Notes under the pieces: model-generated | What the model was told of the DNA's origin: nothing | What the model saw: only the letters and a program-made list of their open reading frames with translations | Database searches by the model: none | IMG/VR virus record: IMGVR_UViG_3300045988_183636 | Strand: one strand, 5' to 3' | DNA: 64,000 bases | Source of the DNA: a virus | In this document: piece by piece, positions 1 through 64,000 of the stretch | How the letters are laid out: the number at the start of each line of letters is the position of its first letter | Numbering within the stretch: the first letter of the stretch is position 1 | Position numbers and translations under genes: made by a program

Positions 1-1564
1 CAAAGAGTTTGAACGGCTCAATAATTCGCGTCCGGAAGGGGTGGAGGAGTACGCAAATCCGCGTAACCTCGCGAATTCAACAGTATCCATGAAGGACGCG
101 GAGGATATGAGAAAACGTAAGATCCAGTTCTTTGCGTTTAAGCTTGTCCATATGGATGACCCGTTACCGGAGGATCAGGATACCTTTATGGGCCGCCTGA
201 ATTACCTGGATTCCCTTGGTTTTGATACGGTGTACCGCCTTTACGGGGACAGCCAGAGTGATCTCATTGATGTCATGAACGGATTTTCTGACGCAGTCGA
301 GCAGTTTGAGTATCCGGTGGATGGACTTGTTGTTGCATCTGATGATGTCAGGTATGCGGAGACTCTGCCGGGAACCGGGCACAATCCAGACCCGCTCGTT
401 GGTTATGCCTTAAAGTGGGAAGATGAGATTGCCAAAACCGTACTCCGGAAGATTGAATGGAGTCTTGGACGCACCGGTGCGATTACTCCGGTAGCAATTT
501 TTGATCCGGTGGAACTTGAAGGCACTACGGTCAGCCGTGCGAGCGCACACAACGTCAGTATCATGAAGAAATACCGGCTGCGTGTGGGAGATACAATCGG
601 TGTATACAAGGCAAACAAGATTATTCCGCAGGTTGCAGTGAACTATACCGCGGATGAGAATCATACGCCGGCTCTTAAATACGAGGAAAGCCATAGCGTG
701 CATTGCCCGTGCTGTGGAATGGAAACAGAACCGCATATTTCCGATGACGGCACAACGGAAATCGAAGTATGTGTTAATCCGAAATGTCCAGCAAAAGATG
801 TAAAGAAGTTCGCGCATTTCGTTGAGCGCGACTGTATGAACATCAAAGGACTGTCGGAGGCAACACTGCAGAAATTCCTTGATTCCGGTTTCCTGCATGA
901 GTTCGCAGATCTGTACCATTTGGACAGATACAAGGATCAGATCGTTCCGATGGAAGGCTTTGGACAAAAATCATACGACAACCTGATTGCCTCCGTTGAG
1001 AAAAGCCGCAGGTCTTCCTTTGTTCCATTTATCCATTCCCTCGGTATCCCTAATATCGGAAAAGGACAGGCAAAACTGTTTGACAAGGAATATAATGGAG
1101 ATGTTGAGAAGTTTTTCGTTGATGTGTACCAGAGACATGACTTTACCCACATCGAAGGTATTGGAGATGTCTTAAACGATAACCTCTGGAAATGGGGGAA
1201 TGAATACTTAAGATATATTCCATTTGAGGATAGTTTGAATAAGGTGTCACCGCCTCTTAATCTGGAAGTTTACAACCTGCTCAAAGAAGTGGATATCCAG
1301 ATCCCGGAGAAAGCATCAACGGGTGCATCTTCCCTTGCCGGGAAAACATTTGTAATTACCGGCAAGTTAAAGCATTTTACAAACCGGGATGCACTGGTGG
1401 CAAAGATTGAAGAACTTGGAGGAAAAGCTTCCGGTTCGGTATCAAAGAATACCTCATATCTGATCAACAACGATGTTGAGAGCACATCCGGAAAGAACAA
1501 GAAGGCAAAGGAACTCGGAGTGCCGGTTATTTCGGAAGACGGGTTTCTGGAGATGATTAAATAA
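1..1564 (+). CDS. ligA: NAD-dependent DNA ligase LigA, 3' portion (5' end lies outside the window; frame is open from nt 2)
   Basis: OB-fold region, Cys4 zinc finger (CPCCG...CVNPKC), HhH region and C-terminal BRCT (GKTFVITGKL...) in the ORF 41..1564 translation; frame continues open to the window edge (..EFERLNNSRPEG..). Confidence 0.85.
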   Translation, partial: KEFERLNNSRPEGVEEYANPRNLANSTVSMKDAEDMRKRKIQFFAFKLVHMDDPLPEDQDTFMGRLNYLDSLGFDTVYRLYGDSQSDLIDVMNGFSDAVEQFEYPVDGLVVASDDVRYAETLPGTGHNPDPLVGYALKWEDEIAKTVLRKIEWSLGRTGAITPVAIFDPVELEGTTVSRASAHNVSIMKKYRLRVGDTIGVYKANKIIPQVAVNYTADENHTPALKYEESHSVHCPCCGMETEPHISDDGTTEIEVCVNPKCPAKDVKKFAHFVERDCMNIKGLSEATLQKFLDSGFLHEFADLYHLDRYKDQIVPMEGFGQKSYDNLIASVEKSRRSSFVPFIHSLGIPNIGKGQAKLFDKEYNGDVEKFFVDVYQRHDFTHIEGIGDVLNDNLWKWGNEYLRYIPFEDSLNKVSPPLNLEVYNLLKEVDIQIPEKASTGASSLAGKTFVITGKLKHFTNRDALVAKIEELGGKASGSVSKNTSYLINNDVESTSGKNKKAKELGVPVISEDGFLEMIK

Positions 1565-1573
1565 GGAGGACAT

Positions 1574-2212
1574 ATGTCACATATGAAAGGAATCCATGTT
1601 TCCTTCGATATTGTGGACGAGTTTATTCCACGGGTGCCGCGTCAGCGGTGTCCGGGAGAAGATGAGACAGTTCCGCGGATCTGTGTTGCGGAAGACATCC
1701 TGAATGCTGTTAATGCAGTCCCACAGGCAGGACTTGTTATGGAGAATATGAAAAGTCTCGGTCTTCCTGTCGTAATTCATGCTTATTACCTTACAGGAGA
1801 GGGCATGGGAAAAGAGGAAGTGCAGAACTACGTTCCGGATGCAAAGCTGACAGGGGAGTTCTGGCTGACAGAAAAACCCCGGGAAGTACGGCGTGTGGAC
1901 TACGAGATTGTGGATTTTACAACGGAAACGGTTAAGGATCCGTTTGGACACGACCTTACGGCTGTTGTGATTATTTCTTTCAATAAATGTGAATATCAGG
2001 ACAATGTGGAAAATTTCCTGCATTCCATGAACGGATGTGGGGACGTATCCAAAGAGCGCATGGAAAGAGCACGGAAAATTTTCAAGGAATATTCGTTCCG
2101 TACCGTAATATCGAATATCGGAGATTTAATTACGAAAAACGGAGATGCAATTACGAAAAAAATAAGAGAAAAGAGGAACCTGCGGGTTCTTCTTTTTTTC
2201 TTTCCATCTTAA
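1574..2212 (+). CDS. hypothetical protein
   Basis: 212-aa ORF with RBS AAGGAGG 6 nt upstream of the ATG; no recognisable motif. Confidence 0.5.
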   Translation: MSHMKGIHVSFDIVDEFIPRVPRQRCPGEDETVPRICVAEDILNAVNAVPQAGLVMENMKSLGLPVVIHAYYLTGEGMGKEEVQNYVPDAKLTGEFWLTEKPREVRRVDYEIVDFTTETVKDPFGHDLTAVVIISFNKCEYQDNVENFLHSMNGCGDVSKERMERARKIFKEYSFRTVISNIGDLITKNGDAITKKIREKRNLRVLLFFFPS

Positions 2213-2232
2213 GCGGTTAGTGCGGAAATTTT

Positions 2233-2254
2233 GTTTCATATTGGTAGTGTAAAC
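2233..2254 (+). promoter_or_regulatory. class-2 promoter-like motif TTCATATT-N5/6-TGTAAAC
   Basis: gtttcatattggtagtgtaaac, followed ~20 nt later by CGAAAGGAG; one of >=13 copies of this motif in the window. Confidence 0.5.
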
Positions 2255-2393
2255 GAAACTATTTCAACAACGAAAGGAGAAAAAAGACTATGCGAAAAAA
2301 GAAAATAAAAATCATCGAAAAACCTCCTCGGTCTTGAAATTTTTGTATAAGTAAGAAAACAAGAGTTTCAATAGAAAATTGGAGGAAAATATT

Positions 2394-2711
2394 ATGGTAC
2401 AAACAATTAAAATACCAAGCAAAGAAATGGAATTAATTAATGATTTGCTAAACCTCACAGGAGATGAGATTTATCAGAAATATGGATATAAGCGAGACGA
2501 AACAATTACACATACTGCCAAATTCCCAAATGGAATTGAAGCAGATATTAAGTTAGTAATTTGTGAAGAAGAAGCTCCATATACAGAAGGTATATTATTC
2601 CATAATGGATTTGAACTAACATGCACAGAACCAGATTGTACATATGACGGTGAATGGAACTTCGAACATAATGGAATTGAATACACTGTTCTCGTGGAAG
2701 TGGAAAATTGA
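2394..2711 (+). CDS. hypothetical small protein
   Basis: RBS TGGAGGAAAA before ATG 2394 (MVQTIKIP..); the ORF-track start at 2379 is probably too early. Confidence 0.5.
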   Translation: MVQTIKIPSKEMELINDLLNLTGDEIYQKYGYKRDETITHTAKFPNGIEADIKLVICEEEAPYTEGILFHNGFELTCTEPDCTYDGEWNFEHNGIEYTVLVEVEN

Positions 2712-2755
2712 AGAAACGATGGCTTAACAGATTAAGATTTAAAAGAGGGGAACAA

Positions 2756-3004
2756 ATGCAAATAAATGTTAAATATAATGTTGGAGAAAAAATAAAAAGA
2801 CCACGTAATTGTTTTGCCACTACATCTCATTCTGGTTCAAGCGCAGAACAAATTCTCAGAGTTGAAAGAATAATTATTGAAAGAGGAAATTCTTTCAACG
2901 GTTGGAAAACAAAATTCTACTATGAGTGCCAAGATGAGCAGAATGGTAATTTTGTCACATTGGATGATGAAGAAATAGATAAATGTAGTAGTATGAAACG
3001 ATGA
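2756..3004 (+). CDS. hypothetical small protein
   Basis: RBS AAGAGGGG before ATG 2756 (MQINVKYN..). Confidence 0.45.
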   Translation: MQINVKYNVGEKIKRPRNCFATTSHSGSSAEQILRVERIIIERGNSFNGWKTKFYYECQDEQNGNFVTLDDEEIDKCSSMKR

Positions 3005-3061
3005 TTTTATTAAGAAAATAAACAGGATAAAGGCACGGCTCCGGCTGTGTCTTTTTTTGTA

Positions 3062-3082
3062 TTTCATATTAAAAATGTAGAG
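3062..3082 (+). promoter_or_regulatory. class-2 promoter-like motif upstream of cca
   Basis: tttcatattaaaaatgtagag, preceded by a terminator hairpin with T-run and followed by GCGAAAGGAG. Confidence 0.5.
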
Positions 3083-3113
3083 ATTTTTTTTTGCGAAAGG
3101 AGAAAGAGAAAAT

Positions 3114-4496
3114 ATGAAAAAAGAAGAATTAATACCGGATGTCCGCTCACGGGAAGATATTAACCGGCTATATCAGGTGTTTACCGCATCAGGATATCAG
3201 CTGTATCCCGTTGGGGGCTGTGTGAGGGATGCTGTAGCCGGAACAGCGCCACACGACTACGATATGTGTACAAATGCTGTTCCGGCGCGGGTCATTCAGA
3301 TTTTGCAGGACGGGCAGATTCCGTTCCATGCACCGGGGATCGACTTTGGTACGGTCATTGCAGATGTAAGAGGGAATTCCTACGAAATTACGAGCTTCCG
3401 GTCAGAAAGAGAATATACCGATGGCCGGCATCCGGGTAAGATCGTATTTGAGAAGGAGATAAATAAGGATCTTTCCAGAAGAGACTTTACGATCAATGCG
3501 ATGGCTTACGATCTGCAGTCCGAAACGGTCATTGACCCATTCAACGGCATCAGCGACCTACAGAACGGCATCATTAAATGTGTTGGAGACCCTTTCGAGC
3601 GCTTTCAGGAGGACGGGCTTCGGATTGTCCGGGCACTTCGATTTGCAATCCGCTATGGGGCAGATTTTGATGGGAAAACGGCGGGAGCAATCCATGAGAA
3701 CCTTGGAATGCTGCAGAACGTTTCAAAAGAACGTATCCTTATGGAATTTAGGAAAATCCTGAGTATGGATAAACCGGTTTCCAGAGTTTTTGTGGAATAT
3801 GCAGATGTAATTACCTGCCTTATTCCGGAATTAAAGTCGTGCGTACATTTCAATCAGAACAACAGATACCATAAGCATGATGTGTACGAGCATCTGCTCG
3901 CTGTAACAGATTTGTGCCAGACCACAAAATTTGAGATTAAGATGGCAGCACTGCTTCACGATATTGGAAAGCCGGACAGCTACATGGAAGATGAGAACGG
4001 ACATGGTCATTTTTACGGGCATCCGGCAGTATCCGCGGAGATTGCAAAGGGAGTTCTGAAAACGGATTTTAAGGGGTTGAAGACGGAAGAATATGACCGT
4101 ATCGTTGCGCTTGTGAAAACGCACGACAAATCAATTTCGTCGTCAAGAAAATCCGTAAAAAGATTCATCGCTGCTCATGGAGCGGATTTCCTCGATGACT
4201 GGGCTGTTTTAAAGAAAGCAGATTTCGATGACCACATTTTCCCGTCAGAACCGCCAAAAAACTGGTTTACGGATATTCCAGATGTCCTGAAAATCCGTGA
4301 TGAACTTGTGGCAGAGGAAGAGTGCTTTTCCCTGAAAGATCTGGCAGTTAATGGGAAAGATCTGATGAAAGAACTTGGCCTAAAACCGGGAAAGAAGATT
4401 GGTGCTATCCTGCAGCAGATGCTTGAAGCGGTCATTAACGAAACGGTAACAAACAATCGGGATGAACTTCTTTCCCTCGCACAGAAACTTATTTAA
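3114..4496 (+). CDS. cca: CCA-adding tRNA nucleotidyltransferase (class II, with C-terminal HD domain)
   Basis: Pol-beta head motif GGCVRD..DYD, RxxRxxRF, HD motif (HKHDVYEH...LLHDIGK). Confidence 0.85.
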   Translation: MKKEELIPDVRSREDINRLYQVFTASGYQLYPVGGCVRDAVAGTAPHDYDMCTNAVPARVIQILQDGQIPFHAPGIDFGTVIADVRGNSYEITSFRSEREYTDGRHPGKIVFEKEINKDLSRRDFTINAMAYDLQSETVIDPFNGISDLQNGIIKCVGDPFERFQEDGLRIVRALRFAIRYGADFDGKTAGAIHENLGMLQNVSKERILMEFRKILSMDKPVSRVFVEYADVITCLIPELKSCVHFNQNNRYHKHDVYEHLLAVTDLCQTTKFEIKMAALLHDIGKPDSYMEDENGHGHFYGHPAVSAEIAKGVLKTDFKGLKTEEYDRIVALVKTHDKSISSSRKSVKRFIAAHGADFLDDWAVLKKADFDDHIFPSEPPKNWFTDIPDVLKIRDELVAEEECFSLKDLAVNGKDLMKELGLKPGKKIGAILQQMLEAVINETVTNNRDELLSLAQKLI

Positions 4497-4499
4497 CAC

Positions 4500-4535
4500 A
4501 AAAAAAGAAAGCCTGTATCCCAGACTTTCTTTTTC
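4500..4535. terminator. bidirectional rho-independent terminator
   Basis: aaaaaagaaagcctgtatcccagactttctttttc hairpin with A/T runs on both sides, between convergent genes. Confidence 0.6.
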
Positions 4536-4540
4536 TTTCC

Positions 4541-4753
4541 TTACTTCGCCTCGATAATGAGTACGTTGTCTGATATCGTAATGTATCCGACATGCATGTC
4601 GAGGATTTCGTCGACCGGCTTTCCGTAGCCGTCTTTTAAAGTGCTGAATAGCACGGGTGCTTCGCGCCACTGTTTCCCATCGCGGCAGTTGTAAATTGCG
4701 TAATTGCAATTTGCATCGAAACTATCCGAATAAATAAGATCTCCAACCAACAT
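4541..4753 (-). CDS. hypothetical small protein
   Basis: RBS AAGGAGG before the minus-strand ATG; third gene of a minus-strand triplet. Confidence 0.5.
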   Translation of the reverse strand: MLVGDLIYSDSFDANCNYAIYNCRDGKQWREAPVLFSTLKDGYGKPVDEILDMHVGYITISDNVLIIEAK

Positions 4754-4771
4754 ATGTTTTCCTCCTTGTGT

Positions 4772-4984
4772 TCAATCGCATGACGCCCATGCGACAGCTT
4801 CTTCGGCGGTATCGAACCAATCCGGCGTTTCAACTCCATCTTTTTCCAGATGGAATCCATACAGAATTTCTGTATTTGGATGTTCGCGGAGACATTCCTC
4901 AACTTCTGTATAAATATCTCCATATATTCCGTCGCCACTATCGTTTGCGCAGACTACTGACAATTTGTATCCATTGATTAACAT
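4772..4984 (-). CDS. hypothetical small protein
   Basis: RBS TAGGAGG before ATG (MLINGYKL). Confidence 0.5.
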   Translation of the reverse strand: MLINGYKLSVVCANDSGDGIYGDIYTEVEECLREHPNTEILYGFHLEKDGVETPDWFDTAEEAVAWASCD

Positions 4985-4996
4985 ACGTTTTTCCTC

Positions 4997-5500
4997 CTAC
5001 CCGTAGTATTCCTGTTTGAGAAAATCTGGTTCTCCTTCAATTCCAAGCGAGTCCATGCATTCTTTACAAATGGATTTAAGTTTTTCTTGCGTTAAACTTT
5101 TTTCCTCTTCGTTGTAGTTCCATGGGTAATCTTCTTGGAAAATGACAGCTGGATAAGTGTCACAATCTGGATCAGCTCCGTAATAGGAAAAACGGATGCC
5201 TGTTACACGAGTCATTACATTGCTGATGACAGCGCCTGCGCCCTGTGATCCGGAAGTTTGGCAGCTGTAGGAATCGAAAGTTTTTTCAATGATGTCTTCT
5301 AGTTCAGATTCATCCATTTTTTTTGGTTTCCCATTTTCATCTTTTACATTGAGACGTTCTGAAAACAGGTTGAAAAGTTCAACCTCTTCATTACTCATGC
5401 AAAAATGAAAAAGGTTATTTTCGAGAAATTCTTTGAATTTTTTTGGCTTACAATCGCAGTTAAATCCAATGCCGCAGTAAATGATTGAGTTCATATTCAT
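4997..5500 (-). CDS. hypothetical protein
   Basis: 167-aa ORF; RBS CGAAAGGAG before ATG; minus-strand class-2 motif upstream. Confidence 0.55.
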   Translation of the reverse strand: MNMNSIIYCGIGFNCDCKPKKFKEFLENNLFHFCMSNEEVELFNLFSERLNVKDENGKPKKMDESELEDIIEKTFDSYSCQTSGSQGAGAVISNVMTRVTGIRFSYYGADPDCDTYPAVIFQEDYPWNYNEEEKSLTQEKLKSICKECMDSLGIEGEPDFLKQEYYG

Positions 5501-5532
5501 ATTTTGTATCTCCTTTCGATAGTAAAAAAATT

Positions 5533-5555
5533 GTTTTACAACTTTAATATGAAAT
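5533..5555 (-). promoter_or_regulatory. class-2 promoter-like motif (minus strand)
   Basis: the reverse complement reads atttcatattaaagttgtaaaac, followed by CGAAAGGAG. Confidence 0.45.
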
Positions 5556-5588
5556 AAAAAAGTTTTCTTCTGTGGTTGGATTTTTTCA

Positions 5589-5609
5589 TTTCATATTGTT
5601 GGCGTAAAC
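5589..5609 (+). promoter_or_regulatory. class-2 promoter-like motif
   Basis: tttcatattgttggcgtaaac then GCGAAAGGAG. Confidence 0.5.
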
Positions 5610-5638
5610 AAAAAACCTGTGCGAAAGGAGAAAATGAG

Positions 5639-5947
5639 ATGGAAAAGAAAGAGATTGGAACGATGAGAGAGAAAGAATTCAAAGATGCCCTGCAGGAATC
5701 CAGAGAATATCTCTCAGACTATATTTGCGTTAGCAAAGATGTAATCAGGGCAATCCAGCGGCATGCAAAGCGCTATGGCATCATGCCTGGAATCTGTGCA
5801 TGGTATCTCGACTGGGAAGATTTTTGTTCTGACTGGTGTGATCAGTGTGGATATACGCGAACGCAGGCAAGAAAACTGTTGCATGGAGGAATCGGGGAAT
5901 TTCAGGTTTTGCCAAATGGAAACGGAATCATCCGGTATACATTGTAA
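5639..5947 (+). CDS. hypothetical protein
   Basis: start corrected to the ATG 8 nt after GGAG (MEKKEIGT..); the upstream in-frame ATG would give only a 10-aa peptide. Confidence 0.5.
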   Translation: MEKKEIGTMREKEFKDALQESREYLSDYICVSKDVIRAIQRHAKRYGIMPGICAWYLDWEDFCSDWCDQCGYTRTQARKLLHGGIGEFQVLPNGNGIIRYTL

Positions 5948-5959
5948 GAGGAGAAAACT

Positions 5960-6172
5960 ATGAATAAGACTTATTATAATTTTCGACACCGTGTTGGCGT
6001 ACCAAGGCATCTGGATGTCTGCCTTGCGGATGAGAAGAATGGAAGTAATTTCATTTTCCAGACGAAAGATGCCGCTCAGAGATGTCTTGAGAAAGAATTC
6101 CGTAAAGGGAGAGCGTTTCATGACCAAAAATATGGATATGTAAAGCATTACATTCGGTATTTTTACAGTTAA
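5960..6172 (+). CDS. hypothetical small protein
   Basis: RBS AAGAGGAG before ATG. Confidence 0.45.
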   Translation: MNKTYYNFRHRVGVPRHLDVCLADEKNGSNFIFQTKDAAQRCLEKEFRKGRAFHDQKYGYVKHYIRYFYS

Positions 6173-6227
6173 GCGTATGCGAAAGAGTTCCTTTTTTAGA
6201 GGGGGACTCTTTTTTTTGTTTCATATT

Positions 6228-6249
6228 ACTGGTGTAAACTTTTTAAGAC
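6228..6249 (+). promoter_or_regulatory. class-2 promoter-like motif
   Basis: gtttcatattactggtgtaaac then CGAAAGGAG. Confidence 0.5.
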
Positions 6250-6270
6250 TATTCGAAAGGAGAAAATAAG

Positions 6271-7074
6271 ATGAAAGTAAAGAAATTAGCGGATGGAACA
6301 ATACAGTTCCAAAAAGATGAGCGCGATTATGAGGACGTTGTTTACACCGTTTTCTTTGAAACAAATTTACTGCTTCTTGGTTTGAAGAAAGAAGATACTT
6401 CTGAAACTGTGCAATTCTTTTACAGCATGGATACCGACAAGAAATACGGCACGGTTCATTTGCCAGAAGATCAGAAACGGTTTGATGCTGGCGAGGTATT
6501 AACTCTGTATCCGATGGATATGACGATGGATGACTATGAAGTTCTTTGCAATGAAAAACTTATGTTTGAGATGTCTGGAGGACAGGTAATGGATGCGTTC
6601 TCGATTAATGAGAAATCTTTTGTTTTGTGCCCGTACGTCGTTGTTCCACATAAGGAGAAACCTTCCTTCAAATGCCTTGTATTCGACTATGAAATGAACC
6701 CAGTGGATGGATATGCGGATGTTTGTGGAGACAATCCTTTCACAGTTATGAAAAGGGTAATGGAAAAACTTGGGTTGGATGAGGAGAGTTCTGTATCGCG
6801 CATTGAAACAACGTCTGCTTTAATGCGTGCTAGATATCGTAAATGGTTTTACACATACGGAAGCAGTAACCAGTTTCCTTTCCAGAGTGGCTGGACAGAG
6901 GTGCTTGCTACTGATGCAAAACGAGCAAATCAAACTTTTCGTGGTGTTCACCCAGATGTAACTCCTGGTTATTTGAATTGTGCGTACATGTACAGTCAGG
7001 ATGAGTTCCCAATGAGTATGGCTTCCGCAGGAAATTATGGAAGCTGGACGCAGGAAACCCTGATTGCCAGATAG
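6271..7074 (+). CDS. hypothetical protein
   Basis: 267-aa ORF with motif-RBS context. Confidence 0.55.
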   Translation: MKVKKLADGTIQFQKDERDYEDVVYTVFFETNLLLLGLKKEDTSETVQFFYSMDTDKKYGTVHLPEDQKRFDAGEVLTLYPMDMTMDDYEVLCNEKLMFEMSGGQVMDAFSINEKSFVLCPYVVVPHKEKPSFKCLVFDYEMNPVDGYADVCGDNPFTVMKRVMEKLGLDEESSVSRIETTSALMRARYRKWFYTYGSSNQFPFQSGWTEVLATDAKRANQTFRGVHPDVTPGYLNCAYMYSQDEFPMSMASAGNYGSWTQETLIAR

Positions 7075-7152
7075 TTGAAAAAGAAGAAAAAGCTGTGCAT
7101 ATTTGCATGGCTTTTTTTGTGTGTGGGTGTGAGAAATGGAGAAAAAGTTTCA

Positions 7153-7173
7153 TTTCATATTCCTTATGTGAAC
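7153..7173 (+). promoter_or_regulatory. class-2 promoter-like motif
   Basis: tttcatattccttatgtgaac then TGAAAGGAG. Confidence 0.5.
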
Positions 7174-7204
7174 ATTTTTACAAAGTTGAAAGGAGAAAGA
7201 ATCT

Positions 7205-8065
7205 ATGAAAACAACAATTAAACTGTGGTATGAGGAAAAATATCTGCCAAATAAAAGATGCCGTAAATTAAGAGAGCGTGCTGTCAGCAAAGATGTTGAT
7301 ATTGAGGCTTGCGAGGTTACCAAGGAAGAATTTCCGGTTGCGTTTGTCATACATGACTATGAGAGTGTGTATGAAGGTGCAAAGTCATATAGTGATTTTG
7401 AAGGAAACGGAGATTATAGGATGTTTTCAGAAGAGATCAGGACATATAATGGGAAACTGTACAAGCCTCTCCGTGTTACGTACGGCACAGCAATCAGCAC
7501 AAACTTTGAGTCATTGGATACTTTAAAATATAAGCTGCAGGAACAGGCTCCAGTCTGGAAAGGTGGAGAGGATTATTCAGAAGGATCCATTATTAAGGAA
7601 AGCAATTTTAATGAGAAAATGAATTCCGCGAATAAAAGGGCCGAGGTTTATATTGTGTGTGACGGTGTCATCTGGGAAACTTGTGGAGAACCGATGTATG
7701 TCATAAATACTTTTGGCCTTGGACACAACCATGGCGGAACTGGATTTTTTATTGAGTACTTTTATAATGATAACATTCCAGCTCAAAACTACTTCAACGC
7801 CTTGCAGCGTGAGGAAGCGATTACCTATGGCAAAAAAGTAGCTCTTGGACGTGGGGATGACAAAAGCGTGGATGGCATGGGAGACCACGACATCATTGAG
7901 GTCAAGATGCCGGAAATGGTTAAGAGATGCCCACAGAAAGATCATGGGGATGGAGATCCATTTTTAAACGAGCTTGAAGGTATCATTTCCCATAGCGACA
8001 GCATTGGCGAAGCGGGGCTTCTCACAGTTCTTACGACAATGGCAGAGTGCAACGCAGAAAAATAA
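7205..8065 (+). CDS. hypothetical protein
   Basis: 286-aa ORF with RBS. Confidence 0.55.
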   Translation: MKTTIKLWYEEKYLPNKRCRKLRERAVSKDVDIEACEVTKEEFPVAFVIHDYESVYEGAKSYSDFEGNGDYRMFSEEIRTYNGKLYKPLRVTYGTAISTNFESLDTLKYKLQEQAPVWKGGEDYSEGSIIKESNFNEKMNSANKRAEVYIVCDGVIWETCGEPMYVINTFGLGHNHGGTGFFIEYFYNDNIPAQNYFNALQREEAITYGKKVALGRGDDKSVDGMGDHDIIEVKMPEMVKRCPQKDHGDGDPFLNELEGIISHSDSIGEAGLLTVLTTMAECNAEK

Positions 8066-8070
8066 GATTA

Positions 8071-8103
8071 AAAGGGTTCGTCTGATGGCGGACTCTTTTT
8101 TTT
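8071..8103 (+). terminator. rho-independent terminator (identical copy at 10602..10634)
   Basis: aaagggttcgtctgatggcggactcttttttttt. Confidence 0.65.
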
Positions 8104-8104
8104 A

Positions 8105-8125
8105 TTCCATATTAAAAGTGTAAAC
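8105..8125 (+). promoter_or_regulatory. class-2 promoter-like motif now abutting the IS insertion
   Basis: ttccatattaaaagtgtaaac; the IS left-end hairpin starts about 30 nt downstream, so the gene it once served appears to be disrupted. Confidence 0.4.
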
Positions 8126-8195
8126 CGATTTTTTAATGAAATATCTAAGCAGAAGTCCCCTGACAGCGTCAGGGGATGAATGCGCCATTCGTACT

Positions 8196-8621
8196 CTATT
8201 TTGTATACTGATTCTGTATATACTGGCGCACAGTTTCTTTGCTCATGTTCCCAACGGTACCCATGTAATAGCTGTGTGACCACAGGTGCCCTCCCCACAT
8301 CTTTGCTTCTTTGATCTCCGGGTGGTTTATGAAAAAGATCTTTGCACTATGGCCCTTGAGATTTTTTACTACATCTGTTGCAGAATACTTTGGCTTAAAA
8401 CTTAGCATCATATGGACATGATCTTCCATAACTTCGATCTCTTCGATGCTGATGTCACTTTTCCCGGCGATATCCAGAAGGATGGATTTCATTTCTTCCA
8501 CAAGCTGTGGAGTCATAAAAATCTTATTCCTGTACTTCGTGACCCACACCAGACGATAGTGGAAGTTGTAAACATAATTCCGTTCATAAACGGCACCTTC
8601 AATGCGTGGTTTTCTTTTCAT
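8196..8621 (-). CDS. tnpA: IS200/IS605 TnpA (HUH Y1 transposase)
   Basis: HVHMMLSFKP HuH motif and YR..W.TKYR N-terminus; start taken at MKRKP with a GGAG RBS. Confidence 0.75.
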   Translation of the reverse strand: MKRKPRIEGAVYERNYVYNFHYRLVWVTKYRNKIFMTPQLVEEMKSILLDIAGKSDISIEEIEVMEDHVHMMLSFKPKYSATDVVKNLKGHSAKIFFINHPEIKEAKMWGGHLWSHSYYMGTVGNMSKETVRQYIQNQYTK

Positions 8622-8731
8622 ATGCATCACTCCTTTTATTTTAAAATAGCATATGTGTCTGTTGAATTCAATGTTCATATGTGCTATAATTAACCCAAAC
8701 ATAAGTTTGCTTTTGAAGGAGGTGAAAATCC

Positions 8732-9994
8732 ATGCGGAACATGAAACACATGACATATGTGATCGGTATAAAAGTACGTATATTTCCGTCTACTGTCCAG
8801 AAACGGATCATTGCAAAGAATGACGGAGTGACACGCTTTATTTACAACCGTCTGGTTGCACGCGATCGTGAACTGCACAGCCTGCAGAAAGTGCAGATAT
8901 ACTGCGAGCCTGTTGCCAGCCGCATAGACTACCTCAAGTCACTCGGCACGGATCTGTCTGACTTTAAAGCTGCATATCCATTCCTTGAAGATCCGGAGAT
9001 TGATTCCCTTGCCATTGCCAATGCAAAACAGAATTACCTTGCGGCATGGAAGAACTTCCGGAAGGTTCCAGGCACATCCATGCCTGTATTCCATAAGAAA
9101 TGGTATGGCAAAAGCTACCAGACAAACTGCCAGTATGCATCAGGGGTCACCCGCATGGATAAAGGCAGCGTACGCCTTCTGGATGACAGACATCTCAAGA
9201 TCCCGAAACTCGGGTCTGTAAAGTTTGCTGGGTCTGGTATGCTGCAGAAGATTTTCAAACGCACCTGCGAAACAAGAATCGGGACGGTTACGGTATCCAT
9301 GGATAACTGCGGGGATTACTATGTCTCCCTGCAGGCAGGTTCTGTATGTCCGTTCCACAAAGCACTCCCGGACACCGGGGATGGTGTCGGCATTGATGTA
9401 AACATCAAGAACCTTTACACCGATTCCAACGGTCAGGAGGCAGATAATCCTAAGTTTTACACAAAAGGACAGAAGAAACTCGCCAAGGCACAAAAGAAAC
9501 TTGCCCGGAGGAAAGAACGTGCCATAAAGGAAGGACGCTCCATCTATGAGTCGAAAAACTACCAAAAGCAGCGCCTGAAAGTGGCAAGGCTCTGTCGCAC
9601 AATTGCAAGACGCAGGGAAGATTACCTTGATGTCCAGAGCAAACACTTAGTCGAAAGCCAAGACTATATATTTGCAGAGGATATCAAGACAAAGAACCTG
9701 CTGAAGAACCATAAGCTTGCAAAAGCGATCGCTGACGTCGCGTGGAGGATGTTCCTTTCCAAAGTCTCCTACAAGTGTGACTTCTATGGCAGGCTTTTTG
9801 GAAAGGTGCCGTCAAAGAACACGACACAGACATGCAGCAGCTGCGGCCATGTGATGAAAGACAGTGAACATCTCGATCTGAATATCCGTGAATGGACTTG
9901 TCCGGAATGCGGCATGCATCATAACAGGGATGAGAACTCTGCAGTCAACATAAAAAATCTCGGGAAGATGATCTACCTTCCCGAGACTGTGTAA
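8732..9994 (+). CDS. tnpB: IS605 TnpB (OrfB, RuvC-like RNA-guided nuclease family)
   Basis: C-terminal zinc finger CSSCGH...CPECG..RDENSAVNI and overall OrfB architecture. Confidence 0.75.
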   Translation: MRNMKHMTYVIGIKVRIFPSTVQKRIIAKNDGVTRFIYNRLVARDRELHSLQKVQIYCEPVASRIDYLKSLGTDLSDFKAAYPFLEDPEIDSLAIANAKQNYLAAWKNFRKVPGTSMPVFHKKWYGKSYQTNCQYASGVTRMDKGSVRLLDDRHLKIPKLGSVKFAGSGMLQKIFKRTCETRIGTVTVSMDNCGDYYVSLQAGSVCPFHKALPDTGDGVGIDVNIKNLYTDSNGQEADNPKFYTKGQKKLAKAQKKLARRKERAIKEGRSIYESKNYQKQRLKVARLCRTIARRREDYLDVQSKHLVESQDYIFAEDIKTKNLLKNHKLAKAIADVAWRMFLSKVSYKCDFYGRLFGKVPSKNTTQTCSSCGHVMKDSEHLDLNIREWTCPECGMHHNRDENSAVNIKNLGKMIYLPETV

Positions 9995-10185
9995 AAAATA
10001 TAAGAACCCATAGTTTGACAACTCACTATGGTAACCGTCCTCTAACTGGCGGGCCTCCACCTGCTTTCCTGTGGGAAAACAGGCGAGCCTGCTGTATCTG
10101 GGTAAGCTTTCCTATAGGTGCATTTCATGTTTCTTTATAAGGGATTCCACCTTACGGAGAGGCTCCTGACATCGTCAGGAGTAGT
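9995..10185 (+). ncRNA. putative omegaRNA (reRNA) / right-end region of the IS605 element
   Basis: structured GC-rich region between the tnpB stop and the RE hairpin, which is where TnpB guide RNAs are encoded in this family. Confidence 0.35.
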
Positions 10186-10586
10186 TGACCTGGGACGATG
10201 TGACTCTCCCAAGAGAGTCCACCCGGTTGACAATGAGCTACGTTCCGCAGGGAGGTAACTGGAAGGATGTTCCTCCGGAAATCCATAAATTTGGACCGGC
10301 AACGCACTCTGATATTTACCAACGCCTTGCATGGGATCAGCCATCGCCTACCCTGGTAAACTGGAGGAAAATCAATCTCACACATCCAGAGGAAAACCGT
10401 ATTCTTAATGTATCCGAAGCGGCAGCGCTTATGGGACTCCCAAAGGAATTCAAAGTTTTCGGATCAACCTTAAACGCGAAACAGCAGCAGATTGGAAACG
10501 GTGTAACTCAGGCAATTGGAAGATTTGTTAAAAAGTATGTGCTACAAGCCTTGAACATGGATGGGAAAATAGTCAAATTTGCATAA
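10185..10586 (+). pseudogene. 3' fragment of a C5-cytosine DNA methyltransferase (motifs IX-X only), truncated at the IS right end
   Basis: RILNVSEAAALMGLP..F...GS....QQIGNGV (ENV-less, GN(G/A)V motif X); no N-terminal catalytic motifs upstream; TTG start only. Confidence 0.6.
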
Positions 10587-10601
10587 TGGAATAAAATAGA
10601 A

Positions 10602-10634
10602 AGGGTTCGTCTGATGGCGGACTCTTTTTTTTAT
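10602..10634 (+). terminator. rho-independent terminator (duplicate of 8071..8103)
   Basis: aaagggttcgtctgatggcggactctttttttt. Confidence 0.65.
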
Positions 10635-10718
10635 GGCAACCTTCGGTGGCAATTTTCCCTATATTTTCTCTTTTCCCAAGATTTTTTCAAAACTTTGTAA
10701 AAAAAAATTCAAAATCCT

Positions 10719-10747
10719 TTGACGATTTTTCAAATGGCGCAATATGT
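10719..10747 (+). promoter_or_regulatory. class-1 promoter TTGACG-N17-GCGCAATATGT
   Basis: ttgacgatttttcaaatggcgcaatatgt; followed by a ~220 nt structured leader before the 10974 CDS. Confidence 0.6.
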
Positions 10748-10973
10748 GTATTGAAAAGGCATAAAAGGATTCATGGTCCTGCCTTTTCCTGTGGAGATTC
10801 GTCTCTCCACAGACCTCCGAATTTTAAATGTATATCTATGACTGCGCTGTCCTCCTGTTACGGGGCAGTACAGGAGGGGTTCACAGAGCTTTGCCAGCAT
10901 TGGACACAAAGTGGCTGTTCATCCGGTTCGAGTTCGGAGGATTCCTTTCGTATAAGAAAAAAGGGGGGAAAGA

Positions 10974-11198
10974 ATGAGCAAAGAAGCATTAACTTTGGAA
11001 GAATTGAAAAACATGCAAGGACAGCCCGTGTGGTGCCCGGACCTCAACTCTTACGGCATCATCAAGTGTGACACGTCCGGGAAATGGAAGGGAATTCCCT
11101 ATATCCACGGTTCCCAGTATTTCCCGGAATTTGGAACCTCGACGGATTTTGAATACAACATCTTAGAGCGCGGACTTGTCTGCCAGCATATTCTCTGA
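10974..11198 (+). CDS. hypothetical small protein
   Basis: RBS AAGGGGGGAAAG before ATG. Confidence 0.5.
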   Translation: MSKEALTLEELKNMQGQPVWCPDLNSYGIIKCDTSGKWKGIPYIHGSQYFPEFGTSTDFEYNILERGLVCQHIL

Positions 11199-11321
11199 AC
11201 CGTGGAAAAGCTGGAAACCCGCAGAAAGGAAGAGGCGGTATGAGAAATGTGTGGCCAGTCCATGCTTTTGTTTTTACAGCATAATTGTAAATTGTTTGTG
11301 ATTTAAGGAGGAAAAAAGAAG

Positions 11322-12059
11322 ATGTTAAACAAGTATCTTGATTTGTTGCAGCATGCGACGGAGGCGATGACGAGTGTCGGAAAGACCGGGGCTGGAGCAG
11401 CTGAATATTTTCAGGCAGTTGGATATGAGTTTCTTGTTATTGGGCTTGGATTTTTGTATCTTGTAGGAATTGTTCTGTTGGTTGCAGGACCTGTACTGGT
11501 ATTTTACCATGGTGTCTTCAAAGCCGGGTTTGCTTCAAAGAAATTAAAGGAAATGTATATGATTGCGGAAGAGTATGTCAATGCAAGTAATCAATGTAAC
11601 GAATTACAGTATGATTTCGCTAACGATGGGAAGAAATGCCGTGTTGAAAATTTTGAGAAGCTGTGTGAATGTATCGGACAGTATTACAAAGCTTTCAGTA
11701 AGGATGTTGGATACGGAATGGTTCCAGGTGATACAATGGAAGAAAAGAAATGTTTTCTGAGAGAAACAAAACATCCTCACGATTTTTCATGCGGTCTTCC
11801 ACGCTTGTTTGGCATATATGGGTGGTCATTTGAGAGTAGTGAATATTCAAGAATTACTAAATGGAATTTATTCGCTGATATTGCCGCACCTGGAGAGGAA
11901 TCGTCAATATTTACGGGCCAGGTTAAGAAGCTGTACCCATCATCAGGCGCATTCCTTCATGACGTTAAAATTTTCAAGGCAAAATGTATATCGATCATGG
12001 CTGCGACGGTGGTCCTATATGCAATCTTTGTGCTTCCACTGTGCCTTATGTTCTTCTAG
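11322..12059 (+). CDS. hypothetical membrane protein
   Basis: RBS TAAGGAGG; hydrophobic segments. Confidence 0.55.
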   Translation: MLNKYLDLLQHATEAMTSVGKTGAGAAEYFQAVGYEFLVIGLGFLYLVGIVLLVAGPVLVFYHGVFKAGFASKKLKEMYMIAEEYVNASNQCNELQYDFANDGKKCRVENFEKLCECIGQYYKAFSKDVGYGMVPGDTMEEKKCFLRETKHPHDFSCGLPRLFGIYGWSFESSEYSRITKWNLFADIAAPGEESSIFTGQVKKLYPSSGAFLHDVKIFKAKCISIMAATVVLYAIFVLPLCLMFF

Positions 12060-12133
12060 GCTATCCAAATTTCGCATGAGAGAGGGGGAAATTTTTTCCC
12101 TCTCTTTTTTTTATAAATTTCTCCCGAATTCCT

Positions 12134-12162
12134 TTGACGATTCCCCAAATGGCGCAATATTT
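12134..12162 (+). promoter_or_regulatory. class-1 promoter
   Basis: ttgacgattccccaaatggcgcaatatttgt. Confidence 0.55.
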
Positions 12163-12208
12163 GTATTAGAAAAACATAAATAAGCATTCGTTCGAAAGGA
12201 AAATTCGT

Positions 12209-12454
12209 ATGTGTAAAAAGAGGGTGAGAGGGAAAGGGAGGAAAACAAAGAAACAGCGGGAAAATCTTTACCGGTGTGGAAACGGAGAGAAAGTCCTGTT
12301 TTCGTATTCCAAGAAGCGTAAGATGGACAGAAAATCTCATGTTTCAAGCATTGCATGTGCAAGGAAAGCGGGAAAAAATTACTGGGATATGTGGGGCAGG
12401 GGTTACCCGAACCGTTCAAGAATCAGAGCGTATTTTACGTATCTGCGAATATAG
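12209..12454 (+). CDS. possible small highly basic protein
   Basis: AAAGGA RBS 8 nt before ATG; ~350 nt promoter-to-terminator unit; a degenerate copy of the first ~65 nt recurs at 53031 with an immediate stop. Confidence 0.3.
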   Translation: MCKKRVRGKGRKTKKQRENLYRCGNGEKVLFSYSKKRKMDRKSHVSSIACARKAGKNYWDMWGRGYPNRSRIRAYFTYLRI

Positions 12455-12479
12455 CATTTTAAGGAAAACTCACTAATTC

Positions 12480-12503
12480 CCACAGGAAAACCTGTGGTTT
12501 TTC
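12480..12503 (+). terminator. rho-independent terminator
   Basis: cccacaggaaaacctgtggttttt. Confidence 0.6.
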
Positions 12504-12593
12504 GCCACAATTTTATAACTCAAAACAAAAAATTTGTGAATGATTGGATTATCTGGATATTTTTTGCTAAAGGATCATTTGGAGGTATTGTAT

Positions 12594-13058
12594 ATGAGAA
12601 TTCCATTACCGTGTAAGTTTGGAGAAACATTTGGGTATAAGGGGAAAAGCCTGAAATTATTGAGTGTATCATGGTTTAAATGGTCGTATAAGGGTTTGGA
12701 ATTTACGTATACCACGGATAAGGAATTTGTCACTAGCACCGATATGAATCAGCCGGAGTATATGGAAATTCCAGATGAAATGATTAAATCGTGTCAAATT
12801 AAAGGTCTTGGCTATCCTTTGAAGGGGATTGGCTATGTAGCAGGAATTCAATTTCGGGAAGGTCGTTTGTTCGCCGATATCATCGTTGAGAGTAGATATT
12901 TAATACATATTCTTTGCGAGTGTGATGGAGATGGGAAATATAAGAAGAATGGTGAAATTCAATTTCCACCGGTTCCAAGTTTTGAAACGGATGAGAAACG
13001 AAAGGCAGCGGTCTTAAAGCAGTTTTATAATGTACCTTTTGGAACTATCAAATTGTAA
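12594..13058 (+). CDS. hypothetical protein
   Basis: start moved to MRIPLP with RBS TGGAGG. Confidence 0.5.
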   Translation: MRIPLPCKFGETFGYKGKSLKLLSVSWFKWSYKGLEFTYTTDKEFVTSTDMNQPEYMEIPDEMIKSCQIKGLGYPLKGIGYVAGIQFREGRLFADIIVESRYLIHILCECDGDGKYKKNGEIQFPPVPSFETDEKRKAAVLKQFYNVPFGTIKL

Positions 13059-13084
13059 GGTATGCATGAGAAAGAGGGAATGTA

Positions 13085-13414
13085 ATGAGATTAATTAACA
13101 AAAACAAAGGAACTCCGTTTGCAGATGTAGGTGCATACGTTTGCGAGCTTACCGACGAATTGGATGCTCTTGCGAAGACTGTGTCAGACGCAAGTGTCAA
13201 CCGGCACTATATTTTGGCGGATGAATTCTGTAAAAGGAATAAATGCCTTGCAATCCGTATACCAGGCTGCACTTTGGGCGGAATACATTACAACCACGGC
13301 AATATTGTTACAGGAATCGAAATTAATACAGACTGCGTCAATAAGATATATTTATTGAACGCAAAAGAACTGGTTAATAAATACATCGGAGATAAAATTG
13401 AGTTTGAAAAATAA
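13085..13414 (+). CDS. hypothetical protein
   Basis: 109-aa ORF with RBS GAGGGAATG. Confidence 0.5.
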   Translation: MRLINKNKGTPFADVGAYVCELTDELDALAKTVSDASVNRHYILADEFCKRNKCLAIRIPGCTLGGIHYNHGNIVTGIEINTDCVNKIYLLNAKELVNKYIGDKIEFEK

Positions 13415-13831
13415 GTTTCTCTGGTAAGTTTCGGAGGAAGAAAAAAGGAGAATCATGGAAATGGAAGTATGGCCAGTTCTAACTGATAAAAGCCGAGCAA
13501 TTACTTTCTGCCTGCTGGCATTTCTATATCAATCAGGTATTTCATATTAAAGTTAAATAAAGGGAGCATCTTTAAAATTTTCCCTTTAAAATATACAAAG
13601 GACTGGTACAACATATGAGAACAGAAACAACTAGCATTTCGGCAAGAAGAAAGAAAAAGACGAATACAGAACTTAATAAGGTTAATCATGAGGCGCGTGC
13701 GCGGGGCATGTCGTATGGACAGTATTCATCCAAGGCGTATGCCCCGGTGGTTGAAAAAAGAGGAAGAATTGTGTAAGGATGTACTTTGATTGATCAAAGC
13801 TAGTTAACACAAAAATAGCAAGCAGTTTCTC

Positions 13832-13868
13832 GTTTCCAGAAATTCTGGGAAAGAAACTGCTTTTTGTA
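13832..13868. terminator. bidirectional terminator
   Basis: aagcagtttctcgtttccagaaattctgggaaagaaactgcttttt. Confidence 0.6.
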
Positions 13869-13890
13869 TACATTGAATGCCTTGGCTGCA

Positions 13891-16527
13891 TCAGAGGTAT
13901 TCGTCGATGTCGTCGTAGTCCTCACGGGTATCTGCCATATCCTCGCATCTTCCCGTTACTTCCGGGGCGGTCGCCTCATGCTCATCTTCGAGGTCTTTCA
14001 GACGGCTGCCGCTTACCATTACATAGGCATCCTTCGTGGAAAGATTTTCGCGGGAGAAAGCGAGAAGGTCTTCTTCGGATGGTTCGGAGAAGAAACTGCC
14101 GATCTCCGGGAGTTCGCCGTGTTCCTTCACATAATTGTCGTAGGCTTCTTGAAAGTACAACTCCACGGAGTTGTTGTATTTCAGGACGGAACAGGACTCG
14201 TCCGCATCAGTATAGGGGGCAATTTCCTCCAACAAATCTTCTTTGGCATTAACTTCTCCAGCTGCGATCGCTTCATACAAATCACACAGATTTGGATATT
14301 TTTCTTCATATTCGCTGTTGAGAAAACCTACAATATTGTCGTTATCCAATATAACCAGTAAATCTCCGGTAAGAGGCGGCGTCATTCCTGCAAATTGACG
14401 GATGTTGTCATTTACCATCTCGTTGTAACCATTTCCCATAAGTACATCCGGGTACGGGGCCTCTTCGCACCACTTTGCAAGCACCGGGGCAAACTGGTCA
14501 ATCTGTCGGTCATCCGCAAACTCGATGTTGTCAAAGACGAGCTTCCCGCCATCTGCAGTCTGCCATGCTTCCGCCTGCGCAAGAATCTTCCCAGATGTTT
14601 TGTCTTCGATCACAAAGAATCCGGCATCCGGGTTTGCCAGTCCATATATCATGGCTGTTTCTCCTGCGCCCCTAAGATGCTGGCAGCAATTAGTGTCATA
14701 ACCGATCATGACCTGCCGCGGGTCTTTGGCGTCCATGATGTAGGCTCTGTAATCGCCAAGTTCCACCTCCGTTGTTGGAAGGGTGCATTTACAGTCGGCA
14801 AACTTAAAATCCGGATATGACTTTTCGATTTCCTGAATTTCAAGCAGTGCCCTCCCTCTTGAAATCTGTGCTCTTACAGCATCTACATTGTCTGATGCAT
14901 CAATGGTGATACTGTTCTTGTATTTAACGATATCCTTTACCAGATTCTGGCTGACATCTGGATGAAAAGCTACCCATTTGGCAAGATCTTTTAAATGTTC
15001 GTCGTTCTTTTGGCAGCTTTCACATAACAGGACGGAAGCATAATCTTTATGTGGATTTTCAAGGATGACATTCTTTACGGTGTTTACATCGAAGTTCATT
15101 GCAAACAGTGTCGCTTCCACATCACAGAACCGGTTCCCTTTATTACAGGAACGCATCGCCATGACTGCATCACGGAACTTCTTTTCCTCGAAGGATTTTA
15201 CGATATCCTCTGGCGCAATGTCTAACTCTGTGGAAGCGATGGTAAGGGCATCGATGATCTTTGGCACCACACCGCAGCTTCTTTTGTCTAAACGGAACAA
15301 CGCCGTCAGCTGTTCTTTCGCTTTTGCATCCACGCTGTTTTTGATGTTGTAAAACCCGATGGCCTGGAAATCCTTTTTGAACTGCACTGCTGTTTGTTCC
15401 AGCTTCCCACTATGTTCCGCATTACAGAGCTTGGATACCAGAACCGGGGAATATACATCTTTTCCAAGGATATCGGCAGCTTCTTTTGCGATATCCAGAC
15501 ACTTCTGGTCCTCAAGTCCGTCTGACTGTTCCTGCGTTAGAGTAAAAGCTTTGTATGTAATATCTGATCCCCTGTAATTGATCACAAGGTCATCGGAACA
15601 GCCATTAAGGGCATCGCAAAATGTCAGGTCATCCGGCAAATGAAGTTCCTTTAAACCGGAACAATTTTCTAATGCACCCAAACCAAGATTTTTAACACCA
15701 TCTGGAATAGCAATGGATGTTAAATTGACGCAATCCTTAAATGCATAGGCTTGAATCTCTGTCGTCTGATCTGGAACTTTAATTTTTTCCAGAGAGCTAC
15801 ATCCTGCGAATGCGGCTCTCTCAATACGCGTCACACTGTCTGGAATCTTAACGGAATGCAGCTTCCTGCAATCTTGAAATGTGCTCGCCTCAATATCGGT
15901 TATCCCATCCGGAATGGCAACAGAACTTAATTTGTTACAGCCCGAAAACGCATTTTTCTCAATACGTGTCACACTGTCCGGAATTTCAATTTTTTCTAAC
16001 GAGTTGCAGCCAGCAAATGCACTATAGTTGATAGCGGTTACGCTATCTGGAATTTTAACAGAGGATAGACTGCTACAATCTTCAAATAGACTGTTCTCAA
16101 TATTTGTTACTCTATTCGGTATTTCAATATGAGTTAACCCGGTGCATCCGTAAAATGCACCTTCTTCAACGCTTGTCACGCTATCCGGAATATCGATTTC
16201 TGTTAAAGAGACACATTCACCTAATGCGCCTGCACCGATCCTTGCCACGCTTTCTGGAATTTTCACACTTTTTAATGCATCGCAGCCGTAGAATGTACTT
16301 TCTCCAATGGATACAACGCCATCTGGAATAACAACAGATGTTAATTCTTTGCACCAGGAAAATGCTCCATTTTTAATCCCTGTTAATTTACATTCTTCTC
16401 CTTTATAAATCACTTTCTCTGGAAGTACCACATCGCCTTTTTTGGGAATTGGCTTTCCTGTTGCGGCATCCACACAGCCAGCGAAATTTTCCTCCGTAAG
16501 TTCAAATTCTTTCAATTTTTTTGTCAC
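13891..16527 (-). CDS. large BspA-type leucine-rich-repeat protein (N-terminal LRR_5 repeats, large C-terminal domain of unknown function)
   Basis: about ten tandem IPD(S/G)VT.I...AF..C..L repeats in the N-terminal 300 aa; 878 aa in total. Confidence 0.7.
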   Translation of the reverse strand: MTKKLKEFELTEENFAGCVDAATGKPIPKKGDVVLPEKVIYKGEECKLTGIKNGAFSWCKELTSVVIPDGVVSIGESTFYGCDALKSVKIPESVARIGAGALGECVSLTEIDIPDSVTSVEEGAFYGCTGLTHIEIPNRVTNIENSLFEDCSSLSSVKIPDSVTAINYSAFAGCNSLEKIEIPDSVTRIEKNAFSGCNKLSSVAIPDGITDIEASTFQDCRKLHSVKIPDSVTRIERAAFAGCSSLEKIKVPDQTTEIQAYAFKDCVNLTSIAIPDGVKNLGLGALENCSGLKELHLPDDLTFCDALNGCSDDLVINYRGSDITYKAFTLTQEQSDGLEDQKCLDIAKEAADILGKDVYSPVLVSKLCNAEHSGKLEQTAVQFKKDFQAIGFYNIKNSVDAKAKEQLTALFRLDKRSCGVVPKIIDALTIASTELDIAPEDIVKSFEEKKFRDAVMAMRSCNKGNRFCDVEATLFAMNFDVNTVKNVILENPHKDYASVLLCESCQKNDEHLKDLAKWVAFHPDVSQNLVKDIVKYKNSITIDASDNVDAVRAQISRGRALLEIQEIEKSYPDFKFADCKCTLPTTEVELGDYRAYIMDAKDPRQVMIGYDTNCCQHLRGAGETAMIYGLANPDAGFFVIEDKTSGKILAQAEAWQTADGGKLVFDNIEFADDRQIDQFAPVLAKWCEEAPYPDVLMGNGYNEMVNDNIRQFAGMTPPLTGDLLVILDNDNIVGFLNSEYEEKYPNLCDLYEAIAAGEVNAKEDLLEEIAPYTDADESCSVLKYNNSVELYFQEAYDNYVKEHGELPEIGSFFSEPSEEDLLAFSRENLSTKDAYVMVSGSRLKDLEDEHEATAPEVTGRCEDMADTREDYDDIDEYL

Positions 16528-16539
16528 CTCTATTTTCTT

Positions 16540-16566
16540 CGTAGTCCTGTATATCTTTAATATGCA
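16540..16566 (-). promoter_or_regulatory. variant class-2-like motif upstream of the LRR gene
   Basis: the reverse complement reads ttgcatattaaagatatacagg; RBS AGAGGTG. Confidence 0.3.
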
Positions 16567-16592
16567 ACAAGAAAAGTTTGCGGCGCTTTTTT

Positions 16593-16615
16593 CATCTCAT
16601 ATTCCTGATGTAAAC
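16593..16615 (+). promoter_or_regulatory. class-2 promoter-like motif
   Basis: catctcatattcctgatgtaaac then CGAAAGGAG. Confidence 0.5.
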
Positions 16616-16647
16616 AAATTTTGAAAATCGAAAGGAGATAATTTATT

Positions 16648-18564
16648 ATGGAAGGACAGATGAGTTTATTCAATACACCGGAGGTATCCGGAACATCGGC
16701 ACTTAAGGTTTCCAGAGATTTTGGAGAACATATCGGAGGCGCGAGAAAGGAACTCTGGTCAGCTGGAGGCATCAATCTTGAGGATCTTTTGGATATGAAT
16801 GATGCTGAGAAAGCAAAATTCGTAAAGAAAGACAATATCTGGAAGAAACCGGATTATGAGCAGATGGTCGAAGCTGGCGTTCCGAAGGTAGTCGCTTACG
16901 CGATCAAAGAGGTGCGCAATGCAATTCCAGCAAAGCCATATGTTTCGTATTTCGAGCAGGACGATCCAGAGAAGGTGAAATACCGGATGGAGTGTTACGT
17001 CAAATTCGTGACCATGATCAGGGATACCATGTCGGGTGTTTCTTCTGAAGAAGAGTTTATGGAGAAACAGCAGGTTGTTTACAATCAGATTGTTGATCCG
17101 GAGCGCAGTACGCGTTACAGTATCTCTTCCAAACCGGAGTATACCGGATTGTTCCAGACGAAGCTTTTGCGTGCGATCCGCTGTGGTCATCAGACTTTCT
17201 CTGGCTACGCATACTGTGCAGAAGAAGAACAGTTTGCTGTGAAGAAAGAAGATAAGATACCTGCCGGATGGAAGATTGAAAAATATTCCCCGGATGGTTT
17301 TTACAGCCGTAGCCGTGTCGGATGCATCAGGGATACTTACATTGTTTCCAAAGGGTATTCTGTCATTGAGAAGAATATCCCAACGTACGAGGAAGCACTT
17401 TGTAAGTGCCAGGAATACGCAAAGCAGCTGAGAGCCAAGAAGCCACGCAAGGCTTCCGCTACTCCAAAGCAGCTGAAACGGGTTGAGCGTACCGGCCTTC
17501 CTGATGTCCGGAATGGACGGGATATCGTAGGAGAAGATTTCCTTAAAGATTTCAATATCCGTGGCGGAGAGTTCGGAAACTGGATGACGGAAAATGATGC
17601 TCAGTCAAGCCTGAACATGGCATATGAAGCATTCTGTGACTTTGCAGATATTCTTGGCATTCCGTTATCTTCTGTGTCTTTTGGAGGCCGTCTTGCGATC
17701 GCTTTCGGTGCAAGAGGACAGGGTTCCGCAGTTGCACATTACGAGCCGCTTCGTGAGGTAATTAATATTACGAAGATGAAAGGGGCCGGGTCACTCGGTC
17801 ATGAAATGTTTCATGCGCTTGATGACATTGTAGCGAAAAAACTGGGATTAACTAAGATGATGACAGAATCATTTGAGAAAGATAAAATTCCAGAGAGTGT
17901 ACTGAATGTGATTAGTGCAATGAAGTACCGCAAAGCTACAAAAGAGGAGATTGAATCAGAAAGAACGAAGAGGGTCAAGGGTACAGAAAACCGTCTTCGG
18001 AGATATATTGATTCTGTTTTCCCAGCAAATGATCTTTCTGAGGAACAGATAGAAAAGAGAGCAGAACTGGTAAGAGATATTTTCGAAGACAGATCGGAAA
18101 CTCTCATTTCTATTGATGGAACAGCGACAGCTGCAATCGAAGCACTTTCTTCATACAAAAAAAAGGTTACCGGACGTGTGATCAATAAAGAATCCAGAAA
18201 GAATGTGTTCTGGTCCTGGTATGCATACAAAGAAGCGGTTACTGCTTCCTATGGAAATATGCAGATGACATCGGAATATTACAAGGAGTCAAAAAAGATG
18301 GATGATTGCACTTCCAAAGATAAGTTTGGATACTGGTCGTCCACCGTTGAGATGTTTGCCCGTGCCGGTGCATGCTACCTTACCGATATGCTGAGAGCCA
18401 GGGGAGCCAAGAGTGATTACTTATCTGGACACTCAGAAAGCTGTGTAGGCATGGATAAAAACCTTAATCCTGTTTATGCGATGCCGCGTGGAGAAGAGCG
18501 CAAAGCGATCAATGCAGCAATCCATGACATGATCGAAGATCTCAAGGCAAAAGAACTTATTTAA
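16648..18564 (+). CDS. hypothetical protein with an HExxH zinc-metallopeptidase-like motif (possibly ArdC/LPD-like)
   Basis: GSLGHEMFHALDD motif; 638 aa. Confidence 0.5.
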   Translation: MEGQMSLFNTPEVSGTSALKVSRDFGEHIGGARKELWSAGGINLEDLLDMNDAEKAKFVKKDNIWKKPDYEQMVEAGVPKVVAYAIKEVRNAIPAKPYVSYFEQDDPEKVKYRMECYVKFVTMIRDTMSGVSSEEEFMEKQQVVYNQIVDPERSTRYSISSKPEYTGLFQTKLLRAIRCGHQTFSGYAYCAEEEQFAVKKEDKIPAGWKIEKYSPDGFYSRSRVGCIRDTYIVSKGYSVIEKNIPTYEEALCKCQEYAKQLRAKKPRKASATPKQLKRVERTGLPDVRNGRDIVGEDFLKDFNIRGGEFGNWMTENDAQSSLNMAYEAFCDFADILGIPLSSVSFGGRLAIAFGARGQGSAVAHYEPLREVINITKMKGAGSLGHEMFHALDDIVAKKLGLTKMMTESFEKDKIPESVLNVISAMKYRKATKEEIESERTKRVKGTENRLRRYIDSVFPANDLSEEQIEKRAELVRDIFEDRSETLISIDGTATAAIEALSSYKKKVTGRVINKESRKNVFWSWYAYKEAVTASYGNMQMTSEYYKESKKMDDCTSKDKFGYWSSTVEMFARAGACYLTDMLRARGAKSDYLSGHSESCVGMDKNLNPVYAMPRGEERKAINAAIHDMIEDLKAKELI

Positions 18565-18605
18565 CAACAACGAAGAAGGGCTTGCAGCGATGCATGCCTT
18601 TTTTT

Positions 18606-18628
18606 GTTTCATATTAAAGAATGTAAAC
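18606..18628 (+). promoter_or_regulatory. class-2 promoter-like motif
   Basis: gtttcatattaaagaatgtaaac then CGAAAGGAG. Confidence 0.5.
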
Positions 18629-18658
18629 AATTTGATCATCGAAAGGAGAAAAAATACT

Positions 18659-19543
18659 ATGAAAAAATCAAACGAAGAAAAAACTTATGCAACTCTTAAA
18701 CTTGGTAAGACTTATAAGTTTGCCGGATACAATTGGATGGCCTGTGAAGTGGATAATGACCGTCATGTTGTTGTAATCCAGTCGCATGGGGTAACCCATG
18801 GTGCATGGCCGGGATATACAATGCCACAGTTTGGAAACGGCAATTATTATTCCAATTCCATTGATGGAAAGGACATCAGCGACTACGATGACAAGATGCG
18901 GGCACTTTACGATGACATCAAAGATGCAGAGGATAAAGCTGCTCCTTATGGGGAAGGACTGTATTTGATATCAGTGGAAAAAGCCGAGTTTAAGGAATGG
19001 GATAACACAGGTTCCGGAAATTACTGGCAGGCATTGAAGGCAACGGCAGAAAACGCCCATTCGTTCCGGGATGCCAATTACTTTGCGTGGCTCGGTGCTG
19101 ACAATGGCAGCAAAGGCGCGTGGTGTGTTGACTCGGATGGCTGCTTCTACAACTACTTCAATAAACGCAACGACTTTGTTATTGCCCCATGCTTCAACTT
19201 AGATTTATCGAAGGTTAAAGTTGTAGATAACGAAATCGTCATTATAGACAATAAATTTGGTATATCCTTAATTGAGAAACCAGATGTTTATGGCCTGGTA
19301 AAATCAGAAATCATTAAAATGTATGACATGCTGGACACGGATGAAGTATACCCGTTAGAAATCAGCGGTTCCCAGAGTTCTGCAATGGGCTTTATTACCC
19401 AAAAGGCAGCGGAAGTCATTGATTATGACTACGAGAATTCGGGGCTGAATGAATTTATATCATCTATTCTGGATGATATGGATAAGGAATCAGAAGACAG
19501 TATCTATGATTTCCATGGTGTTAAAATTCATCTTGAACGTTGA
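18659..19543 (+). CDS. hypothetical protein, paralog family member 1 (GKTYKFAGY.W..CEVD...VIQSHGVT.G.WPG..MPQFGN; APxFNLDLSKV)
   Basis: paralogs at 61873..62802 and a scrambled pseudogene at 60641..61084. Confidence 0.6.
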   Translation: MKKSNEEKTYATLKLGKTYKFAGYNWMACEVDNDRHVVVIQSHGVTHGAWPGYTMPQFGNGNYYSNSIDGKDISDYDDKMRALYDDIKDAEDKAAPYGEGLYLISVEKAEFKEWDNTGSGNYWQALKATAENAHSFRDANYFAWLGADNGSKGAWCVDSDGCFYNYFNKRNDFVIAPCFNLDLSKVKVVDNEIVIIDNKFGISLIEKPDVYGLVKSEIIKMYDMLDTDEVYPLEISGSQSSAMGFITQKAAEVIDYDYENSGLNEFISSILDDMDKESEDSIYDFHGVKIHLER

Positions 19544-19647
19544 TCAGTCATACATAACCCGATGCACCGGGAACTAAAAATTGAGGTTCCCGTGTAAAGG
19601 GGGAACCTCTTTGTTTAACAGCATTGTGCTGAGAAAGAGAGGAAATT

Positions 19648-20493
19648 ATGAGCTATTACAAAGTAAGAAGTGTTGCATTTAAGCGGTCTATTGGAGAAAT
19701 CTATGTTACCTGTGCCGATTCGTCTCTGCGCCCACTCAAGTATTACAGGAGCGAATACGCAGAGAATATTGAGGATTTCGCAGAAAAATGCAAGCTGTTC
19801 TGGGTGGATGTCCTGTCTGGAAATTTCCAGTTTACGAAGAGTAATCAATGGCATTATTATGTTAAGAATGCTTATGCAGAAATGCACCTGATTGCACACA
19901 ACATCGACATTTTCAGCAAGGATTTGGATTACAGAACTAATTTTTATAATGAATTGCAAGAGTATGTTGCAAAAACTTACCTTGTACCTCTTGTAACAAA
20001 GGAAGCAAAACGTATCGATATTGATTTCGAAGCAGATTTTGCCGAGAGATGTCAGAAAAGATGGGATGAGATTGATAAGGAACGTGCCGAAAAGAAGCAG
20101 ATCAGCATCCGTGCAGCTTTGATATCAGATGTATTTCCTGGATGGGATACGCTTTTGAGTAAAAAAGAGAATCGTATCATTGTTGCAAAGAGTCAGAATT
20201 ACGATAATCATGGTTTGCTGGATAATTCAGATAAAACAGCTGTTCTACTACCAGAAGGCAGTGGAAATGATTGGCGCTGGATTGCGTACGCAAATATGGA
20301 AGATCTTCCGGAGATTCTGGAAAAATATCCGCAACTTGTAAGTGCTATCACTGTCGAAGCATCATATCAGTCCGGAGAGCGTGCTGTAATGGATGGCTAT
20401 ACAAAAATCTGCCAGAAACCAGATGGGAAGGCTCTGTATGTAGAAAATAGTAATGGAAAAGTATCCTGGGCAGAGGAAACTGGATATTGCTAG
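19648..20493 (+). CDS. hypothetical protein
   Basis: 281-aa ORF with RBS GAGAGGAAATT. Confidence 0.55.
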   Translation: MSYYKVRSVAFKRSIGEIYVTCADSSLRPLKYYRSEYAENIEDFAEKCKLFWVDVLSGNFQFTKSNQWHYYVKNAYAEMHLIAHNIDIFSKDLDYRTNFYNELQEYVAKTYLVPLVTKEAKRIDIDFEADFAERCQKRWDEIDKERAEKKQISIRAALISDVFPGWDTLLSKKENRIIVAKSQNYDNHGLLDNSDKTAVLLPEGSGNDWRWIAYANMEDLPEILEKYPQLVSAITVEASYQSGERAVMDGYTKICQKPDGKALYVENSNGKVSWAEETGYC

Positions 20494-20507
20494 GAGGTGT
20501 AAGAATC

Positions 20508-20804
20508 ATGCAACAAATTACATCATATAACCAGCTGTTCACTAATATTTCAGAGCATCCAGAATATCCATACATAATCATTGATTTTCTTGTTGTAAAT
20601 GATGAGAAAGTAGATCTTTGGTGTTCGCAGCGTACTTCATCATTATTGAAGATTGGAGAACCAAAGCATCGGCTATTGAGAGGAAAAGTAGCTTATGATA
20701 CCCCGGAAATGAAAAGAATAGGCAGAGAGATAAAGAGAAAACTGCAGAAAGATTTGCGTGGTACTGGTTTTGAAGTGCATAGCAATCTGCGTTTTAGGTT
20801 CTGA
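20508..20804 (+). CDS. hypothetical protein
   Basis: RBS TAGGAGG before MQQITSY. Confidence 0.45.
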   Translation: MQQITSYNQLFTNISEHPEYPYIIIDFLVVNDEKVDLWCSQRTSSLLKIGEPKHRLLRGKVAYDTPEMKRIGREIKRKLQKDLRGTGFEVHSNLRFRF

Positions 20805-20851
20805 CATTTACAGATGGAATTAAGAAGAGTCTTCTGGCTCTTCTTTTTTTT

Positions 20852-20873
20852 ATTGCATATTAAGGGTGTAAAC
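20852..20873 (+). promoter_or_regulatory. class-2 promoter-like motif
   Basis: attgcatattaagggtgtaaac then TGAAAGGAG. Confidence 0.5.
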
Positions 20874-20902
20874 AAAACATATTTGAAAGGAGAATTGAAA
20901 CT

Positions 20903-21397
20903 ATGAAAGAGTACAAAGAATTTAAAGATCAGGATGAAATGTATAAAGTAATTACTTTCTGGAGTAATTGCTGCGGTGACCTGCATCACAACGGGGAATA
21001 CGATGTCAGCGAGGAACAGCTTCCGGAAGAATTGCAAAGGGCATACCGCGAACTGTGGGAAGAAGGCAACGGATGCCTGGAATATCTTCTTGAGTATGGC
21101 GGCAGATATTACGTTGCGTTGTCTGCGGAATTTGATGGCGATTACGCAGATATGCTTGGTCTTTCCATGGACGAACTGTATGCGGTTGGTAAATGCAATG
21201 CACTTAAACTGTATTGCACGGATCTGTTTAAGGATACACTGCTTCTTATGGCAAAAAAGCCGCTAGATGGAGATTGCCACGAATTCATATTCCTGGTTCC
21301 GGCAATGGAGTCGAAGGAAGTTTACGATGAAATCGAGAAGGAAATCAGCGAAAAAATCTGGGATGTCCCGAAGGAAGTTGTGGATAAGAGAAGATAG
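20903..21397 (+). CDS. hypothetical protein
   Basis: 164-aa ORF with RBS. Confidence 0.5.
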   Translation: MKEYKEFKDQDEMYKVITFWSNCCGDLHHNGEYDVSEEQLPEELQRAYRELWEEGNGCLEYLLEYGGRYYVALSAEFDGDYADMLGLSMDELYAVGKCNALKLYCTDLFKDTLLLMAKKPLDGDCHEFIFLVPAMESKEVYDEIEKEISEKIWDVPKEVVDKRR

Positions 21398-21546
21398 CAA
21401 CAAATCACTTAAGGGGGAATGGGAAACCGTTCCTTCTTTTTCTGCCTGCAAGCAGACGATGTATACAGTTTATTTCAAAAATTAAAATATGAGGTTTTTC
21501 AGTATACGGTTGTAAAAATATTTTTAAAAAAACTTTCTAAATTCCT

Positions 21547-21576
21547 TTGACAATTTTCCAGATGGCGCAATATGTG
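21547..21576 (+). promoter_or_regulatory. class-1 promoter (TTGACA variant)
   Basis: ttgacaattttccagatggcgcaatatgtg. Confidence 0.55.
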
Positions 21577-21580
21577 TATT

Positions 21581-21720
21581 GTAAAGGTCATAAACCGGGC
21601 TGCCAGGGTTACCGGCTGGCAGAAATCCTTTCGATATTTGTTTACGCTTCCGGGGAAACCCGGAAAGGAGCAGGAGGACAGCAGCACATGCTGCTTCCGG
21701 GTCCGATTCCCGGATGCTTC
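21581..21720 (+). ncRNA. conserved structured 5' leader, copy A (shared ~95 nt core, then a tRNA-like T-arm minihelix)
   Basis: gtaaaggtcataaaccgggctgccagggttaccggctggcag...tccggggaaacccgga...ccgggtccgattcccgg; near-identical cores at 33143 and 38169. Confidence 0.5.
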
Positions 21721-21787
21721 TTTTACAAGACCGCACGAAGCGGCGCAAAAACCACATAAACATGACAAAATACAGGGAGATTAAAAA

Positions 21788-24091
21788 ATGAATCAGAATA
21801 AGAAGATAGCAGAGAAAAAATCAAGACCATACCAGCAGGAATGCATTGATAAGGTAGACAGCTTAAAAGAAGGAAGATTCCTGATTGCTCTTGCAACAGG
21901 GCTTGGGAAGACATGGATCTTCTCCCACTTTAAGAGATACGGAAGGGTACTTATTCTTTCACACAGGGATGAACTGGTCAACCAGCCGAGACGGTATTTC
22001 GACTGTAGTTTTGGCGTAGAAAAGGCAGAAAACCATTCCAATGGGGAAGAGGTAGTATCTGCGAGTGTTCAGACACTCAGCCATGACTCCCGTCTTAAGC
22101 AGTATAAGCCGGACGATTTCCACACGATCATCATTGATGAGGCGCACCACGCTGCCGCACCATCCTATAAGAAGATCTTAAATTATTTTTCCGGCGCTAA
22201 GCGTGTAATCGGTGTCACGGCAACTCCGAAGCGTGGCGACAACGTCCGGTTAGATGACGTTTTTAACGAGATTATTTATGCAAAGGATCTTCGTTGGGGG
22301 ATTAAAAATAAATATTTAAGTCCGGTGCACTGCCGGGAGGTCCGTGCAAAATATTCCCTGAAAGGCGTAAAAAAATCTATGGGGGATTTTAATGTATCCG
22401 ATTTGGACGGTTGTATTACGGAAGAAGCTGTAATAAGTGTTGCAAAAGTTCTTACAGACTGTCTCCAGGAGAATCGGCATATTCTTATTTATTGTACTAC
22501 TGTCAGAACCTGTAATTTCCTGAAGGCAGTAGTTGACAAACTGCTCCCGGAAAAAGAACGTGGCAGTGTTGCTGTTTTATCAGGGAAAACACAGGAAGAA
22601 GATAGAAAAAATATGCTTGATGGTTTTATGAACGGGAGTGTCCGCGCCATTATTAACTGCATGGTTTTAACAGAAGGTACAGATCTTCCTATTGCGGATA
22701 CCATTATCAACTTCCGGCCGACGTGCAACGCGTCTTTGTATCAGCAGATCATCGGAAGAGGAACCCGGCTCTATGAAGGTAAGGAAAACTGTTTATGCAT
22801 TGATATTCTTCCAGATGATGGCAGCGGGACAAGAAATCTGTGTACAGCTCTTACTCTTTTTGGTATAGATGCAAAACTTCTTGGAAAGAAACAGTCTCGA
22901 ATGCTTGAAGGTGAGATTGATCCGCTTGAGATTAGCGATGAAATTGCAGGACGATTTGCAGAACTTACAAAGGCGTATGAATATCGGTTGGAGCAGGTTA
23001 ATCGCTTTGTGCAGGAGCAGGAAGAAATTATATCTTCTGCGCGGAAGAAACCACATGCAGATTTAAGCGACCTTGCGCATGCAGTAGATAAATATAATTC
23101 AAAGAAAATGGATGAATTCCAAAATGATTATGATTTTCTTGGAATGGATTACTCACTTATGCCGGATACGGAACATCGTTATTGTATCAAACCTACATGG
23201 AATGACCATATTTACCTTGCTGATCCAGATGTTATGGGTAATACAACAGTTACGTTTGATCTTACTGCCAGTGTCGGGAAATATTATATCGGTGAAATGA
23301 AAATGCAGGATGCAATTTCATTTGTTCATGATTTTTGTATGGTATCTCCAGATTATATGAAATATTCCTGGAACGTGGCATTACAAGATGAATGGGGGAA
23401 AATAAAAGCAACTGAAAATCAAATTGGACGTCTTATGAATGAGTATGACGGGTTTCACAAAGGAAATATTAACAAACTTCAAGCATCCAGACTGATTGAT
23501 CTTGCCTCTCGTATTTCGAAGATGAAGGCAGAGGGGAAAATGATGCTTATTACACCAAGAATGCAGGAAAAAACAATTGATAAAAAAAAGAAAATGTTTA
23601 AGGAAATACTCGAAAAGGAACTGAGGGCAAAAGAGCAGGGGCGTAGTGAGTTTGGAGAATTCCAGTCGAAAATCTTTGCTTTGGCAGAAAAAAAGAAAAA
23701 AGACGAAGAGAAATTAAAGAACCAAAAGCCTTTGGAAGAAGAAATGCTCGAAAATGGGGCGATTACAGTTAATATTGCTGTTTTTAGTTCAAAAAAAACA
23801 GCAAGCGATGCGCAGATAAAATTTCTTGGTAATTTAAAAGATAAATTAAAAAACAGAGGAGTGGCTGTCGATAAAAAAATTCCTTATATAGGAATGGGAG
23901 CAGAAGAGGCAAGTGTATATATTACTATATTAAAAACGCTTGTAGATCGTAACGTAGACCTTATAAAATATGGTAAAAAAATTTATTTTAATCCAAATAC
24001 AATCATGAGTGTTGTATTAAAACTAAAGGACACTTCATCCAGAGAAATTAAATGTTGTATCCCGTTCGAAAAAATAGAAGAATTGAGATAA
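21788..24091 (+). CDS. SF2 DEAH-box helicase (ResIII-like) with a long Lys-rich C-terminal extension
   Basis: motif I ALATGLGKT, motif II DEAHH, motif III VTATP, motif VI QIIGRGTR; no HD nuclease domain. Confidence 0.75.
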   Translation: MNQNKKIAEKKSRPYQQECIDKVDSLKEGRFLIALATGLGKTWIFSHFKRYGRVLILSHRDELVNQPRRYFDCSFGVEKAENHSNGEEVVSASVQTLSHDSRLKQYKPDDFHTIIIDEAHHAAAPSYKKILNYFSGAKRVIGVTATPKRGDNVRLDDVFNEIIYAKDLRWGIKNKYLSPVHCREVRAKYSLKGVKKSMGDFNVSDLDGCITEEAVISVAKVLTDCLQENRHILIYCTTVRTCNFLKAVVDKLLPEKERGSVAVLSGKTQEEDRKNMLDGFMNGSVRAIINCMVLTEGTDLPIADTIINFRPTCNASLYQQIIGRGTRLYEGKENCLCIDILPDDGSGTRNLCTALTLFGIDAKLLGKKQSRMLEGEIDPLEISDEIAGRFAELTKAYEYRLEQVNRFVQEQEEIISSARKKPHADLSDLAHAVDKYNSKKMDEFQNDYDFLGMDYSLMPDTEHRYCIKPTWNDHIYLADPDVMGNTTVTFDLTASVGKYYIGEMKMQDAISFVHDFCMVSPDYMKYSWNVALQDEWGKIKATENQIGRLMNEYDGFHKGNINKLQASRLIDLASRISKMKAEGKMMLITPRMQEKTIDKKKKMFKEILEKELRAKEQGRSEFGEFQSKIFALAEKKKKDEEKLKNQKPLEEEMLENGAITVNIAVFSSKKTASDAQIKFLGNLKDKLKNRGVAVDKKIPYIGMGAEEASVYITILKTLVDRNVDLIKYGKKIYFNPNTIMSVVLKLKDTSSREIKCCIPFEKIEELR

Positions 24092-24160
24092 TAATATTAT
24101 ATTAAAATAAAAGTTTGTTACTATGTATAAAAATAAATACAATATTCTTTTAAAATTTTT

Positions 24161-24190
24161 TTGACGTTTGTTTAAATGGCGCAATATTCA
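24161..24190 (+). promoter_or_regulatory. class-1 promoter serving as leader promoter of CRISPR mini-array 1
   Basis: ttgacgtttgtttaaatggcgcaatattca, ~75 nt before the first repeat. Confidence 0.5.
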
Positions 24191-24265
24191 TAACGAAGGA
24201 AGTAAACAGTTAAAAATAATCCCACGGGGATAGAGGTTAGTGAATAGCTTTAAGCCACTGTTATA

Positions 24266-24499
24266 GTTGCACCACGCAAGGGTGCAGGGGTGAAATATTA
24301 TACTGAATCGTCGCTGCCTGCATAGATATAGTTGCATCCCTTATGGGATGTATGGGTTGAAATTCAATAGAAACAGATGCATTCGGAGGTGTTACAAGTT
24401 GCACCCCCGCAAGGGGTGCATGGGTTGAAAATAAGAAATGGTAGGAAGGAATTCAGATATGAACATTAGTTGCATCCCGCAAGGGTGCAGGGGTGAAGT
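24266..24499 (+). CRISPR. CRISPR mini-array 1 (type I-C-like repeats, 4 divergent repeats, 3 spacers)
   Basis: GTTGCACCACGCAAGGGTGCAGGGGTGAAAT / GTTGCATCCCTTATGGGATGTATGGGTTGAAAT / GTTGCACCCCCGCAAGGGGTGCATGGGTTGAAAAT / GTTGCATCCCGCAAGGGTGCAGGGGTGAAGT; spacer 2 is shared with array 4. Confidence 0.7.
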
Positions 24500-24658
24500 A
24501 AAAGGATGTTGCCAGATATGTCAACCAAACTCGACTATTGAATAAATAACCGAGCATGATTCCTTCGGAACTGCTGAATCATGTAGTCTGACTGGTGAAG
24601 CGATGGTATACATATTTGAACAAATTAAACAAAAATACAGAATCAGAGGGAAAATAAT

Positions 24659-25306
24659 ATGTCAAAAACAAAAGGACTATCAAAGAAGAAAAAATTACTA
24701 AAAACGCTCATACATAAATACCTTCCATTGCAGGTACTACTTACTGTCTTTTTGTATGCAGTAATTGTATTTATTAACATTCCAATTAATAAATGGCTTA
24801 CTCTCAACTGTCAGAAATGGTCAAGTGGGGAATATCATTTTTATGATGCATTTTTTATTCTTCCATTTGCTGAACTGTTAATTTTTGCCATTATGTCTGC
24901 CGTTATTTGCGCTGTTTATTATTTTGTCAGTGGAATAATCGCATATAGGAATTACTGTTACATTCCACTTACAGAAGATGAAATCAAGAAAAAAGGATTT
25001 AAAAATGCAGATGAGTATTTTGCTTATGTGTGCAACATGTGTTCTTATGGTTTTAAAAATAATAAAGACTACATTCTTGTTGGTGATGAAGACCTCCAAA
25101 AAATGTTAACTACCTGTCTGCAGGTATTTCCTGATAATGGGACAATTTTTGGAATAAACCGCCATATGGTACGAAATATCATATGGGATCCTGATTTTCT
25201 TTCCGCACTTGCACTAGCCAGTGACCAAAGGGCGGAAATCATCAATGGACGTGTTGTATTGTCTGGCACCACAAAAGATGGTGACAGAAAAGAATATAAG
25301 ATATAA
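24659..25306 (+). CDS. 2-TM membrane protein, array-adjacent paralog family member 1
   Basis: MSKTKG.SKKK..LK...; shares ~45% identity along its full length with the 46072 gene and its N-terminal domain with the 25581 gene. Confidence 0.65.
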   Translation: MSKTKGLSKKKKLLKTLIHKYLPLQVLLTVFLYAVIVFINIPINKWLTLNCQKWSSGEYHFYDAFFILPFAELLIFAIMSAVICAVYYFVSGIIAYRNYCYIPLTEDEIKKKGFKNADEYFAYVCNMCSYGFKNNKDYILVGDEDLQKMLTTCLQVFPDNGTIFGINRHMVRNIIWDPDFLSALALASDQRAEIINGRVVLSGTTKDGDRKEYKI

Positions 25307-25322
25307 AGCAAGGAGATATAAT

Positions 25323-25541
25323 ATGTCAAAGAAAGCATCAGAAACACCGGAGGTGCCATCATATATCCCTCCGGCAAGTGAAAAGGAAAAGATTATAGAA
25401 AAGATCCGAAAAAAAGGAATTGAATGCAAACCGGATGGTACCGGGATTCCAATATTCTACACAAATGACCCGAAAGTAATGGATATGATCCGAAAAGAGA
25501 TCAATGAACGATTTTCGTTCGGGTTTCATATTCGTCCATAG
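25323..25541 (+). CDS. hypothetical small protein
   Basis: RBS AAGGAGAT before ATG 25323. Confidence 0.45.
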   Translation: MSKKASETPEVPSYIPPASEKEKIIEKIRKKGIECKPDGTGIPIFYTNDPKVMDMIRKEINERFSFGFHIRP

Positions 25542-25580
25542 GGAAAATAATAGAAAATAAGATTATAGGAGAAATAGTAC

Positions 25581-25913
25581 ATGTCAAAGAAAAAAATATC
25601 AAAAAAGAAAAATGTATTAAAGGTGTTATGGAATGAGTGTATAACATTCAAGGTGTTAATTTTTATCATAGCATATGTAGTGCTTGCGTTTATTAATATG
25701 CCATTTGAAAAATGGCTCTCACTTTATTTCGAATGGGAAAAATTAAAGGATTATCAAGAAGTATTCATGGAGGAGATAACATTATTAGTAATTCTCCCTC
25801 TCATGGAGATAGCTGCTGTTGCATTAATTTGTTTTATTATCTATGAGTTTTTTTGCTCTGTCAGTAAGATGATTGCATCTGATGAAGTAATTTCGATTGA
25901 AAAGGAAGAATGA
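25581..25913 (+). CDS. membrane protein, N-terminal-domain-only paralog of 24659/46072
   Basis: MSKKKISKKKNVLKVLWNEC.. aligns with the 46072 N-terminus. Confidence 0.55.
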   Translation: MSKKKISKKKNVLKVLWNECITFKVLIFIIAYVVLAFINMPFEKWLSLYFEWEKLKDYQEVFMEEITLLVILPLMEIAAVALICFIIYEFFCSVSKMIASDEVISIEKEE

Positions 25914-25980
25914 TACGAAAAGAACACCGCTATTAGGTCAGAAATAAATAGCAGAGGTTTGCAGATATAAGGAGGATCGG

Positions 25981-26151
25981 AATGTGTACTTTAAAGGATA
26001 AGTTAGTGGAATGTGGAGCATGTGTAGCAGCTGTAATTCTTGTGTTGGCAGTTTGTTATGGACTAAGTTGGATTGTAACATGTGGAGTTATTAAGCTGAT
26101 TACGATGTGTTTTGGATTAACATTTAAGTGGTCCATTGCAACCGGTAAATG
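25981..26151 (+). CDS. possible small membrane protein (56 aa)
   Basis: RBS TAAGGAGGA 6 nt before ATG; two hydrophobic segments; below the ORF-track cutoff. Confidence 0.35.
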
Positions 26152-26408
26152 AGCTATGACAATATTAAATTTTATCATTGAGTGTTGGAAGAATTCTTGC
26201 GACGAAAAAATCAAAAGGAATTATGTTGAATCCCTTGCTAAAGTGGCGGTTTCAGTGGCCATCATTATTATATCTGTTTTATTATATTTGCACATATGAA
26301 ATGTATAACGGAAATGTATATTTTGGGGGAGGAGGGGTAAGTACAAACATAATTTTTAAAAAAGTAGCGCAAAGAAAGAATTCACTAATGCAGAAGGGGC
26401 GTAACAAT

Positions 26409-28231
26409 ATGATCAACGGAGAATTAGTTGTAGATAATTTTGCGGGCGGAGGAGGAGCTTCCACAGGAATTGAACTTGCTACCGGATACAGCGTAGACAT
26501 AGCTATTAACCATGATCCGGAGGCCATTAAGATGCATAAAGTAAATCATCCCAATACAAAACACTATTGTGAAAACGTATGGGAGGTTGATCCAGTAAAA
26601 GCCTGCAAGGGGCACCCTGTCGGTCTTGCATGGTTTTCTCCGGACTGTAAGCATTTTTCCAAGGCCAAGGGGGGAAACCGGTAGAAAAGAATATTCGCGG
26701 TCTTGCGTGGGTTGTGCTTAAATGGGCGGCACTTGTCAGACCAAGAGTTATCATGCTTGAAAATGTGGAAGAATTTCAGACATGGGGACCATGTATTCCT
26801 ATCAGGGATAAAGATACAGGACGCGTTATTGTCAGCATGGTAGGAAGGCATGACAGAGAGAAGAACGAGCCGCGTACGAGGGTTGCAGATCCAGGAGAAG
26901 TTGTTCCTGTGGATCGCCAGATATTCCAACCAGATCCTAAAAGGAGCGGCCAGACATACAAAAAATGGAGAAAGCAGCTAGAAGCACTTGGATATGAGAT
27001 AGATACAAAGGAACTTGTAGCAGCTGATTATGGCGCACCTACTATGAGAAAGAGATTCTTTATGATTGCACGGTGTGATGGCAAGCCGATTGTCTGGCCG
27101 GAACCAACACATGGACCGGCAGATAGTGAAGAGGTAAAGGCAGGACTGTTAAAACCATACGTTGGAGCGTATACGCAATTGGATTTTTCTCTTCCTTGCC
27201 CGAGCATATTTGATACGGCAGAGGAAATCAAAAGGAAATATGGAATACGCGCTGTACGTCCATTGGCGCAGAAAACAATGGATCGAATCGCAAGAGGATT
27301 GAAAAAGTTCGTATTAGACAATCCGGAGCCGTTTATTATCCAATGCAATCATGGTGGAGAGCGTAGACAAAACGACATCAAAGAGCCTTTACCTACTATT
27401 ACTGGAAAACACGGATATGGAATTGTGGAACCTAAGATTGTTCCATATATGGGAACCAATACAACAAATCATCCAGGTGGAAATTGTAAAAATCCTATAC
27501 ATACAATTACAACAGGAAATCAACAGTGCCTTATCAGCCCAACGCTGATTCAGTATCATTCCGAAACATCGAAGGATGAAGTCAGAGGCCAATCGATTGA
27601 AGATCCGATAATGACCGTGGATGGTTCGAACCGATACGGATTGGTCACGTCGTTTCTACATAAATATTATGACGGAGGATACACTGGAGCTGGTGATACT
27701 GTCGAAAATCCGTTACCGACAGTAACATCCTGGGATCATAACAGTCTGTGTGCAGTTAATCTGATCCAAATGAATAATCATTGCGATGGAAGGGACGTGA
27801 AGGAGCCAATTCCAACAATCACAGCAGGCGATGGTCATTTCGGAGAGGTTAGAGCATTTCTGATCAAGTATTATGGTCAGGGAACTGGACAGGATGTTAA
27901 GGAACCTTTGGATACGGTTACATCAAGAGATCGATTTGGTTTAGTTACAATTAATGGTACCGACTATAAGATCGTGGATATCGGATTGAGGATGCTTGAA
28001 CCGAAAGAACTGTATGGATGCCAGGGATTTCCAGATGATTACATCATAGACCGCGATTACACAGGGAAAAAATACCCAAGAAGCGAGCAGGTACGCAGGT
28101 GTGGAAATGCTGTATGTCCTCCGATTCCGGCTGCTCTTGTAAAAGCAAATCTTCCGGAATTATGCGTAGCGAAACGCACTGGGAATATGAAAATTCGTGA
28201 GGAACAGACCGGGCAGCTTAGATTTGCATAA
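26409..28231 (+). pseudogene. multispecific C5-cytosine DNA methyltransferase with tandem target-recognition domains, interrupted by a frameshift at a G6 homopolymer (26670..26675)
   Basis: motif I DNFAGGGGAS and motif IV SPDCKHFS in ORF 26178..26684; RGLAW..RP..IMLENVEEF (motif VI) plus repeated P.PT.T TRD-like modules and motif X GNAV in ORF 26714..28231; the two frames join if the run is G7. Confidence 0.75.
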
Positions 28232-28371
28232 ATTGCATAAATTGCTATACTGTAAAAAGAAAATGTAAATATTGCTATCATTTGTATTTTTATAGACGTT
28301 CATATGCGCAATACATAATTCTTTTTGAAAAAGTAATGAGATGGTAACAAAGAAAAAAGGAGAGTGAAAGA

Positions 28372-28830
28372 GTGGTTCAAAATTTTGAGGCGTATGGAGT
28401 TGAAATTACGGTAGAGAAACCAATTGCTGTATGCGTAGCGTGCTCATTTTGTGTAAACATAGATATGGCGGTGGATAAAAATGTTACTCATTTTTGTGAA
28501 ATTCTTGGGAAAGAAATGACTAATCAAGAAGCTGATAATAAACCTTGTTCAGAATGTCCAATTACATATAGAAATAAAGAGTCTTTAAATGAAAAGAAGG
28601 AGAAAGGAAAAATGTTGATAATAAGTATTGTAATTTTATTTATGGGACTTGTATACATGGGGGCTATTGGAGTTGAAACTTTTTCACGCTCATTAATTTT
28701 TATTATGATTTCCATCGTTGAGCTTTTTCTTATCGTGTATGCGGACCGAAAAGATTTTGAAGAAAAAAGAAAACGTGATCATTCCATAACTCAATATGAT
28801 CCGGATGAAGAAACAATAGAAGAGGATTAA
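28372..28830 (+). CDS. hypothetical membrane protein with a Cys-rich N-terminus
   Basis: 152-aa ORF with RBS AAGGAGAG. Confidence 0.5.
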   Translation: MVQNFEAYGVEITVEKPIAVCVACSFCVNIDMAVDKNVTHFCEILGKEMTNQEADNKPCSECPITYRNKESLNEKKEKGKMLIISIVILFMGLVYMGAIGVETFSRSLIFIMISIVELFLIVYADRKDFEEKRKRDHSITQYDPDEETIEED

Positions 28831-29018
28831 AAAATGGGGGATGAAATTTGCTATTTGCATGCTTCAGAATAGGAAATTAAAAGGATAATGGAGAATAGAA
28901 ATGGGAGTTTTTCAAACAAAAGTATACAAGGAATGTTATCCATTTTCGAGAGAGGTTTTGTACAATACAGAAAAACGGAAATTAATAATTCATTTACTAG
29001 AAAGGTGGTGATATAATT

Positions 29019-29288
29019 ATGCATGAAATAGAAAACAAAATTTTAGAAGAATTGCTTGTTGCACCTTTGTGCATTGTTCAAGACCGGTATGGTGGATGTT
29101 ATTCTGGAGCAGAATATCTGGCATTTAATATGGAACCGTATTTAGTAACAGAATTGGACGTAGATGCAGGTGATATGAGCTGTCGCGATTTTTGGGAATA
29201 CGAAGCGAAAGAGTATATTATTGGAAAAGGAAATACTCCGTTAGAAGCACTATGCGATTTACAAATTAAATTAACTTCAAAGAAGTGA
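29019..29288 (+). CDS. hypothetical small protein
   Basis: RBS AAAGGTGGTG. Confidence 0.45.
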   Translation: MHEIENKILEELLVAPLCIVQDRYGGCYSGAEYLAFNMEPYLVTELDVDAGDMSCRDFWEYEAKEYIIGKGNTPLEALCDLQIKLTSKK

Positions 29289-29482
29289 TTGTGGCAGAAA
29301 GAACGGGTATAAAATGAAAAAGATTCCATGGCTTGTCTTATCTATCAATAACAGCAGAGTACCACTTCCATATGATGCTCCGCATGGGAGTGGTAGTTCA
29401 TAAAAAAGCTTCCATCAATGCTTTTGAAAAGCTATAATTATAACGTGTTATGGTCAAGCTTATAATAAGGAGATGAATAAAT

Positions 29483-29698
29483 ATGTACGGTATATCAAGG
29501 AAAATCCATGAGAGATTCATAAATAGAAAGTCAAAGAAACACGATGAAAAATATACAGTCCCATTTCCTACGGACATTCCAAACCCAAATATCGTGGTTT
29601 TCGGTACTCATGGGAGTGGTAAATGTCGGATGCCTCTTCGCGTTAATGCTCAAATAAAAGAACTGACTACATATGATGGACTGACAGAAAGGAGATAA
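29483..29698 (+). CDS. hypothetical small protein
   Basis: RBS TAAGGAGATG. Confidence 0.45.
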   Translation: MYGISRKIHERFINRKSKKHDEKYTVPFPTDIPNPNIVVFGTHGSGKCRMPLRVNAQIKELTTYDGLTERR

Positions 29699-29700
29699 AT

Positions 29701-30045
29701 ATGGGAACTATTAGAAACAGATTAACGATTGTGAATGATTACAATTTTGATAGAATTACCAACACAAGACAAAATGCGGTTGAATATTTTGGAAAAATCA
29801 TGCGAGATGAATTTGACTTTCCGGATTATGATGTGAACACACAGATGATAAGTCCTATTTTGCCAAGTGTAGTAAACGGCATATACACCTTTGTTATTAT
29901 GGGAGACTGCTCAAAAGACGGATGGGAATTATCTAACGATTTTAAAAAGTACAGAGACGAGTGGATTCGGAAAAATAAGGGTCTAAATATATTGGTTGCA
30001 GACTTTGGAGAGGGAGATGCAGAAGCATATATAAAAGAGTATTAA
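29701..30045 (+). CDS. hypothetical protein
   Basis: start codon abuts the preceding stop; RBS AGGAGAT. Confidence 0.45.
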   Translation: MGTIRNRLTIVNDYNFDRITNTRQNAVEYFGKIMRDEFDFPDYDVNTQMISPILPSVVNGIYTFVIMGDCSKDGWELSNDFKKYRDEWIRKNKGLNILVADFGEGDAEAYIKEY

Positions 30046-30258
30046 TGCCCGTTTACAGTCTATAAAAGACATATTGTATCCAGAATTAAGCAAACAAGCC
30101 GTTTCTTCTCGCCTGTAGAAGGAAGGTTGAACTGGATGAAGATGTGACAGTAGACAACTGGAAGGCTCGTATAGATATTGATGAATTAGAAGCTACATAT
30201 CGGGTCGCAGATTTATATACCGGTTCAATCGAAGCGTGATAGTTAATGTGTAAAGAAA

Positions 30259-30287
30259 GAGTCTTGGAATAAGGCTCTTTTTTTTAT
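30259..30287 (+). terminator. rho-independent terminator
   Basis: agagtcttggaataaggctctttttttt. Confidence 0.6.
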
Positions 30288-30321
30288 TTCAGAAAAATTT
30301 TCAAGAAATTTCTGATTTACT

Positions 30322-30350
30322 TTGACGATTTTTCAAAAGGCGCAATATGT
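30322..30350 (+). promoter_or_regulatory. class-1 promoter
   Basis: ttgacgatttttcaaaaggcgcaatatgt. Confidence 0.6.
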
Positions 30351-30391
30351 GTAATGAAGACGAAAATAAGACGATTTTGGAGGGAGAAAAA

Positions 30392-30721
30392 ATGAAAATT
30401 TACTTTGAGGATGGAAAACTTGTCAATATTAAGCAATTACCGATTGCGCCGGATTATGTGATTGATGCTTCTGATGGAGTAACTGCCTGCATGGATATGC
30501 TGGATCGAATTTACTCGACTAATCGAGATGCAGTTGTATATACAAATTCAATTATTGCATTCAGTAACCGGTATGCATGGAATGAAGAGAAGAAAATTTC
30601 GGATGTTTATATCAGAGATGGAGAGGGTATGGAATTTACCAATATTGCGCTTCTGACAAATAGACAACTTCGGGAGGGGCATAATCTCGCGAAGTTGTAT
30701 CTTGGCGGTGAGTTCCGGTAG
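30392..30721 (+). CDS. hypothetical protein
   Basis: start moved to MKIYFEDG after RBS GGAGGGAG. Confidence 0.5.
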   Translation: MKIYFEDGKLVNIKQLPIAPDYVIDASDGVTACMDMLDRIYSTNRDAVVYTNSIIAFSNRYAWNEEKKISDVYIRDGEGMEFTNIALLTNRQLREGHNLAKLYLGGEFR

Positions 30722-31115
30722 GAAAGAAAGGGAAAAATCATGGACAAAAGTGGAGTAATTAACGGATAGACTTACGAGGAAACAAACCAGACTGCGAAAA
30801 CTGCATGATTGTGGGAAAAAATATGTACAGATAGGATGTCCTACGACAGCTTATGGGATTTGTGTAGGCATACAAAAAGGAAATTGATGAATACTATGCG
30901 GTCGGAGTCCCAGAAGAGCGCCTGGAAAATGCAGAAAAGCAGAGAAAGGAAGAAAAACTTGAGCAAGAATCTAATTTGCATATGAGGGTATAGCAGATTC
31001 AAGATCGGTTGTATGTATTATTTTTGAAAGGGGTGATGCCTATTGAGAGTTAATTTTAAAGAGAGTACATAAATAGCAGTTTAAAAAATCATAAAGAATG
31101 TGAGGGAAAAAATAT

Positions 31116-32900
31116 ATGAGTGGTTTACCATTTGATCCTATTATTATTGCGGTTGTCGCGGTCGTTGTGATCCTTATCGGCATACTTGCCAGCGGGTATG
31201 TCAAAGCGCCGGCAGACAAGGCATACATCATTTCCGGACTTAAGAAAGTTCCGAAGGTGTTAATTGGCCGGGCAGGAATTAAGATTCCTTTTCTGGAAAG
31301 AAAAGACGAACTTCTGTTAAAGCAGATCGGTATTGATATTAAAACCGGAGGCTATGTTCCAACGAAAGATTTCATCGGTGTTGATATTGATGCGATTGCA
31401 AAAATCCGTCTGATTTCCATGCAGGATGTAGGCAAAGAGAAAACCTATACCAGAACAATCGTTGATGAGATTGTTGACGGCAGCAATACAAAAGATGGAG
31501 ATAAAGAATATTCAACTCATACAGAAACTGTTACAATCAAGATTACAGAAGATATGGCGCGTGCGGCAATGCGGAATTTCCTTAATATGAAAGAATCCAA
31601 CATTGTTGAAGCTTTACAGGATTCTTTACAGGGAAATATGAGAGAAATCGTTGGTACGCAGACATTGCGTGCTTTGTGCCAGGATCGTAAATCTTTTGGT
31701 GATGAGGTTCAGAGCAAAGCGCAGCCGGATATGAATGCCCTCGGTGTATGGATCGAGTCCTGCAATATTCAGCGTATTGAGGACGAACAGGATCTGATCA
31801 ATGCTCTTGGTATGGATAACATGGCTGCTATCCAGAAGAGTGCAAGCATTGCAAAGGCAGAGGCTGACAAAGACGTTGCGATTGCACAGGCGAAGGCAGC
31901 AAGAGAAGCAAATGATGCAAAAGTCGCCGCTGATACGGAAATTGCTGAGAAGCAGAACGAGCTTGCAATCAAAAAGGCAGAATTACAGCAGCTCTCTGAC
32001 ACAAAGAAGGCGATTGCGGATGCTGCTTATAAGATTCAGGAACAGGAACAGCGTAAAGCGATTGAGACAGCAAAAGTTAATGCAGATATTGCAGAGCAGG
32101 AAAGAACTGTTGAACTTCGCGAGAAGGAAGCACAGGTTGCAGAACAGACACTTAATGCGACGGTAAAGAAGCAGGCGGATGCAGATAAGTACAGCAGACA
32201 GCAGGCTGCAGAAGCAAATCTGATTGAAAAATCCCGTCAGGCTGATGCAGAAAAATATCAGCAGGAGAAGGAAGCAGAAATCCAAAAGATTAAGGCAGAG
32301 GCCGATAAGGAAGCGAAGAAAAAAGAAGCAGAAGGTATTCTTGCAATCAAGAGATCAGAAGCAGAAGGTATCGCCGCTGTAGGTAAAGCAGAAGCTCAGG
32401 CAATCGAAGCAAAAGGTATTGCAGAAGCTCAAGCAATGGAGAAAAAAGCAGAAGCTTATTCAAAGTATAACAAGGCTGCTGTTGCAGAAATGACGATCAA
32501 AATGCTTCCAGAGCTTGCAGCCAAAGTTGCTGAGCCGCTTGGACAGATTGACAAAATCACAATCATCGGAGGCGGCGATGGCAGCAATGGTATCGAACAG
32601 GTTGCCGGGAATGTTCCTGTTGTTATGGCGAAGGTCTTTGAGAGTGTCAAAGAAGCTACAGGGATAGATCTGACAAGTATTGTTAATGCTGAGTCTTACG
32701 ATGCGAAGGTTAACCGCAATGTTAATTTAACCGGTATCAAAGATACGGTGGCAATTTCCGGCGGATCAAAGAGTGATACTGACGCAGATAAAACCGAGAA
32801 TTCCGGCATCGATTCTGATTTATCAGGAGAAAATGCAGAGGTCATCCGTTCTTTGGCAGAAAATGCTAATCAGGAATCAGCTGACAGTAATCTGGACTAA
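31116..32900 (+). CDS. flotillin-like SPFH/band-7 protein with a long coiled-coil
   Basis: N-terminal TM segment, SPFH core, then ~250 aa of A/E/K/Q-rich heptads. Confidence 0.7.
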   Translation: MSGLPFDPIIIAVVAVVVILIGILASGYVKAPADKAYIISGLKKVPKVLIGRAGIKIPFLERKDELLLKQIGIDIKTGGYVPTKDFIGVDIDAIAKIRLISMQDVGKEKTYTRTIVDEIVDGSNTKDGDKEYSTHTETVTIKITEDMARAAMRNFLNMKESNIVEALQDSLQGNMREIVGTQTLRALCQDRKSFGDEVQSKAQPDMNALGVWIESCNIQRIEDEQDLINALGMDNMAAIQKSASIAKAEADKDVAIAQAKAAREANDAKVAADTEIAEKQNELAIKKAELQQLSDTKKAIADAAYKIQEQEQRKAIETAKVNADIAEQERTVELREKEAQVAEQTLNATVKKQADADKYSRQQAAEANLIEKSRQADAEKYQQEKEAEIQKIKAEADKEAKKKEAEGILAIKRSEAEGIAAVGKAEAQAIEAKGIAEAQAMEKKAEAYSKYNKAAVAEMTIKMLPELAAKVAEPLGQIDKITIIGGGDGSNGIEQVAGNVPVVMAKVFESVKEATGIDLTSIVNAESYDAKVNRNVNLTGIKDTVAISGGSKSDTDADKTENSGIDSDLSGENAEVIRSLAENANQESADSNLD

Positions 32901-32916
32901 CAGAATATGTAATTTA

Positions 32917-32961
32917 AGACATATACCGGGGTACTTGCGTATTCTGGTATATGTCTTTTTA
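32917..32961 (+). terminator. rho-independent terminator
   Basis: agacatataccggggtacttgcgtattctggtatatgtcttttt. Confidence 0.6.
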
Positions 32962-33108
32962 TGCTTTTATGGTGAGAGTTTTATTTTTGATCATGGCGAA
33001 ACGATACCAAAGAAAGTCCGGTTTGCAGTGTACGAAAAATGCAACCACCGGTGCAATTTTTACTTCGAAAAGATCGGACTGGATATGGCGTAAGTTTTCA
33101 AAAAATCT

Positions 33109-33139
33109 TTGACGATTTTTCAAAAGGCGCAATATGTAT
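33109..33139 (+). promoter_or_regulatory. class-1 promoter
   Basis: ttgacgatttttcaaaaggcgcaatatgtat. Confidence 0.6.
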
Positions 33140-33142
33140 AGT

Positions 33143-33283
33143 GTAAAGGTCATAAACCGAGCTGCCAGGGTTACCGGCTGGCAGAAAATCCTTTCGAAAA
33201 ATGTTTACGTTCCGGGAAATCCCCGGAAAGGATAGTGGGTACGCAGCGCAAGTTATTCCGGGTTCGACTCCCGGATATCCTTT
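33143..33283 (+). ncRNA. conserved structured 5' leader, copy B (tRNA-like acceptor/T-arm minihelix at its 3' end)
   Basis: same ~95 nt core as A and C; AAGGATA-(hairpin)-CCGGGTTCGACTCCCGG-ATATCCTT forms an acceptor-stem + T-arm (TTCGACT loop) module. Confidence 0.5.
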
Positions 33284-33318
33284 TTCAAAATTGCAGGAAA
33301 AATGTGGAGGAAAAGAGA

Positions 33319-33624
33319 ATGGATGAACTGATCAAGAAACTTCGGATGTATGCAGACACATACAAAAAAGAACCAGCCGGACGGGAAGTTGAAGGTACCG
33401 TGGAATTGCTCGAAAATTCTGCAGATGCTTTGCAGGAAGCAGGGGAGGCTGTTCAAAAATTAAAGCAGAGATTTGTGGATGGAATAGATGTCCATTACCA
33501 GGGACATGATGCCGACGATTACATTGAGTGTCCTTTCTGCGGATACGAGGTTGCAGCGATCGACGATTACTGTGAGCTGCGCCCAAATCATTGTCCGAAA
33601 TGTGGAACAAAGCTGATATACTAG
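33319..33624 (+). CDS. zinc-ribbon protein
   Basis: CPFCG...CPKCG; start moved to MDELIKK. Confidence 0.5.
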   Translation: MDELIKKLRMYADTYKKEPAGREVEGTVELLENSADALQEAGEAVQKLKQRFVDGIDVHYQGHDADDYIECPFCGYEVAAIDDYCELRPNHCPKCGTKLIY

Positions 33625-33639
33625 ATATAGGAGGCTGGC

Positions 33640-33867
33640 ATGAAAGAATTGAGGAAGTTGTGCATGCACCCATTGTGCGATGCAGAGCCAAAAATGCATA
33701 CGATTTACGAATATATCGGAAAAGCCGGGACGAAAGGTACGACAGTTTTGTGGTTCCTTGAGATCCCAAAAAAGGAGCCAAAGTGTATGGGATCAGTGAG
33801 GAAGACCATGTTTCTCCGTATATGGAAGGCATGGCATTCCGGTATGCAGAATTCAAACCATACATGA
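33640..33867 (+). CDS. hypothetical small protein
   Basis: RBS TAGGAGG. Confidence 0.45.
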   Translation: MKELRKLCMHPLCDAEPKMHTIYEYIGKAGTKGTTVLWFLEIPKKEPKCMGSVRKTMFLRIWKAWHSGMQNSNHT

Positions 33868-33976
33868 TTGATGAGATTTACAGCAATGGATTCGTTGTCT
33901 GCCACGAGTGTTAGGATAAGACAAAAATGCGTGTCCAATTAACAAGAAGGAATATGCGGTAAGTAATGGAGATATT

Positions 33977-34456
33977 GTGGATATAAATGCAGAATACCAC
34001 AAAAGGGCATCAAATCTTGGCATGGAGAAGCAGAGGACTTACCTTCAGTATGAGATCTCCAAGCCAGATGTCATCAGAAAAGATCTTGAGACCGCAAAAA
34101 AGAGGCTGGAAAAGGCAAAAGAAAGAAATTTTAAAACGTTGGATGAGTGGGAAGAAAAAATTGAAGCTTATACGAAAGTGTTGGAAGACAGCAAAGTATC
34201 TTCCTTGTTTTACAATGATATTTCTAACGCCATTTCGGACGGAACAGCACAGTGCCGTATCTGTACCTTCGTTTGGCAGGGTAAATGGAAATATACGGAA
34301 AATATTTCCCTTGGAGTGTGCGTCGTGATCAAGCACATGGGGTACACCTACATTTTTGGCACAAGTCCAGACAGCCAGTATTCTCCATGTTTTGCAGTAT
34401 GGGAAAGCGAAGGAGAACCAGAGCTGGAAGAAGAAAACTACCTTATAGTCAAGTAA
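33977..34456 (+). CDS. hypothetical protein (GTG start)
   Basis: GGAG 5 nt before the GTG; 159 aa. Confidence 0.4.
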   Translation: MDINAEYHKRASNLGMEKQRTYLQYEISKPDVIRKDLETAKKRLEKAKERNFKTLDEWEEKIEAYTKVLEDSKVSSLFYNDISNAISDGTAQCRICTFVWQGKWKYTENISLGVCVVIKHMGYTYIFGTSPDSQYSPCFAVWESEGEPELEEENYLIVK

Positions 34457-34518
34457 GAAAGAAGCCGGGGAATCCCGACTTTTCTGCTGCATTGTGTGTA
34501 TATTTTAACGCCGCCTGC

Positions 34519-34591
34519 GGGATTCGAACCCGCGGATAAAGAGTTCAAAGCTCCCTGCGTTAACCTTTTCGCCAAGGCGGAGCACACCCGG
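34519..34591 (-). tRNA. tRNA-Gln (anticodon UUG), no encoded CCA
   Basis: manual fold: 3-bp D-stem, anticodon loop CUUUGAA, T-arm GCGGG-TTCGAAT-CCCGC; 1:72 mismatch. Confidence 0.6.
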
Positions 34592-34592
34592 A

Positions 34593-34660
34593 AGGACTCG
34601 AACCCTCGTTACCGGTTTTGGAGACCAGTTTCTGTCCATCAGACAGGTGCATAACAGGCG
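34593..34660 (-). tRNA. tRNA-Trp (CCA), compact 68-nt form with a reduced D-arm
   Basis: anticodon arm CUGGU-CUCCAAA-ACCGG matches Trp; T-arm GAGGG-TTCGAGT-CCTTC; D region is only a 4-bp stem with a 5-nt loop; acceptor stem has two G.U pairs. Confidence 0.45.
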
Positions 34661-34664
34661 ATAA

Positions 34665-34735
34665 TGGAATCGAACCATTGTTTTCTGAGTCAGAATCAGA
34701 TGTCTTACCATTGAACGAATCGCCCAGTATCCCCA
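34665..34735 (-). tRNA. tRNA-Gln (CUG)
   Basis: anticodon loop UUCUGAC; 3-bp D-stem; T-arm AATGG-TTCGATT-CCATT. Confidence 0.6.
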
Positions 34736-34737
34736 AA

Positions 34738-34812
34738 GGGACTCGAACCCTTAACCGACAGATTAGAAATCTGTTGCTCTTTCCAATTGAGCTATGGGGA
34801 TATATAGCGCAG
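34738..34812 (-). tRNA. tRNA-Arg (UCU)
   Basis: D-arm GCTC..GAGC; anticodon loop UUUCUAA in stem ACAGA/UCUGU; T-arm AAGGG-TTCGAGT-CCCTT. Confidence 0.65.
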
Positions 34813-34818
34813 ACACCG

Positions 34819-34907
34819 GGGATCGAACCCGGACAGCGGGTGTGCCGCATGCCACATTAGCAGTGTGGAGGGGTACCATTTACCTTTATATGTCTGCATA
34901 AGAGGCA
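34819..34907 (-). tRNA. tRNA-Ser (GCU), long variable arm
   Basis: 89 nt; anticodon loop CUGCUAA in stem CCACA/UGUGG; T-arm CCGGG-TTCGATC-CCCGG. Confidence 0.55.
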
Positions 34908-34912
34908 TCGGA

Positions 34913-34984
34913 GGGGATCGAACCCTCGCCTTCCGGGTTGCAGCCGGACGCCTTCGCCGTTTGGCTACGATGCCATATAATTCT
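34913..34984 (-). tRNA. tRNA-Cys (GCA)
   Basis: anticodon loop CUGCAAC in stem UCCGG/CCGGA; T-arm GAGGG-TTCGATC-CCCTC. Confidence 0.6.
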
Positions 34985-35014
34985 TCCCGATAAGAGAAGA
35001 TGAGCGCTGGGGCA

Positions 35015-35098
35015 GGGAGTCGAACCCTGATATCCTTTCGGAATGACGGTTTTCAGGACCGTTGCTTTACCAGTTGAGCCACCACAGCAAAAATAAAA
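35015..35098 (-). tRNA. tRNA-Ser (UGA)-like, long variable arm, unusual C33
   Basis: 84 nt; anticodon loop CCUGAAA; variable stem UCC-gaaa-GGA; T-arm CAGGG-TTCGACT-CCCTG. Confidence 0.5.
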
Positions 35099-35333
35099 GC
35101 ATACACCTCTCAATCGAAAGATGTATGCTTTGCAATTCCAGGTATTTCCAATATTCTCCCGGAAATTTCCCTACAATGACCACATTTCTTTCAATTTGAG
35201 ACAATATTTATTTGCACGACAACTACGCCAGATACATGACTGCGACTGACTCATACTTGCCTGTGAATATTGTCTCATTACTGCTGTAATCATTGATTTT
35301 CCCTTCCTTTCCTTGGTTTTCTTGAATATTTAG

Positions 35334-35407
35334 TGTGTCTGGTGGGACTTGAACCCGACGACCCCACGATTAAAAGTCGCGTGCTCTGCCAACTGAGCTA
35401 CAGACAC
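35334..35407 (-). tRNA. tRNA-Lys (UUU)
   Basis: canonical fold: acceptor GTGTCTG/CAGACAC, D-arm AGCTCAGTTGGCAGAGC, anticodon loop CUUUUAA. Confidence 0.7.
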
Positions 35408-35412
35408 ATAAG

Positions 35413-35484
35413 CGGATCAGGAGGGAATCGAACCCTCATCTTCCGGTAGACAGCCGGATGTACTAGCCGCTATACTACAGATCC
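35413..35484 (-). tRNA. tRNA-Asp (GUC)
   Basis: anticodon loop CUGUCUA in stem UCCGG/CCGGA; T-arm GAGGG-TTCGATT-CCCTC. Confidence 0.6.
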
Positions 35485-35488
35485 ATAA

Positions 35489-35561
35489 AGCTCCCGTCCG
35501 GCTTCGAACCGGAAACCTTCTGATTACAAGTCAGATGCACTACCAGTTGTGCTACAGGAGC
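35489..35561 (-). tRNA. tRNA-Thr (UGU)
   Basis: D-arm GCACAACTGGTAGTGC; anticodon loop CUUGUAA; T-arm TCCGG-TTCGAAG-CCGGA. Confidence 0.65.
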
Positions 35562-35567
35562 AGGAAC

Positions 35568-35638
35568 ACTTCCGACGGGTGCTGCCCCGCTATCTCCGCC
35601 GTGACAGGGCGGTGACTCTGTTGTTTGTCCTCGGAAGT
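35568..35638 (-). ncRNA. non-canonical tRNA-like element (8-bp acceptor-like stem, anticodon-like arm CCGCC-CUGUCAC-GGCGG, 4-bp T-like hairpin, no D-arm)
   Basis: ACTTCCGA...TCGGAAGT closing stem; sits inside the tRNA array at tRNA spacing. Confidence 0.35.
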
Positions 35639-35645
35639 AAATAAG

Positions 35646-35727
35646 TGCGCCGGGGAGGACTCGAACCTCCGGTGTTTCTTTGTGGCTGATTTACAGTCAG
35701 CTGCTGTCGCCTCTGAGCCACCGACGC
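35646..35727 (-). tRNA. tRNA-Tyr (GUA), long variable arm
   Basis: 82 nt; anticodon loop CUGUAAA in stem GCUGA/UCAGC; T-arm GGAGG-TTCGAGT-CCTCC. Confidence 0.6.
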
Positions 35728-35732
35728 ATAAG

Positions 35733-35804
35733 CTGGTCCGGAGGGTCTCGAACCCTCAACGCCCCGGTTAACAGCCGGGTGCTCTACCATTGAGCTACGG
35801 ATCA
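35733..35804 (-). tRNA. tRNA-Asn (GUU)
   Basis: D-arm AGCTCAATGGTAGAGC; anticodon loop CUGUUAA; T-arm GAGGG-TTCGAGA-CCCTC. Confidence 0.65.
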
Positions 35805-35805
35805 G

Positions 35806-35877
35806 AGCATGTGACGGGTCTCGAACCCGCCCGTCCTGCTTGGAAGGCAGGTGTGCCGCCAACAACACTTCACATGC
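35806..35877 (-). tRNA. tRNA-Gly (UCC)
   Basis: anticodon loop CUUCCAA in stem CCUGC/GCAGG; T-arm with TTCGAGA loop. Confidence 0.6.
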
Positions 35878-35942
35878 ATGCGGATAAAAGAAGTGCCTGT
35901 TTTCTCTTATCCATTCAGTTTTTTTACCGCATCGCTGCGGAG

Positions 35943-36014
35943 TGGACAGGAGTGGTAACGATCCACCCTGTAAGGATTTTCAGTCCTTCGCTAATCCATC
36001 TCAGCTACCTGTCC
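35943..36014 (-). tRNA. putative tRNA-Phe (GAA) with a non-canonical T-loop (ATCGTTA)
   Basis: perfect 7-bp acceptor GGACAGG/CCTGTCC, U8, anticodon stem AAGGA/UCCUU with loop CUGAAAA; lacks the TTCGA T-loop signature. Confidence 0.4.
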
Positions 36015-36460
36015 ATGGCTTTTTCTGCAATAAAAAAGCCGCATCAAGAAATTTCCTCTTCTCTCTGCGGTCATCTGCGTTTTGCAATATTTCGGTTTTA
36101 AGTGCCTGGTTTAAAATCGAAATCGACCGCGGGAAGGTGTATCATAATAGTTCTGTCCCCATGTTTTCCCGGATTTTGAGCATGAGAAACTAAACATATT
36201 GCTGAAATCGCCGTATGTTCTACAATCATTATTAAAATTTTTACTACTCATCATCTTTAACATGGTTTTCTTTTCCTTTCATTTTAATTAATGCTGGATA
36301 AACAAAAAGCCCGTCACTTAACTCAAAGCTACACATCCAAATAGCTCTGAGTTAAAAGACAGGCACTTCTTTTATCTCATGCACCTATCATATCATACTG
36401 ATCGTGAAGTGTCAACAGGAAATTTAAAAAAGGTTATTTTTGGTTATTTTGGTTATTTTT

Positions 36461-36500
36461 CAAAATAAAACAAAATAAAACAAAATAAAACAAATAAAAA
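36461..36500. repeat. short tandem repeat (AAAACAAAAT)n x4
   Basis: caaaataaaacaaaataaaacaaaataaaacaaataaaaa. Confidence 0.6.
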
Positions 36501-36530
36501 TCTCCGCCAAAATAGACGGAGATTTGAAAA
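36500..36530. terminator. terminator hairpin downstream of the minus-strand gene
   Basis: aatctccgccaaaatagacggagattt. Confidence 0.5.
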
Positions 36531-37151
36531 TTAACAGGTTAATTCGTAGTCGTACAGATCGAGCGGCGTTTTGTTTCCGCTGGACCACTCAAACTCTTCG
36601 TTGTCCCAAATGCTGCGGGCGTTGTTCAGATTGATCTCATCCGTCAATACCTTTTCTTCGATATTAATGAACCGTTCCAAAGATTCTTTGAAGCGGTTGA
36701 TGACTTCCTCGGGATTCTTTGAATGCCAGCTGTATTCGTCGAAAAACCTTCCACTGGCGGTAATTGTTAATTTCTCGCCGTTATCCGACAATCCAGATAG
36801 TTCAAGTGTAACCATTCCCTCGGAAATATCGCTATAATATTCGCCTGGTTTGTTGGTATCGTTGATTTTGTTCCCTAGTTCTTCCGCTTTTTCCATCATG
36901 CCCCAAATTTCCCCTGGAAGCGTAAGGTAGTCTTCTGGATAGTATTCCACGGTTGGGTTGATTTCCTCTTGCAGGAGATCTTCAACAAAATTGTCTCCTT
37001 TAAAAATAGCAAAAGAGTCGACACCTCTTGCGGAAACCTCAACTTTCCCGCATTTGCATGGGAATATTTTAAAAAGTCTTCTATCTCGAGTGTCATAAGC
37101 TACTGAAAAAATGCCGCATTCTTTGCATTTAAAATTTCTTTGTGTTTTCAT
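36531..37151 (-). CDS. hypothetical protein with an N-terminal zinc-ribbon
   Basis: start moved to MKTQRNFKCKECG (RBS GAAGGGAG); minus-strand class-2 motif at 37180..37200. Confidence 0.55.
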   Translation of the reverse strand: MKTQRNFKCKECGIFSVAYDTRDRRLFKIFPCKCGKVEVSARGVDSFAIFKGDNFVEDLLQEEINPTVEYYPEDYLTLPGEIWGMMEKAEELGNKINDTNKPGEYYSDISEGMVTLELSGLSDNGEKLTITASGRFFDEYSWHSKNPEEVINRFKESLERFINIEEKVLTDEINLNNARSIWDNEEFEWSSGNKTPLDLYDYELTC

Positions 37152-37179
37152 GATTTTTCTCCCTTCATCAATGGTTTTA

Positions 37180-37200
37180 TTTACACTTTTAATATGAAAT
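37180..37200 (-). promoter_or_regulatory. class-2 promoter-like motif (minus strand)
   Basis: the reverse complement reads atttcatattaaaagtgtaaa. Confidence 0.45.
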
Positions 37201-37234
37201 ATTAAAAATATTTCAAAAAATTTCCCGGAAATTT

Positions 37235-37266
37235 TTGACGAAATTTCAAAAGGCGCAATATATGTA
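37235..37266 (+). promoter_or_regulatory. class-1 promoter
   Basis: ttgacgaaatttcaaaaggcgcaatatatgta. Confidence 0.6.
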
Positions 37267-37289
37267 ATGAAAGGAGGAGGAAATACAAA

Positions 37290-37622
37290 TTGAAATGTTT
37301 GACATGCAAGAAACACTGGTCGCAGGGAGGCCGCTGTTCAGAGAACGTGAGAAACTGCCTGCATTATGAGGAAGAACCAAGAGGAAAAATGGTCCGCACA
37401 GAACTGTCTTTTCGTATGGATGCAGAGGCGGAAACTCCGGTGGTCAGATTTGGAGAGAAAATACTGGTTTCCGATGGTTCAAAAGCGGTCGAGATGACTG
37501 TGGTCAAGATCAACTGGGTTAATCTTCGGGATATGCTCTGCAATGTATCCGCGGATTATCATGAGAATGAGATGCCGCGATTTGAGAAAGAAAAGAAGTT
37601 CAAAGCATTACATGGAAAATAG
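37290..37622 (+). CDS. hypothetical protein
   Basis: RBS AAAGGAGGAGG; 110 aa; stop abuts CRISPR mini-array 2. Confidence 0.5.
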   Translation: MKCLTCKKHWSQGGRCSENVRNCLHYEEEPRGKMVRTELSFRMDAEAETPVVRFGEKILVSDGSKAVEMTVVKINWVNLRDMLCNVSADYHENEMPRFEKEKKFKALHGK

Positions 37623-37728
37623 TTGCATTCCAGTGGAATGCATGGGGTGAAAGAAATAGGCAAATCGCATGACAATTTCTGAAATTAAATTGTTGCGCTC
37701 CCGTGGAGGGGGGCGTATGGATTGAAAT
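37622..37728 (+). CRISPR. CRISPR mini-array 2 (2 divergent I-C-like repeats, 1 spacer)
   Basis: GTTGCATTCCAGTGGAATGCATGGGGTGAAAG ... GTTGCGCTCCCGTGGAGGGGGGCGTATGGATTGAAAT. Confidence 0.55.
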
Positions 37729-37781
37729 GTGGAATCCTGTGATTGGCACATACTTGGGTGTAGTGCAGAAAAAGTGACCCA

Positions 37782-38057
37782 TTACAGATCACTTTCGATG
37801 AAAATTTGCTTTGCGATTTTTCCGATCACCCAATTTGGAATGTCGCTGCGGCATCCAGAATGGATTTCTCCGTTTTCAACAAAAAAGAATGCGGATTCTT
37901 CCGTTTTCATGCGGTCTAAAGCTTGCGCAGAAAAATATAAGGAATGGTGGAAGTCGCATCTTTGTGCCTCCTCATATGTATGGACTTCCTCTATTTTCCC
38001 ATCGATCAGGCTGACACAGCCGGACCAGAACTCTTTTCCTTCGAATATTGCTGCCAT
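37782..38057 (-). CDS. hypothetical small protein
   Basis: RBS GAAAGGAG; minus-strand class-2 motif at 38083..38105. Confidence 0.5.
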   Translation of the reverse strand: MAAIFEGKEFWSGCVSLIDGKIEEVHTYEEAQRCDFHHSLYFSAQALDRMKTEESAFFFVENGEIHSGCRSDIPNWVIGKIAKQIFIESDL

Positions 38058-38082
38058 GTTTTGCTCCTTTCAAAATACTTTC

Positions 38083-38105
38083 GTTTACACTTTCAATATG
38101 AAATG
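38083..38105 (-). promoter_or_regulatory. class-2 promoter-like motif (minus strand)
   Basis: the reverse complement reads catttcatattgaaagtgtaaac. Confidence 0.45.
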
Positions 38106-38134
38106 AAAATATTTCAAAACATTTCCAAAAACTT

Positions 38135-38167
38135 TTGACGATTTTTTAAATGGCGCAATATGTATCA
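38135..38167 (+). promoter_or_regulatory. class-1 promoter
   Basis: ttgacgattttttaaatggcgcaatatgtatca. Confidence 0.6.
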
Positions 38168-38168
38168 T

Positions 38169-38316
38169 GTAAAGGTCATAAACCGAGCTGCCAGGGTTAT
38201 CGGCTGGCAGAAATCTTTTCGATATTTGTTTACACTCCGGGGAAACCCGGAAGGGGTAGTGAGGACGCAGCGTGTGCTGTTTCCGGGTTCGATTCCCGGG
38301 TATCCCTTTTGACTGC
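38169..38316 (+). ncRNA. conserved structured 5' leader, copy C (tRNA-like minihelix GGGTA..CCGGGTTCGATTCCCGG..TATCCC), part of a ~420 nt 5' UTR
   Basis: near-identical to copies A and B over ~95 nt, then a hairpin plus acceptor/T-arm module. Confidence 0.5.
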
Positions 38317-38585
38317 CACATACGGTCTTCTCAAAATTCAGCCGTCTGCGGCCTGTGGAACTTTCCACTGGACCAAAATAACGATAACCGCCAGAATAAC
38401 AGCAGCGTGCGTTGGCGTGAGAACTATCGGCGCACAGGGATTACTCCTTTCATATTTATCTATCAAACCTTTCCGTACATCGTATGGAAAGGTTATGGGA
38501 CAGCAGGTGCATAGACATGAACTATTCCGGGATCGTTTCCCGGATGTTCCATTTTTAAAACATTAAAACAAATCATAGGAGGGAA

Positions 38586-39314
38586 TTGATGATGGAGAAA
38601 GAAGTAGTATATGTTGCAGAACTGGATTCCGATGTTGATGATGTCGTTGCGGCACATTACTTATTTAACGAGGGTGTGTTAAAGTGTGTAGTATGCGATC
38701 CATATCCAAGAACACCGGAGGGGTTGGCACGAAAGGGAAAGCTGGAAGCGCTTGGCATCGATGTGGTTAAGAAAATGCCACCGGTTGCAAAATATGTGTT
38801 TGTTGGCGGCGCTCTTACGGCTGTTGCTGGCTATATCCGGATGCACCATGTCGACTGGCTGGTAATGAACGGAGGCTTTGTTGGAGCAAATATTGCGACC
38901 TTTGAACTGGATAAGTTCAAGGGGAAGAACACTGTCCGTACCTTCAATTTCAACTGCGATGTTGTGGCTGCAGATACGGTTTTGAAAACTGATGAGAAGC
39001 ATATTTCTCATATTGTTCTTGTCGGAAAAAACGTCTGCCATGACGTCCGAAATACGAAAAATGGTCTCTGGAGTGGCGAGAAATACAAGAAATTGTTCGA
39101 TGAGTACCGGGTTAAGGATGAGAAGCGTCAACACGACTTGCTTGCCTGCCATGAGGGGCTTGCATTTCTGCGGGGAACCAATGCGATCTGTGAGTATGAG
39201 ATGGTAAGACCATACAACACAGGCTTGAATGGCAAGCTGACGCAGTGGGGTAGCACAAAAACCATGGAAACACCATATCGCGAAGTGCTTGCTGCTGTTG
39301 GCTACCAGAATTAA
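38586..39314 (+). CDS. hypothetical protein (possible Rossmann-like fold)
   Basis: RBS TAGGAGGGAATTG; 242 aa; stop abuts CRISPR mini-array 3. Confidence 0.55.
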   Translation: MMMEKEVVYVAELDSDVDDVVAAHYLFNEGVLKCVVCDPYPRTPEGLARKGKLEALGIDVVKKMPPVAKYVFVGGALTAVAGYIRMHHVDWLVMNGGFVGANIATFELDKFKGKNTVRTFNFNCDVVAADTVLKTDEKHISHIVLVGKNVCHDVRNTKNGLWSGEKYKKLFDEYRVKDEKRQHDLLACHEGLAFLRGTNAICEYEMVRPYNTGLNGKLTQWGSTKTMETPYREVLAAVGYQN

Positions 39315-39316
39315 AA

Positions 39317-39420
39317 GCTGCATCATGTGCGGGGGTGTATGGATTGAAATGTCGGAGTATGGGTAAGAATCATATATATTCCTACGTTGTGCTCCTCCCG
39401 GTTGGTGCACGGGTTGAAAT
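39317..39420 (+). CRISPR. CRISPR mini-array 3 (2 divergent repeats, 1 spacer)
   Basis: GCTGCATCATGTGCGGGGGTGTATGGATTGAAAT ... GTTGTGCTCCTCCCGGTTGGTGCACGGGTTGAAAT. Confidence 0.5.
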
Positions 39421-39651
39421 ATAGTTCTAAAAATGGTTGGAAGACCTGTTTTTTGGTTACACCCATTGTCAGCTGTAAACCACAGTTAAGGCTTTCGGAT
39501 GCGGTTAAAGTTTAAAAAGGCAACACCGCCAGATGGCTGTTCCTTTCGCGCCCTGAGATCAAGAAATCATTATGGGGCGGGCACTTACCAAATGAACTTG
39601 AAAGAAAGATCTACGTGGAATCCATGATCCACAGGACAAAGGATAATCCCA

Positions 39652-40008
39652 TTGTCCTTTATGACTTTGATGACAGGTTTTACCAGTGCATGTACATGCT
39701 CCACTATGCGTGAAGATGGCACAGTCGCTGAAAGACGGTTCTTAAAACTCCCGGCAGAATACGACTCTCTGCAACATAAGATCGATCATATCAAACGTGC
39801 ACGGCACCATGGTTCCAGACGTGTTTCAAACCTCTGGGCATATGCAGACGACGTCAATAAAGACATTGTTGTAAAAACAGCCCAGTTTGTTACGGATACT
39901 GCCGTGCTGCATGTTAACAGCATGCAGTTGCGGTGTTATCACTGTGTCCTCAGTCAGCGAGTCCATACGGGAAAACAGGTATGGAAGCACGCGAATTTAG
40001 TCATGTGA
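39652..40008 (+). CDS. hypothetical protein
   Basis: 118-aa ORF without a clear RBS; low-complexity N-terminus. Confidence 0.25.
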   Translation: MSFMTLMTGFTSACTCSTMREDGTVAERRFLKLPAEYDSLQHKIDHIKRARHHGSRRVSNLWAYADDVNKDIVVKTAQFVTDTAVLHVNSMQLRCYHCVLSQRVHTGKQVWKHANLVM

Positions 40009-40118
40009 GACTTCACGGCCGGCCGCCGAAAGGACGTACACTACAAAAGCCTTTTGCACCTGACTTTTCTGTGGTATACTGAAAATATAAAAGATATTTC
40101 AAGGAGAAGGCAGAGAAA

Positions 40119-40991
40119 ATGAGAAAAAGTGTGAAAGATTTTGGAAATTTTGTAAGAAAAGACAATTACCCGGAGCTTCCAGAAGAATTGAAAGAATTTA
40201 ACTATTTTTTGAGTGATGGCGAGACGGGACATGTGATCATGGCTGTGCCTGAGCACACTTTGAATAAAGCAGAAGAAAATGTGGATGAACTGGATGATTA
40301 CGAATGTCCAGTTCCAGTGGCATATGTTCTTAAGAATGGCTATCGGCTGTATAAGAACCATGTAATATGCCAGGTTCCGTACGATGAGAAACTGGGGGTG
40401 CGTATTCCGGAAGAATATTACGAACCGTCGATTATTTCTACAGATGCCGGGGAAGCAGAGAATCCGGTGTCCGGAGAGTTCCCTTATGAGAAAAGGAAAT
40501 GCTATCCAGAATTTGCAAACCATGCAGAAGCTGTAGTTGCGGATATCGTTAAGGATTACGTGCAGATCCGCGTATTTTTTAAAAATCCTACAGAAAACGA
40601 GATTGCACAGTTTTCTCCGGATGCCAGACTGAAAATTCGTTTTACGGAGATGGATGGAACCTGTCTGTTTACCGTTAAAGCTGGTGATTTGTCATGGATG
40701 GATGCACCATACCATGCAAAACTTGCAAAAGATTTGTCTGGATTCGACTTTACAGGTGAAAGTGAGATTCCGTTATATCTCCTCCTGATCGACTCATCGA
40801 ATGGTGAGGTCAAAGCGGTTCGAAATGTCCAGTTGTCAGAAGAGTTTTCCAGCAAATTGAGAAATCTGGTGGATCGTCAGGTCAACTCTGATTTTGATAA
40901 AAAGAAATATGCGGATATATTGTCCAACATTTATCTCCTTTTTTCATCGGATGAGCTGGCGGATGCCAGCACCATTAAGTGTCAGTGGTAG
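40119..40991 (+). CDS. hypothetical protein
   Basis: RBS CAAGGAGAAGG; 290 aa; stop abuts CRISPR mini-array 4. Confidence 0.55.
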   Translation: MRKSVKDFGNFVRKDNYPELPEELKEFNYFLSDGETGHVIMAVPEHTLNKAEENVDELDDYECPVPVAYVLKNGYRLYKNHVICQVPYDEKLGVRIPEEYYEPSIISTDAGEAENPVSGEFPYEKRKCYPEFANHAEAVVADIVKDYVQIRVFFKNPTENEIAQFSPDARLKIRFTEMDGTCLFTVKAGDLSWMDAPYHAKLAKDLSGFDFTGESEIPLYLLLIDSSNGEVKAVRNVQLSEEFSSKLRNLVDRQVNSDFDKKKYADILSNIYLLFSSDELADASTIKCQW

Positions 40992-41011
40992 GTAAGAAGA
41001 TATACTTTACT

Positions 41012-41230
41012 GTTGCGCCCCATTGGGTGCATGGGTTGAAATCTTTATGACCTTCTGAAAAGTGAGGGCATCTTAGTTGCACCCCCGCAAGGGATGTATG
41101 GGTTGAAATTCAATAGAAACAGATGCATTCGAAGGCGTTACAAGTTGCACCCCGCGAGGGGTGTATGGGTTGAAATTGCAGAAAGCTCAGGATTGGAAGG
41201 TTGCATCCTATGGGATGCATGGATTGAAAC
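41012..41230 (+). CRISPR. CRISPR mini-array 4 (4 divergent repeats, 3 spacers; spacer 2 is almost identical to array-1 spacer 2)
   Basis: GTTGCGCCCCATTGGGTGCATGGGTTGAAAT / GTTGCACCCCCGCAAGGGATGTATGGGTTGAAAT / GTTGCACCCCGCGAGGGGTGTATGGGTTGAAAT / GTTGCATCCTATGGGATGCATGGATTGAAAC. Confidence 0.65.
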
Positions 41231-41261
41231 GAACATATTTGTTATTATTTATTATTGAGAT

Positions 41262-41304
41262 CAGAAAGGTCTGCAGTCAGTTAATCTGGCTGCAGATTTT
41301 TTTT
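41262..41304 (+). terminator. rho-independent terminator
   Basis: tctgcagtcagttaatctggctgcagatttttttt. Confidence 0.6.
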
Positions 41305-41333
41305 GCAATTTTTTAAAAATTTTCCAAAATCTT

Positions 41334-41365
41334 TTGACGATTTTTTAAAAGGCGCAATATACATA
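41334..41365 (+). promoter_or_regulatory. class-1 promoter driving an ORF-less transcript
   Basis: ttgacgattttttaaaaggcgcaatatacata. Confidence 0.55.
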
Positions 41366-41369
41366 TTGA

Positions 41370-41570
41370 AGGGATAAACAGGGGCTTACCGTTTGTTTCT
41401 TCAATAAGAGTTTTTCTCTTATATGCCTCCTTAAGTTTCCTGCGCTGCATTTACAGCATTTTGGCAGCGCAGGGGGAATCCACAGGACTGCATTTGACGT
41501 TGTGTGGCGGCCTGCTCATCCGGTTCAACCCCGGAGGATTCCCTTACCGCTTATTTTTGCGGAGACAAAA
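41370..41570 (+). ncRNA. putative small non-coding RNA with a tRNA-like module (7-bp acceptor-like stem GGAATCC/GGATTCC, T-arm TCCGG-TTCAACC-CCGGA) and a terminal hairpin
   Basis: promoter to terminator-like hairpin with no ORF; the T-arm region ctgctcatccggttcaaccccggaggattccc is homologous to ctgttcatccggttcgagttcggaggattcc in the leader at 10925. Confidence 0.4.
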
Positions 41571-41595
41571 ATTTTAAAAAATATTCAAAAATTCT

Positions 41596-41626
41596 TTGAC
41601 GATTTTTTAAAAGGCGCAATATGTGT
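41596..41626 (+). promoter_or_regulatory. class-1 promoter of the cas operon
   Basis: ttgacgattttttaaaaggcgcaatatgtgt; its first ~40 transcribed nt duplicate those downstream of the 41334 promoter. Confidence 0.6.
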
Positions 41627-41668
41627 ATTGAAGGAATAAACAGGGGCTTGCCGCTGTTGATTACCAGA

Positions 41669-41700
41669 GTTAAAAGTTGTGCCCCTATGGGGTGCATGGG
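41669..41700 (+). promoter_or_regulatory. degenerate CRISPR-repeat-like sequence in the cas5 5' UTR
   Basis: GTTGTGCCCCTATGGGGTGCATGGGTAATAAG has the repeat hairpin but a mutated 3' handle; sits 16 nt before cas5. Confidence 0.5.
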
Positions 41701-41715
41701 TAATAAGAGAAAGGA

Positions 41716-42390
41716 ATGGAAAAAGAAAAAATGGGAGTGAAACTAAAAGTCTGGGGAGATTACGCATTGTTCACCAGACCAGAACTGAAAACTGAACGGT
41801 ATACATACGATGTGATGACACCGTCGGCGGCTAGAGGAATTCTGGAATCTATCTACTGGCATCCGGGACTTCGGTGGTATGTAGACAAGATTCATGTATT
41901 AAATCCGATTGCCACTACGAGCGTGAGAAGAAATGAACTTCTCAGTAAGATACCAAAGTCAAATATGCTGCAGGCATACAACGGCGGGGATGTGAAACTG
42001 TATAACTCGTCAAGAGACGATATTATCCAGAGGGCATCTGTTATTCTCCGGGATGTCTGCTATGTGATTGAGGCGCATTTTGAAATGACAGGGAAAGCGA
42101 GCCCAACAGACAGCCCGGCAAAGTTTATAAGTATCTTTAACAACAGGGCAAGAAAAGGGGCATGTTATTCGATGCCGTATTTTGGTGTAAGGGAATTCCC
42201 GGCACACTTTGAACTCTGCGAAGGAGATGAAAAGATCCCATCCTACTATGAAGGACTTCCGGATAAAGATCTCGGGCTGATGCTTTATGATCTGGATTAC
42301 TCCTGCGGTAGAGATATCCAGCCAATGTATTATCATGCGATTATGAAAAACGGCGTTATTGACGTTGGGAACAGTGAGGTGCTTCGATGA
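41716..42390 (+). CDS. cas5: Cas5c (Cas5d) of type I-C CRISPR-Cas
   Basis: KLKVWGDYALFTRPELKTERYTYDVMTPSAARGILESIYWHP matches the Cas5d N-terminal signature; start may be the second ATG at 41731. Confidence 0.8.
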   Translation: MEKEKMGVKLKVWGDYALFTRPELKTERYTYDVMTPSAARGILESIYWHPGLRWYVDKIHVLNPIATTSVRRNELLSKIPKSNMLQAYNGGDVKLYNSSRDDIIQRASVILRDVCYVIEAHFEMTGKASPTDSPAKFISIFNNRARKGACYSMPYFGVREFPAHFELCEGDEKIPSYYEGLPDKDLGLMLYDLDYSCGRDIQPMYYHAIMKNGVIDVGNSEVLR

Positions 42391-44126
42391 TCCTTCAGTC
42401 ACTTGTGAAATTATATGAAACACTTGCGGATCAGGGAAAAGTGTCCCGTCCTGGCTGGTGTAATGCAAAGGTATCCTATGCGGTGGTTTTAAACCATGAT
42501 GGGACGATTAAAGATATTGTTTCCGTGAAACAGAAAGTGAAGAGAGGAAAGAAGACTGTTGAAATTCCAATAATTATGCAGGTTCCAGAGATGGTCACCC
42601 GCGCTAACAACATTGCCTCCAGCTTTCTCTGCGAAAATGCAAAGTATCTCTTTGGGATTGACGAAAAGATGAGTTTGCGTACACTGGAATGTTTTAAGGC
42701 GGCAAAGAAAAAACATCTTGATATTCTTGATGTTGTGGATTCACCTGTAGCACAGACGGTATGTAACTTTTTCCGTTCATGGGATCCGGAACAGGCGTTG
42801 GATCAACCGGCTGTTGCAAAACTTGCAGAAGAGTTTTATAAAGGCGGAAACCTCGTTTTTGAAGTAGATGGGGAATATGTGCATGATAATGAAGAAGTCC
42901 GCAGGGCATGGATGGATTACAGCAGTGTACCATATGAAATGGTAACTGGAAGATGCCTTATTACTGGAGAGGAAGCGGAGATTGCCCGCACGCACGGGAA
43001 AATCAAAGGAGTTCCGGGAGCACAGTCATCTGGCGCGTCGCTTGTATCATTTAACGGAGCATCCCTTGAGTCTTATGAAAAAACACAGAGCTACAACGCG
43101 CCGATTAGCACCTATGCGGCGTATGCATATGTGACCGCGCTGAATTACTTGCTTTCTACGGACGGGTATCACAGCAAGGTAGGAGGTTCCATGGTGGTTT
43201 TCTGGACAGATTCCGGGGATGTGGATGATGTGAGCAGACTGCGGAAGATGATGGGAAGCATCAATGAAAAGGATCACACCCCTACAGATACGGATGAAAA
43301 ACTGTACGTCCTCTGCCTTGCACCAAATGCCGGGCGAATTGCAGTCCGGTTCTTCTATGAGGATGCGATCGGGGTAATCTGGGAAAACCTGTCCGAACAT
43401 GCCAGTCGGATGAAGATTGTAAAACCAGTATTTGAGGATCAAGAATTTATCAATATCTGGCAGATGCTCATGGAGACAGTCAACCAGAATCTTACAGATA
43501 AAACACCTGTCCCGCATATGTCAGCAATGACGTTACAGTCAGTCATTTCGGATACACCGTATCCGCAGAGTCTGTATGCAGGTGTGTTATCTCGTATCCG
43601 CGCGGAGCACAAAGGTGTTACTTACAGAAAAGCATCGATTATTAAAGCTTTTTTAATAAAGAACTACAAATGGGAGGAAGGAAAAAATATGGAAGCATTA
43701 AATGAAGGCTGTAAGGATCGGGCATATATCCTTGGAAGACTGTTTGCGGTTATGGAAAAGGCACAGAAAGAAGCAGTTGGCAATATCAACCAGACAATTT
43801 GTGATAAGTTTTACAATTCCGCGTGCACAACACCAAGATCGATCTTTCCAGTACTGATCAGGCTATCTAACAGTCATTTAAGTAAGTTGAAACGGACAAA
43901 ACCGGGGAGAGGATATTATTTTACAGCTAAAATGCAGGATTTAATGGATAAAATTCCGGTAACAGATGATGATCCGGGATTCCCGCGGCGTTTCTCATAT
44001 GAGGATCAGGGTAAGTTTGCACTTGGTTATTATCATCAGATGCGGGCGGAATATACAAGCAGTAAGTTAAAAGATAATGATTCAGAAGGTGATCAGACAA
44101 ATGCAGAGAATATGGAGGAAAACTAA
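42387..44126 (+). CDS. cas8c: Cas8c (Csd1) large subunit, type I-C
   Basis: MILQSLVKLYETLADQGKV... N-terminus; 579 aa; 4-nt overlap with cas5; position between cas5 and cas7. Confidence 0.75.
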   Translation: MILQSLVKLYETLADQGKVSRPGWCNAKVSYAVVLNHDGTIKDIVSVKQKVKRGKKTVEIPIIMQVPEMVTRANNIASSFLCENAKYLFGIDEKMSLRTLECFKAAKKKHLDILDVVDSPVAQTVCNFFRSWDPEQALDQPAVAKLAEEFYKGGNLVFEVDGEYVHDNEEVRRAWMDYSSVPYEMVTGRCLITGEEAEIARTHGKIKGVPGAQSSGASLVSFNGASLESYEKTQSYNAPISTYAAYAYVTALNYLLSTDGYHSKVGGSMVVFWTDSGDVDDVSRLRKMMGSINEKDHTPTDTDEKLYVLCLAPNAGRIAVRFFYEDAIGVIWENLSEHASRMKIVKPVFEDQEFINIWQMLMETVNQNLTDKTPVPHMSAMTLQSVISDTPYPQSLYAGVLSRIRAEHKGVTYRKASIIKAFLIKNYKWEEGKNMEALNEGCKDRAYILGRLFAVMEKAQKEAVGNINQTICDKFYNSACTTPRSIFPVLIRLSNSHLSKLKRTKPGRGYYFTAKMQDLMDKIPVTDDDPGFPRRFSYEDQGKFALGYYHQMRAEYTSSKLKDNDSEGDQTNAENMEEN

Positions 44127-45039
44127 GATGAGCACACCAATTAAGAACAGATATGATTTCGTAGTATTATTCGACGTAGAGAATGGAAATCCGAACGGTG
44201 ATCCGGATGCCGGAAATATGCCGAGAGTTGATCCAGAGACTGGCATCGGGCTTGTGACAGATGCCTGCATAAAGCGCAAGATCCGTAATTATGTGGAAAC
44301 TGTAAAAGAAGATGCAGCCGGGTTCAAGATCTATATTAAAGAGGGGGTCCCGCTGAACCGGAGTGACCTTAAGGCAGTCGAAAGTCTTGGTATTGACGTC
44401 GGTGACGACAAAAATGCACTTGAAGATGTAAAGAAGCTGAAAAAGACAGATGAAGATGTGGATCTTAAGCTCCGTGACTATATGTGTAGTAATTTCTATG
44501 ATATCCGTACATTTGGTGCTGTCTTGACTACCTTTACAAAGGCGGCATTAAACTGTGGGCAGGTACGTGGCCCGGTACAGATTGGTTTTGCAAAAAGTAT
44601 TGATCCTGTTTTCAGCCAGGATATTACTGTAACCAGAGTTGCAATCACAACGGAAAAGGATGCGGAAAAGAAAAATACAGAAATGGGAAGAAAGAGTATT
44701 ATTCCTTATGGACTTTACCGTGTGGAGGGATATATTTCTGCTAATCTTGCCCGTAAGACCACCGGCTTTTCTGAAGACGATCTGGAACTGCTTTGGGAAG
44801 CAATCATTAACATGTTTGAGAATGACCATTCCGCAGCACGCGGGAAGATGGCAGTGCGTGAGCTCATCGTATTCAAGCATAACAGCGAGCTTGGCAATTG
44901 TCCATCGTACAAACTGTTTGAAACTGTTGATGTTAAGAAGAATGATGGTGTTGAGTTTCCTCGTAAATATTCCGATTATGCAGTGACTATTCATGAGGAT
45001 GCGATTCCGGATGGCGTGACAATGACTCGCAAAATCTAA
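44127..45039 (+). CDS. cas7: Cas7c (Csd2) backbone subunit, type I-C
   Basis: RYDFVVLFDVENGNPNGDPDAGNMPR signature; RBS GGAGGAAAAC before ATG 44127 (the ORF-track start at 44077 is inside cas8). Confidence 0.8.
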
Positions 45040-45289
45040 AAAGATTTCCAGAGATTACAAGGCAACCCGCGTTTTGCGGGCTGCATCTGCTTGGGTTATG
45101 CCGAAATGTAGAATTCCGGTGCGAACTGAAAGCTTACATAGCTTCTCTGGGAGACTCGCACCGGAAATGGAGGTATTAGTGTACAAAAAGAACACAAAAC
45201 CCAACTGTATAAGGCCGTTTGAGAACAATTAATTAGAGGAATTGTTTATATTTTGGCGATCGGGAGAGTTGTTTCTGTTCACTTTTACA

Positions 45290-46001
45290 GCTACGCCCCA
45301 TGGAGGGGCGTATGGATTGAAAATACCGCAACAATTAAAGGCAATGAAAATCTTGTACGCTACGCCCCATGGAGGGGCGTATGGATTGAAAATGATTGTT
45401 ATTGTTTTTTATTCATGGAGAGGAAAGCTACGCCCCATGGAGGGGCGTATGGATTGAAAAGTAAGGTTTCGTCTCGAAGCCTTTATTCTGTTTTGCTGCG
45501 CCCCATGGAGGGGCGTATGGATTGAAATACCAAAATCTTTTGACATTCTTATAAATGGTAACAGCTACGTCTTATGGGGTACGTATGGATTGAAATCATA
45601 ATAATTGTAGAGATCTCAATACAAAATAAAGCTGCGTCTCATGGAATACGTATGGATTGAAATGAAAAGGCGAGTTTGCGAAAGCAGATATTGGAATGTT
45701 GCGTCTCGTGGAGTACGTATGGATTGAAATTCCAACTTTAACTACATAACTATCCTGATAAACTTGCTGCACCCCATGGAGAGTGTATGGATTGAAATTT
45801 AAAAAATCATGGATAACATCTGCGATAAGACGTTGCACCTCGCTAGGGGTGTATGGGTTGAAATTTCCATAATCGGTAGCCAATTATTATCATTAGGTGT
45901 TGCACCCCATAGAGGGTGTATGGATTGAAATTATATAAAAATGATGAATATGTAAAAAAAATAAAAGAGTTACGCTCCATGGAGTGCGTATGGCTTGAAA
46001 C
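45290..46001 (+). CRISPR. main type I-C CRISPR array (11 repeats, 10 spacers), leader-proximal repeats conserved and distal repeats degenerate
   Basis: consensus GCTACGCCCCATGGAGGGGCGTATGGATTGAAAAT; spacers 33-36 nt; the last repeat GTTACGCTCCATGGAGTGCGTATGGCTTGAAAC lies 70 nt before the 46072 CDS. Confidence 0.85.
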
Positions 46002-46071
46002 CTCTTATTTTTTTAAAGATATCACAATTACGCCCAAAGTGGGCTTACGTAAATTTAAAGGAGAAAAGTAC

Positions 46072-46719
46072 ATGTCAAAAACAAAAGGAATATCAAAAAA
46101 GAAAGATATATTAAAGGTATTTTGGAATGAGTGTGCAGTATTTAAGGTAGTTGTTTGTATTCTTGCGTATGTGATACTCGGCTTTATCAATATACCAATT
46201 AACAGGTGGCTTACATTTCATGTACCTAAATGGTCAGATGGGAAACTACATGATATAACAGGATCATTTTTTGTTCTTCCTATCCTTGAAGTATTAGCGG
46301 TCACTTTAATTTATCTTATCGCTAATGGATGCTTTTATTTCATCAGCAAGATGATCGCGTACAGGAATTACTGTTACATTCCGCTTACGGAAGATGAAAT
46401 TAAAGGAAAGAAATTTAAGAATGCAAATGAGTATTTTTCCTATGTCCTCAATGTCCTTTCCTATGGTTTTAAGAATGAAAAAGAAAATCTCCAGGTTAGT
46501 GATGATGATCTTCGAGAAATGCTTATAACTTGTCTGATTGTATTCCCTGATAATGGGACAATATTTCAGATAAAACCAGAAACTGCGTGGAATGTTTCAG
46601 ACGACATCCTTTTCTCCGAAGCCGTTGAATTGAATTGCGGAAAAGCAGAAATAATTGATAAGCATGTTGTATTGTCTGGTGATAATAGAAACGGCAAAAG
46701 AGAAGAATATACAGTGTGA
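46072..46719 (+). CDS. 2-TM membrane protein, array-adjacent paralog family member 2
   Basis: MSKTKGISKKKDILKVFWNEC...; paralog of 24659..25306; RBS AAAGGAGAAAAG. Confidence 0.65.
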   Translation: MSKTKGISKKKDILKVFWNECAVFKVVVCILAYVILGFINIPINRWLTFHVPKWSDGKLHDITGSFFVLPILEVLAVTLIYLIANGCFYFISKMIAYRNYCYIPLTEDEIKGKKFKNANEYFSYVLNVLSYGFKNEKENLQVSDDDLREMLITCLIVFPDNGTIFQIKPETAWNVSDDILFSEAVELNCGKAEIIDKHVVLSGDNRNGKREEYTV

Positions 46720-46770
46720 AAGTTGATAGGTCCTCATTCGAATTTTTTATCAAATTATGGAGGAATGGCA

Positions 46771-47295
46771 ATGGAAACAATAAGAGATTACGAAGCAATG
46801 GTATACGTACTTGAACATAACCGGAAAAGTGCCGGAACAGGTGAAAATATCAGTTGGAAGAAAATATCATATGAAAAGTTAAGTAAAGAGATGAAAAGCT
46901 ATACCGGACGGATTAAGCGTATGCTTGGAGAACTTATATTAAACGGACGGATAGAGATTAAAACAGAACGTCCTTTTGTTTACCGTGTTCTTATTAAATC
47001 CGTGTTTACAGAAGAAGAATTTAAGGAATACCAGGATACCCGTCTTCTTGGAAAATTCCATGACTCATTATCAAAATTAACTGATACTGTGGAAACTGCT
47101 TCCGAAACAGTACAAGCTGTTTGGCGTCCAAGTGAAGCTATGCAGAAACGCCAGACGGGTGCGGGGAATACGTTTGTGTATAGCAAAGGGAATTCTTTAA
47201 GCGTGCATGAGAGTTTTGAACGGTCAAAACAGAACCGGGAATACCGGCCGGCAGGAGAAAAGGCAGGAAAGAGAAAAGCTGTAACGATATGGTAA
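46771..47295 (+). CDS. hypothetical protein
   Basis: RBS GGAGGAATGG; start moved to METIRDY. Confidence 0.5.
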   Translation: METIRDYEAMVYVLEHNRKSAGTGENISWKKISYEKLSKEMKSYTGRIKRMLGELILNGRIEIKTERPFVYRVLIKSVFTEEEFKEYQDTRLLGKFHDSLSKLTDTVETASETVQAVWRPSEAMQKRQTGAGNTFVYSKGNSLSVHESFERSKQNREYRPAGEKAGKRKAVTIW

Positions 47296-47323
47296 TTAAA
47301 AAGTAGGAAGGAAGTGAAGCGGA

Positions 47324-47788
47324 ATGTATGGTCTTATTATTAAGAAAAAATGGTTGGATTTAATCATGAGCGGGCAGAAGACTCTGGAGATCCGCGGAAG
47401 CAGGACTTCCCATGCAGGAGAAGAGATTGCGCTTCTCGAAAGCGGATCACAGAAGATCCGTGGTTTTTGTACGATTAAAGAAGTAACGGCCTTGGATAAA
47501 GGAAAATGGGAAGCACACAGGGATCGCCATTGGGTGGATGTGCCGTGGGAAAATCTTATTAAACGATATAAGACGCCATATGCGTGGCACTTATCTTCAA
47601 TCACACCAACGGAGGAACTTACATATGAGCATCCAAAGGGTGCCGTGATCTGGGTTAACCTGGATCATGTTCCTGTATTTAAAAAAATGAACAATAAAGG
47701 AAGAAATTGTCATGAACAAATCAAGGGAACCAGCTTGCACAAATATTTCATCTCGGGAGGGTTCTATGGAAAATATCATAACTTATAA
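47324..47788 (+). CDS. ASCH-domain (PUA-like) protein
   Basis: KKKWLDLIMSGQKTLEIRG beta-barrel signature. Confidence 0.55.
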   Translation: MYGLIIKKKWLDLIMSGQKTLEIRGSRTSHAGEEIALLESGSQKIRGFCTIKEVTALDKGKWEAHRDRHWVDVPWENLIKRYKTPYAWHLSSITPTEELTYEHPKGAVIWVNLDHVPVFKKMNNKGRNCHEQIKGTSLHKYFISGGFYGKYHNL

Positions 47789-48170
47789 AACGACAAACTT
47801 ATTTTCAACACCAGATCTGGTTTCTCTTTTCACATCTGTTGGATGGGTTAATGAAAGTGCAGAATATCCTAATCGATTGGAAAATGCAATGTATCATTCA
47901 GATATTGTTTTTAGCGCATGGGACGGAGATAAGCTTGTTGGTTTATTAAGTACCATAAGTGATACAATGCATGTTTATATAACATATCTTCTAGTCGATC
48001 CATCTTATCAAAATAGAAAGATAGGTACTAAATTGTTAAATATGTTTGAAAAACATTATGTTAATTACAAAAAAGAACTTAAAACGGAGAAAGCATCAGA
48101 TTATTATAAACGCTTTGGGTGGCATTCGGATTCTGTGGGGATGGTTAAGAATGATCTTCCCCCTTTATGA
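47766..48170 (+). CDS. GNAT-family N-acetyltransferase
   Basis: LLVDPSYQNRKIGTKLL acetyl-CoA-binding motif A; overlaps the 3' end of the ASCH gene in another frame. Confidence 0.55.
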   Translation: MENIITYKTTNLFSTPDLVSLFTSVGWVNESAEYPNRLENAMYHSDIVFSAWDGDKLVGLLSTISDTMHVYITYLLVDPSYQNRKIGTKLLNMFEKHYVNYKKELKTEKASDYYKRFGWHSDSVGMVKNDLPPL

Positions 48171-48325
48171 TTATTGATTCTTAACAAATGCACCAATTGC
48201 GAAGTAGAAGGAGACGCAAATGTCATATATGAGTGAGTGGATTTATTCCGAAGAAGATGCATATTTTATTATTTTAGCAGTTGCTGATATTGTAACAGGG
48301 ATTTCAACACTTGGAGGTTTTAACC

Positions 48326-48751
48326 ATGAATAACGTTGTATTGATAATTATAGCTATTGCCACAACATTTGTAATTGATAAAGTATTTGATGATGTTCTA
48401 AGTCCTGCTGCAAAGTTTATTGTGACATTGTTGACGATATTGTTTTTCGTTTTTATTTATGTTTTTGGACAGTATGCAGCGGGTTCTGCCACTGCTGAAC
48501 TACACAAATTTGTAGAACAACTTGATACGGAACAGCAGAATCAGGTAGTTGAGACAGAAAAACAAGCTAATCCAAAAAAGCAAACAAGAAAAGAGCAGGA
48601 AGAGAAATTACATAAACTTGCCGCATCTGGTAAAGCGAAGATTGTAATAGATGGTGAACCGACAAGTGATGAGTTTGATATTGATGGCATTAAATTAAAA
48701 GATTATGATATCAAATTTAAGAATGGAAAAGTCTATTTGATATCAAAATAG
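48326..48751 (+). CDS. hypothetical membrane protein (C-terminus paralogous to 57936..58271)
   Basis: shared C-terminal IDGIKLKDYDIKFKNGKVYLISK / INGINLDKYNIKIKEGKIYLIDK. Confidence 0.5.
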   Translation: MNNVVLIIIAIATTFVIDKVFDDVLSPAAKFIVTLLTILFFVFIYVFGQYAAGSATAELHKFVEQLDTEQQNQVVETEKQANPKKQTRKEQEEKLHKLAASGKAKIVIDGEPTSDEFDIDGIKLKDYDIKFKNGKVYLISK

Positions 48752-48988
48752 GAAGCTATTACTATGTATTTCATTACTCTTATCTAAGTTTTGTTAGAAT
48801 TAAAGAGGTTTGTCATGCTTATTGTTTTGAGCGTCATTATAGTATTTATGGGTAATTCAGAATGGGTATCCTGCAAGAATTGTAATAGAAAAATCTGAGG
48901 CTATTAATTCATTATTCTTTCCTAAAAATACAGAAGCCAAAGATTAGATTATTCTTGCAAAAATGCATTTAAGGAGGAACAAATTTTA

Positions 48989-49477
48989 ATGAATACGTTG
49001 GAAAATTTAGAAATGGTATTGTTTGACTTTGATGATACGCTGTGTATACATAGTCATCGCTCAGATTCTTATGAGGAACTGATGGAATATTTGTCATATA
49101 TTCATTCAGGTGAAACATTTCCAAAATCATGGAATAAATCAAAACCGAATTTGCAGTTAAAGAAATTCATGGATTATCTTGCTTATAAGAATATCCCTAT
49201 GGGTTTAATTAGCGGAGTGCGTGATTGTAAGACTGCGGAAAGAAAGATCAAATGGGTTAAAGAAAATTACGGTTACTTACTGGAAAATTACTGTGTATCC
49301 AGTCAGGAACAGAAGATTATTGAACTTAAGGTCCTTGCAAAGGTTAACAGGCTTCATGAAAACCAGATTGCTATTATCGACGATTTATATCCCAATCTTG
49401 AAAAAGCAGAAAGTGAAGGTTTCGTTGCTCTTTCCCCAATGCAGGTTGTCAATTTATTTAATGAAATATCTAAATAG
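48989..49477 (+). CDS. HAD-superfamily hydrolase (putative 5'-nucleotidase)
   Basis: FDFDDTL DxDxT motif I; IDD motif near the C-terminus. Confidence 0.6.
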   Translation: MNTLENLEMVLFDFDDTLCIHSHRSDSYEELMEYLSYIHSGETFPKSWNKSKPNLQLKKFMDYLAYKNIPMGLISGVRDCKTAERKIKWVKENYGYLLENYCVSSQEQKIIELKVLAKVNRLHENQIAIIDDLYPNLEKAESEGFVALSPMQVVNLFNEISK

Positions 49478-49666
49478 AGACCTACTGATACTGCCGAGAT
49501 TGCACAAGATTACGATTTTCCATTGCAGGATATGTGAGAGATAATTTGTTGAATTAGAGGTGATTATATTGGATTTATTTGGAAGAGATTTATGGACCCA
49601 AGCAGATGAAGATTTTTTAGGTAGAAAGTGTTATTTGTTGCAAAGTACGGTTGGAAGGGGATTTTA

Positions 49667-50662
49667 ATGAATAAGTTGGAAAATTTAAAAATGGTGCTGT
49701 TTGACTTTGATGATACATTGGCTGTGCATAGTCAAGGACATCGCATAAGCGATCATCTGATGAAATATATGATAAACGTGCATTCTGGAAGTAAAGAATT
49801 ATGGAATACCTCGAAACCGAATTTACAATTAAAGAAATTCATGGATTATCTCGCCTGTAAGAACATTTCTATGGGATTGATTAGTGGAGTACATGATTGT
49901 AAAGCCGCGGAAAGAAAAATCGAATGGGTCAAAGAAAACTATGGGTATTCATTAGAGAATTATTGTGTATCCAGTCAAGAACAGAAGATGATTGAATTAT
50001 CAACCATTGCAGAGGTTAATGGATTTCATGAAAGCCAGATTGCTCTTGTTGATGACTACTATGAAAATCTCGGAAATGCTGAAAAAATGGGATTTACAAC
50101 ATTTTCTCCTATGGAAATTGTTAATTTGGTTAATTGCTTTCAAAATACAGATTTGGAAAAAATGTTGATCAGCCCTGATCCTGGGTGGGGGATAAATTTA
50201 CGAAATAAATACATATTCTGGGATATAGACGGCACTTTAGCGGAATACCGGTTTAACGGGCATGTTTCAGATCCGGAAGGTACTGATAACGGTATGAGTT
50301 TAAAAGAAATTGAGGATGGGGTTTTTCTCAAGAGAAAACCATCTTATCATATGCAGATGGTATTGTCTACATGTGGCGCGAAGCAGAACATTGTAATGGG
50401 GCACTGCCAGGTACAGAAAGAAATGGATGATAAACAGCTCTGGCTGGACAAGTATTATCCAAGTATCACAGAACGTTTACTTGTGTCGGAAGATAAATCG
50501 AAAGCAGATACCATTTTGCAATACTGTAAGGATCATGATATTAGCTTGCAAGATGTGGTATTTGTTGATGACACGATTCCATTTCTCCGCGAAGCAGAGC
50601 GAAAAGGGATTAAATCATTTCATATCAGCAGTTTTTTGGATTGGGATTTCGAAAGGAGGTAA
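49667..50662 (+). CDS. tandem HAD-domain hydrolase (paralog of 48989 plus a second HAD domain)
   Basis: FDFDDTL in the first domain, IFWDIDGTL and VFVDDT in the second. Confidence 0.6.
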   Translation: MNKLENLKMVLFDFDDTLAVHSQGHRISDHLMKYMINVHSGSKELWNTSKPNLQLKKFMDYLACKNISMGLISGVHDCKAAERKIEWVKENYGYSLENYCVSSQEQKMIELSTIAEVNGFHESQIALVDDYYENLGNAEKMGFTTFSPMEIVNLVNCFQNTDLEKMLISPDPGWGINLRNKYIFWDIDGTLAEYRFNGHVSDPEGTDNGMSLKEIEDGVFLKRKPSYHMQMVLSTCGAKQNIVMGHCQVQKEMDDKQLWLDKYYPSITERLLVSEDKSKADTILQYCKDHDISLQDVVFVDDTIPFLREAERKGIKSFHISSFLDWDFERR

Positions 50663-50666
50663 CATA

Positions 50667-51734
50667 ATGGATTTATGTATTGACTACAACTTGTTGTTTG
50701 CAGAATTAAAGAAACATGGTTTCTGCCTTGGTTTTTCAACAATTGAGAATGTTGCGCTTTCAAAGGATCAGGTGGATTACTGGCATCGTGGCAATTTCAT
50801 TTGTTGTGTAAAATCAAAGGGATTAATTGCAACTTATGTATGCTTTATTACTGGTGATGAATTGAAAGATGAATTCTCTACTTATAAGAGTGTTCATGAG
50901 TATTTGAATTTCACAGATACTATAGAAGCTCAGCGGAGACCATCAATCATTAAAGCATTTGAAAACGTTTTATTTGCCAGTTATTCTGATGCAGTTGCTA
51001 AATATAATCAGATGCTTGCTGTTTTTCCAAAATTTACACCAGCATTTAAAGAATTGTTTGCAGAAGAAATGGATGCTCTTGCAGTATCTAATACGTCAAT
51101 TCAGGTTAAACCTGATTTGTCTAAAATTTATATAAATAAAGAGCATGAATATTGTTACATCTCAGCTGTTACACCGGATAGTGTTTGTGTTAACCGGCTC
51201 ACCGCTGTATCTTTTGAAAAAGAGCTGGATTATCGTGAATTGCAGCAATACACTGCCGTTCCAGAAGTTTTTGACGAATTACGTTCACTTCTGTTAACAG
51301 TATTACACGGTCTTTCTTCTGTTATCAAGATAAATAATCTGCCTGAAGATAACAGTGTTTCTTTGAAATATTATAATGAAACCGATGAATTCCGTGATAC
51401 AAGATATACTGCAGTTGGTCAAAATTTCGAATTGATACTTATCAATATGCTTGGTGCTTCCTGTTATTTGAGTGATAAGTCTCGTACACATGATTCAGAT
51501 AATAAGTGTCACGCATACGATATTGCTGATGTTTTTTCAGCAAATGCTAAAGCCAAACGTATTCATGATTTTCTTGTAAAACTCATGAAAGAGTTTTCGC
51601 CTATTTTAGCAGGTGACCTGGCATTGCGGAAGCAGCTTTTCGATTATTTGTATACACTTGAGGATGGTGATAATTCCGTTAATGCGCAGCAACCAGGGTT
51701 GCCAGATAATACGGATTCTTTGCCTCATAAATAG
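50667..51734 (+). CDS. hypothetical protein
   Basis: RBS GGAGGTAACATA; start moved to MDLCIDY. Confidence 0.5.
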   Translation: MDLCIDYNLLFAELKKHGFCLGFSTIENVALSKDQVDYWHRGNFICCVKSKGLIATYVCFITGDELKDEFSTYKSVHEYLNFTDTIEAQRRPSIIKAFENVLFASYSDAVAKYNQMLAVFPKFTPAFKELFAEEMDALAVSNTSIQVKPDLSKIYINKEHEYCYISAVTPDSVCVNRLTAVSFEKELDYRELQQYTAVPEVFDELRSLLLTVLHGLSSVIKINNLPEDNSVSLKYYNETDEFRDTRYTAVGQNFELILINMLGASCYLSDKSRTHDSDNKCHAYDIADVFSANAKAKRIHDFLVKLMKEFSPILAGDLALRKQLFDYLYTLEDGDNSVNAQQPGLPDNTDSLPHK

Positions 51735-51762
51735 GAAGAAAAAGGAGGAAAATAATTGCGAT

Positions 51763-52545
51763 ATGTATACTAAAATATATGCTATTTTTACGACAGTGGT
51801 TAAATATTTTATTCTGGCGTGTGGTATATCCTTATTACTATTTTTCTTTTATGATAATGAATTAGAACCAACAAAAGACAATATTAAATGTGTAGTTAGC
51901 ATAATATATATGAATTTATTAACTGCAGTAGTAATTACATATTTATTTAAAAAATTAATTGGTAGTATTAAGGAAGACGTTGTAAATGCAAAGCCGTATG
52001 GAAAAGCGCAAATAGGAAATAAAGAAAAAACGTATGAGAATATAAGAGAAATGATTACTGTTCACGAAGCAGGTCATGCAGTAATGTCTTATTTAAAAAA
52101 TGCAGATACAATTATTGTGAATGCTTCTCTTTGCGAACCCAATGTAGTATCGGGATATGATAGCGTAGTAAATGCAGAAGTTGTGAAAAGCATGATACTT
52201 ATTAAATACGCAGGAGCAATAGCAGAAGAATTAATATTTGGACATTATGATGCAGGTTCTTTTCTCGGATCTAATTCAGATTTTAAAAGTGCGACGGAAT
52301 TAATTAAGGGCTACATTACTATGATTGATCCAGAACGGAGCAAAACACTATTAGATGACGAACTGAAAGATCAACTTATAGATATATCAAAAACTTTTTA
52401 TCAAGAATGCAAAGAATTACTTAGCTGTAATATAAAATTAGTTGAACATTTATCTAATGTATTGACATACAAAGAAAGATTAACCACAGAAGAAGTACTT
52501 GAGATAATAAATGCTTTCAAGGAGAGCAAAGAAATAAATACTTAA
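51763..52545 (+). CDS. membrane-anchored M41 (FtsH-type) zinc-metallopeptidase domain protein without an AAA module
   Basis: two N-terminal TM segments, then ITVHEAGHAVMSY (HEAGH zinc site) and a downstream Glu. Confidence 0.6.
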   Translation: MYTKIYAIFTTVVKYFILACGISLLLFFFYDNELEPTKDNIKCVVSIIYMNLLTAVVITYLFKKLIGSIKEDVVNAKPYGKAQIGNKEKTYENIREMITVHEAGHAVMSYLKNADTIIVNASLCEPNVVSGYDSVVNAEVVKSMILIKYAGAIAEELIFGHYDAGSFLGSNSDFKSATELIKGYITMIDPERSKTLLDDELKDQLIDISKTFYQECKELLSCNIKLVEHLSNVLTYKERLTTEEVLEIINAFKESKEINT

Positions 52546-52723
52546 ATTTTTATCATTTCCGGATGTCACGATTATCTGCAATGATTGCCACGGCAGAGGC
52601 TTTGCGGTTGTTGCAGAGAGTATTCGTGAACTGTCCGACAATATAAAGCAGCTGATTGAACAGAACAATAAGGATTGAAGATGATATCCTGTATTTAATG
52701 TCAAAGTGAAAGGAGAATTGTAT

Positions 52724-52906
52724 ATGGTTGTTATTATTGGAGCAATAATTGTTTTTTGCCTTTTCATGGGAGTTATTCTTATAATTTCCGGATGTCACGA
52801 TTATAACGAAGCAAACAGAGGAATGGAGATTGGCATTGGTATTTCTCTTATCCTCGCCCCAATTGTTGTTACGTTGACATATCTGGCTTTTGGAGGTGTG
52901 TTGTAA
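52724..52906 (+). CDS. small membrane protein
   Basis: RBS GAAAGGAGAATTG; two hydrophobic helices. Confidence 0.4.
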   Translation: MVVIIGAIIVFCLFMGVILIISGCHDYNEANRGMEIGIGISLILAPIVVTLTYLAFGGVL

Positions 52907-53098
52907 TTTCTTGCGGAGCAGAGCAGAGGAAGGCTCACCGGGCTCATGACCTGGGTGTCGGATGTTCGATTCCTTTCTCCGCAATTAATTTTAAAAAAGG
53001 GAGGTTATAACATGTTCTAACTGATTAAAAAACATAAACAAGCATTCGTTCAAAAGAAAGATTCGTATGTGAAAAAAGGATGGGAGGAAAAGAAAATC

Positions 53099-54064
53099 AT
53101 GGGAATGGATGTAAACATGCTTGCCTGCGTGCGGGCACTTGCAGAAAACAGAATACAGGATGCGAAGAAATACGCGGTCTGCTGTTGTGCCAATGACAAT
53201 ACGAAGAAAAATGAGAGCCAAGTCAGAAGATGTAAAAATCTTCTGCTCAACGGTCCAAATATGATCGAGCTGCCAGCAAATCTTAACGGGCTCCTACGTA
53301 TGGAAGATGTGTCCAGCTTTCATGCCGAGCGGTACTACCTTGGGAAAACCCAGTGGGATCTTTTTGAAAAGATTAAACGTGGTGTGGCGGTCACGCTTAA
53401 ATTAATGGAGTATGGGATTCCCTACAAAAACAGCACCCTCATATACGGCGTGCCCGGCACTGGGAAAACGGAGTTTGCCAGATATGTGGCGTATTCCCTG
53501 GGTATTCCTTATGCATATATTAATTTTTCCTTCCTGATCGACTCATTCATGGGGAATACATCGAAGAATATCCAGCGTGTGTTCGATTTCTGCAAAGGGC
53601 AGAAATGTGTCCTGATGCTTGATGAGATCGACTGTATCGGATTAAAGCGCGGCATAGGAGGAAATGGGGGACCAGATGGGGAAATATCAAGAACGACCAT
53701 TTCTCTTATGCAGGCATTGGACGATCTGACAGACGGGCAGATCATCATTGCTGCCACGAACCGGTACGACCTGCTTGATCCCGCTTTGTCCAGACGGTTC
53801 CAGAACCATGTGGAATTCCGTCCATTCAATTTTGAAGAAAACAGGGAGATGATGGAAAAATTCCTGGCGGCAGTGGACGAGTCTTTGCTGAGTGTTATGG
53901 AAATTGTAACGTATGCAAGAGAAAACCATACGCAGGCAGAGGTAACCGGGCATCTCATTGAAGTACTGACGCGCAAGGTATCGCAGGAAGTGGATGTGGA
54001 AGCGGCGCTGGAAGCACTAAAAAGTGGGAATGGAAGAACAGATGACTGGGAAAAGCTTTTCTAA
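53099..54064 (+). CDS. AAA+ ATPase of the FtsH/CDC48 clade (stand-alone)
   Basis: Walker A GVPGTGKT, Walker B VLMLDEID, sensor-1 ATNR, Arg finger region; RBS GGGAGGAAAAG. Confidence 0.7.
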   Translation: MGMDVNMLACVRALAENRIQDAKKYAVCCCANDNTKKNESQVRRCKNLLLNGPNMIELPANLNGLLRMEDVSSFHAERYYLGKTQWDLFEKIKRGVAVTLKLMEYGIPYKNSTLIYGVPGTGKTEFARYVAYSLGIPYAYINFSFLIDSFMGNTSKNIQRVFDFCKGQKCVLMLDEIDCIGLKRGIGGNGGPDGEISRTTISLMQALDDLTDGQIIIAATNRYDLLDPALSRRFQNHVEFRPFNFEENREMMEKFLAAVDESLLSVMEIVTYARENHTQAEVTGHLIEVLTRKVSQEVDVEAALEALKSGNGRTDDWEKLF

Positions 54065-54094
54065 CCGGTATTAATGGCAATAAGGAGGAAAATC

Positions 54095-55018
54095 ATGGAC
54101 AATCAGATTAACATTAAATATATGTTCACTGTGATCGGTGGAGGCTGGGAGCGTGTATCGAGGGCGTATTTTATTGCTGATGATAGGGTTTATTTTTTAA
54201 ATAAGTTTTCACCAGATGATTTAAAAATGTTGGAGAATCATTTTGATGATATCACAGCTACACTTGCTTCCGTGAATTTTGATACAACCGGGCTGGATTT
54301 TGTGAATCATGGCACGAATGTAGGGTTTGATATGCCGACAATTACCATGTACCGGTATGAGGATGGGAAATACAAAAAATTGTGGTCAGAAGGGGATTAT
54401 CGAAATTCAGAAGCTGTCGATACAATCCAGAGCATTTTTCAGGATTCCGGCTACCTGGCAAAAGGGGGAAACCCGGTCTGCAAATACCGCTACTTCATGA
54501 GTGGGATGTTTTACCCGACTGACGGAAACGAATACGAGATCAATATTCCATCTCCAGTGATACATGACTCTGAAGAAGAAGCTATGGCTGATGGAAACTT
54601 TGGTTACCGCTTTATACAGATAGATAGATCGGTTGGACCGGTAATCGTTATATTTGAAAATGAAAATTTCAAAGTCACAACTGATGAAAAAGGTCAGTCC
54701 TGTTTAGAACAATGGGTTGAAGGGAAAATCGTCGGTACTTATACGTTTGAACAATTCAAAAAATCGGGCGGATACATTCGAATGCTTAAACCGGAATGCA
54801 AAGGGAGAGGTTTCATTGATGGAAATACCGATTTTGTTCCAACGGAGAAAACGTTTGCGGACATATTCCCGGATATTCAGCCGCAAAAGCTTTATTACAT
54901 TGATAACGAAGCATATTGGATTGGTGAATTAAAGAGAAATAAGGAAGAAACTCCGGATGGAAAGCCGAAGCTGTATACCGGGGATATTAACGAGCTGATC
55001 AAGAAGTTCCAAAAGTAA
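54095..55018 (+). CDS. hypothetical protein
   Basis: RBS TAAGGAGGAAAA; 307 aa. Confidence 0.5.
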   Translation: MDNQINIKYMFTVIGGGWERVSRAYFIADDRVYFLNKFSPDDLKMLENHFDDITATLASVNFDTTGLDFVNHGTNVGFDMPTITMYRYEDGKYKKLWSEGDYRNSEAVDTIQSIFQDSGYLAKGGNPVCKYRYFMSGMFYPTDGNEYEINIPSPVIHDSEEEAMADGNFGYRFIQIDRSVGPVIVIFENENFKVTTDEKGQSCLEQWVEGKIVGTYTFEQFKKSGGYIRMLKPECKGRGFIDGNTDFVPTEKTFADIFPDIQPQKLYYIDNEAYWIGELKRNKEETPDGKPKLYTGDINELIKKFQK

Positions 55019-55089
55019 TCAGATCCGCAAAGTTGCCTCATGCCGGGGCAGTTTCTTATCGTCAAATACGGATACACAGAGGTTTAAAT

Positions 55090-55830
55090 ATGTTGGAAAA
55101 ATACAGTTATGAATTGTGGAATGGAAATTGTCTGGAATTAATGAAATCTATTCCTGATAAATCAATAGATATGATTTTATGTGATCTGCCATATGGGACA
55201 ACTAAGTGCAAATGGGATATCGTAATACCATTTAAACCAATGTGGGATCAATATAGTCGTATTGCAAAAGATAATGCTGCAATCGTATTGTTTGGACAGG
55301 AGCCATTTTCTTCTTTATTAAGGGTAAGCAATATCAGCGATTACAAGTATGATATTTACTGGGAAAAAGAGCGGTTAACAAATATTAATCAGGTTAAACG
55401 GAGAGTTGGGAAAACTGTAGAGACAATATCTGTATTTTATAAAAAACAATGTACATATAATCCTCAAATGATTAAGTATGAAGGAAAACTAAGGAAAAAC
55501 AGGGTAAAAAATGGTAAACTCGGAAAACTTACAGATGAAAATGAAAAAAAAGTAATTGAATATAATGATACTGGGTGGCGTTACCCTACGCAAGTTTGGA
55601 AATTTCAGAGGGATTGCCTAACTTCAAATTTGCATCCAACTCAAAAACCATTGCTTTTATGTGAAACGCTTGTCAAAACATTCTCTAATGAAGGTGATAT
55701 TGTCCTGGATAATTGTATGGGGTCTGGAACAGTTGGTGTAGCATGCAAACTTCTAAATCGTAAATTTATTGGTATAGAACTTGAAGAGAACTATTTCAAA
55801 ATTGCAAAGGAAAGGATTAGCCAAAATTGA
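55090..55830 (+). CDS. DNA methyltransferase, beta-class (N6-adenine or N4-cytosine)
   Basis: motif IV DLPY precedes motif I (LDNCMGSGT); HPTQKP motif. Confidence 0.7.
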   Translation: MLEKYSYELWNGNCLELMKSIPDKSIDMILCDLPYGTTKCKWDIVIPFKPMWDQYSRIAKDNAAIVLFGQEPFSSLLRVSNISDYKYDIYWEKERLTNINQVKRRVGKTVETISVFYKKQCTYNPQMIKYEGKLRKNRVKNGKLGKLTDENEKKVIEYNDTGWRYPTQVWKFQRDCLTSNLHPTQKPLLLCETLVKTFSNEGDIVLDNCMGSGTVGVACKLLNRKFIGIELEENYFKIAKERISQN

Positions 55831-57647
55831 GAAAAGGACAGATTAAATTACTGGAAAAAGCAGAAAAAGAAGGATTTACAGAAGAACAGCTGGCTGTATT
55901 ACGTGGTAATCAGATGTTATACACTTTAGATTATTATTACTTTTTGCTGAAGCGTGGTGTTTCTGCTTCTGTAATTAATGCAATCATCAAAGCTGGTGAA
56001 GGATGGGGAATGCATTCGTTTGGATTCCAGTTGATGGAATGTGGTTATTCATTGGAGGATATCCTTACATATATTGAGAAAAGCAAAAAGCTGTTACTTA
56101 ATCATAATTATTTTTACGAAGAGATCATGACAGGGAAAAGTAAAAATGAAACTGATGTGTCTTTGCGTAAAAGCTATGCAGAAACACTTATACAGATTCC
56201 CGAATTATTGAGTTGCCATGATCAATATATTACAAGGGCTGTCGAATTTGCAATCAATTCACGAATTTCAGTGAAAGATTTTATTGAGGAATTTTTCCCA
56301 AAGGAAGAGGATAGCTGGAAGGTCTTTAGAAACGGAAATTATAAAGATAGCCAGTATACCGCTTTACTTTCGTTTTGGCGTAACCATATTCCACATTTAT
56401 CAGACTTGTTATTGCCCAATGACAACAGTTTGTTTTACGAGCAGAAAGAAGTAGCTTTGGAAGATCAGATGAAACTTTTTATGGAAGCATGGAAAGCCCT
56501 TAACCATGTAACAGGGAAAGAACATTTCATTAAAATAAAAGACTGCCCCATGTACTACAGGAGTATTGACATTAATAAGTCAGCAGTTAATATTTATCTG
56601 GCTTCGTCTTCTTATACAAATATTAACAAAGGCGAATTCCATTTTGATGTACCGGAAGTATCTATGAAACTGGTCATTTTCCATTCCGGTGGATATTACT
56701 ATAAGGGTTTCAAAGACCGGCTGTTCCCGCTTTCCTTAAAGAAATTAAGTTCCATTTGGAATGATTATGGAAATCTTGGAAAACAGGTGGTTACATTCAT
56801 CCTTGGACATGCAATGGAAAAATTAAATGCCCTGGTCATGAAGGATATCCTGCGGACATTTGAAAAAGATAATTTTATGCTGCTTCCAATCAGACTTATC
56901 GACTGCCGGGATTCGTATAATTACAATCATCTGCTTCAGAAGAGGTGGGTTGCTGCGGATAAGATCAACTGGAGCAGGACAGACGTCAACCTTGCTTACC
57001 TCGTAATTAAAAGTCTTCCGTACCTGGGACGTGAAATCGATAAAAAACGATTATTACAGACAAAAGATGCATCCCTGCTTGATGTGGTGGATTCTTCCTT
57101 CTGGAAGAGGAGATGGAACAACGAATGTATTTCCACTTTCCTCGGATGCTTTATTGCAGGCGGTATCAGTGATGTGCCTGAAGACGGCGATCTGGATAAT
57201 GTCAGAATCACAGCGAATGATTACATAAAAATGGCACACGAGATGCACCAAAAGGTTAAGCTTGGGTTCCGTAGCTGGAAGAAACTTAAGGATGCGCATG
57301 ACAAAATATCAAAGAAATACAAAAATCGACTTCACCGGGTGCATGTTCCAAAGAACAGCAAGTTCAACCATCTGAGGGAACTGCTCCCGGAATCCTATGA
57401 ATGGATCCGTACAGGCAGCCGTCTCCGCATGGAAGGTATTGAGATGGGGCACTGTGTGAATTCTTACTGGCAATACATAAACCAGGATACCTGTGCCATA
57501 TATTCCTTTACAGCAGGAGAAAAACGCTACACTGCAGAATTCCGTGTTGGCAGTAACGGGAAATATACGGTCCGGCAGATCCAGTCAAAGTATGACAGGG
57601 GATGTCCGGCTTCTGTCCGGAAACAGGTGGGTAAGTTGATTTCCTAA
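55827..57647 (+). CDS. hypothetical large protein, possibly PcfJ-like
   Basis: C-terminal E..MGHCV..Y motif reminiscent of the PcfJ family; 606 aa. Confidence 0.35.
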   Translation: MRKGQIKLLEKAEKEGFTEEQLAVLRGNQMLYTLDYYYFLLKRGVSASVINAIIKAGEGWGMHSFGFQLMECGYSLEDILTYIEKSKKLLLNHNYFYEEIMTGKSKNETDVSLRKSYAETLIQIPELLSCHDQYITRAVEFAINSRISVKDFIEEFFPKEEDSWKVFRNGNYKDSQYTALLSFWRNHIPHLSDLLLPNDNSLFYEQKEVALEDQMKLFMEAWKALNHVTGKEHFIKIKDCPMYYRSIDINKSAVNIYLASSSYTNINKGEFHFDVPEVSMKLVIFHSGGYYYKGFKDRLFPLSLKKLSSIWNDYGNLGKQVVTFILGHAMEKLNALVMKDILRTFEKDNFMLLPIRLIDCRDSYNYNHLLQKRWVAADKINWSRTDVNLAYLVIKSLPYLGREIDKKRLLQTKDASLLDVVDSSFWKRRWNNECISTFLGCFIAGGISDVPEDGDLDNVRITANDYIKMAHEMHQKVKLGFRSWKKLKDAHDKISKKYKNRLHRVHVPKNSKFNHLRELLPESYEWIRTGSRLRMEGIEMGHCVNSYWQYINQDTCAIYSFTAGEKRYTAEFRVGSNGKYTVRQIQSKYDRGCPASVRKQVGKLIS

Positions 57648-57746
57648 TCGGTACCGGAAACAAAACTGCCGTAAGGAAAACATGACATGCGGATTTTTAT
57701 GTCATCCTTTAAATACGGAATAAGATCGGAGATTCGATAATAAATC

Positions 57747-57932
57747 ATGGGTTTTAAATTTGAAGAAAAAAACGTCAGCTTAAAATGCACTGAGTGCGGT
57801 CAGGATTACGAAGATACGCAGATAATTGTGAATGGTGTTCCGAGCTGCAAATTCCACATATGTCCGGAATGTAAAAGAAAGTTTGAGAAAGTTTTTTTGG
57901 AAAGATCAACGAAGTTGATAAGAAAGGAGTAG
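57747..57932 (+). CDS. small zinc-ribbon protein
   Basis: CTECG...CPECK. Confidence 0.4.
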   Translation: MGFKFEEKNVSLKCTECGQDYEDTQIIVNGVPSCKFHICPECKRKFEKVFLERSTKLIRKE

Positions 57933-57935
57933 GGA

Positions 57936-58271
57936 ATGAGTATATTTCTTTTGATTTTTGGAATTATTTGTGCGGTTGTTGGAGTAATTATTGCAATATT
58001 CGGCTGCGTTACCCGTGATAAGGATGTTGTTGCAATTATTGGAGGTATTATAATTGTATTACTAGACATTGATACGATCATAGGACGGAATGAAAAATCG
58101 CCTTATGAAATACAGGCAGAACTTGAATCAGAAGCTATTGAAAACTATGATAATGGTTCGGAAGTTTATATCAATGGCAAGAAAAACAATGATATAGATA
58201 TTAACGGTATTAATCTTGATAAATACAATATTAAAATCAAGGAAGGAAAAATTTACCTGATTGATAAATAA
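57936..58271 (+). CDS. hypothetical membrane protein (paralog of 48326 C-terminus)
   Basis: N-terminal TM helices plus the shared C-terminal motif. Confidence 0.5.
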   Translation: MSIFLLIFGIICAVVGVIIAIFGCVTRDKDVVAIIGGIIIVLLDIDTIIGRNEKSPYEIQAELESEAIENYDNGSEVYINGKKNNDIDINGINLDKYNIKIKEGKIYLIDK

Positions 58272-58351
58272 GCAGCCAAAACACAGTTCCATATTCATGA
58301 TATAGGACTGTGTTTTTTTTGTAAGAAAATAAATAAAATTTTAAATTTCCT

Positions 58352-58382
58352 TTGACGAATTTTGAGATGGATAAATATATAT
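58352..58382 (+). promoter_or_regulatory. class-1 promoter variant
   Basis: ttgacgaattttgagatggataaatatatat (has -35 and spacing, lacks the GCGCAATAT box). Confidence 0.4.
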
Positions 58383-58473
58383 ACTGAAGATAAAAATTGC
58401 CATACAGGAGACAGAACACATAGAATTTTCTGTCATCCTTTAAATATCAGAAAATTAAAGGAGAACAATTTCC

Positions 58474-59910
58474 ATGAAAGAAAAATTTTTCCACCAGCTT
58501 CTTTCCATGTTTGGGGTAACACCGGAATATCCGGAAACACTTATCCCGTCCGTAGAGGATACCGCGAGAATTTTAAAAATAAACCCGGAAATATATAAGA
58601 GATTTGAGAATGCCTATCAGACTTCAGATGCTATAGGTATTCCCGGCTATTCCGTAAATGCAAAACAGGCTGCCAGAGAAAAAGAGGGAGTGGATACATC
58701 TGCTCCGGATCTTTCCTCTCTTATGAACAGAATCGTTAGAGAGTTGGAAAACGATACTTTTATCTGGCAGTACACGGATGGAACTGTTTCCCCATTCAGT
58801 ATCAACATGCCGGAAATACCGGAACCTGTAACAGTGGAAGAGTTAAACATGGTTCCACGGGAATACCGCCCACAGCTTGCCGGGAATGTCGTCTGCAGGG
58901 GCTGGAATGACCATGCTGGACGGCAGGCTGCATACTGGTATAACCTTGCAGTCACTGAAAAATCAGAAAAGAAAAGGGAAGAAGCTTATTCCATGTTCCG
59001 GAAAAGTCTGGATATCCTTAACCCTGATCTTGTTACATACAAAATGATGGGGATGAATGTCAATTCCATGGGTTACTGGCTTCCAAAGATGGTGAATGCC
59101 ATAAAGGAAGACGGCTTCTTTAAAATCCCAGACACAACAATCATTAAAATCCCGCTTCCTCTGTTACAGCTCACATTTCTGGAATACAGCGACATTAACC
59201 GTACAACCCTTGATATCGTTGATGATTACTGCAGGAAGGTTTTTTCGTTGGACGAGACAAAGGAATACTTCATTAAAACCGGAGTTTTTTCATCCAAATA
59301 TGATTTCAGAAATGCCCGTGTAAGTGGGGCAAAGGAAGTTCGTGAACTTGGCGAATACCTGCTGTATATCCATGGATTTTCAAGGGTTGTTGGTGGCCCA
59401 ACATCCTATGGTGCTGCCACAACTAACGAGTGGGTGGTTCGTGACTTTATTCCGGACACAGAGAATAACCCAACGATCTACCATGGTCTGCCGCTCCATA
59501 CGGAATACCGGGTATTTGTGGATTTTAATGCTACGGATTCCTTTGAGCAGGTGCTTGGTATCAGTCCATATTGGGAACCAAAAACCATGAAAAATCATTT
59601 CAAGCCTCTTGCAGAAGGCCGCAGGGGAATGGATCCGGATGCATACCATGACTACTGCACGTATTCCGTTGCCGAGGAAAAACTGATGAAGAGGTACGAA
59701 GAAAACAAGGAGAGGGTTCTGGATCATGTTTTGAATATCGTCCGCTGCAATGAACGGATGCACGGGCAGTGGTCCATGGATATTATGCAGAATGGAAATG
59801 ATTTCTGGTTTATCGACATGGCAACAGCAAGTGCATCTGCATTAAATGAATGTATTCCTAAAGGAAAATTAAAAAAGATGAAAGAAAACTGGATTCCAGA
59901 GATCAGATAG
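58474..59910 (+). CDS. hypothetical protein, possibly ATP-grasp-like
   Basis: C-terminal ..RCNERMHGQWSMDIMQNGNDFWFIDMATA resembles an ATP-grasp C-terminus; a copy of its 3' end is at 63395. Confidence 0.35.
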   Translation: MKEKFFHQLLSMFGVTPEYPETLIPSVEDTARILKINPEIYKRFENAYQTSDAIGIPGYSVNAKQAAREKEGVDTSAPDLSSLMNRIVRELENDTFIWQYTDGTVSPFSINMPEIPEPVTVEELNMVPREYRPQLAGNVVCRGWNDHAGRQAAYWYNLAVTEKSEKKREEAYSMFRKSLDILNPDLVTYKMMGMNVNSMGYWLPKMVNAIKEDGFFKIPDTTIIKIPLPLLQLTFLEYSDINRTTLDIVDDYCRKVFSLDETKEYFIKTGVFSSKYDFRNARVSGAKEVRELGEYLLYIHGFSRVVGGPTSYGAATTNEWVVRDFIPDTENNPTIYHGLPLHTEYRVFVDFNATDSFEQVLGISPYWEPKTMKNHFKPLAEGRRGMDPDAYHDYCTYSVAEEKLMKRYEENKERVLDHVLNIVRCNERMHGQWSMDIMQNGNDFWFIDMATASASALNECIPKGKLKKMKENWIPEIR

Positions 59911-59920
59911 GAGGAGAATT

Positions 59921-60631
59921 GTGAAACTTACCAAAATAAAAAATCCTGAATTGGCGTTTCAATATTGTAAGAAAATTGCTAAGGAAATCAATGAATTTAT
60001 ATTGCAATCTGTGGCCTTGCAGGTGTTGGAAGATAATAAACAAAAATTCTTGACGATAAAAGGATCTGATTGGCAGCACCATAATTACGCTGGTGGTTTA
60101 ATCGTGCATACCTGTAATGTAACATTAAATGCTATTTCCTTGGCCGAATTTTATAAAGAAAAAGTTAATATTGATCTTGTCAAGTTTTGTGCACTTATGC
60201 ATGATGTCGGAAAACTGTTTGATTATGAAGCGCAGCAAGAATATGTAAGGGCAAATACAGTTTCCATGAATCAGGCTTTATTAGGGCATAGTTTTGAAGG
60301 CGCCAGCTATATTTCAAAAATGTTGGAGAATGCATATTCAAAAAAAGATATTAACGTATCGAAGGATTACATATGTCATGTAGTTACACAGGTTTCTCAC
60401 TGTATAGGAGCGCATATGGATGGATTTGGGGCCTGTTCTAAACAGCAAATGTATGAAGTTCTTATTATAGGTTGTGCCGATAAAGTTGATTCCTATTTAG
60501 AACAAACTGTTGTCGATGATAATGAATATTCATTTACTATTGGAACGGGAGAAACTTTTTACAAAGCATCTGTTGATCCGAATGAAGTATTACCGATATG
60601 GGATAATCCGTTACAGGAAGATTTACAATAG
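59921..60631 (+). CDS. HD-domain phosphohydrolase (GTG start)
   Basis: H..GGLIVHT ... ALMHDVGK HD motif; RBS TAGGAGGAGAATT. Confidence 0.6.
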   Translation: MKLTKIKNPELAFQYCKKIAKEINEFILQSVALQVLEDNKQKFLTIKGSDWQHHNYAGGLIVHTCNVTLNAISLAEFYKEKVNIDLVKFCALMHDVGKLFDYEAQQEYVRANTVSMNQALLGHSFEGASYISKMLENAYSKKDINVSKDYICHVVTQVSHCIGAHMDGFGACSKQQMYEVLIIGCADKVDSYLEQTVVDDNEYSFTIGTGETFYKASVDPNEVLPIWDNPLQEDLQ

Positions 60632-60640
60632 GAGTAAAAA

Positions 60641-61239
60641 TGAAAATCATTTATTCTAAATATACATTTGAAGAAGTCCACAATACAAGAAGATCCGGCT
60701 ATTACTGGCAGGCTTCAAAAGAAGCGGCAGCTAATTACAGTTCATTCGGGTCTTCCAACCACAGCACGTAGCTCGGTGCTGTCTACGGTAGCAGCGACGC
60801 GTTGTATGTTTCCTCGAACGGCAACGTCTATGGTGACAGTCAGTATTTGGATCTCGTTGCTGCTCCTGCATTTAACCTCGACTTGTAATAACAATGTTTT
60901 AGAACTTGGGAAAACATACAGATTTTCCGGTTATGACTGGACGGCCTGTGAGCTGATCAACAATGGTAAAACCCTTGTAATCCAGTCCCATGGTGTGACA
61001 AGTGGTGCATGGCCGGGATATGTAATGCCGCAGTTCGGCAACGGGAATTTTTATAAAGCAATGTCTGACCCCTTGGAAATATAATACTTTTTGAAAACCC
61101 AGATGCCACTTCTGTGCAAATACCGTCCGGCAGGAGAAAAGACAGGAAAGAGAAAGCAACGGCACAATATAAACCAGAAATTGATGAAGGGAAAATTAAA
61201 AATCATAAAAATTTATCAAATGAAAATGGAGGATATTTT
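60641..61239 (+). pseudogene. mosaic of degenerate, permuted fragments of the 18659/61873 paralog family plus short fragments copied from 62498 and 47248
   Basis: MKIIYSKYTFEEVHNTRR..stop; frameshifted C-terminal-like then N-terminal-like segments (APAFNLDL..; GKTYRFSGYDWTACE..QSHGVT). Confidence 0.55.
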
Positions 61240-61815
61240 ATGCATGGAGATTTATTAAAAAACGAAATACAGCTTGCAAAGGATGAATGTTGTGTTATTT
61301 TTGACTTTGGTTGTTATTTCCCTTATAAAAATACGGAAGATCTGACGTTTGATTTTTCGTTAGGAGGGAAGCAACTTCATGATAAAAAATTAAATCATAG
61401 GTATCCTAATACCGGATATCAGACAATTTCACGAAAATATGGAAGAAAAGTGAGTAAACTAGGATATCCATACGTTATGAAATTGGACGAGCAGGATATT
61501 ATGCTTTTAAAAATCAAGGTTGGATTATGTGAAAACACAAATACTTTAATTTTCCCCATTCAGACATATATGACGCAAGATCGTCCGGCATGCGTATTAT
61601 CGATGAATTACATATTCGATGAAATGAAAGTTCGTTTTATGTCCCATGATTCAAAAGACGGAGGATGGCATCAGCATAATTGGTATAATTATATGCCGGC
61701 TGAATTGATTGGGGAAAATGAAAGTGTGATAACTGGAAAAATGGAAGGAAAACGTATCATTTACCATGATGTGATCAAGCCATTTCCGTCTTCAAAAGAC
61801 AATCTTCTAATCTAA
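61240..61815 (+). CDS. hypothetical protein
   Basis: RBS AATGGAGGATATTTT before MHGDLLKN. Confidence 0.5.
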   Translation: MHGDLLKNEIQLAKDECCVIFDFGCYFPYKNTEDLTFDFSLGGKQLHDKKLNHRYPNTGYQTISRKYGRKVSKLGYPYVMKLDEQDIMLLKIKVGLCENTNTLIFPIQTYMTQDRPACVLSMNYIFDEMKVRFMSHDSKDGGWHQHNWYNYMPAELIGENESVITGKMEGKRIIYHDVIKPFPSSKDNLLI

Positions 61816-61872
61816 CAATAAACATGAAATTACTTAAAAATAAATAATAAATTTAATTCAGAAGGAAACAAA

Positions 61873-62802
61873 ATGAATAATGAAATTATGCTTAATGAAA
61901 ACAAATCAATATCAAAAAATGCTCCTGAACCTGGCAAAACCTACAAGTTTGCAGGGTACAAGTGGACGGTCTGTGAGGTGGACAGCAAGCGTCATACCGC
62001 TGTGATCCAGTCCCATGGTGTAACCCATGGAAAATGGCCGGGCTTTGTAATGCCGCAGTTTGGAAATAGCAATTACTATTTTAAATCCATTGATGGCGAA
62101 GATATCAGTGCCTATGACAACAAGATGAAAGAACTGTACGATACCATCAAGGATGCAGAAAATACATCTGCTTCTTATGGCAAGGGTCTGTACCTTATCT
62201 CCGAAGAAAAAGCTGGTTTTACGGAATGGGGTCATCCTGGCTCTGGCAACTACTGGCAGGCATTGGAGGCAGCAGCGGAAAACGCCTGTTCGTTCGGGTC
62301 TCCCGACAACTATGCGTGGCTTGGTACCGTCTACGGTAGCGGCGGCGCGTGGTATGTCAACTCGAATGGCGGCGTCTCCTACAACGATCAGAGCGACGAC
62401 TATGTGGTCGCGCCCGCTTTTAATCTCGATTTATCGAAGGTTGAGGTCGTTGGGGATGAGATCATGATTAAAACAATGTCTGCACTCCTTGGAAATACAA
62501 TACTTTTTGAAAACCCAGATGCCACTTCCGTGCAGAAACAAATGTTTTTGCATTATGGACTGTACCTTGAAGAAAAAAACGAAGAGATTGAAAAATATGT
62601 TGTTGTACATACCGGAACAAAACATTTTCCAGAAAGGTTTTATATTTCGTCAAACGATATCGAGGCGGATTGTAATATCAAATTTTATAAAGATTCAGAA
62701 ACATTTGAAATAAACAAGATTTGTGGTGATTTGGAACTTTTGCAACTGTTAACAGACCGGATGAAAGAAGTTTGTCAAACAGCAGAAGATAGTAGTAAGT
62801 AA
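61873..62802 (+). CDS. hypothetical protein, paralog family member 2 (see 18659)
   Basis: GKTYKFAGYKWTVCEVD..IQSHGVTHGKWPGFVMPQFGN..APAFNLDLSKV. Confidence 0.6.
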   Translation: MNNEIMLNENKSISKNAPEPGKTYKFAGYKWTVCEVDSKRHTAVIQSHGVTHGKWPGFVMPQFGNSNYYFKSIDGEDISAYDNKMKELYDTIKDAENTSASYGKGLYLISEEKAGFTEWGHPGSGNYWQALEAAAENACSFGSPDNYAWLGTVYGSGGAWYVNSNGGVSYNDQSDDYVVAPAFNLDLSKVEVVGDEIMIKTMSALLGNTILFENPDATSVQKQMFLHYGLYLEEKNEEIEKYVVVHTGTKHFPERFYISSNDIEADCNIKFYKDSETFEINKICGDLELLQLLTDRMKEVCQTAEDSSK

Positions 62803-62851
62803 CAAAGATAACATGATTATTTTGGCAATATTTTAACAGGAGGAAAAATAA

Positions 62852-63067
62852 ATGGTACAGAAAGAAGTTTTAGAGCTTAAATTATCATCACGGATGAGAT
62901 CTATGTACTGCTTTACATGTTATGAATTGTATGATCAATTGGGATATATGCTTGGAGAAAATATGGATACAAAGGCTATTACTTGCCCAAATAATTTTAA
63001 TACAGAGCGATGTAAAAATGGTAATACTGTTTTAATAGGAACGTCTGGTTCGGGAAAGGCATATTAA
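62852..63067 (+). CDS. hypothetical protein, possibly 3'-truncated by the IS fragment
   Basis: RBS ACAGGAGGAAAA; ends ..LIGTSGSGKAY exactly where the IS-derived sequence begins. Confidence 0.35.
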   Translation: MVQKEVLELKLSSRMRSMYCFTCYELYDQLGYMLGENMDTKAITCPNNFNTERCKNGNTVLIGTSGSGKAY

Positions 63068-63395
63068 CCCAAACATAAGTTTACTTTAAAGAGGTGAACG
63101 TCCATGCGGAACATGAAACAGTACGTATATTTCCGTCTGTTGTCCAGAAACGGATCATTGCAAAGAATGACGGAGTGACACGCTTTATTTACAACCGTCT
63201 GGTTGCACGCGATCGTGAACTGCACAGCCTGCAGAAAGTGCAGATATACTGCGAGCCTGTTGCCAGCCGCATAGACTACCTCAAGTCACTCGGCACGGAT
63301 CTGTCTGACTTTAAAGCTGCATATCCATTCCTTGAAGATCCGGAGATTGATTCCCTTGCTATTGCTAATAACAGATGTACGAGCAGTGGTCCATG
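63062..63395 (+). mobile_element. partial copy of the IS200/IS605 element (tnpB 5' region only, with a ~30 nt internal deletion)
   Basis: near-identical to 8690..9030 (acccaaacataagttt...ccggagattgattcccttgc). Confidence 0.7.
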
Positions 63396-63545
63396 GATAT
63401 CATGCAGAATGGAAATTATTTCTGGTTTATCGACATGGCAACAGCAAGTGAATCTGCATTAAAAGAATGTATTCCGAAAGGAAAATTAAAAAAATGAAAG
63501 AAAACTGGATTCCGGAGATCAGATAGGGGGAAACTATGAAAATTA

Positions 63546-64000
63546 TTTATTCTAAATATACATTTGAAGAAGTCCACAATACAAGAAGAAAATGGTTATC
63601 TGATGAACCTGGTACATCGCATGAAAAAATAAAAATTGTATTACGATCCTTTCCATTTTTAGTTTATTTTTTATTTTGTGAGTATATCCTTCTCATTAAC
63701 ATATTTGATTATTCACAGCCGCTGGCTTATAGAAATGTTATGAGGAAAATAATGAACCTAGATATTTATAAAAGCGCAGGGGTTTATACGAAGTTTTCAA
63801 TCGATATACTATCGTACATATGCTATATGAGCGCTATTGGCATTGCATTATGTCTAATAGCGATACTAATTCGCAAAATATATAAAAATATTGTATGCAG
63901 GATTATACCAATCAGTACGCCATGTATAGATAGAAACAAGAAAAATCGATACGGGTATGATAAAACAATTGATATTGAAAAATTACTTGAAAGACAGAAA
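63546..64000 (+). CDS. hypothetical membrane protein, 3' end outside the window
   Basis: MKIIYSKYTFEEVHNTRRKWLS.. with the same N-terminus as the 60641 fragment; open to the window end. Confidence 0.4.

Follow-up and report, generated by a model that had tools for sequence, protein, structure and literature searches.

Conserved tRNA-like modules in repeated leaders of a gut mobile element: a possible signal for RNA processing

What kind of RNA is encoded by two homologous strings with a tRNA-like T-arm that lie behind a repeated promoter in a large uncultivated gut mobile element, most likely a phage? We addressed this question in a window of 64,000 nucleotides, the whole stretch of DNA analyzed, and refer to the two copies and their units as 10k and 41k after their positions (Table 1). 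As originally predicted, both strings are present and homologous (10915-10945 and 41512-41543), although the positions assigned to them were off by ~3 to 10 nt. The sequence CATCCGGTTCrAnyyCGGAGGATTCC was found at 10920-10945 and 41517-41542 and at no third site in the window, with 0 occurrences expected from shuffled sequences. Each copy does form the 5-bp stem and 7-nt loop claimed for it (TCCGG / TTCGAGT or TTCAACC / yCGGA), and in the 41k unit the upstream GGAATCC at 41475-41481 pairs with GGATTCC to give a 7-bp acceptor-like stem. The equivalent 5' strand of the 10k unit, GGGGTTC, had been missed; its pairing with GGATTCC includes two G:U wobbles and one U:G wobble. At the DNA level, the T-arm is a palindrome.

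The acceptor-like helix closes a three-way junction (10876-10945 and 41475-41542) and is directly abutted by the T-stem. This geometry is that of canonical tRNAs, with 7 + 5 bp, a 7-nt UUCRANY loop and a T-stem contiguous with the acceptor, and the internal length of 37 to 39 nt is as in real tRNAs. The helix gains three further pairs (-1:73 to -3:75); the eighth pair of the 41k acceptor is G-1:C73, and the 10k helix can be extended to 10873/10948. MFE folding gives the three-way junction for the 41k copy and for lineages L007, L003, and L018, the middle arm being weak in three of four lineages, and the stability of the module alone is little above that of shuffled sequences (z = -0.5 to -2.5). 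On the plus strand, a structural descriptor (a 7-bp acceptor running directly into a 5-bp/7-nt T-arm) matched both modules and two other sites, likely by chance, and on the minus strand it matched the real tRNAs; shuffled windows gave ~0.9 matches. The motif GGTTCRANYCC occurs on the plus strand in the modules only and on the minus strand in tRNAs only; it is exact in the 41k copy, L003, L007, and L033, and the 10k copy is a one-G:U variant.

Table 1. Features of the two leader units and of their surroundings in the window
Feature	Position	Strand	Remarks
tRNA nucleotidyltransferase (CCA-adding enzyme)	3114-4496	+	phrog_2244, E = 1e-72; Pfam PolyA_pol, tRNA_NucTran2_2, HD
Class-1 promoter, 10k unit	10719-10745	+	TTGACG-N13-GGCGCAATAT
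Hairpin P1, 10k leader	10753-10788	+	MFE and centroid folds
Hairpin P2, 10k leader	10789-10812	+	MFE and centroid folds
CCTCC linker, 10k	10814-10818	+	Invariant in all lineages; complementary to GGAGG at T-stem/acceptor junction
Hairpin P3, 10k	10842-10875	+	Abuts acceptor 5' side
tRNA-like module, 10k copy	10876-10945	+	Descriptor match, CM 83 bits, pair counts, segment conservation
Acceptor 5' strand, 10k	10876-10882	+	GGGGTTC
Middle arm, 10k	10884-10917	+	
Junction, 10k	10918-10921	+	TTCA
T-arm, 10k	10922-10938	+	
Acceptor 3' strand, 10k	10939-10945	+	GGATTCC
74-aa ORF	10974-11198	+	Served by 10k leader; phrog_32198, E = 8e-25
Intrinsic terminator	41263-41303	+	18-bp stem and T-run; called strong by scan; upstream of 41k unit
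Hairpin P1, 41k leader	41367-41403	+	
Hairpin P2, 41k leader	41404-41422	+	
CCTCC linker, 41k	41426-41430	+	
Hairpin P3, 41k leader	41439-41473	+	
tRNA-like module, 41k copy	41474-41543	+	Fold, descriptor, CM 83.7 bits
Acceptor 5' strand, 41k	41474-41481	+	(G)GGAATCC
Middle arm, 41k	41483-41514	+	
Junction, 41k	41515-41518	+	CTCA
T-arm, 41k	41519-41535	+	Loop TTCAACC
Acceptor 3' strand, 41k	41536-41543	+	GGATTCC(C)
Originally predicted hairpin	41547-41562	+	AGACAAAAATTTT follows; implausible as a terminator
Second class-1 promoter, tandem	41596-41622	+	Drives cas operon leader
Degenerate CRISPR repeat	41676-41708		3' of second promoter
cas5d	41716-42390		cas operon
cas8c	42387-44126		cas operon
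cas7	44077-45039		cas operon

We then asked whether the modules belong to a known RNA class. A genuine tRNA was defined by a cloverleaf with D-arm and anticodon arm, called by ARAGORN or matching Rfam RF00005 with at least 29 bits. ARAGORN found no gene at either site with default or lowered thresholds, and Rfam gave no tRNA match at either site even at E <= 10. In mitochondrial mode, ARAGORN reported the 41k copy only. It drew a poor "tRNA-His(GTG)" in which two of the three D-stem pairs are G:U and the anticodon stem is mismatched. A tmRNA, which would couple the acceptor/T-arm to a tag reading frame, was called by neither program. The modules matched no Rfam family, and riboswitch or cis-regulatory leader families gave nothing at threshold and only noise at E <= 10. 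A bacterial Y RNA was also rejected: the Ro-binding motif GNCGAAN0-1G is absent from all five module-bearing leaders (the present two and leaders A to C), and the present pair has no Rfam match. No TROVE domain was detected by Pfam in the scanned ORFs of at least 430 aa, and PHROGs gave no Ro60/TROVE annotation for the other large ORFs, the smaller ones being partly scanned. The best subthreshold Rfam matches of leader C are all tRNA mimics, namely, the tRNA-like domain of Y RNA (the best, 19 bits against a cutoff of 80), tRNA-Sec, and mascRNA (RF01684, 14.1 bits). The fold of a t-element (7-bp acceptor continuing without a gap into a 5-bp T-stem, 7-nt T-loop of the GGTTCRANYCC type) was found at 10876-10945 and 41475-41542.

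The module is kept in four diverged gut-metagenome lineages and two paralogues. Its 31-nt 3' core is 81 to 97% identical, versus 18 to 65% for the flanking leader. Between the 10k copy and L007, identity reaches 97% in the core, 39 to 65% in other leader segments, and 76% in the coding sequence; for the paralogues, the values are 81 to 87% in the core and 18 to 46% elsewhere in the leader. As judged from these alignments, the 3' core is shown to be under strong purifying selection. In eight variants of the 10k/41k type, 98.6% of stem cells are paired and all variable stem positions still pair, including in L033, where two 3'-strand changes (GGGTTTC versus GGAATCC) retain pairing. Covariation within this set is not significant, since 61 to 89 of 500 shuffles match it and the changes are nearly all one-sided transitions. 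When leaders A to C were added, in an alignment curated by complementarity, 98.8% of cells were paired, 7 of 15 pairs showed double changes, and none of 500 shuffles reached the observed pairing or covariation score.

The two copies had been described as a second family of tRNA-like modules. The tRNA-like module with its acceptor-like stem holds, but a separate family is an overstatement, as the architecture is that of leaders A to C. A covariance model built from the present modules ranked leaders C, A, and B next, ahead of real tRNAs. In both groups, the outer T-stem is UCCGG/CCGGA, the acceptor has 7 bp and is abutted by a hairpin, and the 3' extension is rich in U. Such modules do lie behind five class-1 promoters; however, the module starts ~110 to 125 nt from the promoter, with three hairpins in between, and the transcripts would not begin with it. 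Homology between the 10k and 41k units extends beyond the quoted 31 nt to the whole ~190-nt leader, colinear from the promoter on, in the order P1, P2, and P3, with the invariant CCUCC linker, and then the module at the 3' end. The class-1 promoter is present in 10 copies at no more than 3 mismatches (0 expected by chance), with a weaker 11th copy at 58332-58388. In the 10k leader, P1 begins within a few nucleotides of the presumed transcript start. L007, L033, and the 41k unit build P1 and P2 from other sequences, and the P3 loop carries a ~540-nt insertion in L014, L017, and L021. The 74-aa ORF starts ~28 nt past the 10k module. Homologues of this ORF with 81 to 99% identity keep the leader, and those with 58 to 64% identity, in other elements, do not have it.

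The modules mimic the acceptor-stem/T-arm half of a tRNA, and the best explanation, to which we give a probability of about 0.4, is that they are tRNA-derived processing signals like the t-elements of plant mitochondria. Host RNase P would cut first, at the acceptor 5' end (near 10876 and 41474/41475), and would free a P1-P3 leader fragment. RNase Z would cut second, near 10946 and 41543/41544, on the 3' side of the discriminator, and would thereby set the 5' end of the downstream mRNA, either that of the 74-aa gene or of an RNA running toward cas5. The extended helix and the abutting P3 are atypical in this respect, as RNase P substrates usually have a single-stranded leader. The ~70-nt tRNA-like RNA so released could be tailed by a CCA-adding enzyme, possibly the element's own. 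The element has 14 to 15 tRNAs in total, the real tRNAs being on the minus strand; all 14 that were called have no encoded CCA and a T after the discriminator, and the modules are alike in both respects. The encoded CCA-adding enzyme is a possible partner of both the CCA-less tRNAs and the modules. There are precedents: t-elements in 5' leaders of plant mitochondria are cut by RNase Z and RNase P and receive nontemplated C, CC, or CA (PMC1920247), among YrlA RNAs, RNase P cleavage and CCA tailing are confined to the one whose acceptor has 7 bp (PMC4201824), and Bacillus subtilis RNase P cleaves CCA-less precursors and precedes RNase Z if the 5' extension is long (PMC1874595).

The main rival, which we regard as doubtful, is an unprocessed cis-regulatory leader acting as a conformational switch, an attenuator, or a protein-binding element. 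Two folds exclude each other, the three-way junction and one with CCUCC(G):(C)GGAGG pairing, and the pyrimidine-rich 3' strand of the acceptor can pair with the purine-rich ribosome-binding region, so that a ligand, a protein, or cotranscriptional kinetics would pick the fold and tune translation or read-through. Neither CCUCC nor GGAGG varies in any lineage, and this pairing (CCUCCG:CGGAGG) is the MFE choice for the 10k copy and L033; it destroys the T-arm and counts against processing. The invariance of the T-stem and 3' strand at the sequence level likewise exceeds what RNase P/Z recognition, or any purely structural processing signal, needs. Pairing of the 3' strand with the Shine-Dalgarno region, as read from the sequences, is possible in all three gene-linked lineages (UUCCUUUC/GGGGGGAA, UUCCUUU/AGAGGAA, and UUUCUUUC/GAAAGAGA), although such purine/pyrimidine complementarity easily arises by chance. 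The terminator scan marked the 10k T-arm with its TTT tail as weakly terminator-like. However, no Rfam riboswitch or leader family matched, the linker pairing is reduced to 5 bp without compensation in L007 and the 41k copy, module and start codon are anywhere from ~28 to 270 nt apart among the five leaders, and the 41k unit is gene-less. A regulatory switch also leaves the canonical tRNA geometry and internal length unexplained.

The original prediction viewed the 41k unit (41365-41570) as a stand-alone gene for a ~200-nt small RNA that starts from its own promoter and stops at a hairpin. Its class-1 promoter (41334-41360) is an exact match to the consensus, and the unit contains neither a credible ORF nor a toxin-like mini-ORF: the sole frame common to the 41k and 10k copies stops after 14 codons in the latter, and the T-loop differences would be nonsynonymous in it. 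The fold of the whole unit is strong (MFE = centroid, z = -5.1), and the unit is nearly identical in five metagenomic contigs, which are too alike to reveal selection on its 3' end. The proposed terminator, in contrast, found no support. The hairpin (CCGC 41547-41550 / GCGG 41559-41562) consists of 4 bp closing an 8-nt loop, no T-run adjoins it, and a scan for G+C-rich stems with a U-tract called nothing at 41545-41575. The same scan called a true terminator 250 nt upstream, which closes a CRISPR mini-array with repeats at 41012, 41076, 41144, and 41200. Because the scan left the hairpin uncalled while recognizing a true terminator, read-through into the 41596 promoter, 34 nt past the hairpin, and cas5 seems more likely than a discrete promoter-to-terminator RNA, and if a small RNA is made from the unit, processing would be its likelier source than termination. 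Moreover, the unit is colinear with the 10k 5' untranslated region (UTR), and 41307-41391 and 41569-41653 share 87% identity as tandem duplicates of the promoter and the first ~30 transcribed nucleotides. A terminator-bounded small RNA gene is therefore improbable; on the processing reading, the 41k unit would be a gene-less leader copy in tandem with the cas5-cas8c-cas7 promoter.

We also consider it quite unlikely that the modules act in trans as tRNA mimics, either as excised, CCA-tailed minihelices that are decoys or sinks for host factors recognizing the acceptor end, such as defense toxins or synthetases, or, for the 41k copy, as a CreT-like RNA that neighbors the cas operon and has its promoter guarded by a Cas3-less Cascade. 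Five copies stand behind one strong repeated promoter in an element that invests in tRNA supply and repair through its tRNAs and CCA-adding enzyme, and the gene-less 41k copy, with its 8-bp acceptor, sits between the mini-array and the cas operon. In a CreTA-like arrangement, a degenerate spacer between degenerate repeats would partly match the promoter of the small RNA gene at a PAM; here, one degenerate repeat lies at 41676-41708. A spacer of the main array (45529-45563, 4 kb away) matches 15/15 nt of the -35/upstream region of the 41334 promoter, but it is mismatched at position 1 and the target is flanked by TTT; the type I-C motif is TTC. Unlike described CreT RNAs, the 41k unit has no start codon or rare-codon toxin motif, the remaining copies lie in ordinary 5' UTRs, and the support is circumstantial throughout, with no defense target that can be named. 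Finally, a functionless tRNA-gene relic or a DNA-level site (an operator palindrome or an attP-like copy of a host tRNA 3' end, phage attP sites often copying tRNA 3' halves) would fit the tRNA-like internal length, which suggests descent from tRNA genes, and the palindromic T-arm, but is very improbable given a core conserved far above flanks and coding sequence, 5'-strand variation that always keeps RNA pairing (G:U included), five copies at the same place in leaders, no occurrence of the core in a real tRNA or prophage junction among 185,579 reference genomes, and a T-arm found in none of the element's own tRNAs.

The processing reading has parallels in known systems. In the phage transcripts P1/P7 C4, P4 CI, and tRNA-linked T4 RNAs, tRNA-like features recruit host RNase P and a small RNA is matured; these are antisense or immunity RNAs with other structures and are not known to carry a conserved acceptor and T-arm module that recurs across mRNA leaders. 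The eukaryotic mascRNA/MEN-beta (RF01684) differs from the modules in its 3'-end location and full cloverleaf, and it has no significant sequence match to them, the 10k/41k pair giving no match whatever. The Y RNAs YrlA and Yrn1, some of them phage encoded, resemble the modules in having a noncoding tRNA-like domain with a T-arm (PMC4201824), whereas the modules have no D-arm and are placed in predicted mRNA leaders, not in genes of their own. Compared with plant mitochondrial t-elements, the modules belong to a bacterial mobile element or phage, are preceded by a repeated promoter and by three further hairpins, and have a helix that continues beyond the 7-bp acceptor, and their cleavage is predicted. 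Like the modules, t-elements have a noncanonical tRNA-like fold of ~70 to 75 nt with a conserved GGTTCRANYCC T-arm and an acceptor. The t-elements lie in mRNA 5' leaders or 3' trailers, where RNase P and RNase Z make the transcript ends (PMC1920247).

The two leaders of family 2, one upstream of an ORF of 74 aa (10k unit) and one without a gene (41k unit), share the core CATCCGGTTCrAnyyCGGAGGATTCC, which occurs nowhere else in the window and for which the chance expectation is none. As stated in the original prediction, both copies contain a 5-bp stem (here TCCGG/yCGGA) and a 7-nt loop (TTCGAGT or TTCAACC). The sequence GGATTCC follows the T-stem directly, with no spacer. In the 41k unit, GGATTCC pairs with an upstream GGAATCC, as was also proposed. 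We found, in addition, that it pairs in the 10k unit with GGGGTTC via three wobbles (two G:U and one U:G), a pairing that had not been described. The geometry of the module is canonical, with 7 + 5 bp, a UUCRANY loop, and zero nt between the T-stem and the acceptor, and the acceptor helix can be extended by three pairs (-1:73 to -3:75). A structural descriptor (7-bp acceptor contiguous with a 5-bp/7-nt T-arm) retrieved the 10k and 41k sites plus two likely chance matches on the + strand and genuine tRNAs on the - strand, compared with ~0.9 matches in shuffled windows. The plant-mitochondrial T-arm motif GGTTCRANYCC was found on the + strand in leader modules only and on the - strand in tRNA genes only. 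The acceptor-to-T-arm distance is 37-39 nt in the modules versus 36-42 nt in the real tRNAs of the window, suggesting that the modules descend from a tRNA gene. Thermodynamic z-scores, which were weak for the isolated module and middle arm, were left out as evidence. Altogether, the observation of homologous tRNA-like modules was confirmed and extended, and the interpretation first given to it was partly supported.

The whole transcribed leader is colinear between the 10k and 41k units and is longer than the unit initially delimited. Both sites lie ~150-185 nt downstream of a class-1 promoter (TTGACG-N13-GGCGCAATAT). This promoter is repeated: ten copies, each of them on the + strand, have no more than 3 mismatches, and an eleventh copy is weaker. 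RNAalifold recovered the hairpins P1 and P2 only in part because the full-leader alignment drifts. Leader C, one of three other class-1 leaders with tRNA-like modules (A, B, and C), is long and ORF-less and carries a second, weaker T-arm copy that scores 8.7 bits with R1, the covariance model of the module. Three metagenomic copies contain a ~540-nt insertion in the P3 loop, bordered by hairpins of the sequence CCCAyAGGCTTGCCTGTGGG. The insertion shares end homology with an IS200/IS605-type element (Y1 transposase) and so probably derives from it as a non-autonomous form. The sole acceptor-breaking substitution seen (T to G) is in these three copies.

Elements of the family-2 leaders and other features discussed in the text (window positions unless a locus is named)
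Feature	Position	Description	Source
P1		first hairpin, few nt from presumed transcript start	predicted folds
P2		second leader hairpin, after P1	predicted folds
CCUCC linker		between P2 and P3, invariant	
P3		third hairpin, abuts acceptor helix	predicted folds
Three-way junction		acceptor helix, variable middle arm, and T-arm, after P3	predicted folds
Core	10920-10945; 41517-41542	10k; 41k	
5' acceptor strand	10876-10882; 41475-41481	10k; 41k	
Putative RNase P cut	~10876; 41474/41475	10k; 41k	
Putative RNase Z cut	~10946; 41543/41544	10k; 41k	
Proposed terminal hairpin	41547-41562	41k	
Strong terminator	41263-41303	closes four-repeat mini-array upstream of 41k unit	terminator scan
Degenerate CRISPR repeat	41676-41708	GTTGTGCCCCTATGGGGTGCATGGGTAATAAGAG, in leader between promoter 41596 and cas5	
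cas5d, cas8c, cas7	41716-45039	type I-C effector operon	
Arrays and mini-arrays (n = 5)	24266-24499; 37622-37728; 39317-39420; 41012-41230; 45290-46001		
Promoter-like spacer	45529-45563	main array	
Spacer in two mini-arrays	24364-24397; 41110-41143	32/34 nt identical	
Leader C	38162-38585		
Second T-arm copy in leader C	38483-38554	TTCCGGGATCGTTTCCCGGA	
Copies with P3-loop insertion	L014:3298-4043; L017:1867-2612(-); L021:356-1101(-)		
IS200/IS605-type element	L033:124-830		
CCA-adding enzyme	3114-4496	HD domain	
tRNA-Ser(GCT)	~34807-34897 (-)	in gap of tRNA array	
NAD-dependent DNA ligase	41-1564		
T-run/TTTCATATTnnnGGTGTAAAC motif	2216, 5571, 6201, 8087, 16577, 18589, 20835 (+); also 5535, 16548, 37180, 38084		
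Transposase segments	8770-9022; 63117-63369	phrog_506; ORF 8732-9994	

Neither the core nor the promoter had any match (0) when IMG/VR was scanned for exact patterns, and a search guided by the 74-aa protein gave none either. A Cas5d-guided search of the same database returned only the distant loci L001 and L002, and L001, the one inspected, is GC-rich and without the leader. We found no relative in IMG/VR, in GenBank phages, in PLSDB plasmids, or in 185,579 reference genomes, where the 4 matches all arose by chance in coding-like DNA. A metagenome scan yielded 22 loci, comprising 7 chance matches and 15 true relatives, which lie on contigs from the human gut, the longest measuring 212 kb; one further lineage, L033, was reached via an 85%-identical homologue of the 74-aa protein. 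Four diverged lineages are represented by the 10k unit, the metagenomic loci L007 and L033, and the 41k unit. Homologues of the 74-aa protein with 58-64% identity lie in tight operons without any leader, so the leader belongs to this element lineage and not to the protein family.

The 31-nt 3' core, which consists of CTGyTCA, the T-arm, and the 3' acceptor strand, is 97% identical between the 10k unit and L007, compared with 39-65% for the other leader segments and 76% for the coding sequence. Comparison of the paralogues gave 81-87% identity for the core, against 18-46% for the other leader segments. In eight family-2 variants, 98.6% of the stem cells pair, and every variable stem position is still paired, including two 3'-strand changes in L033. 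Covariation within family 2 alone was not significant (61-89/500 shuffles did as well) because the changes are one-sided transitions. A search with R1 revealed no further family-2 copy, and the next-best matches were leaders C, A, and B (22.7, 22.1, and 16.6 bits), ahead of genuine tRNAs (14.5 bits or less). Direct reading of leaders A-C showed that they share the outer T-stem UCCGG/CCGGA with family 2, plus one extra G:C pair. Their acceptor also has 7 bp, with a sequence that is quite different; their U-rich extension and acceptor-abutting hairpin are both as in family 2. We conclude that the modules ascribed to a second family are a variant of one architecture, the one also seen in leaders A-C. 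We then combined all eleven distinct modules in a curated, helix-only alignment, in which 98.8% of the cells pair, with the caveat that the 5' strands were chosen by complementarity. Compensatory double changes occurred in 7 of 15 pairs, and the observed pairing or covariation score was reached by 0/500 shuffles (3-8/500 with stricter measures). Judging from these comparisons, we conclude that the acceptor and T-arm minihelix is a real, selected RNA structure.

We favor, with a probability of about 0.4, the reading that the module is a t-element-like processing signal. RNase P would cut first and RNase Z second, which would free a ~70-nt tRNA-like RNA that might then be CCA-tailed. RNase P, RNase Z, and CCA-adding enzymes measure such a canonical 7 + 5 bp geometry (cf. 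PMC4201824). No CCA is encoded in any of the element's 14 called tRNAs or in any of the five modules, and in each of them the discriminator is followed by a U. RNase Z has a preference for U74. The element itself encodes a CCA-adding enzyme. In Bacillus subtilis, RNase P cleaves CCA-less precursors and, when the 5' extension is long, acts before RNase Z (PMC1874595). In plant mitochondria, the cox1 leader contains a tRNA-like fold of ~74 nt. RNase Z, directed by this fold, makes the cut from which the 5' end of the mRNA results, and nontemplated C, CC, or CA is present on the leader so released (PMC1920247). It is the combination of canonical geometry, CCA-less/U context, CCA-adding enzyme, and precedents from B. 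subtilis and t-elements that leads us to favor processing.

The main rival is that the leader works as an unprocessed regulatory switch. We regard this as rather unlikely and yet as a serious alternative, since the invariant linker, CCUCC(G), has its complement, (C)GGAGG, where the T-stem meets the acceptor, and since the three gene-linked lineages also allow pairing between the 3' strand, which is rich in pyrimidines, and the ribosome-binding region, which is rich in purines. The linker pairing wins in the minimum free energy folds of the 10k unit and L033, whereas L007 and the 41k unit fold as a tRNA-like junction. Moreover, both the extended helix with its abutting P3 and the conservation of the core at the sequence level beyond structural need are more in keeping with a general structured RNA than with a classical substrate of RNase P.

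The 41k unit is best seen as a copy of the family-2 leader that lacks a gene. It has a CRISPR mini-array of four repeats on one side and a tandem class-1 promoter, at 41596, on the other; the tandem duplication takes in the promoter plus the first ~30 transcribed nt, with 87% identity between the copies. The hairpin previously proposed to end the unit has a 4-bp stem and no U-tract and was not called by the terminator scan; read-through towards cas5 is more likely than termination. Promoter 41596 drives a degenerate CRISPR repeat, which resembles the repeat-like cas regulators of bioRxiv 10.1101/2023.03.03.530964, and then cas5d-cas8c-cas7. No cas3, cas1, cas2, or cas4 was identified among the window ORFs scanned (part of all), and nothing lies between cas7 and the main array. 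The array at 24266 directly follows the class-1 promoter P24161, and those at 37622 and 39317 lie downstream of genes driven by class-1 promoters. Repeats of one and the same array differ from one another to an unusual degree, and their stem sequences show compensatory changes. One spacer is present in two separate mini-arrays.

A main-array spacer matches the -35/upstream region of P41334, the promoter of the 41k unit, over 15/15 nt (41324-41338) and resembles the class-1 promoter at 24/35 nt overall. This promoter-like spacer suggests that Cascade may silence promoters of the element itself or of a rival element. We consider improbable both a trans-acting decoy and a CreT-like role of the gene-less 41k copy, the unit whose own promoter is the one matched. 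The odds are similarly long for a wider scheme in which the acceptor/T-arm half of a tRNA would be a reusable cassette in five class-1 leaders of this phage-like element, excised by host RNase P/Z and tailed by the CCA-adding enzyme of the element. The resulting CCA-ended minihelices would be abundant and act in trans, e.g., as decoys for acceptor-end-targeting defense toxins or synthetases, and the copy beside the Cas3-less type I-C operon might be controlled by Cascade via the promoter-matching spacer, in a CreTA-like guard circuit.

Other identities were rejected. ARAGORN and Rfam found no tRNA in the modules, the only cloverleaf being a poor mitochondrial-mode drawing of the 41k copy. This copy has G-1:C73 and GUG at the drawn anticodon position, and the tRNA array lacks a tRNA-His; a working tRNA-His was dismissed given the poor cloverleaf and the lack of these features in the other lineages. 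The module is not a tmRNA, nor is it a Y RNA, as the Ro-binding motif is absent and Rfam scores are sub-threshold; no TROVE protein was detected among large ORFs scanned with Pfam and the remainder checked with PHROGs only. The modules have no T-arm or acceptor in common with the element's own tRNAs, and an attP-like copy of a known host tRNA was dropped because the chance matches in reference genomes included no tRNA or prophage. A small protein or peptide was discarded for want of a conserved ORF, and the 41k unit is ORF-less, as originally stated. The element's CRISPR spacers gave no match to the modules. The module RNA is conserved and absent from Rfam.

Several further features of the window were recorded. 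A 15th tRNA, Ser(GCT) with a long variable arm, was missed by default ARAGORN and at the Rfam gathering score and was found by lowered-threshold ARAGORN and the descriptor. A further motif that recurs between genes consists of a T-run and then TTTCATATTnnnGGTGTAAAC; it has many occurrences, also as the reverse complement TTTACAnnTTTAATATGAAAT, and may be another promoter or terminator class. Two segments that are parts of an IS-type transposase gene are 98% identical, indicating that a mobile element is present at least twice in the window. An NAD-dependent DNA ligase is also encoded.

Our verdict is that the modules are best seen as a tRNA-like processing or mimicry element. If the CCUCC/GGAGG fold is what matters, a T-loop would be the centerpiece of a new structured regulatory leader. 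If the modules are instead cut by RNase P and RNase Z, the mobile element would borrow host tRNA maturation to give several of its mRNAs their 5' ends, including the transcript leading into its CRISPR-Cas operon. The module would then be a compact natural processing cassette of ~70 nt with clear cleavage sites, and tRNA repair would no longer be the only reason for large phages to carry CCA-adding enzymes. A direct precedent for such processing signals exists in the t-elements of plant mitochondria, and cleaved modules would be the counterpart, in a bacterial virus, of these elements and of tRNA punctuation in organelles.

Follow-up and report, generated by a model that had tools for sequence, protein, structure and literature searches.

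What kind of RNA begins three unrelated transcription units in the 64,000-nucleotide stretch of DNA analysed here (the window), and what might it do there? A 31-mer, GTAAAGGTCATAAACCGNGCTGCCAGGGTTA, has exactly three matches in the window (21581, 33143 and 38169), all on the + strand, compared with 0 expected in 100 shuffles. Each lies in one copy (A, B or C; Table 1) of an element of around 145 nt that starts 7 nt 3′ of a class-1 promoter (−35 TTGACR at 21547, 33109 and 38135; GGCGCAATAT invariant in the three copies). The copies can be aligned from the promoter through a terminal U run, with a mean column identity of 85%, and their similarity stops directly past that run. An earlier note on this DNA had placed three leaders right after these promoters, and we located all of the parts that it described. 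Its promoter precedes every copy but also occurs without the element: of 11 class-1 promoters on the + strand of the window, only 3 are followed by the leader. The genes downstream are indeed unrelated, encoding a helicase (ATG at 21788), a zinc-ribbon protein (ORF start at 33319) and, beginning 270 nt past copy C, a nucleoside-hydrolase-like protein (242-aa gene, start at 38586).

Table 1 Promoters, cores and tRNA-like junctions located in the window
Feature	Coordinates	Strand	Details
Class-1 promoter, copy A	21547–21573	+	TTGACA-N11-GGCGCAATAT
Core, copy A	21581–21664	+	GUAAAGGUCAUAAAC; P2 21600–21622; UUUCGA 21629–21634 (invariant); UGUUUAC 21639–21645; P3 21649–21664
Junction, copy A	21664–21725	+	Closing stem AAAGGAGCA/UGCUUCUUU; linker GGAGGAC; T-arm 21696–21714; then U run
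Class-1 promoter, copy B	33109–33135	+	
Core, copy B	33143–33227	+	P2 33162–33184; P3 33211–33227
Junction, copy B	33226–33286	+	Closing stem AAAGGAUA/UAUCCUUU; T-arm 33257–33275; loop UUCGACU; then U5; 73 bits
Class-1 promoter, copy C	38135–38161	+	
Core, copy C	38169–38251	+	P2 38188–38210; P3 38236–38251
Junction, copy C	38250–38311	+	Closing stem AAGGGGUA/UAUCCCUU; T-arm 38282–38300; loop UUCGAUU; then U4; 65.2 bits
Leader continuation, copy C	38312–38493	+	Conserved long hairpin CGAUAACCGCCAG...UGGCGUGAGAACUAUCG, about 38384–38433
Second junction of copy C leader, without core	38494–38555	+	Closing stem AUGGGACA/UGUUCCAU; then U5; 73.2 bits
Junction without core	41475–41542	+	Closing stem GGAAUCC/GGAUUCC; T-arm UCCGG-UUCAACC-CCGGA

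The 5′ part of the element is a core shared by the three copies, which spans around 85 nt in the alignment rather than the 95 nt given previously. It contains two hairpins, P2 (CUGCCAG-N9-CUGGCAG) and P3 (UCCGGG-loop-CCCGGA), and between them the segments UUUCGA and UGUUUAC. Copies A, B and C score 111.8, 108.1 and 109.3 bits, respectively, with model R3. The core is better conserved than the module that follows it; its stems are 97–98% paired across variants, and pairing is asymmetric between strands (97.9% read as + compared with 88.0% as −), with 37 G·U cells compared with 3 A·C cells.

The 3′ module consists, in order, of a closing stem (7–9 bp), a 6–8-nt purine linker with a conserved GG that takes the place of a D-arm (linker columns 11 and 15 keep G), a variable hairpin with a 4-nt loop (ACAU, GCAA, GUGU or GUAA), a T-arm (UCCGGG-UYCGAYU-CCCGGR) and the U run. 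In copy A, the hairpin is AGCAGC-ACAU-GCUGCU and the module scores 69.7 bits with model R2. The T stem has 6 bp, closed by U-A or U·G, and not the 5 bp previously assigned; it stacks directly on the closing stem to form a helix of 13–14 bp. What had been read as an acceptor/T-arm minihelix does contain a T-arm, complete with T-loop, on which a 7–8-bp stem stacks, but it is more than a minihelix, being a three-way junction without a D-arm.

That this module is a genuine RNA structure is well supported. Compensatory changes occur at 10 of the 14 junction pairs, in both the closing stem and the T stem; junction cells are paired in 96.7% of cases compared with 38–60% in slid controls, and none of 500 shuffles attains these values. 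Pairing is again higher on the + strand (96.7% compared with 91.8% on the −), and G·U cells outnumber A·C cells by 24 to 6. Conservation at the RNA level, as the earlier note had proposed, is borne out by this bias and strand preference, and by 1-nt indels between copies. The covariation that it had suggested looking for is present in the closing stem and the T stem; none was found in the core, the stems of which are too invariant to yield any.

The loop of the T-arm is conserved in a tRNA-like manner. Among 26 distinct modules, the equivalents of U54 (23), C56 (25), G57 (23), A58 (23) and U60 (all 26) are kept, one variant having A at position 56, and position 55 varies freely among orthologues (U, C or G; U in 13 of the 26). 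This signature is retained even with changed T stems (UCAGGG/CCCUGA, UCGGG/CCCGG and UCCGG/CCGGA).

At the gathering threshold, none of the 4227 Rfam models matched any of the three sites, consistent with the earlier statement that the core fits no known riboswitch class. At E ≤ 10 only chance-level matches appeared, the sub-threshold ones being to tRNA-like families. Membership in the tRNA family (RF00005/RF01852) was rejected: there is no match at the gathering threshold at the three sites, and the D-arm and 7-nt anticodon loop are absent. The tRNA-Sec model reached 14.6 and 16.5 bits (threshold, 47), and ARAGORN called only the 14 true tRNAs and none of the junctions. What the element does share with tRNA is an acceptor-like stem that runs on into a T-arm with a T-loop. 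Two further families were rejected: mascRNA (RF01684; 14.1 bits compared with a gathering score of 42.5, E = 5.5) and Deinococcus Y RNA (RF01053; 12.9–19 bits compared with a threshold of 80, over the tRNA-like part only). We consider the element to be a candidate new RNA family.

Bacterial Y RNAs (YrlA, RF01053) are likewise non-coding, around 120–150 nt in length and equipped with a tRNA-like domain that includes a T-arm; the low-scoring Deinococcus match coincides exactly with this domain, and Y RNAs too occur on mobile elements. However, the element has no long terminal stem with a Ro-binding site and is an mRNA leader, not a separate gene. The conserved 5′/3′ terminal helix typical of Y RNAs is absent from the consensus fold, and a Pfam scan of 40 ORFs in the window, which is part of a replicon of more than 260 kb, revealed no TROVE/Rsr gene.

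The module also occurs without the core. Beyond its first junction, the copy C leader continues through a stretch that is also present in four relatives (L014, L028, L038 and L043) and closes with a second junction, in which the hairpin at 38526–38544 has the loop AUCGUUU. The junction at 41475–41542 forms the 3′ end of an ORF-less transcript of around 180 nt from the class-1 promoter at 41334; it has the same module architecture as the leader copies and a different 5′ part. Because such core-less modules recur where other leaders or non-coding RNAs end (these two, and those in L043 and at L028:9335), the module behaves as an independent terminal unit. A scan for an acceptor stem plus T-arm returned 4 non-tRNA matches on the + strand, compared with around 0.5 per shuffle (both strands).

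Approximately 25 distinct variants of the element were found among metagenomic relatives, at no fewer than six orthologous positions with unrelated genes downstream. They are restricted to one lineage of human-gut contigs of more than 260 kb, and the element has no match in IMG/VR, INPHARED, PLSDB or GTDB. The exact helicase is present on human-gut contigs of 264–354 kb. The window encodes Cas5c, Cas8c, mini-arrays, an HD protein, PcfJ and TnpB, and in L040–L042 ParA, sortases and SpaA adjoin a helicase that is 49% identical. ‘Hodor’ conjugative megaplasmids of the human gut exceed 200 kb and carry type I-C CRISPR–Cas with degraded arrays, a sortase/pilin module, ParA, an HD (MOBH-like) nuclease with a separate helicase, and TnpB insertions (PMC12934698). 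The contigs that carry the element agree with this recent description. The GC content of the window is 40.4%, compared with 44.6–47.1% reported for ‘Hodor’ megaplasmids (PMC12934698), and no Rep_3 or T4SS genes were seen within the window. The replicon, a giant element that human-gut Clostridia carry outside the chromosome, is probably a ‘Hodor’ conjugative megaplasmid; such a host would replace any phage-centred frame for the element.

This replicon carries 14 tRNA genes (at 34508–36014 on the − strand and 52911 on the + strand), none with an encoded CCA, as well as its own gene for a CCA-adding enzyme. In Firmicutes, CCA-less tRNAs depend on RNase Z-type 3′ processing, so the same dependence applies to the tRNAs of the replicon. 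These canonical tRNAs share with the modules a 7-bp acceptor-type stem continuous with the T-arm and a UUCGANU-type T-loop, and neither has an encoded CCA. Unlike them, the modules have no D-arm, carry a tetraloop hairpin in place of the 7-nt anticodon loop, extend the stacked helix to 13–14 bp and sit on the opposite strand, inside mRNA leaders.

The element probably marks a site of transcript cleavage or termination. We read it as a structured RNA leader in two parts that is promoter-proximal and specific to one lineage, and tentatively favour a role for the junction as punctuation, for which we infer the following steps. The core, with its base-paired 5′ end and two hairpins, is the first part and the D-armless junction the second, the GG-containing linker possibly locking the T-loop as G18/G19 do in tRNA. 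Host RNase P would cut on the 5′ side of the junction and RNase Z past a discriminator-like U, inside the U-rich trailer; some RNA polymerases might also stop at the U run. The core would thereby be freed as a small stable RNA, leaving an mRNA with a defined, short 5′ UTR, and the same cassette before at least six unrelated operons would give coordinate processing and one common pool of core RNA. The module always lies 30–65 nt 5′ of a ribosome-binding site or of the next RNA domain.

Several features argue against punctuation. The stacked helix of 13–14 bp exceeds the 12 bp measured by RNase P, and the module has no D-arm, 7-nt anticodon loop or CCA. Position 55 is variable, and the AUCGUUU loop of the second copy C module has A and U swapped at positions 54 and 58. 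At one locus (L016 and L025) the T-arm was lost by deletion, with promoter, core and gene retained, so the module is dispensable there. Finally, a U run right after the closing stem and just 5′ of the ribosome-binding site also fits an intrinsic terminator or attenuator.

A conditional transcription attenuator, riboswitch-like or dependent on a protein or antiterminator, is a close rival and only slightly less probable. The core would then be the sensor or recruitment site and the three-way junction with its U run the terminator, with read-through into at least six operons set by a small ligand, a plasmid RNA-binding protein, a NusG paralogue or a modification of RNA polymerase as in HK022 put or EAR. 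The layout is that of a typical Firmicute attenuator, a promoter-proximal leader leading to a GC-rich hairpin and closing stem and then U3–6, 30–65 nt before the ribosome-binding site, and a consensus terminator scan lists all four modules as terminator-like. Firmicute attenuators and antitermination RNAs (T-box, HK022 put, EAR and LoaP) are also promoter-proximal, occur in several copies before unrelated operons, and combine a conserved RNA with a hairpin and U run near the ribosome-binding site and with alternative pairings; however, the element has no sequence or covariance-model similarity to such Rfam families (no riboswitch or EAR match), its ‘terminator’ takes the form of a branched, tRNA-like junction in which the T-loop is conserved, and it has no ligand-type gene association.

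A core that is more conserved than the module, and a 3′ hairpin that differs in L016, resemble an aptamer with a variable expression platform. The punctuation reading does not explain the function of the conserved core; this core may be a novel riboregulator that senses a ligand or a protein and acts through a tRNA-shaped terminator. Four segments could swap partners (AAAGG at 3–7, UCCUUUC at 46–52, GAAAGGA and UCCUUUU), and the P3 and T-arm stems are identical. The fold that pairs the second segment with the third lies within 1.5 kcal/mol of the minimum free energy (MFE) in copy B and is the MFE fold of the nascent transcript, but it costs around 6 kcal/mol in copies A and C, and no covariation supports the alternative pairings. 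The U run tends to be longer (U5–6) in the last module before a gene and shorter (U3–4) in an internal one; however, it begins 5–6 nt past the T hairpin, directly after the branched closing stem, is mostly paired with the A run of that stem and has only 3 U in several orthologues. It is unusual for a terminator to be branched, the genes under control are not metabolic and the window yielded no candidate regulator. A T-loop would also be superfluous in a terminator, but here its sequence has been maintained through covariation of the stems.

Less probable is a role in stabilising the mRNA from its 5′ end or in controlling translation, without cleavage or termination, in which the paired 5′ end and tRNA-like fold would block RNase J1/RppH-type 5′ decay and Shine–Dalgarno-like purine tracts (AAAGGAG and AGGAGG) would retain ribosomes in the manner of Stab-SD elements. 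Such tracts lie in the 5′ strand and linker of the module, and the first nucleotides can pair in all copies (GUAAA/UUUAC or UAAAC/GUUUA), but the changes at nucleotides 1, 2, 6, 9 and 11 in the L038 lineage are not compensated in any of the candidate 5′ helices. The whole-element folding z-score is −4.4 in copy A but weak in copies B (−1.5) and C (−1.8). Other class-1 transcripts (10753 and 41369; z-scores of −3.7 and −4.0) likewise open with a 5′-terminal stem; however, a plain 5′ hairpin would suffice, 8 of the 11 class-1 promoters lack the element, and the conserved T-loop and invariant UUCGA would be left unexplained.

It is very improbable that the feature is a functionless relic or acts as DNA, with palindromes serving as repressor operators 3′ of the promoter or the T-arm part being a piece left over from a tRNA gene, such as an att-site remnant, that was disseminated along with a duplicated promoter cassette: both core hairpins are perfect, nearly invariant DNA palindromes, both L038 copies carry AGAAAAGUUAAAAAC (such sharing within a genome suggesting gene conversion or concerted evolution) and an unannotated tRNA-like gene in the tRNA array also has the T stem CCGGG/CCCGG, yet compensatory changes at 10 of 14 junction pairs and strand-specific G·U-compatible substitutions in core and module stand against it, as do acceptor-like stems that differ between copies and still pair, unlike att-site relics. 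Promoter-less, decaying copies lose the hairpins (L034:14595), which indicates selection where the element is transcribed.

The nearest precedents for tRNA-like punctuation are mascRNA and the ‘tRNA punctuation’ of polycistronic transcripts, both of which embed a tRNA-shaped module in a longer transcript at the boundary of two RNA products. In mascRNA, as in the element, an acceptor stem is joined to a T-arm with a T-loop and there is no decoding anticodon loop, and the outcome predicted for the element is alike: RNase P would generate the 3′ terminus of the upstream product, and RNase Z would free the tRNA-like piece. The differences from mascRNA (MALAT1/MEN-beta) are that the element resides in a bacterial megaplasmid instead of the nucleus or an organelle of a eukaryote, lacks a D-arm entirely, and has a promoter-proximal 85-nt core, not a long non-coding RNA, as its upstream product, with processing that is only predicted. 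By this analogy, the cassette of a promoter, an 85-nt regulatory or structural RNA and a D-armless tRNA mimic before at least six operons could be a bacterial counterpart of the MALAT1–mascRNA arrangement, which we regard as somewhat unlikely. If so, host RNase P and RNase Z would free a common small RNA with every round of transcription of any of the six or more operons, and the enzyme encoded by the plasmid might add a CCA tail to the tRNA mimic.

A 31-nt probe taken from the start of the element matched the window at exactly three positions, all on the plus strand (copies A, B and C), and had no match in 100 dinucleotide-preserving shuffles. In an alignment that includes their flanks, the copies share 85% identity over a stretch that opens around 60 nt before the start of the RNA and closes at a short U run; past this run they are unrelated. 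The leader reported in three copies by the earlier note is therefore real and statistically solid. All of its named sub-features were recovered: the −35 sequence TTGACR, the invariant GGCGCAATAT, the hairpin CUGCCAG-N9-CUGGCAG, UUUCGA, UGUUUAC, the hairpin UCCGGG-loop-CCCGGA, the variable hairpin, the T-arm UCCGGG-UYCGAYU-CCCGGR and the enclosing stem. A coding explanation for the conservation was ruled out because the copies differ by 1-nt indels. With filters off, no cryptic diverged core was found elsewhere in the window. A match to GGTTCGATACC was dropped as it lies inside an ORF, and a T-arm-like string in the leader from the promoter at 10719 is one strand of a long stem, with no tRNA-like junction.

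Coordinates of the element, its promoters and neighbouring features in the window and in related contigs (L-numbers, database loci or contigs of relatives)
Feature	Position	Strand	Remark
Copy A	21581	+	Helicase gene follows
P3, copy A	21649-21664	+	
T-arm, copy A	21696-21714	+	
Copy B	33143	+	Zinc-ribbon protein gene follows
Copy C	38169	+	Nucleoside-hydrolase-like protein gene follows
Long hairpin	38312-38493	+	CGAUAACCGCCAG...UGGCGUGAGAACUAUCG
Coreless module	38494-38555		Between copy C and its gene
Coreless modules in relatives	L014:1920, L028:4350, L028:9285, L038:4375, L043:27		Found with model R1
ORF-less transcript	41369-41545	+	From class-1 promoter 41334
Three-way junction of this transcript	41475-41542	+	
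Class-1 promoter sites	10719, 12134, 21547, 24161, 30322, 33109, 37235, 38135, 41334, 41596, 58352	+	TTGACGATTTTTCAAAWGGCGCAATAT; 24161, CRISPR mini-array; 41334, ORF-less structured RNA; 41596, cas operon
Second intergenic repeat	2216, 5571, 6201, 8087, 16577, 18589, 20835	+	TTTCATATT-N5-6-GTGTAAAC
Mirror copies of this repeat	5535, 16548, 37180, 38084		Opposite orientation
Type I-C mini-arrays or solitary repeats	24283-24432, 37695-37729, 39317-39420, 41010-41230, 41676-41706, 45290-46009		
Similar spacers	24364, 41110		94% identity
cas5c	41716		
cas8c	42387		
GGTTCGATACC match	4808	−	Dropped
CCA-adding enzyme gene	3114-4496	+	PolyA_pol head, tRNA_NucTran2_2 and HD domains
tRNA array	34508-36014	−	
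tRNA-like sequence in array	34809-34897	−	
TnpB gene, full	8732-9994		
TnpB partial repeat	63117-63369		253 nt, 98% identical; near window end
IS200/IS605-type insertion	L038:4905-6938		Y1 transposase and TnpB
Split LPD1 gene	L034:3154-5034		Reverse-transcriptase (RVT_1) ORF

The promoter block that precedes each copy (the class-1 promoter) occurs 11 times on the plus strand, and the element follows only three of these sites; the others lead into short plain leaders, a CRISPR mini-array, an ORF-less structured RNA and the cas operon. Among GTDB genomes, the promoter pattern was found only in Roseburia faecis (JCM 17581 chromosome, L058:7591, before a type I-C CRISPR repeat) and in one Lachnospiraceae isolate (MGYG-HGUT-00136; four occurrences, L055, L059 and L060), each time without the element. 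The leader thus supplements only some of the promoters and is not part of the promoter itself. The −10 region of the block departs from the canonical form, so a dedicated sigma factor or activator is suspected. The second intergenic repeat, in many cases preceded by a terminator-like hairpin and a T run, has one mirror copy immediately before the promoter of copy C and may be a second promoter class. Scattered type I-C repeats adjoin cas5c and cas8c, and the leader of the cas operon holds a degenerate CRISPR repeat. A CRISPR link of the element itself was rejected: the type I-C arrays in the window comprise 21 spacers or post-repeat segments, none of which matches it, and the core hairpin bears no resemblance to a CRISPR repeat.

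At family thresholds, Rfam returned no match at the three sites. Under permissive settings, the sole thematically consistent matches were all far below threshold: tRNA-Sec scored 14.6 and 16.5 bits against a threshold of 47, Deinococcus Y RNA, over its tRNA-like part, 12.9 and 19 bits against 80, and mascRNA 14.1 bits against 42.5. ARAGORN, run on the window, did not call the 3′ modules as tRNAs. The element therefore has a tRNA-like shape but lies outside these three families; Y RNA identity was also rejected, as there is no Rsr gene among the 40 window ORFs scanned and no terminal stem.

The tRNA-like shape resides in the 3′ module, in which a T stem of 6 bp is continuous with a closing stem of 7–9 bp and a linker of 6–8 nt takes the place of the D-arm. 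Full-length copies alone show compensatory changes at four pairs of the closing stem. The covariance model of the element (R1) also picks up weaker matches without the 5′ core. Eleven diverse modules, once aligned, showed compensatory changes in 8 of 14 pairs and 95.5% pairing, and the model built from this alignment (R2) gathered 26 distinct modules, with compensatory changes in 10 of 14 pairs and 96.7% of cells paired (91.8% if read as the minus strand). None of 500 shuffles reached the observed values, and slid controls paired at 38–60%. The T-loop is well kept, with U1 in 23, C3 in 25, G4 in 23, A5 in 23 and U7 in all 26 modules; position 2 varies among U, C and G, and in three exceptional modules positions 1 and 5 change jointly, to A and U. 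The kept positions correspond to tRNA positions 54, 56, 57, 58 and 60 and persist even where the stems have changed. Selection thus acts on the T-loop as well as on the helices, and a plain terminator hairpin would not need a T-loop. The first nucleotide of the linker is always G and the fifth is G in 25 of 26 modules; these could stand in for G18/G19. Covariation and the loop signature together bear out the tRNA-like reading of the 3′ part.

A simple scan for an acceptor stem plus T-arm returned four non-tRNA structures on the plus strand, the modules of copies A–C and the three-way junction of the ORF-less transcript, against a background of around 0.5 per shuffled sequence on both strands. 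Modules always lie 30–65 nt before the ribosome-binding site, or before the next domain. In a variant (L016/L025), the T-arm is deleted and the promoter, core and gene are kept, so module and core are separable. The 3′ module is an independent, recurrent terminal unit that ends a leader or a non-coding RNA domain. The ORF-less transcript is strongly folded (z = −4.0), with a 5′-terminal stem and two hairpins besides its junction, lies directly upstream of the cas operon promoter and may be a separate non-coding RNA gene. The copy C-type leader carries a conserved long hairpin between its first module and its second. This hairpin is also present in L014, L028, L038 and L043; in L043, no 5′ core is detectable with it, as the contig is truncated at that point.

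For the core, RNAalifold gives a closing helix (1–5 with 61–65), a short helix CGRG/UUCG, the 7-bp hairpin P2 and hairpin P3; a pseudoknotted alternative pairs AAAGG (3–7) with CCUUU (47–51) and UAAAC (11–15) with GUUUA (60–64). The two fit equally well and cannot be told apart (97.9% of cells paired in the nested fold and 96.6% in the pseudoknotted one), and neither exceeds shuffles because the columns hardly vary. Variation is mostly wobble-compatible on the plus strand (37 G·U versus 3 A·C cells), so the 97.9% pairing would drop to 88.0% on the minus strand. One true compensatory change was found (G7A with C47U, in L014:5474 and L030:3233), and the L038 lineage carries uncompensated changes at nucleotides 1, 2, 6, 9 and 11. 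UUCGA (positions 50–54) is invariant in every copy with a class-1 promoter; a remnant that lacks the promoter (L034:14595) has lost this motif together with the hairpin. Pairings examined by eye between a loop and the 5′ flank (CCGR/YCGG) and for the loop GGUU (with AACC) are unsupported or sterically unlikely. In all three copies, the stem of P3 is identical to that of the T-arm (UCCGGG/CCCGGA). The core is a conserved orphan motif, a candidate structure with two competing predicted folds.

The element had no true match in IMG/VR to exact or degenerate DNA patterns (the sole pattern match, L001, is by chance, within a coding region and without a hairpin), no blastn match in INPHARED phages or PLSDB plasmids and no pattern match in GTDB representative genomes; relatives of the helicase were likewise not found in IMG/VR. 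A gapped pattern scan of metagenome contigs recovered 26 element loci, all from the human gut, and the neighbourhoods of helicase homologues yielded further copies, from lineages whose helicases share 73% and 71% identity, for a total of around 25 distinct element sequences. At least six genes lie after the element and are unrelated to one another: besides those for the helicase, the zinc-ribbon protein and the nucleoside-hydrolase-like protein, they encode proteins of 530 aa and 265 aa and a chemoreceptor, the last after a degenerate copy. With R1, no copy was detected in relatives with 45–49% identical helicases or in the contexts of flotillin and nucleoside-hydrolase-like homologues (L040–L054 and L062–L069). 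The family is therefore narrow and confined to one lineage, which limits covariation analysis. Literature searches found no published description of this RNA.

The window does not come from a typical phage. The closest relatives of its flotillin outside its own replicon lineage (around 60% identity) are from Lachnospiraceae and Oscillospiraceae. The helicase that follows copy A occurs, identical in sequence, on human-gut metagenome contigs of 264–354 kb and is indexed in 758 assembly blocks. The window also encodes an NAD-dependent ligase, a CCA-adding enzyme, TnpB, a BspA-type LRR protein, an LPD1 protein, DNA methylases, flotillin, Cas5c, Cas8c, a PcfJ-like protein, an HD protein and 14 tRNAs, and holds several degraded type I-C mini-arrays; in related contigs, a 49% identical helicase adjoins ParA, sortases and SpaA pilins. 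These features fit the description of ‘Hodor’, conjugative megaplasmids of the human gut (2026 preprint, PMC12934698), to which the replicon probably belongs; against this, the window holds no Rep_3 or T4SS genes and has a GC content of 40.4%, compared with 44.6–47.1% reported for Hodor. Hodor genomes number 38 curated and about 1,600 draft. The preprint cites paired RNA and DNA runs (SRR7880364 and SRR7880223, PRJNA492158) but makes no mention of non-coding RNAs, promoters or tRNAs. Mobile elements were also seen in relatives: the IS200/IS605-type insertion separates a copy C-type leader from its gene, and the RVT_1 ORF that splits an LPD1 gene, unbroken in L036 and L037, is probably a group II intron.

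In Firmicutes, tRNA genes that lack an encoded CCA depend on RNase Z-type maturation. None of the seven genes of the tRNA array with trailers read encodes CCA and the replicon has its own CCA-adding enzyme, so RNase Z-type maturation is already part of its biology. The array also contains a tRNA-like sequence, called by neither ARAGORN nor the Rfam tRNA model, with a 7-bp acceptor stem, a long variable arm, an anticodon loop CUGCUAA (GCU, Ser type) and a T-arm CCGGG-UUCGAUC-CCCGG, the stem of which is that of the leader modules. Given the RNase Z context, the terminal-unit behaviour of the module and the selection on its T-loop, we tentatively favour a role as tRNA-like punctuation: the module would be cut by RNase P and RNase Z, some transcription would end at the U run, and cleavage or termination would part the core RNA from the mRNA.

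Conditional attenuation is a close rival, itself possible at best. The position of the element, the U run and a terminator-like call in a consensus scan are all consistent with it, as are the stronger conservation of the core than of the module and four interchangeable, partner-swapping purine/pyrimidine segments (AAAGG, UCCUUUC, GAAAGGA and UCCUUUU). An alternative fold is nearly isoenergetic in copy B (within 1.5 kcal/mol of the minimum free energy), but not in copies A and C. A pure stabiliser role is less likely than punctuation or attenuation, and an explanation at the DNA level or as a relic is more improbable still.

The element is best classed with known kinds, either tRNA-like processing modules or structured leaders, and not as a categorically new system; as an RNA family it is a new candidate, carried by gut megaplasmids of a very widespread class that was described only recently. 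If confirmed, it would be a new structured-RNA family of these newly recognised, very abundant human-gut replicons and a bacterial case of tRNA-like modules that punctuate mRNA leaders or form their terminal units. Its sequences and three covariance models (element, 3′ module and core) are ready for genome-wide searches. A single strongly conserved promoter type drives leaders, non-coding RNAs, CRISPR mini-arrays and the cas operon of the replicon, and the element offers a concrete handle on how the replicon co-ordinates unrelated operons.

Follow-up and report, generated by a model that had tools for sequence, protein, structure and literature searches.

Cas locus and repeat inventory

The window analysed here, 64 kb in length, belongs to a large gut phage-like element that hosts a CRISPR-Cas system of type I-C, devoid of Cas3 and of adaptation genes. 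No virion genes were found in the window, and the label "phage" therefore rests on tRNAs, a CCA-adding enzyme, a ligase, PHROG hits, and contigs of up to 357 kb. Profile searches of the window detected no cas3, cas1, cas2 or cas4. The cas locus is composed as follows.

41334..41622, + strand: two tandem class-1 promoters (41334 and 41596) with an intervening leader, 5′ of the cas operon (motif)
41676..41707, + strand: degenerate solitary repeat abutting the cas5c ribosome-binding site (covariance model, E = 0.005)
41716..42390, + strand: cas5c, pre-crRNA endonuclease family (Pfam Cas_Cas5d, 2.5e-38; TIGR01876, 8.6e-52)
42387..44126, + strand: cas8c/csd1 (Pfam, 4e-164; TIGR01863)
44128..45039, + strand: cas7/csd2 (Pfam, 1e-107; TIGR02589; gene call of 303 aa)
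45290-46002, + strand: main array, 11 repeats with spacers of 32-36 nt
46072..46719, + strand: gene of a 215-aa paralogue, directly 3′ of the main array

The main array thus lies 3′ of cas5c-cas8c-cas7. The cas5c product matches Desulfovibrio vulgaris Cas5c (8DEX/7KHA) with an E-value of 2e-65, and its true start is possibly the ATG at 41731. The closest non-phage relatives of the Cas8c protein are of the Roseburia type (~50% identity). The solitary repeat upstream of cas5c (covariance-model match spanning 41676-41704) retains a hairpin, which folds both alone and in context, and has the handle ATGGGTAATAAG. The relatives L006, L010 and L020 keep it with covariation; the L020 copy is the last repeat of an array directly 5′ of cas5.

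A covariance model built from the repeats was run unfiltered on both strands of the window. It recovered 23 type I-C repeats (E = 1.7e-9 to 3.8e-5) besides the solitary one, all on the + strand, and nothing further better than E = 1.6. The 23 repeats fall into the main array and four mini-arrays.

24266-24499, + strand: mini-array A1, 4 repeats (24266-24296, 24331-24363, 24398-24431, 24469-24499); spacers of 34, 34 and 37 nt
37622-37728, + strand: mini-array A2, 2 repeats (37622-37653, 37692-37728); spacer of 38 nt
39317-39420, + strand: mini-array A3, 2 repeats (39317-39350, 39386-39420); spacer of 35 nt
41012-41230, + strand: mini-array A4, 4 repeats (41012-41042, 41076-41109, 41144-41176, 41200-41230); spacers of 33, 34 and 23 nt

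Mini-array spacers are of canonical length (33-38 nt) in 8 of 9 cases; the 23-nt spacer of A4 does not reach the length needed for a standard I-C crRNA. The initial annotation had called these loci CRISPR mini-arrays, and they are genuine type I-C mini-arrays of an element that encodes the cognate cas5c-cas8c-cas7. It had also referred to a single main-array repeat, but heterogeneity extends to the main array, in which the three identical repeats at the start are followed by diverging ones. In the strains, the leader-end repeats of this array are identical and are accompanied by strain-specific spacers.

Placement relative to neighbouring genes

The class-1 promoter motif, TTGACGATTTTTyAAAwGGCGCAATAT, is present in ten copies in the window, all on the + strand, and each mini-array lies on the same strand as its neighbouring genes.

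24161..24187, + strand: class-1 promoter motif 5′ of A1, one of the ten TTGACG-N-GGCGCAATAT copies
24659..25306, + strand: gene of a 215-aa predicted membrane protein 3′ of A1, 51% identity to the gene after the main array
37235..37261, + strand: class-1 promoter for the 110-aa gene and A2 (motif)
37290..37622, + strand: 110-aa gene, its TAG stop overlapping the first base of A2
38135..38161, + strand: class-1 promoter for a unit of the 242-aa gene, A3, a 118-aa gene, the 290-aa gene and A4 (motif)
38586..39314, + strand: 242-aa gene with weak nucleoside-hydrolase similarity; A3 starts 2 nt later
40119..40991, + strand: 290-aa gene, phrog_12389; A4 starts 20 nt later
41263..41303, + strand: intrinsic terminator closing the A4 transcription unit (18-bp stem and T-run)

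The mini-arrays had been described as embedded in 3′ UTRs, three of them directly after stop codons. This is accurate for A2, A3 and A4, which begin at -1 nt relative to the stop at 37622 (the G of TAG being the first repeat base), at +2 nt after the stop at 39314 and at +20 nt after the stop at 40991, respectively, with no terminator-like site between stop and repeat at any of the three. It does not apply to A1, which has a promoter on one side and the next gene on the other. The transcription unit starting at 38135 has no terminator-like site before 41263; the terminator found there is kept in L006, L007 and L010 and forms in the context fold. Between the last main-array repeat and the ATG of the 215-aa paralogue, neither a promoter motif nor a terminator was found. 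The overlap of stop codon and repeat at the 110-aa gene is kept in L006, L007 and L010 while the hairpin covaries; homologues of this gene in small phages have no repeat. Termination by the repeats themselves was also considered and was rejected because they lack U-tracts.

Divergence of the repeats

The 12 mini-array repeats are all distinct, as first noted, with pairwise identities of 65-91% (mean 75%), and they likewise differ from the leader-proximal main repeat (56-81% identity). That these differences are compensatory is confirmed by the 47 distinct repeats of the window and its relatives, in which 92.4% of cells are paired and double changes occur at 6 of 8 stem pairs (33 cells), while none of 500 shuffles matched the observed pairing and all slid registers were far worse. 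Preservation of the hairpin holds in the sense of such compensatory change but not for every unit, since the hairpins of A3r1 and A4r2 fold no better than shuffled sequence. Similarly, the handle is kept in 9 of the 12 repeats and is degenerate in A1r1, A1r4 and A2r1. In the mature crRNA, the conserved ATGGrTTGAAAy, formerly labelled a 3′ handle, forms the 5′ handle. The covariation supports the view that selection acts on both hairpin and handle.

Comparison with related strains

Comparison of related genomes had been proposed as a check on whether the positions are conserved; the same gene ends do carry a repeat in related strains, the number of units being 1, 2 or 4. At the three gene-end sites, a repeat-like unit is present in each diverged strain examined that carries the site, and the units persist at matching sites in lineages whose Cas8c differs by 12%. 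The A2 site holds one repeat in the relatives. L010 has A3 too, its spacer differing by a 1-nt indel, and in L006 and L007 a very degenerate single repeat lies at the stop of the positional gene (a 177-aa gene in L006 and a 240-aa homologue in L007). The A4 site has one repeat in L006 and L007 and two in L010, which lacks the inner A4 units. Slightly altered, A3 spacer 1 and the 23-nt spacer of A4 persist in L010, the latter with 3 changes. Between strains, orthologous repeats share 91-100% identity at a given site, or 97-100% where L010 retains the unit. Mini-array spacers do not vary among close assemblies, those retained in diverged strains are near-identical, and 20 array-bearing metagenome loci carry the same A1 or A4 spacers. 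Unlike this fixed content, the main array acquires strain-specific spacers at its leader end: the close strain L012 has two extra ones there, and L007 and L010 differ at the leader end while having trailer spacers in common.

A near-identical block had been reported in A1 and A4, and such copying of modules is evident in two comparisons. A1 (24331-24431) and A4 (41076-41176) align at ~90%, and their second spacers are two-mismatch twins (32/34). Furthermore, in L019 the cas-adjacent array has as its trailer a counterpart of the r2-s2-r3-s3-r4 block of A1, at 93% identity, and the same 215-aa-type gene comes after it there. By this comparison A1 is a relocated main-array trailer together with its downstream gene. 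The array of the distant relative L020, which carries the same spacer, has a uniform repeat that is 1 nt different from A1r2, and other mini-array repeats resemble main-array trailer repeats of other lineages. Among the explanations offered for the diversity of the repeats, capture from several sources therefore fits best, given the L019 trailer, the L020 repeat and the other trailers. De-repeating to avoid recombination is not needed as an explanation; indels between strains begin and end inside repeats, indicating that recombination still happens.

Spacer targets

A spacer search had also been suggested, and it returned a perfect protospacer for one spacer. A4 spacer 2 (41110-41143) matches at 34/34 positions a sequence preceded by a canonical 5′-TTC PAM, found in four metagenome contigs with the flank ...gatTTC; the match recurs on two further contigs, one bacterial of 1.25 Mb and one of 26 kb. 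The same spacer occurs in the regular array of L020, where 36/36 nt match the protospacer. The protospacer is inside the gene of a 548/573-aa HTH protein, mid-gene and on the coding strand. Among the neighbours of this gene are PDC-S02/YhcG (3e-127), a Mokosh-like helicase (1e-51), ParE/Phd and IS elements, and the gene is in a defence-type island of a bacterial chromosome. In Cascade-based CRISPRi, a mid-gene site on the coding strand is generally not the most effective one for silencing. A target was found for one of the eight distinct mini-array spacers, and the others have no match in GenBank phages, plasmids or IMG/VR, the search of metagenomes having comprised one scan.

Function of the mini-arrays

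We regard it as fairly probable that the four mini-arrays are working, leaderless crRNA genes of this Cas3-less and adaptation-less type I-C system. Several points count against such crRNA genes: the weak hairpins of A3r1 and A4r2, the three degenerate handles, the 23-nt spacer, the small share of spacers with targets (1/8 distinct), the lack of Cas3 in the 64 kb, and the mid-gene position of the protospacer.

Phage-encoded CRISPR has a precedent in ICP1 (Seed et al., 2013), whose type I-F system reportedly targets the PLE island of Vibrio cholerae and is said to be complete, with Cas1, a Cas2-3 fusion and uniform arrays. As in ICP1, a spacer here is directed against a bacterial chromosomal island, anti-phage in that case and defence-type in this one, but the present system has neither Cas3 nor adaptation genes. 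Huge phages have been described whose type I-C variants are devoid of Cas1, Cas2 and Cas3; their arrays are compact, and some of the spacers are directed at hosts (Al-Shayeb et al., 2020; PMC7162821). The present locus resembles those systems in its setting (a large phage-like element with many tRNAs), its cas5c-cas8c-cas7 without adaptation genes or Cas3, its compact arrays with degenerate old-end units, and its spacer against a bacterial chromosomal gene; no counterpart was seen in that account to guides spread over five loci interleaved with unrelated genes, to repeats that are nearly all different compensated variants, or to a degenerate repeat on the cas5c ribosome-binding site. Virus-borne mini-CRISPR arrays implicated in interviral conflicts (Medvedeva et al., 2019; PMC6858448) are similarly short, with full-length spacers and no adaptation genes, but they lack cas genes and target close viral relatives, whereas this element has its own Cascade and its identified target is in a bacterial chromosomal island. 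Leaderless units of 1-3 spacers with degenerate distal repeats are also known near cas loci, as are CreR and CreA, and such mini-arrays are thought to derive from duplication of the terminal array unit (Shmakov et al., 2023; bioRxiv 10.1101/2023.03.03.530964), an origin directly visible here for A1.

Other functions may be considered for the same units. Cas5c cleavage at gene boundaries could shape the adjacent mRNAs and be the reason why repeats are retained there, a role compatible with crRNA production: the upstream cistron would gain a protective 3′ hairpin, 5′ ends would be made for the 215-aa paralogues, which follow A1 and the main array, and for the 118- and 290-aa genes after A3, and the repeat on the cas5c ribosome-binding site would allow Cas5c feedback on its own operon. 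Repeat-like units at gene ends in diverged strains, some of them single and with no spacer to deliver, are in its favour, as are the covarying stop/repeat overlap of the 110-aa gene, the pre-cas5 repeat kept in three lineages, and the run from arrays into the downstream 215-aa genes with no intervening promoter or terminator. Nevertheless, repeats are confined to the surroundings of the cas locus and A1 and absent from dozens of other genes of the window, recombination of gene cassettes into an old array, or next to one, would equally produce this layout, and the small-phage homologues of the 110-aa gene do without a repeat. We hold this role to be possible but rather doubtful. Less likely still is that the units are Racr-like RNA anti-CRISPR decoys, perhaps in acr-racr operons, which mimic host I-C repeats and sequester host Cas5c/Cas7, the small genes just upstream encoding anti-CRISPR or anti-defence proteins. 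A solitary I-C repeat validated as a Racr, racrIC1, does lie 11 nt after acrIC5 on one bicistronic RNA (Camara-Wilpert et al., 2023; PMC10651486), much as I-C units here lie a few nucleotides 3′ of protein genes and occur as single repeats directly after the same genes in relatives, and the 11-nt handle TGGATTGAAAT recurs unchanged in a chromosomal I-C repeat of the Roseburia type. However, Racrs are solitary, spacerless and found in elements without cas genes (PMC10651486), whereas all four loci of the window are repeat-spacer-repeat arrays beside cognate cas genes, with canonical spacer lengths and one PAM-flanked perfect target; the element's own Cascade would be poisoned too, the upstream proteins show no Acr-marking similarity in Pfam, annotated PHROG or PDB, and the stems differ from the single host-type repeat examined.

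A regulatory role of the CreR/CreA/Cracr type is very unlikely as well. Short or degenerate units, chiefly the 23-nt unit of A4 just 5′ of the cas promoters, would direct Cascade, through partial pairing, to the element's own cas promoter or to a cas or toxin promoter of the host. Mini-arrays by cas loci are common and usually regulatory (bioRxiv 10.1101/2023.03.03.530964), viral array-form versions exist, I-C included (bioRxiv 10.1101/2024.10.29.618823), A4 sits where CreR genes sit, its 23-nt spacer is retained in L010, and a main-array (not mini-array) spacer matches the -35 region of the cas promoter at 15/15 positions. Known cas-locus mini-arrays act through partial matches to promoters of the same locus, but neither the mini-array spacers nor their trailing sequence has a TTC-flanked, PAM-proximal match of at least 9 nt to the cas promoter region of the element itself; in one Roseburia-type I-C locus the best TTC-flanked seed was 9 nt, at chance level, in the cas8 coding region and in no promoter; and the identified target is a full-length, PAM-flanked match in the middle of a foreign gene. 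No support was found for decoy or promoter-regulating roles. That the units are decaying relics, non-functional fragments of an old array split by gene insertions and kept through linkage, seems highly improbable: their heterogeneous repeats, some with weak hairpins or degenerate handles, their lack of leaders and of observed new acquisitions, and the scarcity of detected targets would suit decay, but stems are maintained by compensatory changes, units persist at the same sites across the diverged lineages, and the targeting spacer is intact in two copies and still identical to its target at 34/34 positions.

As crRNA genes, the mini-arrays derive, as comparison with the relatives shows, from old repeat-spacer units, each gained first at the leader end of an array beside cas genes, in this lineage or a related one, and later moved or split by repeat-mediated recombination. 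Such acquisition followed by recombination accounts for the differently compensated hairpin of each repeat and for the varying number of units at one site among strains. A2, A3 and A4 directly follow genes under strong promoters of the element, and A1 directly follows a promoter; this gene-end layout, with no leader and no promoter of their own except at A1, suggests that they are co-transcribed with those mRNAs by read-through from neighbouring phage genes. As expected from its family, Cas5c would cut at the 3′ base of each hairpin, and the crRNAs would be loaded onto Cas5c-Cas8c-Cas7. The spacer present twice (as A4 spacer 2 and as A1 spacer 2) has the HTH gene of the defence-type island as its identified target, and the perfect TTC-flanked protospacer argues that the arrays act as guides. 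Cascade may bind and silence this target, an option raised by the lack of Cas3 in the window, or may recruit host Cas3. The exact match to a defence-island gene would mark the mini-arrays as genuine guide-RNA genes rather than debris.

Repeats and mini-arrays

A covariance model built from the repeats and run without filters on both strands of the window matches the 11 repeats of the main array, the 12 repeats of the mini-arrays and, weakly, one unit at 41676-41704; nothing further in the window scores better than E 1.6. The arrays and the cas genes, all three of which match Pfam and NCBIfam models far above the curated cut-offs, are arranged as follows:

24266-24499, mini-array A1
37622-37728, mini-array A2, after a 110-aa gene
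39317-39420, mini-array A3, after a 242-aa gene
41012-41230, mini-array A4, after a 290-aa gene
41676-41707, single repeat before cas5c
41716-42390, + strand, cas5c
42387-44126, + strand, cas8c
44128-45039, + strand, cas7
45290-46002, main array

On re-examination, the array coordinates and spacer lengths were the same as in the initial annotation: the mini-array spacers are 34, 34, 37, 38, 35, 33 and 34 nt long, and one unit has 23 nt. Its statement that no two of the 12 mini-array repeats are identical also holds, pairwise identity being 65-91%, and the main array, with nine distinct repeats, is heterogeneous too, apart from its first three repeats, which are identical. Maintenance of the hairpin by compensatory change, likewise claimed there, is borne out by a count over 80 instances of the repeat, 47 of them distinct, taken from the window and its relatives. 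Within the 8-bp stem, 92.4% of cells are in standard pairs and six of the eight pairs are changed on both sides (33 cells among the 47 distinct repeats); none of 500 shuffles equals the observed pairing or covariation, and each slid register is much worse. Because the sequences are akin and the alignment was fitted to the model, this covariation is strong support for conservation of the hairpin, short of proof. Folded individually, most of the 12 mini-array repeats give the expected hairpin, and two (repeat 1 of A3 and repeat 2 of A4, or A3r1 and A4r2) fold no better than shuffles. The 3′ handle had been described as kept; it is so in nine of the 12 repeats and is degenerate in A1r1, A1r4 and A2r1.

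The form of the repeats, with a 5′-proximal stem-loop and a conserved 3′ ATTGAAA(Y) handle, is that expected of the type I-C class, in which repeats measure ~32-37 nt and spacers ~33-37 nt. The 11-nt handle is identical to that of a Roseburia-type I-C repeat, from which the stem differs. By their repeat form, spacers, cognate cas genes and a TTC-flanked protospacer, the mini-arrays are type I-C arrays, although loci of this class usually contain Cas3 and Cas1/Cas2/Cas4 and none was found beside the cas genes here or among the window ORFs scanned. Searched against Rfam, the window yields only tRNAs at the gathering score, and relaxing the limit to E 1 adds no relevant match.

Cas genes and nature of the element

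The cas5c-cas8c-cas7 genes begin 500 nt downstream of A4, and Cas5c matches the solved pre-crRNA endonuclease of D. vulgaris with E 2e-65. No cas3, cas1, cas2 or cas4 adjoins them or is found among the ORFs scanned in the 64-kb window. The one large helicase of the window, a 767-aa protein encoded beside A1 (21788-24091), was considered as a substitute for Cas3 and rejected, since it is RadD/ResIII-like and has no HD or Cas3 signature; its gene stops 70 nt short of the A1 promoter, and no assignment could be given to the C-terminal 400 aa of the product. Huge-phage I-C variants carrying "a helicase instead of Cas3" have been reported (PMC7162821).

Human-gut metagenome contigs identical to the window encode the exact Cas8c, whose 90% cluster has 366 members on contigs of up to 357 kb; the next nearest Cas8c proteins, from chromosomal type I-C systems of Roseburia/Lachnospiraceae, are only ~50% identical. 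Given the contig size, the 14 tRNAs, the CCA-adding enzyme and the NAD ligase, together with a methyltransferase and a TnpB-like transposase, but no virion genes in the window, the element is called jumbo-phage-like and its viral nature is presumptive. Megablast of the region against GenBank phages gives no match, and tblastn against them gives just two fragments, of 47% and 28% identity, the closer of which contained no repeats when scanned. No Cas8c relative was found in IMG/VR, and the element is apparently missing from that database.

Thirteen tRNA genes are clustered at 34508-36014 on the - strand; nearly all protein genes are on the + strand, which also carries a single tRNA-Met at 52911-52985. 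A TnpB/IS605-type transposase gene is located at 8732-9994, and a second copy at ~63080-64000 runs off the window end; the two have a common 36-mer, at 8823 and 63170. Within an 878-aa ORF on the - strand, a 54-nt unit recurs in five diverged copies at 15798-16265, with spacings of 69 or 138 nt, which indicates a 23-aa protein repeat in a large phrog_35892 protein.

Transcription context

The class-1 promoter, a highly conserved 27-nt promoter-like motif (TTGACGATTTTTyAAAwGGCGCAATAT), is also present in related strains and occurs in the window at these ten sites:

10719, + strand, class-1 promoter motif
12134, + strand, class-1 promoter motif
21547, + strand, class-1 promoter motif
24161, + strand, class-1 promoter motif preceding A1
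30322, + strand, class-1 promoter motif
33109, + strand, class-1 promoter motif
37235, + strand, class-1 promoter motif preceding the 110-aa gene and A2
38135, + strand, class-1 promoter motif preceding the 242-aa gene, A3, the 290-aa gene and A4
41334, + strand, class-1 promoter motif preceding the cas operon
41596, + strand, class-1 promoter motif preceding the cas operon

Terminator-like sites are absent between the stop codons and the arrays, and a strong terminator follows A4, forming in context folds along with three of the four A4 hairpins. With promoters upstream, no terminator before the arrays and a strong one after A4, the simplest reading is that the arrays are co-transcribed with their flanking genes. 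Neither a promoter motif nor a terminator lies between the main array and the 215-aa gene downstream of it.

Three class-1 transcripts (21575-21790, 33137-33240 and 38163-38585) open with a common leader, ATGTAAAGGTCATAAACCGAG. Two leader regions hold tRNA T-arm-like hairpins, TCCGGGTyCGATTCCCGG at 21696 and 38282, with a variant, TCCGGGATCGTTTCCCGGA, at 38526, and these regions have no Rfam match. A GC-rich stretch of ~250 nt from the cas7 stop to the array leader (45040-45290; L006, L007 and L010 12651-12900) is conserved across strains and may represent a structured RNA or else an extension of the leader.

Comparison with related strains

Syntenic loci are present in diverged strains, namely L006/L009 and L007/L008 (Cas8c 88% identical) and L010 (Cas8c 94% identical). 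Comparison with related genomes, proposed in the initial annotation as a check on the mini-array positions, found the sites conserved and the number of units variable. The 110-aa gene is followed by repeat-spacer-repeat in the window and by one repeat in L006, L007 and L010; in all four the repeat has its first base within the TAG stop of the gene, and the hairpin covaries. After the 289/290-aa gene there are four repeats in the window, two in L010 (with the same 23-nt spacer) and one in L006/L007, with the same terminator downstream in each, and the inter-strain indels at this site start and end within repeats. L010 carries the same two-repeat array as the window after the 240-aa gene; a very degenerate single unit is found at the stop codon of this gene in L007 and, in L006, at the stop of a 177-aa gene in the same position. 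Identity between orthologous repeats is 91-100%, or 97-100% for the units retained in L010, and the same A1 or A4 spacers are found in all of 20 array-bearing metagenome loci. Mini-array content is unchanged among close strains, whereas the leader ends of the main arrays do change: their leader-proximal repeats are identical within a strain, with strain-specific spacers between them, and their trailer units are divergent and common to several strains. In this the main arrays behave like active arrays. In a 1.1-kb metagenome contig (L029), the first half of A1 (s1-r2-s2-r3, s being spacers and r repeats) is fused to the last unit of A4 (the 23-nt spacer and r4); this chimera is either a natural A1/A4 recombinant or an assembly artefact.

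In another relative, L019, cas8-cas7 (83% nt identity) are followed by an array that ends in A1 r2-s2-r3-s3-r4 at 93% identity, and this cas-adjacent array is in turn followed by the same 215-aa gene as lies downstream of A1. In the window, the A1 block is 17 kb away, behind its own promoter. A1 is a relocated main-array trailer. The two 215-aa paralogues of the window (24659-25306 and 46072-46719), each directly downstream of a CRISPR array, are 51% identical and have no family match; their hydrophobic N-terminal region may be membrane-spanning. In L007 the main array is followed by a 230-aa gene that is not homologous to them. A more distant relative, L020 (Cas5 ~53%, Cas7 ~60% identical), has a uniform array placed directly before cas5, whose repeat is 1 nt from A1r2 and which holds the spacer shared by A1 and A4; its terminal repeat is the degenerate repeat that precedes cas5 in the window. 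Taken together, these comparisons explain the repeat diversity. Units were gained on separate occasions or in separate lineages, each with a copy of the leader-proximal repeat of its own lineage, and were later shuffled by recombination, with selection retaining only the stem and the handle.

Target of the shared spacer

A search for spacer targets, suggested at the outset as BLAST, gave a target for one of the eight distinct mini-array spacers, A4 spacer 2, and none for the other seven in GenBank phages, plasmids, IMG/VR and the other loci compared. Against GenBank phages and plasmids, all spacers have chance-level matches only. Seven mini-array spacer cores have 0 matches in IMG/VR, a weak negative because the element itself is apparently absent there. 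No spacer targets the related strains, the seven spacers without a target have no match in the other compared loci, no mini-array spacer matches the window above chance, as self-targeting would require, and array spacers of the Roseburia-type I-C locus do not match the window. An 11-nt match of A4 spacer 1 to the shared transcript leader at three sites was discarded, as it has no PAM and is at chance level (~0.7 expected).

A metagenome scan with the core of the shared spacer (A4 spacer 2 and A1 spacer 2) returned 24 loci, 20 being the arrays themselves and four protospacers. The protospacer matches A4 spacer 2 at 34/34 and A1 spacer 2 at 32/34 positions, and is flanked by 5′-TTC, the canonical type I-C PAM. 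The 34/34 match with the TTC flank is found in contigs L017, L018, L023, L035, L043 and L044, which have nothing else in common with the window and lack the class-1 promoter motif. Given this perfect TTC-flanked match on contigs otherwise unrelated to the window, at least this spacer is a bona fide guide, PAM-selected and directed against an island in a bacterial chromosome. The spacer is retained in two copies in the window and also in the distant relative L020.

The protospacer lies ~500 nt inside the gene for a 548/573-aa protein with an N-terminal HTH, of a rare family (seven clusters). Cluster members are found on a 1.25-Mb bacterial contig (L043), in an island flanked by housekeeping genes and containing IS elements, a PDC-S02/YhcG nuclease (3e-127), a ParE/Phd pair and a Mokosh-like MkoA/MkoC helicase (1e-51). 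This island (L043 2900-19200) varies between contigs (L043, L017 and L018) and holds an uncharacterised HTH pair of 357 aa and 548 aa, including the targeted gene; this pair is a candidate defence or satellite module. GTDB representatives contain no relatives of the target protein, and the shared spacer has 0 matches in the GTDB species representatives; a homologue of the target protein at 45% identity, labelled Lachnospiraceae, is the sole taxonomic lead.

Mechanism and alternative explanations

In type I-C, pre-crRNA is processed by Cas5c (Nam 2012 and Garside 2012, as cited in PMC10651486). By analogy, the Cas5c of the element would cut each hairpin at its 3′ base, and guides carrying an 11-nt 5′ handle would result and assemble with Cas8c and Cas7. 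At the target, Cascade would either only bind and silence or borrow a host Cas3, and both bind-and-silence without Cas3 and a borrowed host Cas3 have been proposed for such phage systems (PMC7162821). The Roseburia-type host array locus with the identical handle carries cas3. The pre-cas5 repeat (41676-41707) lies directly upstream of the cas5c ribosome-binding site, with its hairpin intact and the handle ATGGGTAATAAG; it is conserved in L006, L010 and L020 with compensatory hairpin changes, and could be a Cas5c feedback site.

A role in RNA punctuation, in which Cas5c would cut repeats at gene ends, fits the occurrence of single units there and the conservation of the degenerate repeat that overlies the cas5c ribosome-binding site. 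With solitary or arrayed repeats set exactly at stop codons, ahead of further cistrons and at that ribosome-binding site, mRNAs of adjacent phage genes, and of the cas operon too, would hinge on Cas5c for both stability and translation. However, the repeats are limited to the cas neighbourhood and A1, and small-phage homologues of the 110-aa gene carry none. The full proposal, that the repeats have been co-opted as Cas5c-dependent RNA punctuation, cas operon included, and that by-product guides direct Cas3-less Cascade silencing of the defence-island gene, is rather unlikely in our estimation. That the mini-arrays are pure relics is argued against by the stem covariation and by the targeting spacer, which is intact and duplicated. 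Decoys of the Racr type do not fit either: acrIC5-racrIC1 (PMC10651486) is a close precedent in architecture, but the arrays here have canonical spacers, a real target and a resident Cascade. Racr is a solitary repeat without a spacer, whereas all four window loci are repeat-spacer-repeat; Racr-like single units do occur in L006, L007 and L010 and before cas5. Racr is also not tied to cas genes as these units are. It mimics the host repeat; here the handle is identical to that of a Roseburia-type repeat and the stem differs from it, and the repeat of the true host may be another. Anti-CRISPR protein genes neighbour Racr units; the 110-, 242- and 290-aa upstream proteins, which would be the counterparts here, have no informative matches.

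Regulation of the CreR/Cracr type is the usual role of mini-arrays adjoining cas genes. The unit A4r3 / 23-nt spacer / A4r4, which L010 retains, has a CreR-like form, with degenerate repeats and a shortened spacer, and is separated by 100 nt from the cas promoters downstream of it. Such regulators were sought as a PAM-proximal partial match of ~9 nt or more, with a PAM, to a cas or toxin promoter. Yet the mini-array spacers and trailing sequences have no seed-plus-PAM match in the element's own promoters, and in one Roseburia-type I-C locus there is only a chance-level 9-nt seed inside a coding region and no promoter match. Spacer 4 of the main array (45529-45563) matches the -35 region of the cas promoter P1 (41324-41338) at 15/15 positions, or 25/34 overall, with a TTT flank, and resembles the whole class-1 promoter. 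It is the only spacer matching a cas promoter, is present in the closely related strain L012 and is absent from the arrays of L006, L007, L010 and L019; it is either a guide taken from the promoter of a related phage or a CreR-like self-regulator. Like the virus-borne mini-arrays of Faure and Medvedeva, the mini-arrays have one to three spacers and no leader or adaptation genes, on an element of (presumptively) viral nature. Those viruses have no cas genes and rely on host Cas, whereas the window carries cas5c-cas8c-cas7, and their spacers target close viral relatives, whereas the sole target identified here belongs to a bacterial contig of 1.25 Mb that is not related to the window.

Novelty and meaning

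Cas3-less I-C systems carried by phages, compact arrays that are degenerate at the old end, mini-arrays or solitary repeats near cas genes, viral mini-arrays and repeats co-transcribed with an upstream gene have all been described already. What is new is to find together five guide loci dispersed among unrelated genes, repeats that are nearly all individual and have compensated stems, shuffling of units that can be traced from one lineage to another, a degenerate repeat placed on the cas5c ribosome-binding site, and a conserved guide whose target is a gene of a bacterial defence island. This guide points at an uncharacterised two-gene HTH cassette and so provides a testable phage-host link; the cassette becomes a candidate for an anti-phage system or a satellite, and the Cas3-less Cascade a candidate for a natural silencing tool. 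Should the placement at gene boundaries turn out to have a function, it would amount to a natural RNA-processing device, comparable to the CRISPR endoribonuclease sites engineered to insulate cistrons. Lacking adaptation genes, the phage keeps and shuffles its guide stock as single recombining units tied to ordinary genes, and each repeat drifts freely provided that its hairpin and handle survive. In the 47 distinct repeats, which look functional, this drift provides a natural mutational map of the requirements for recognition by Cas5c.
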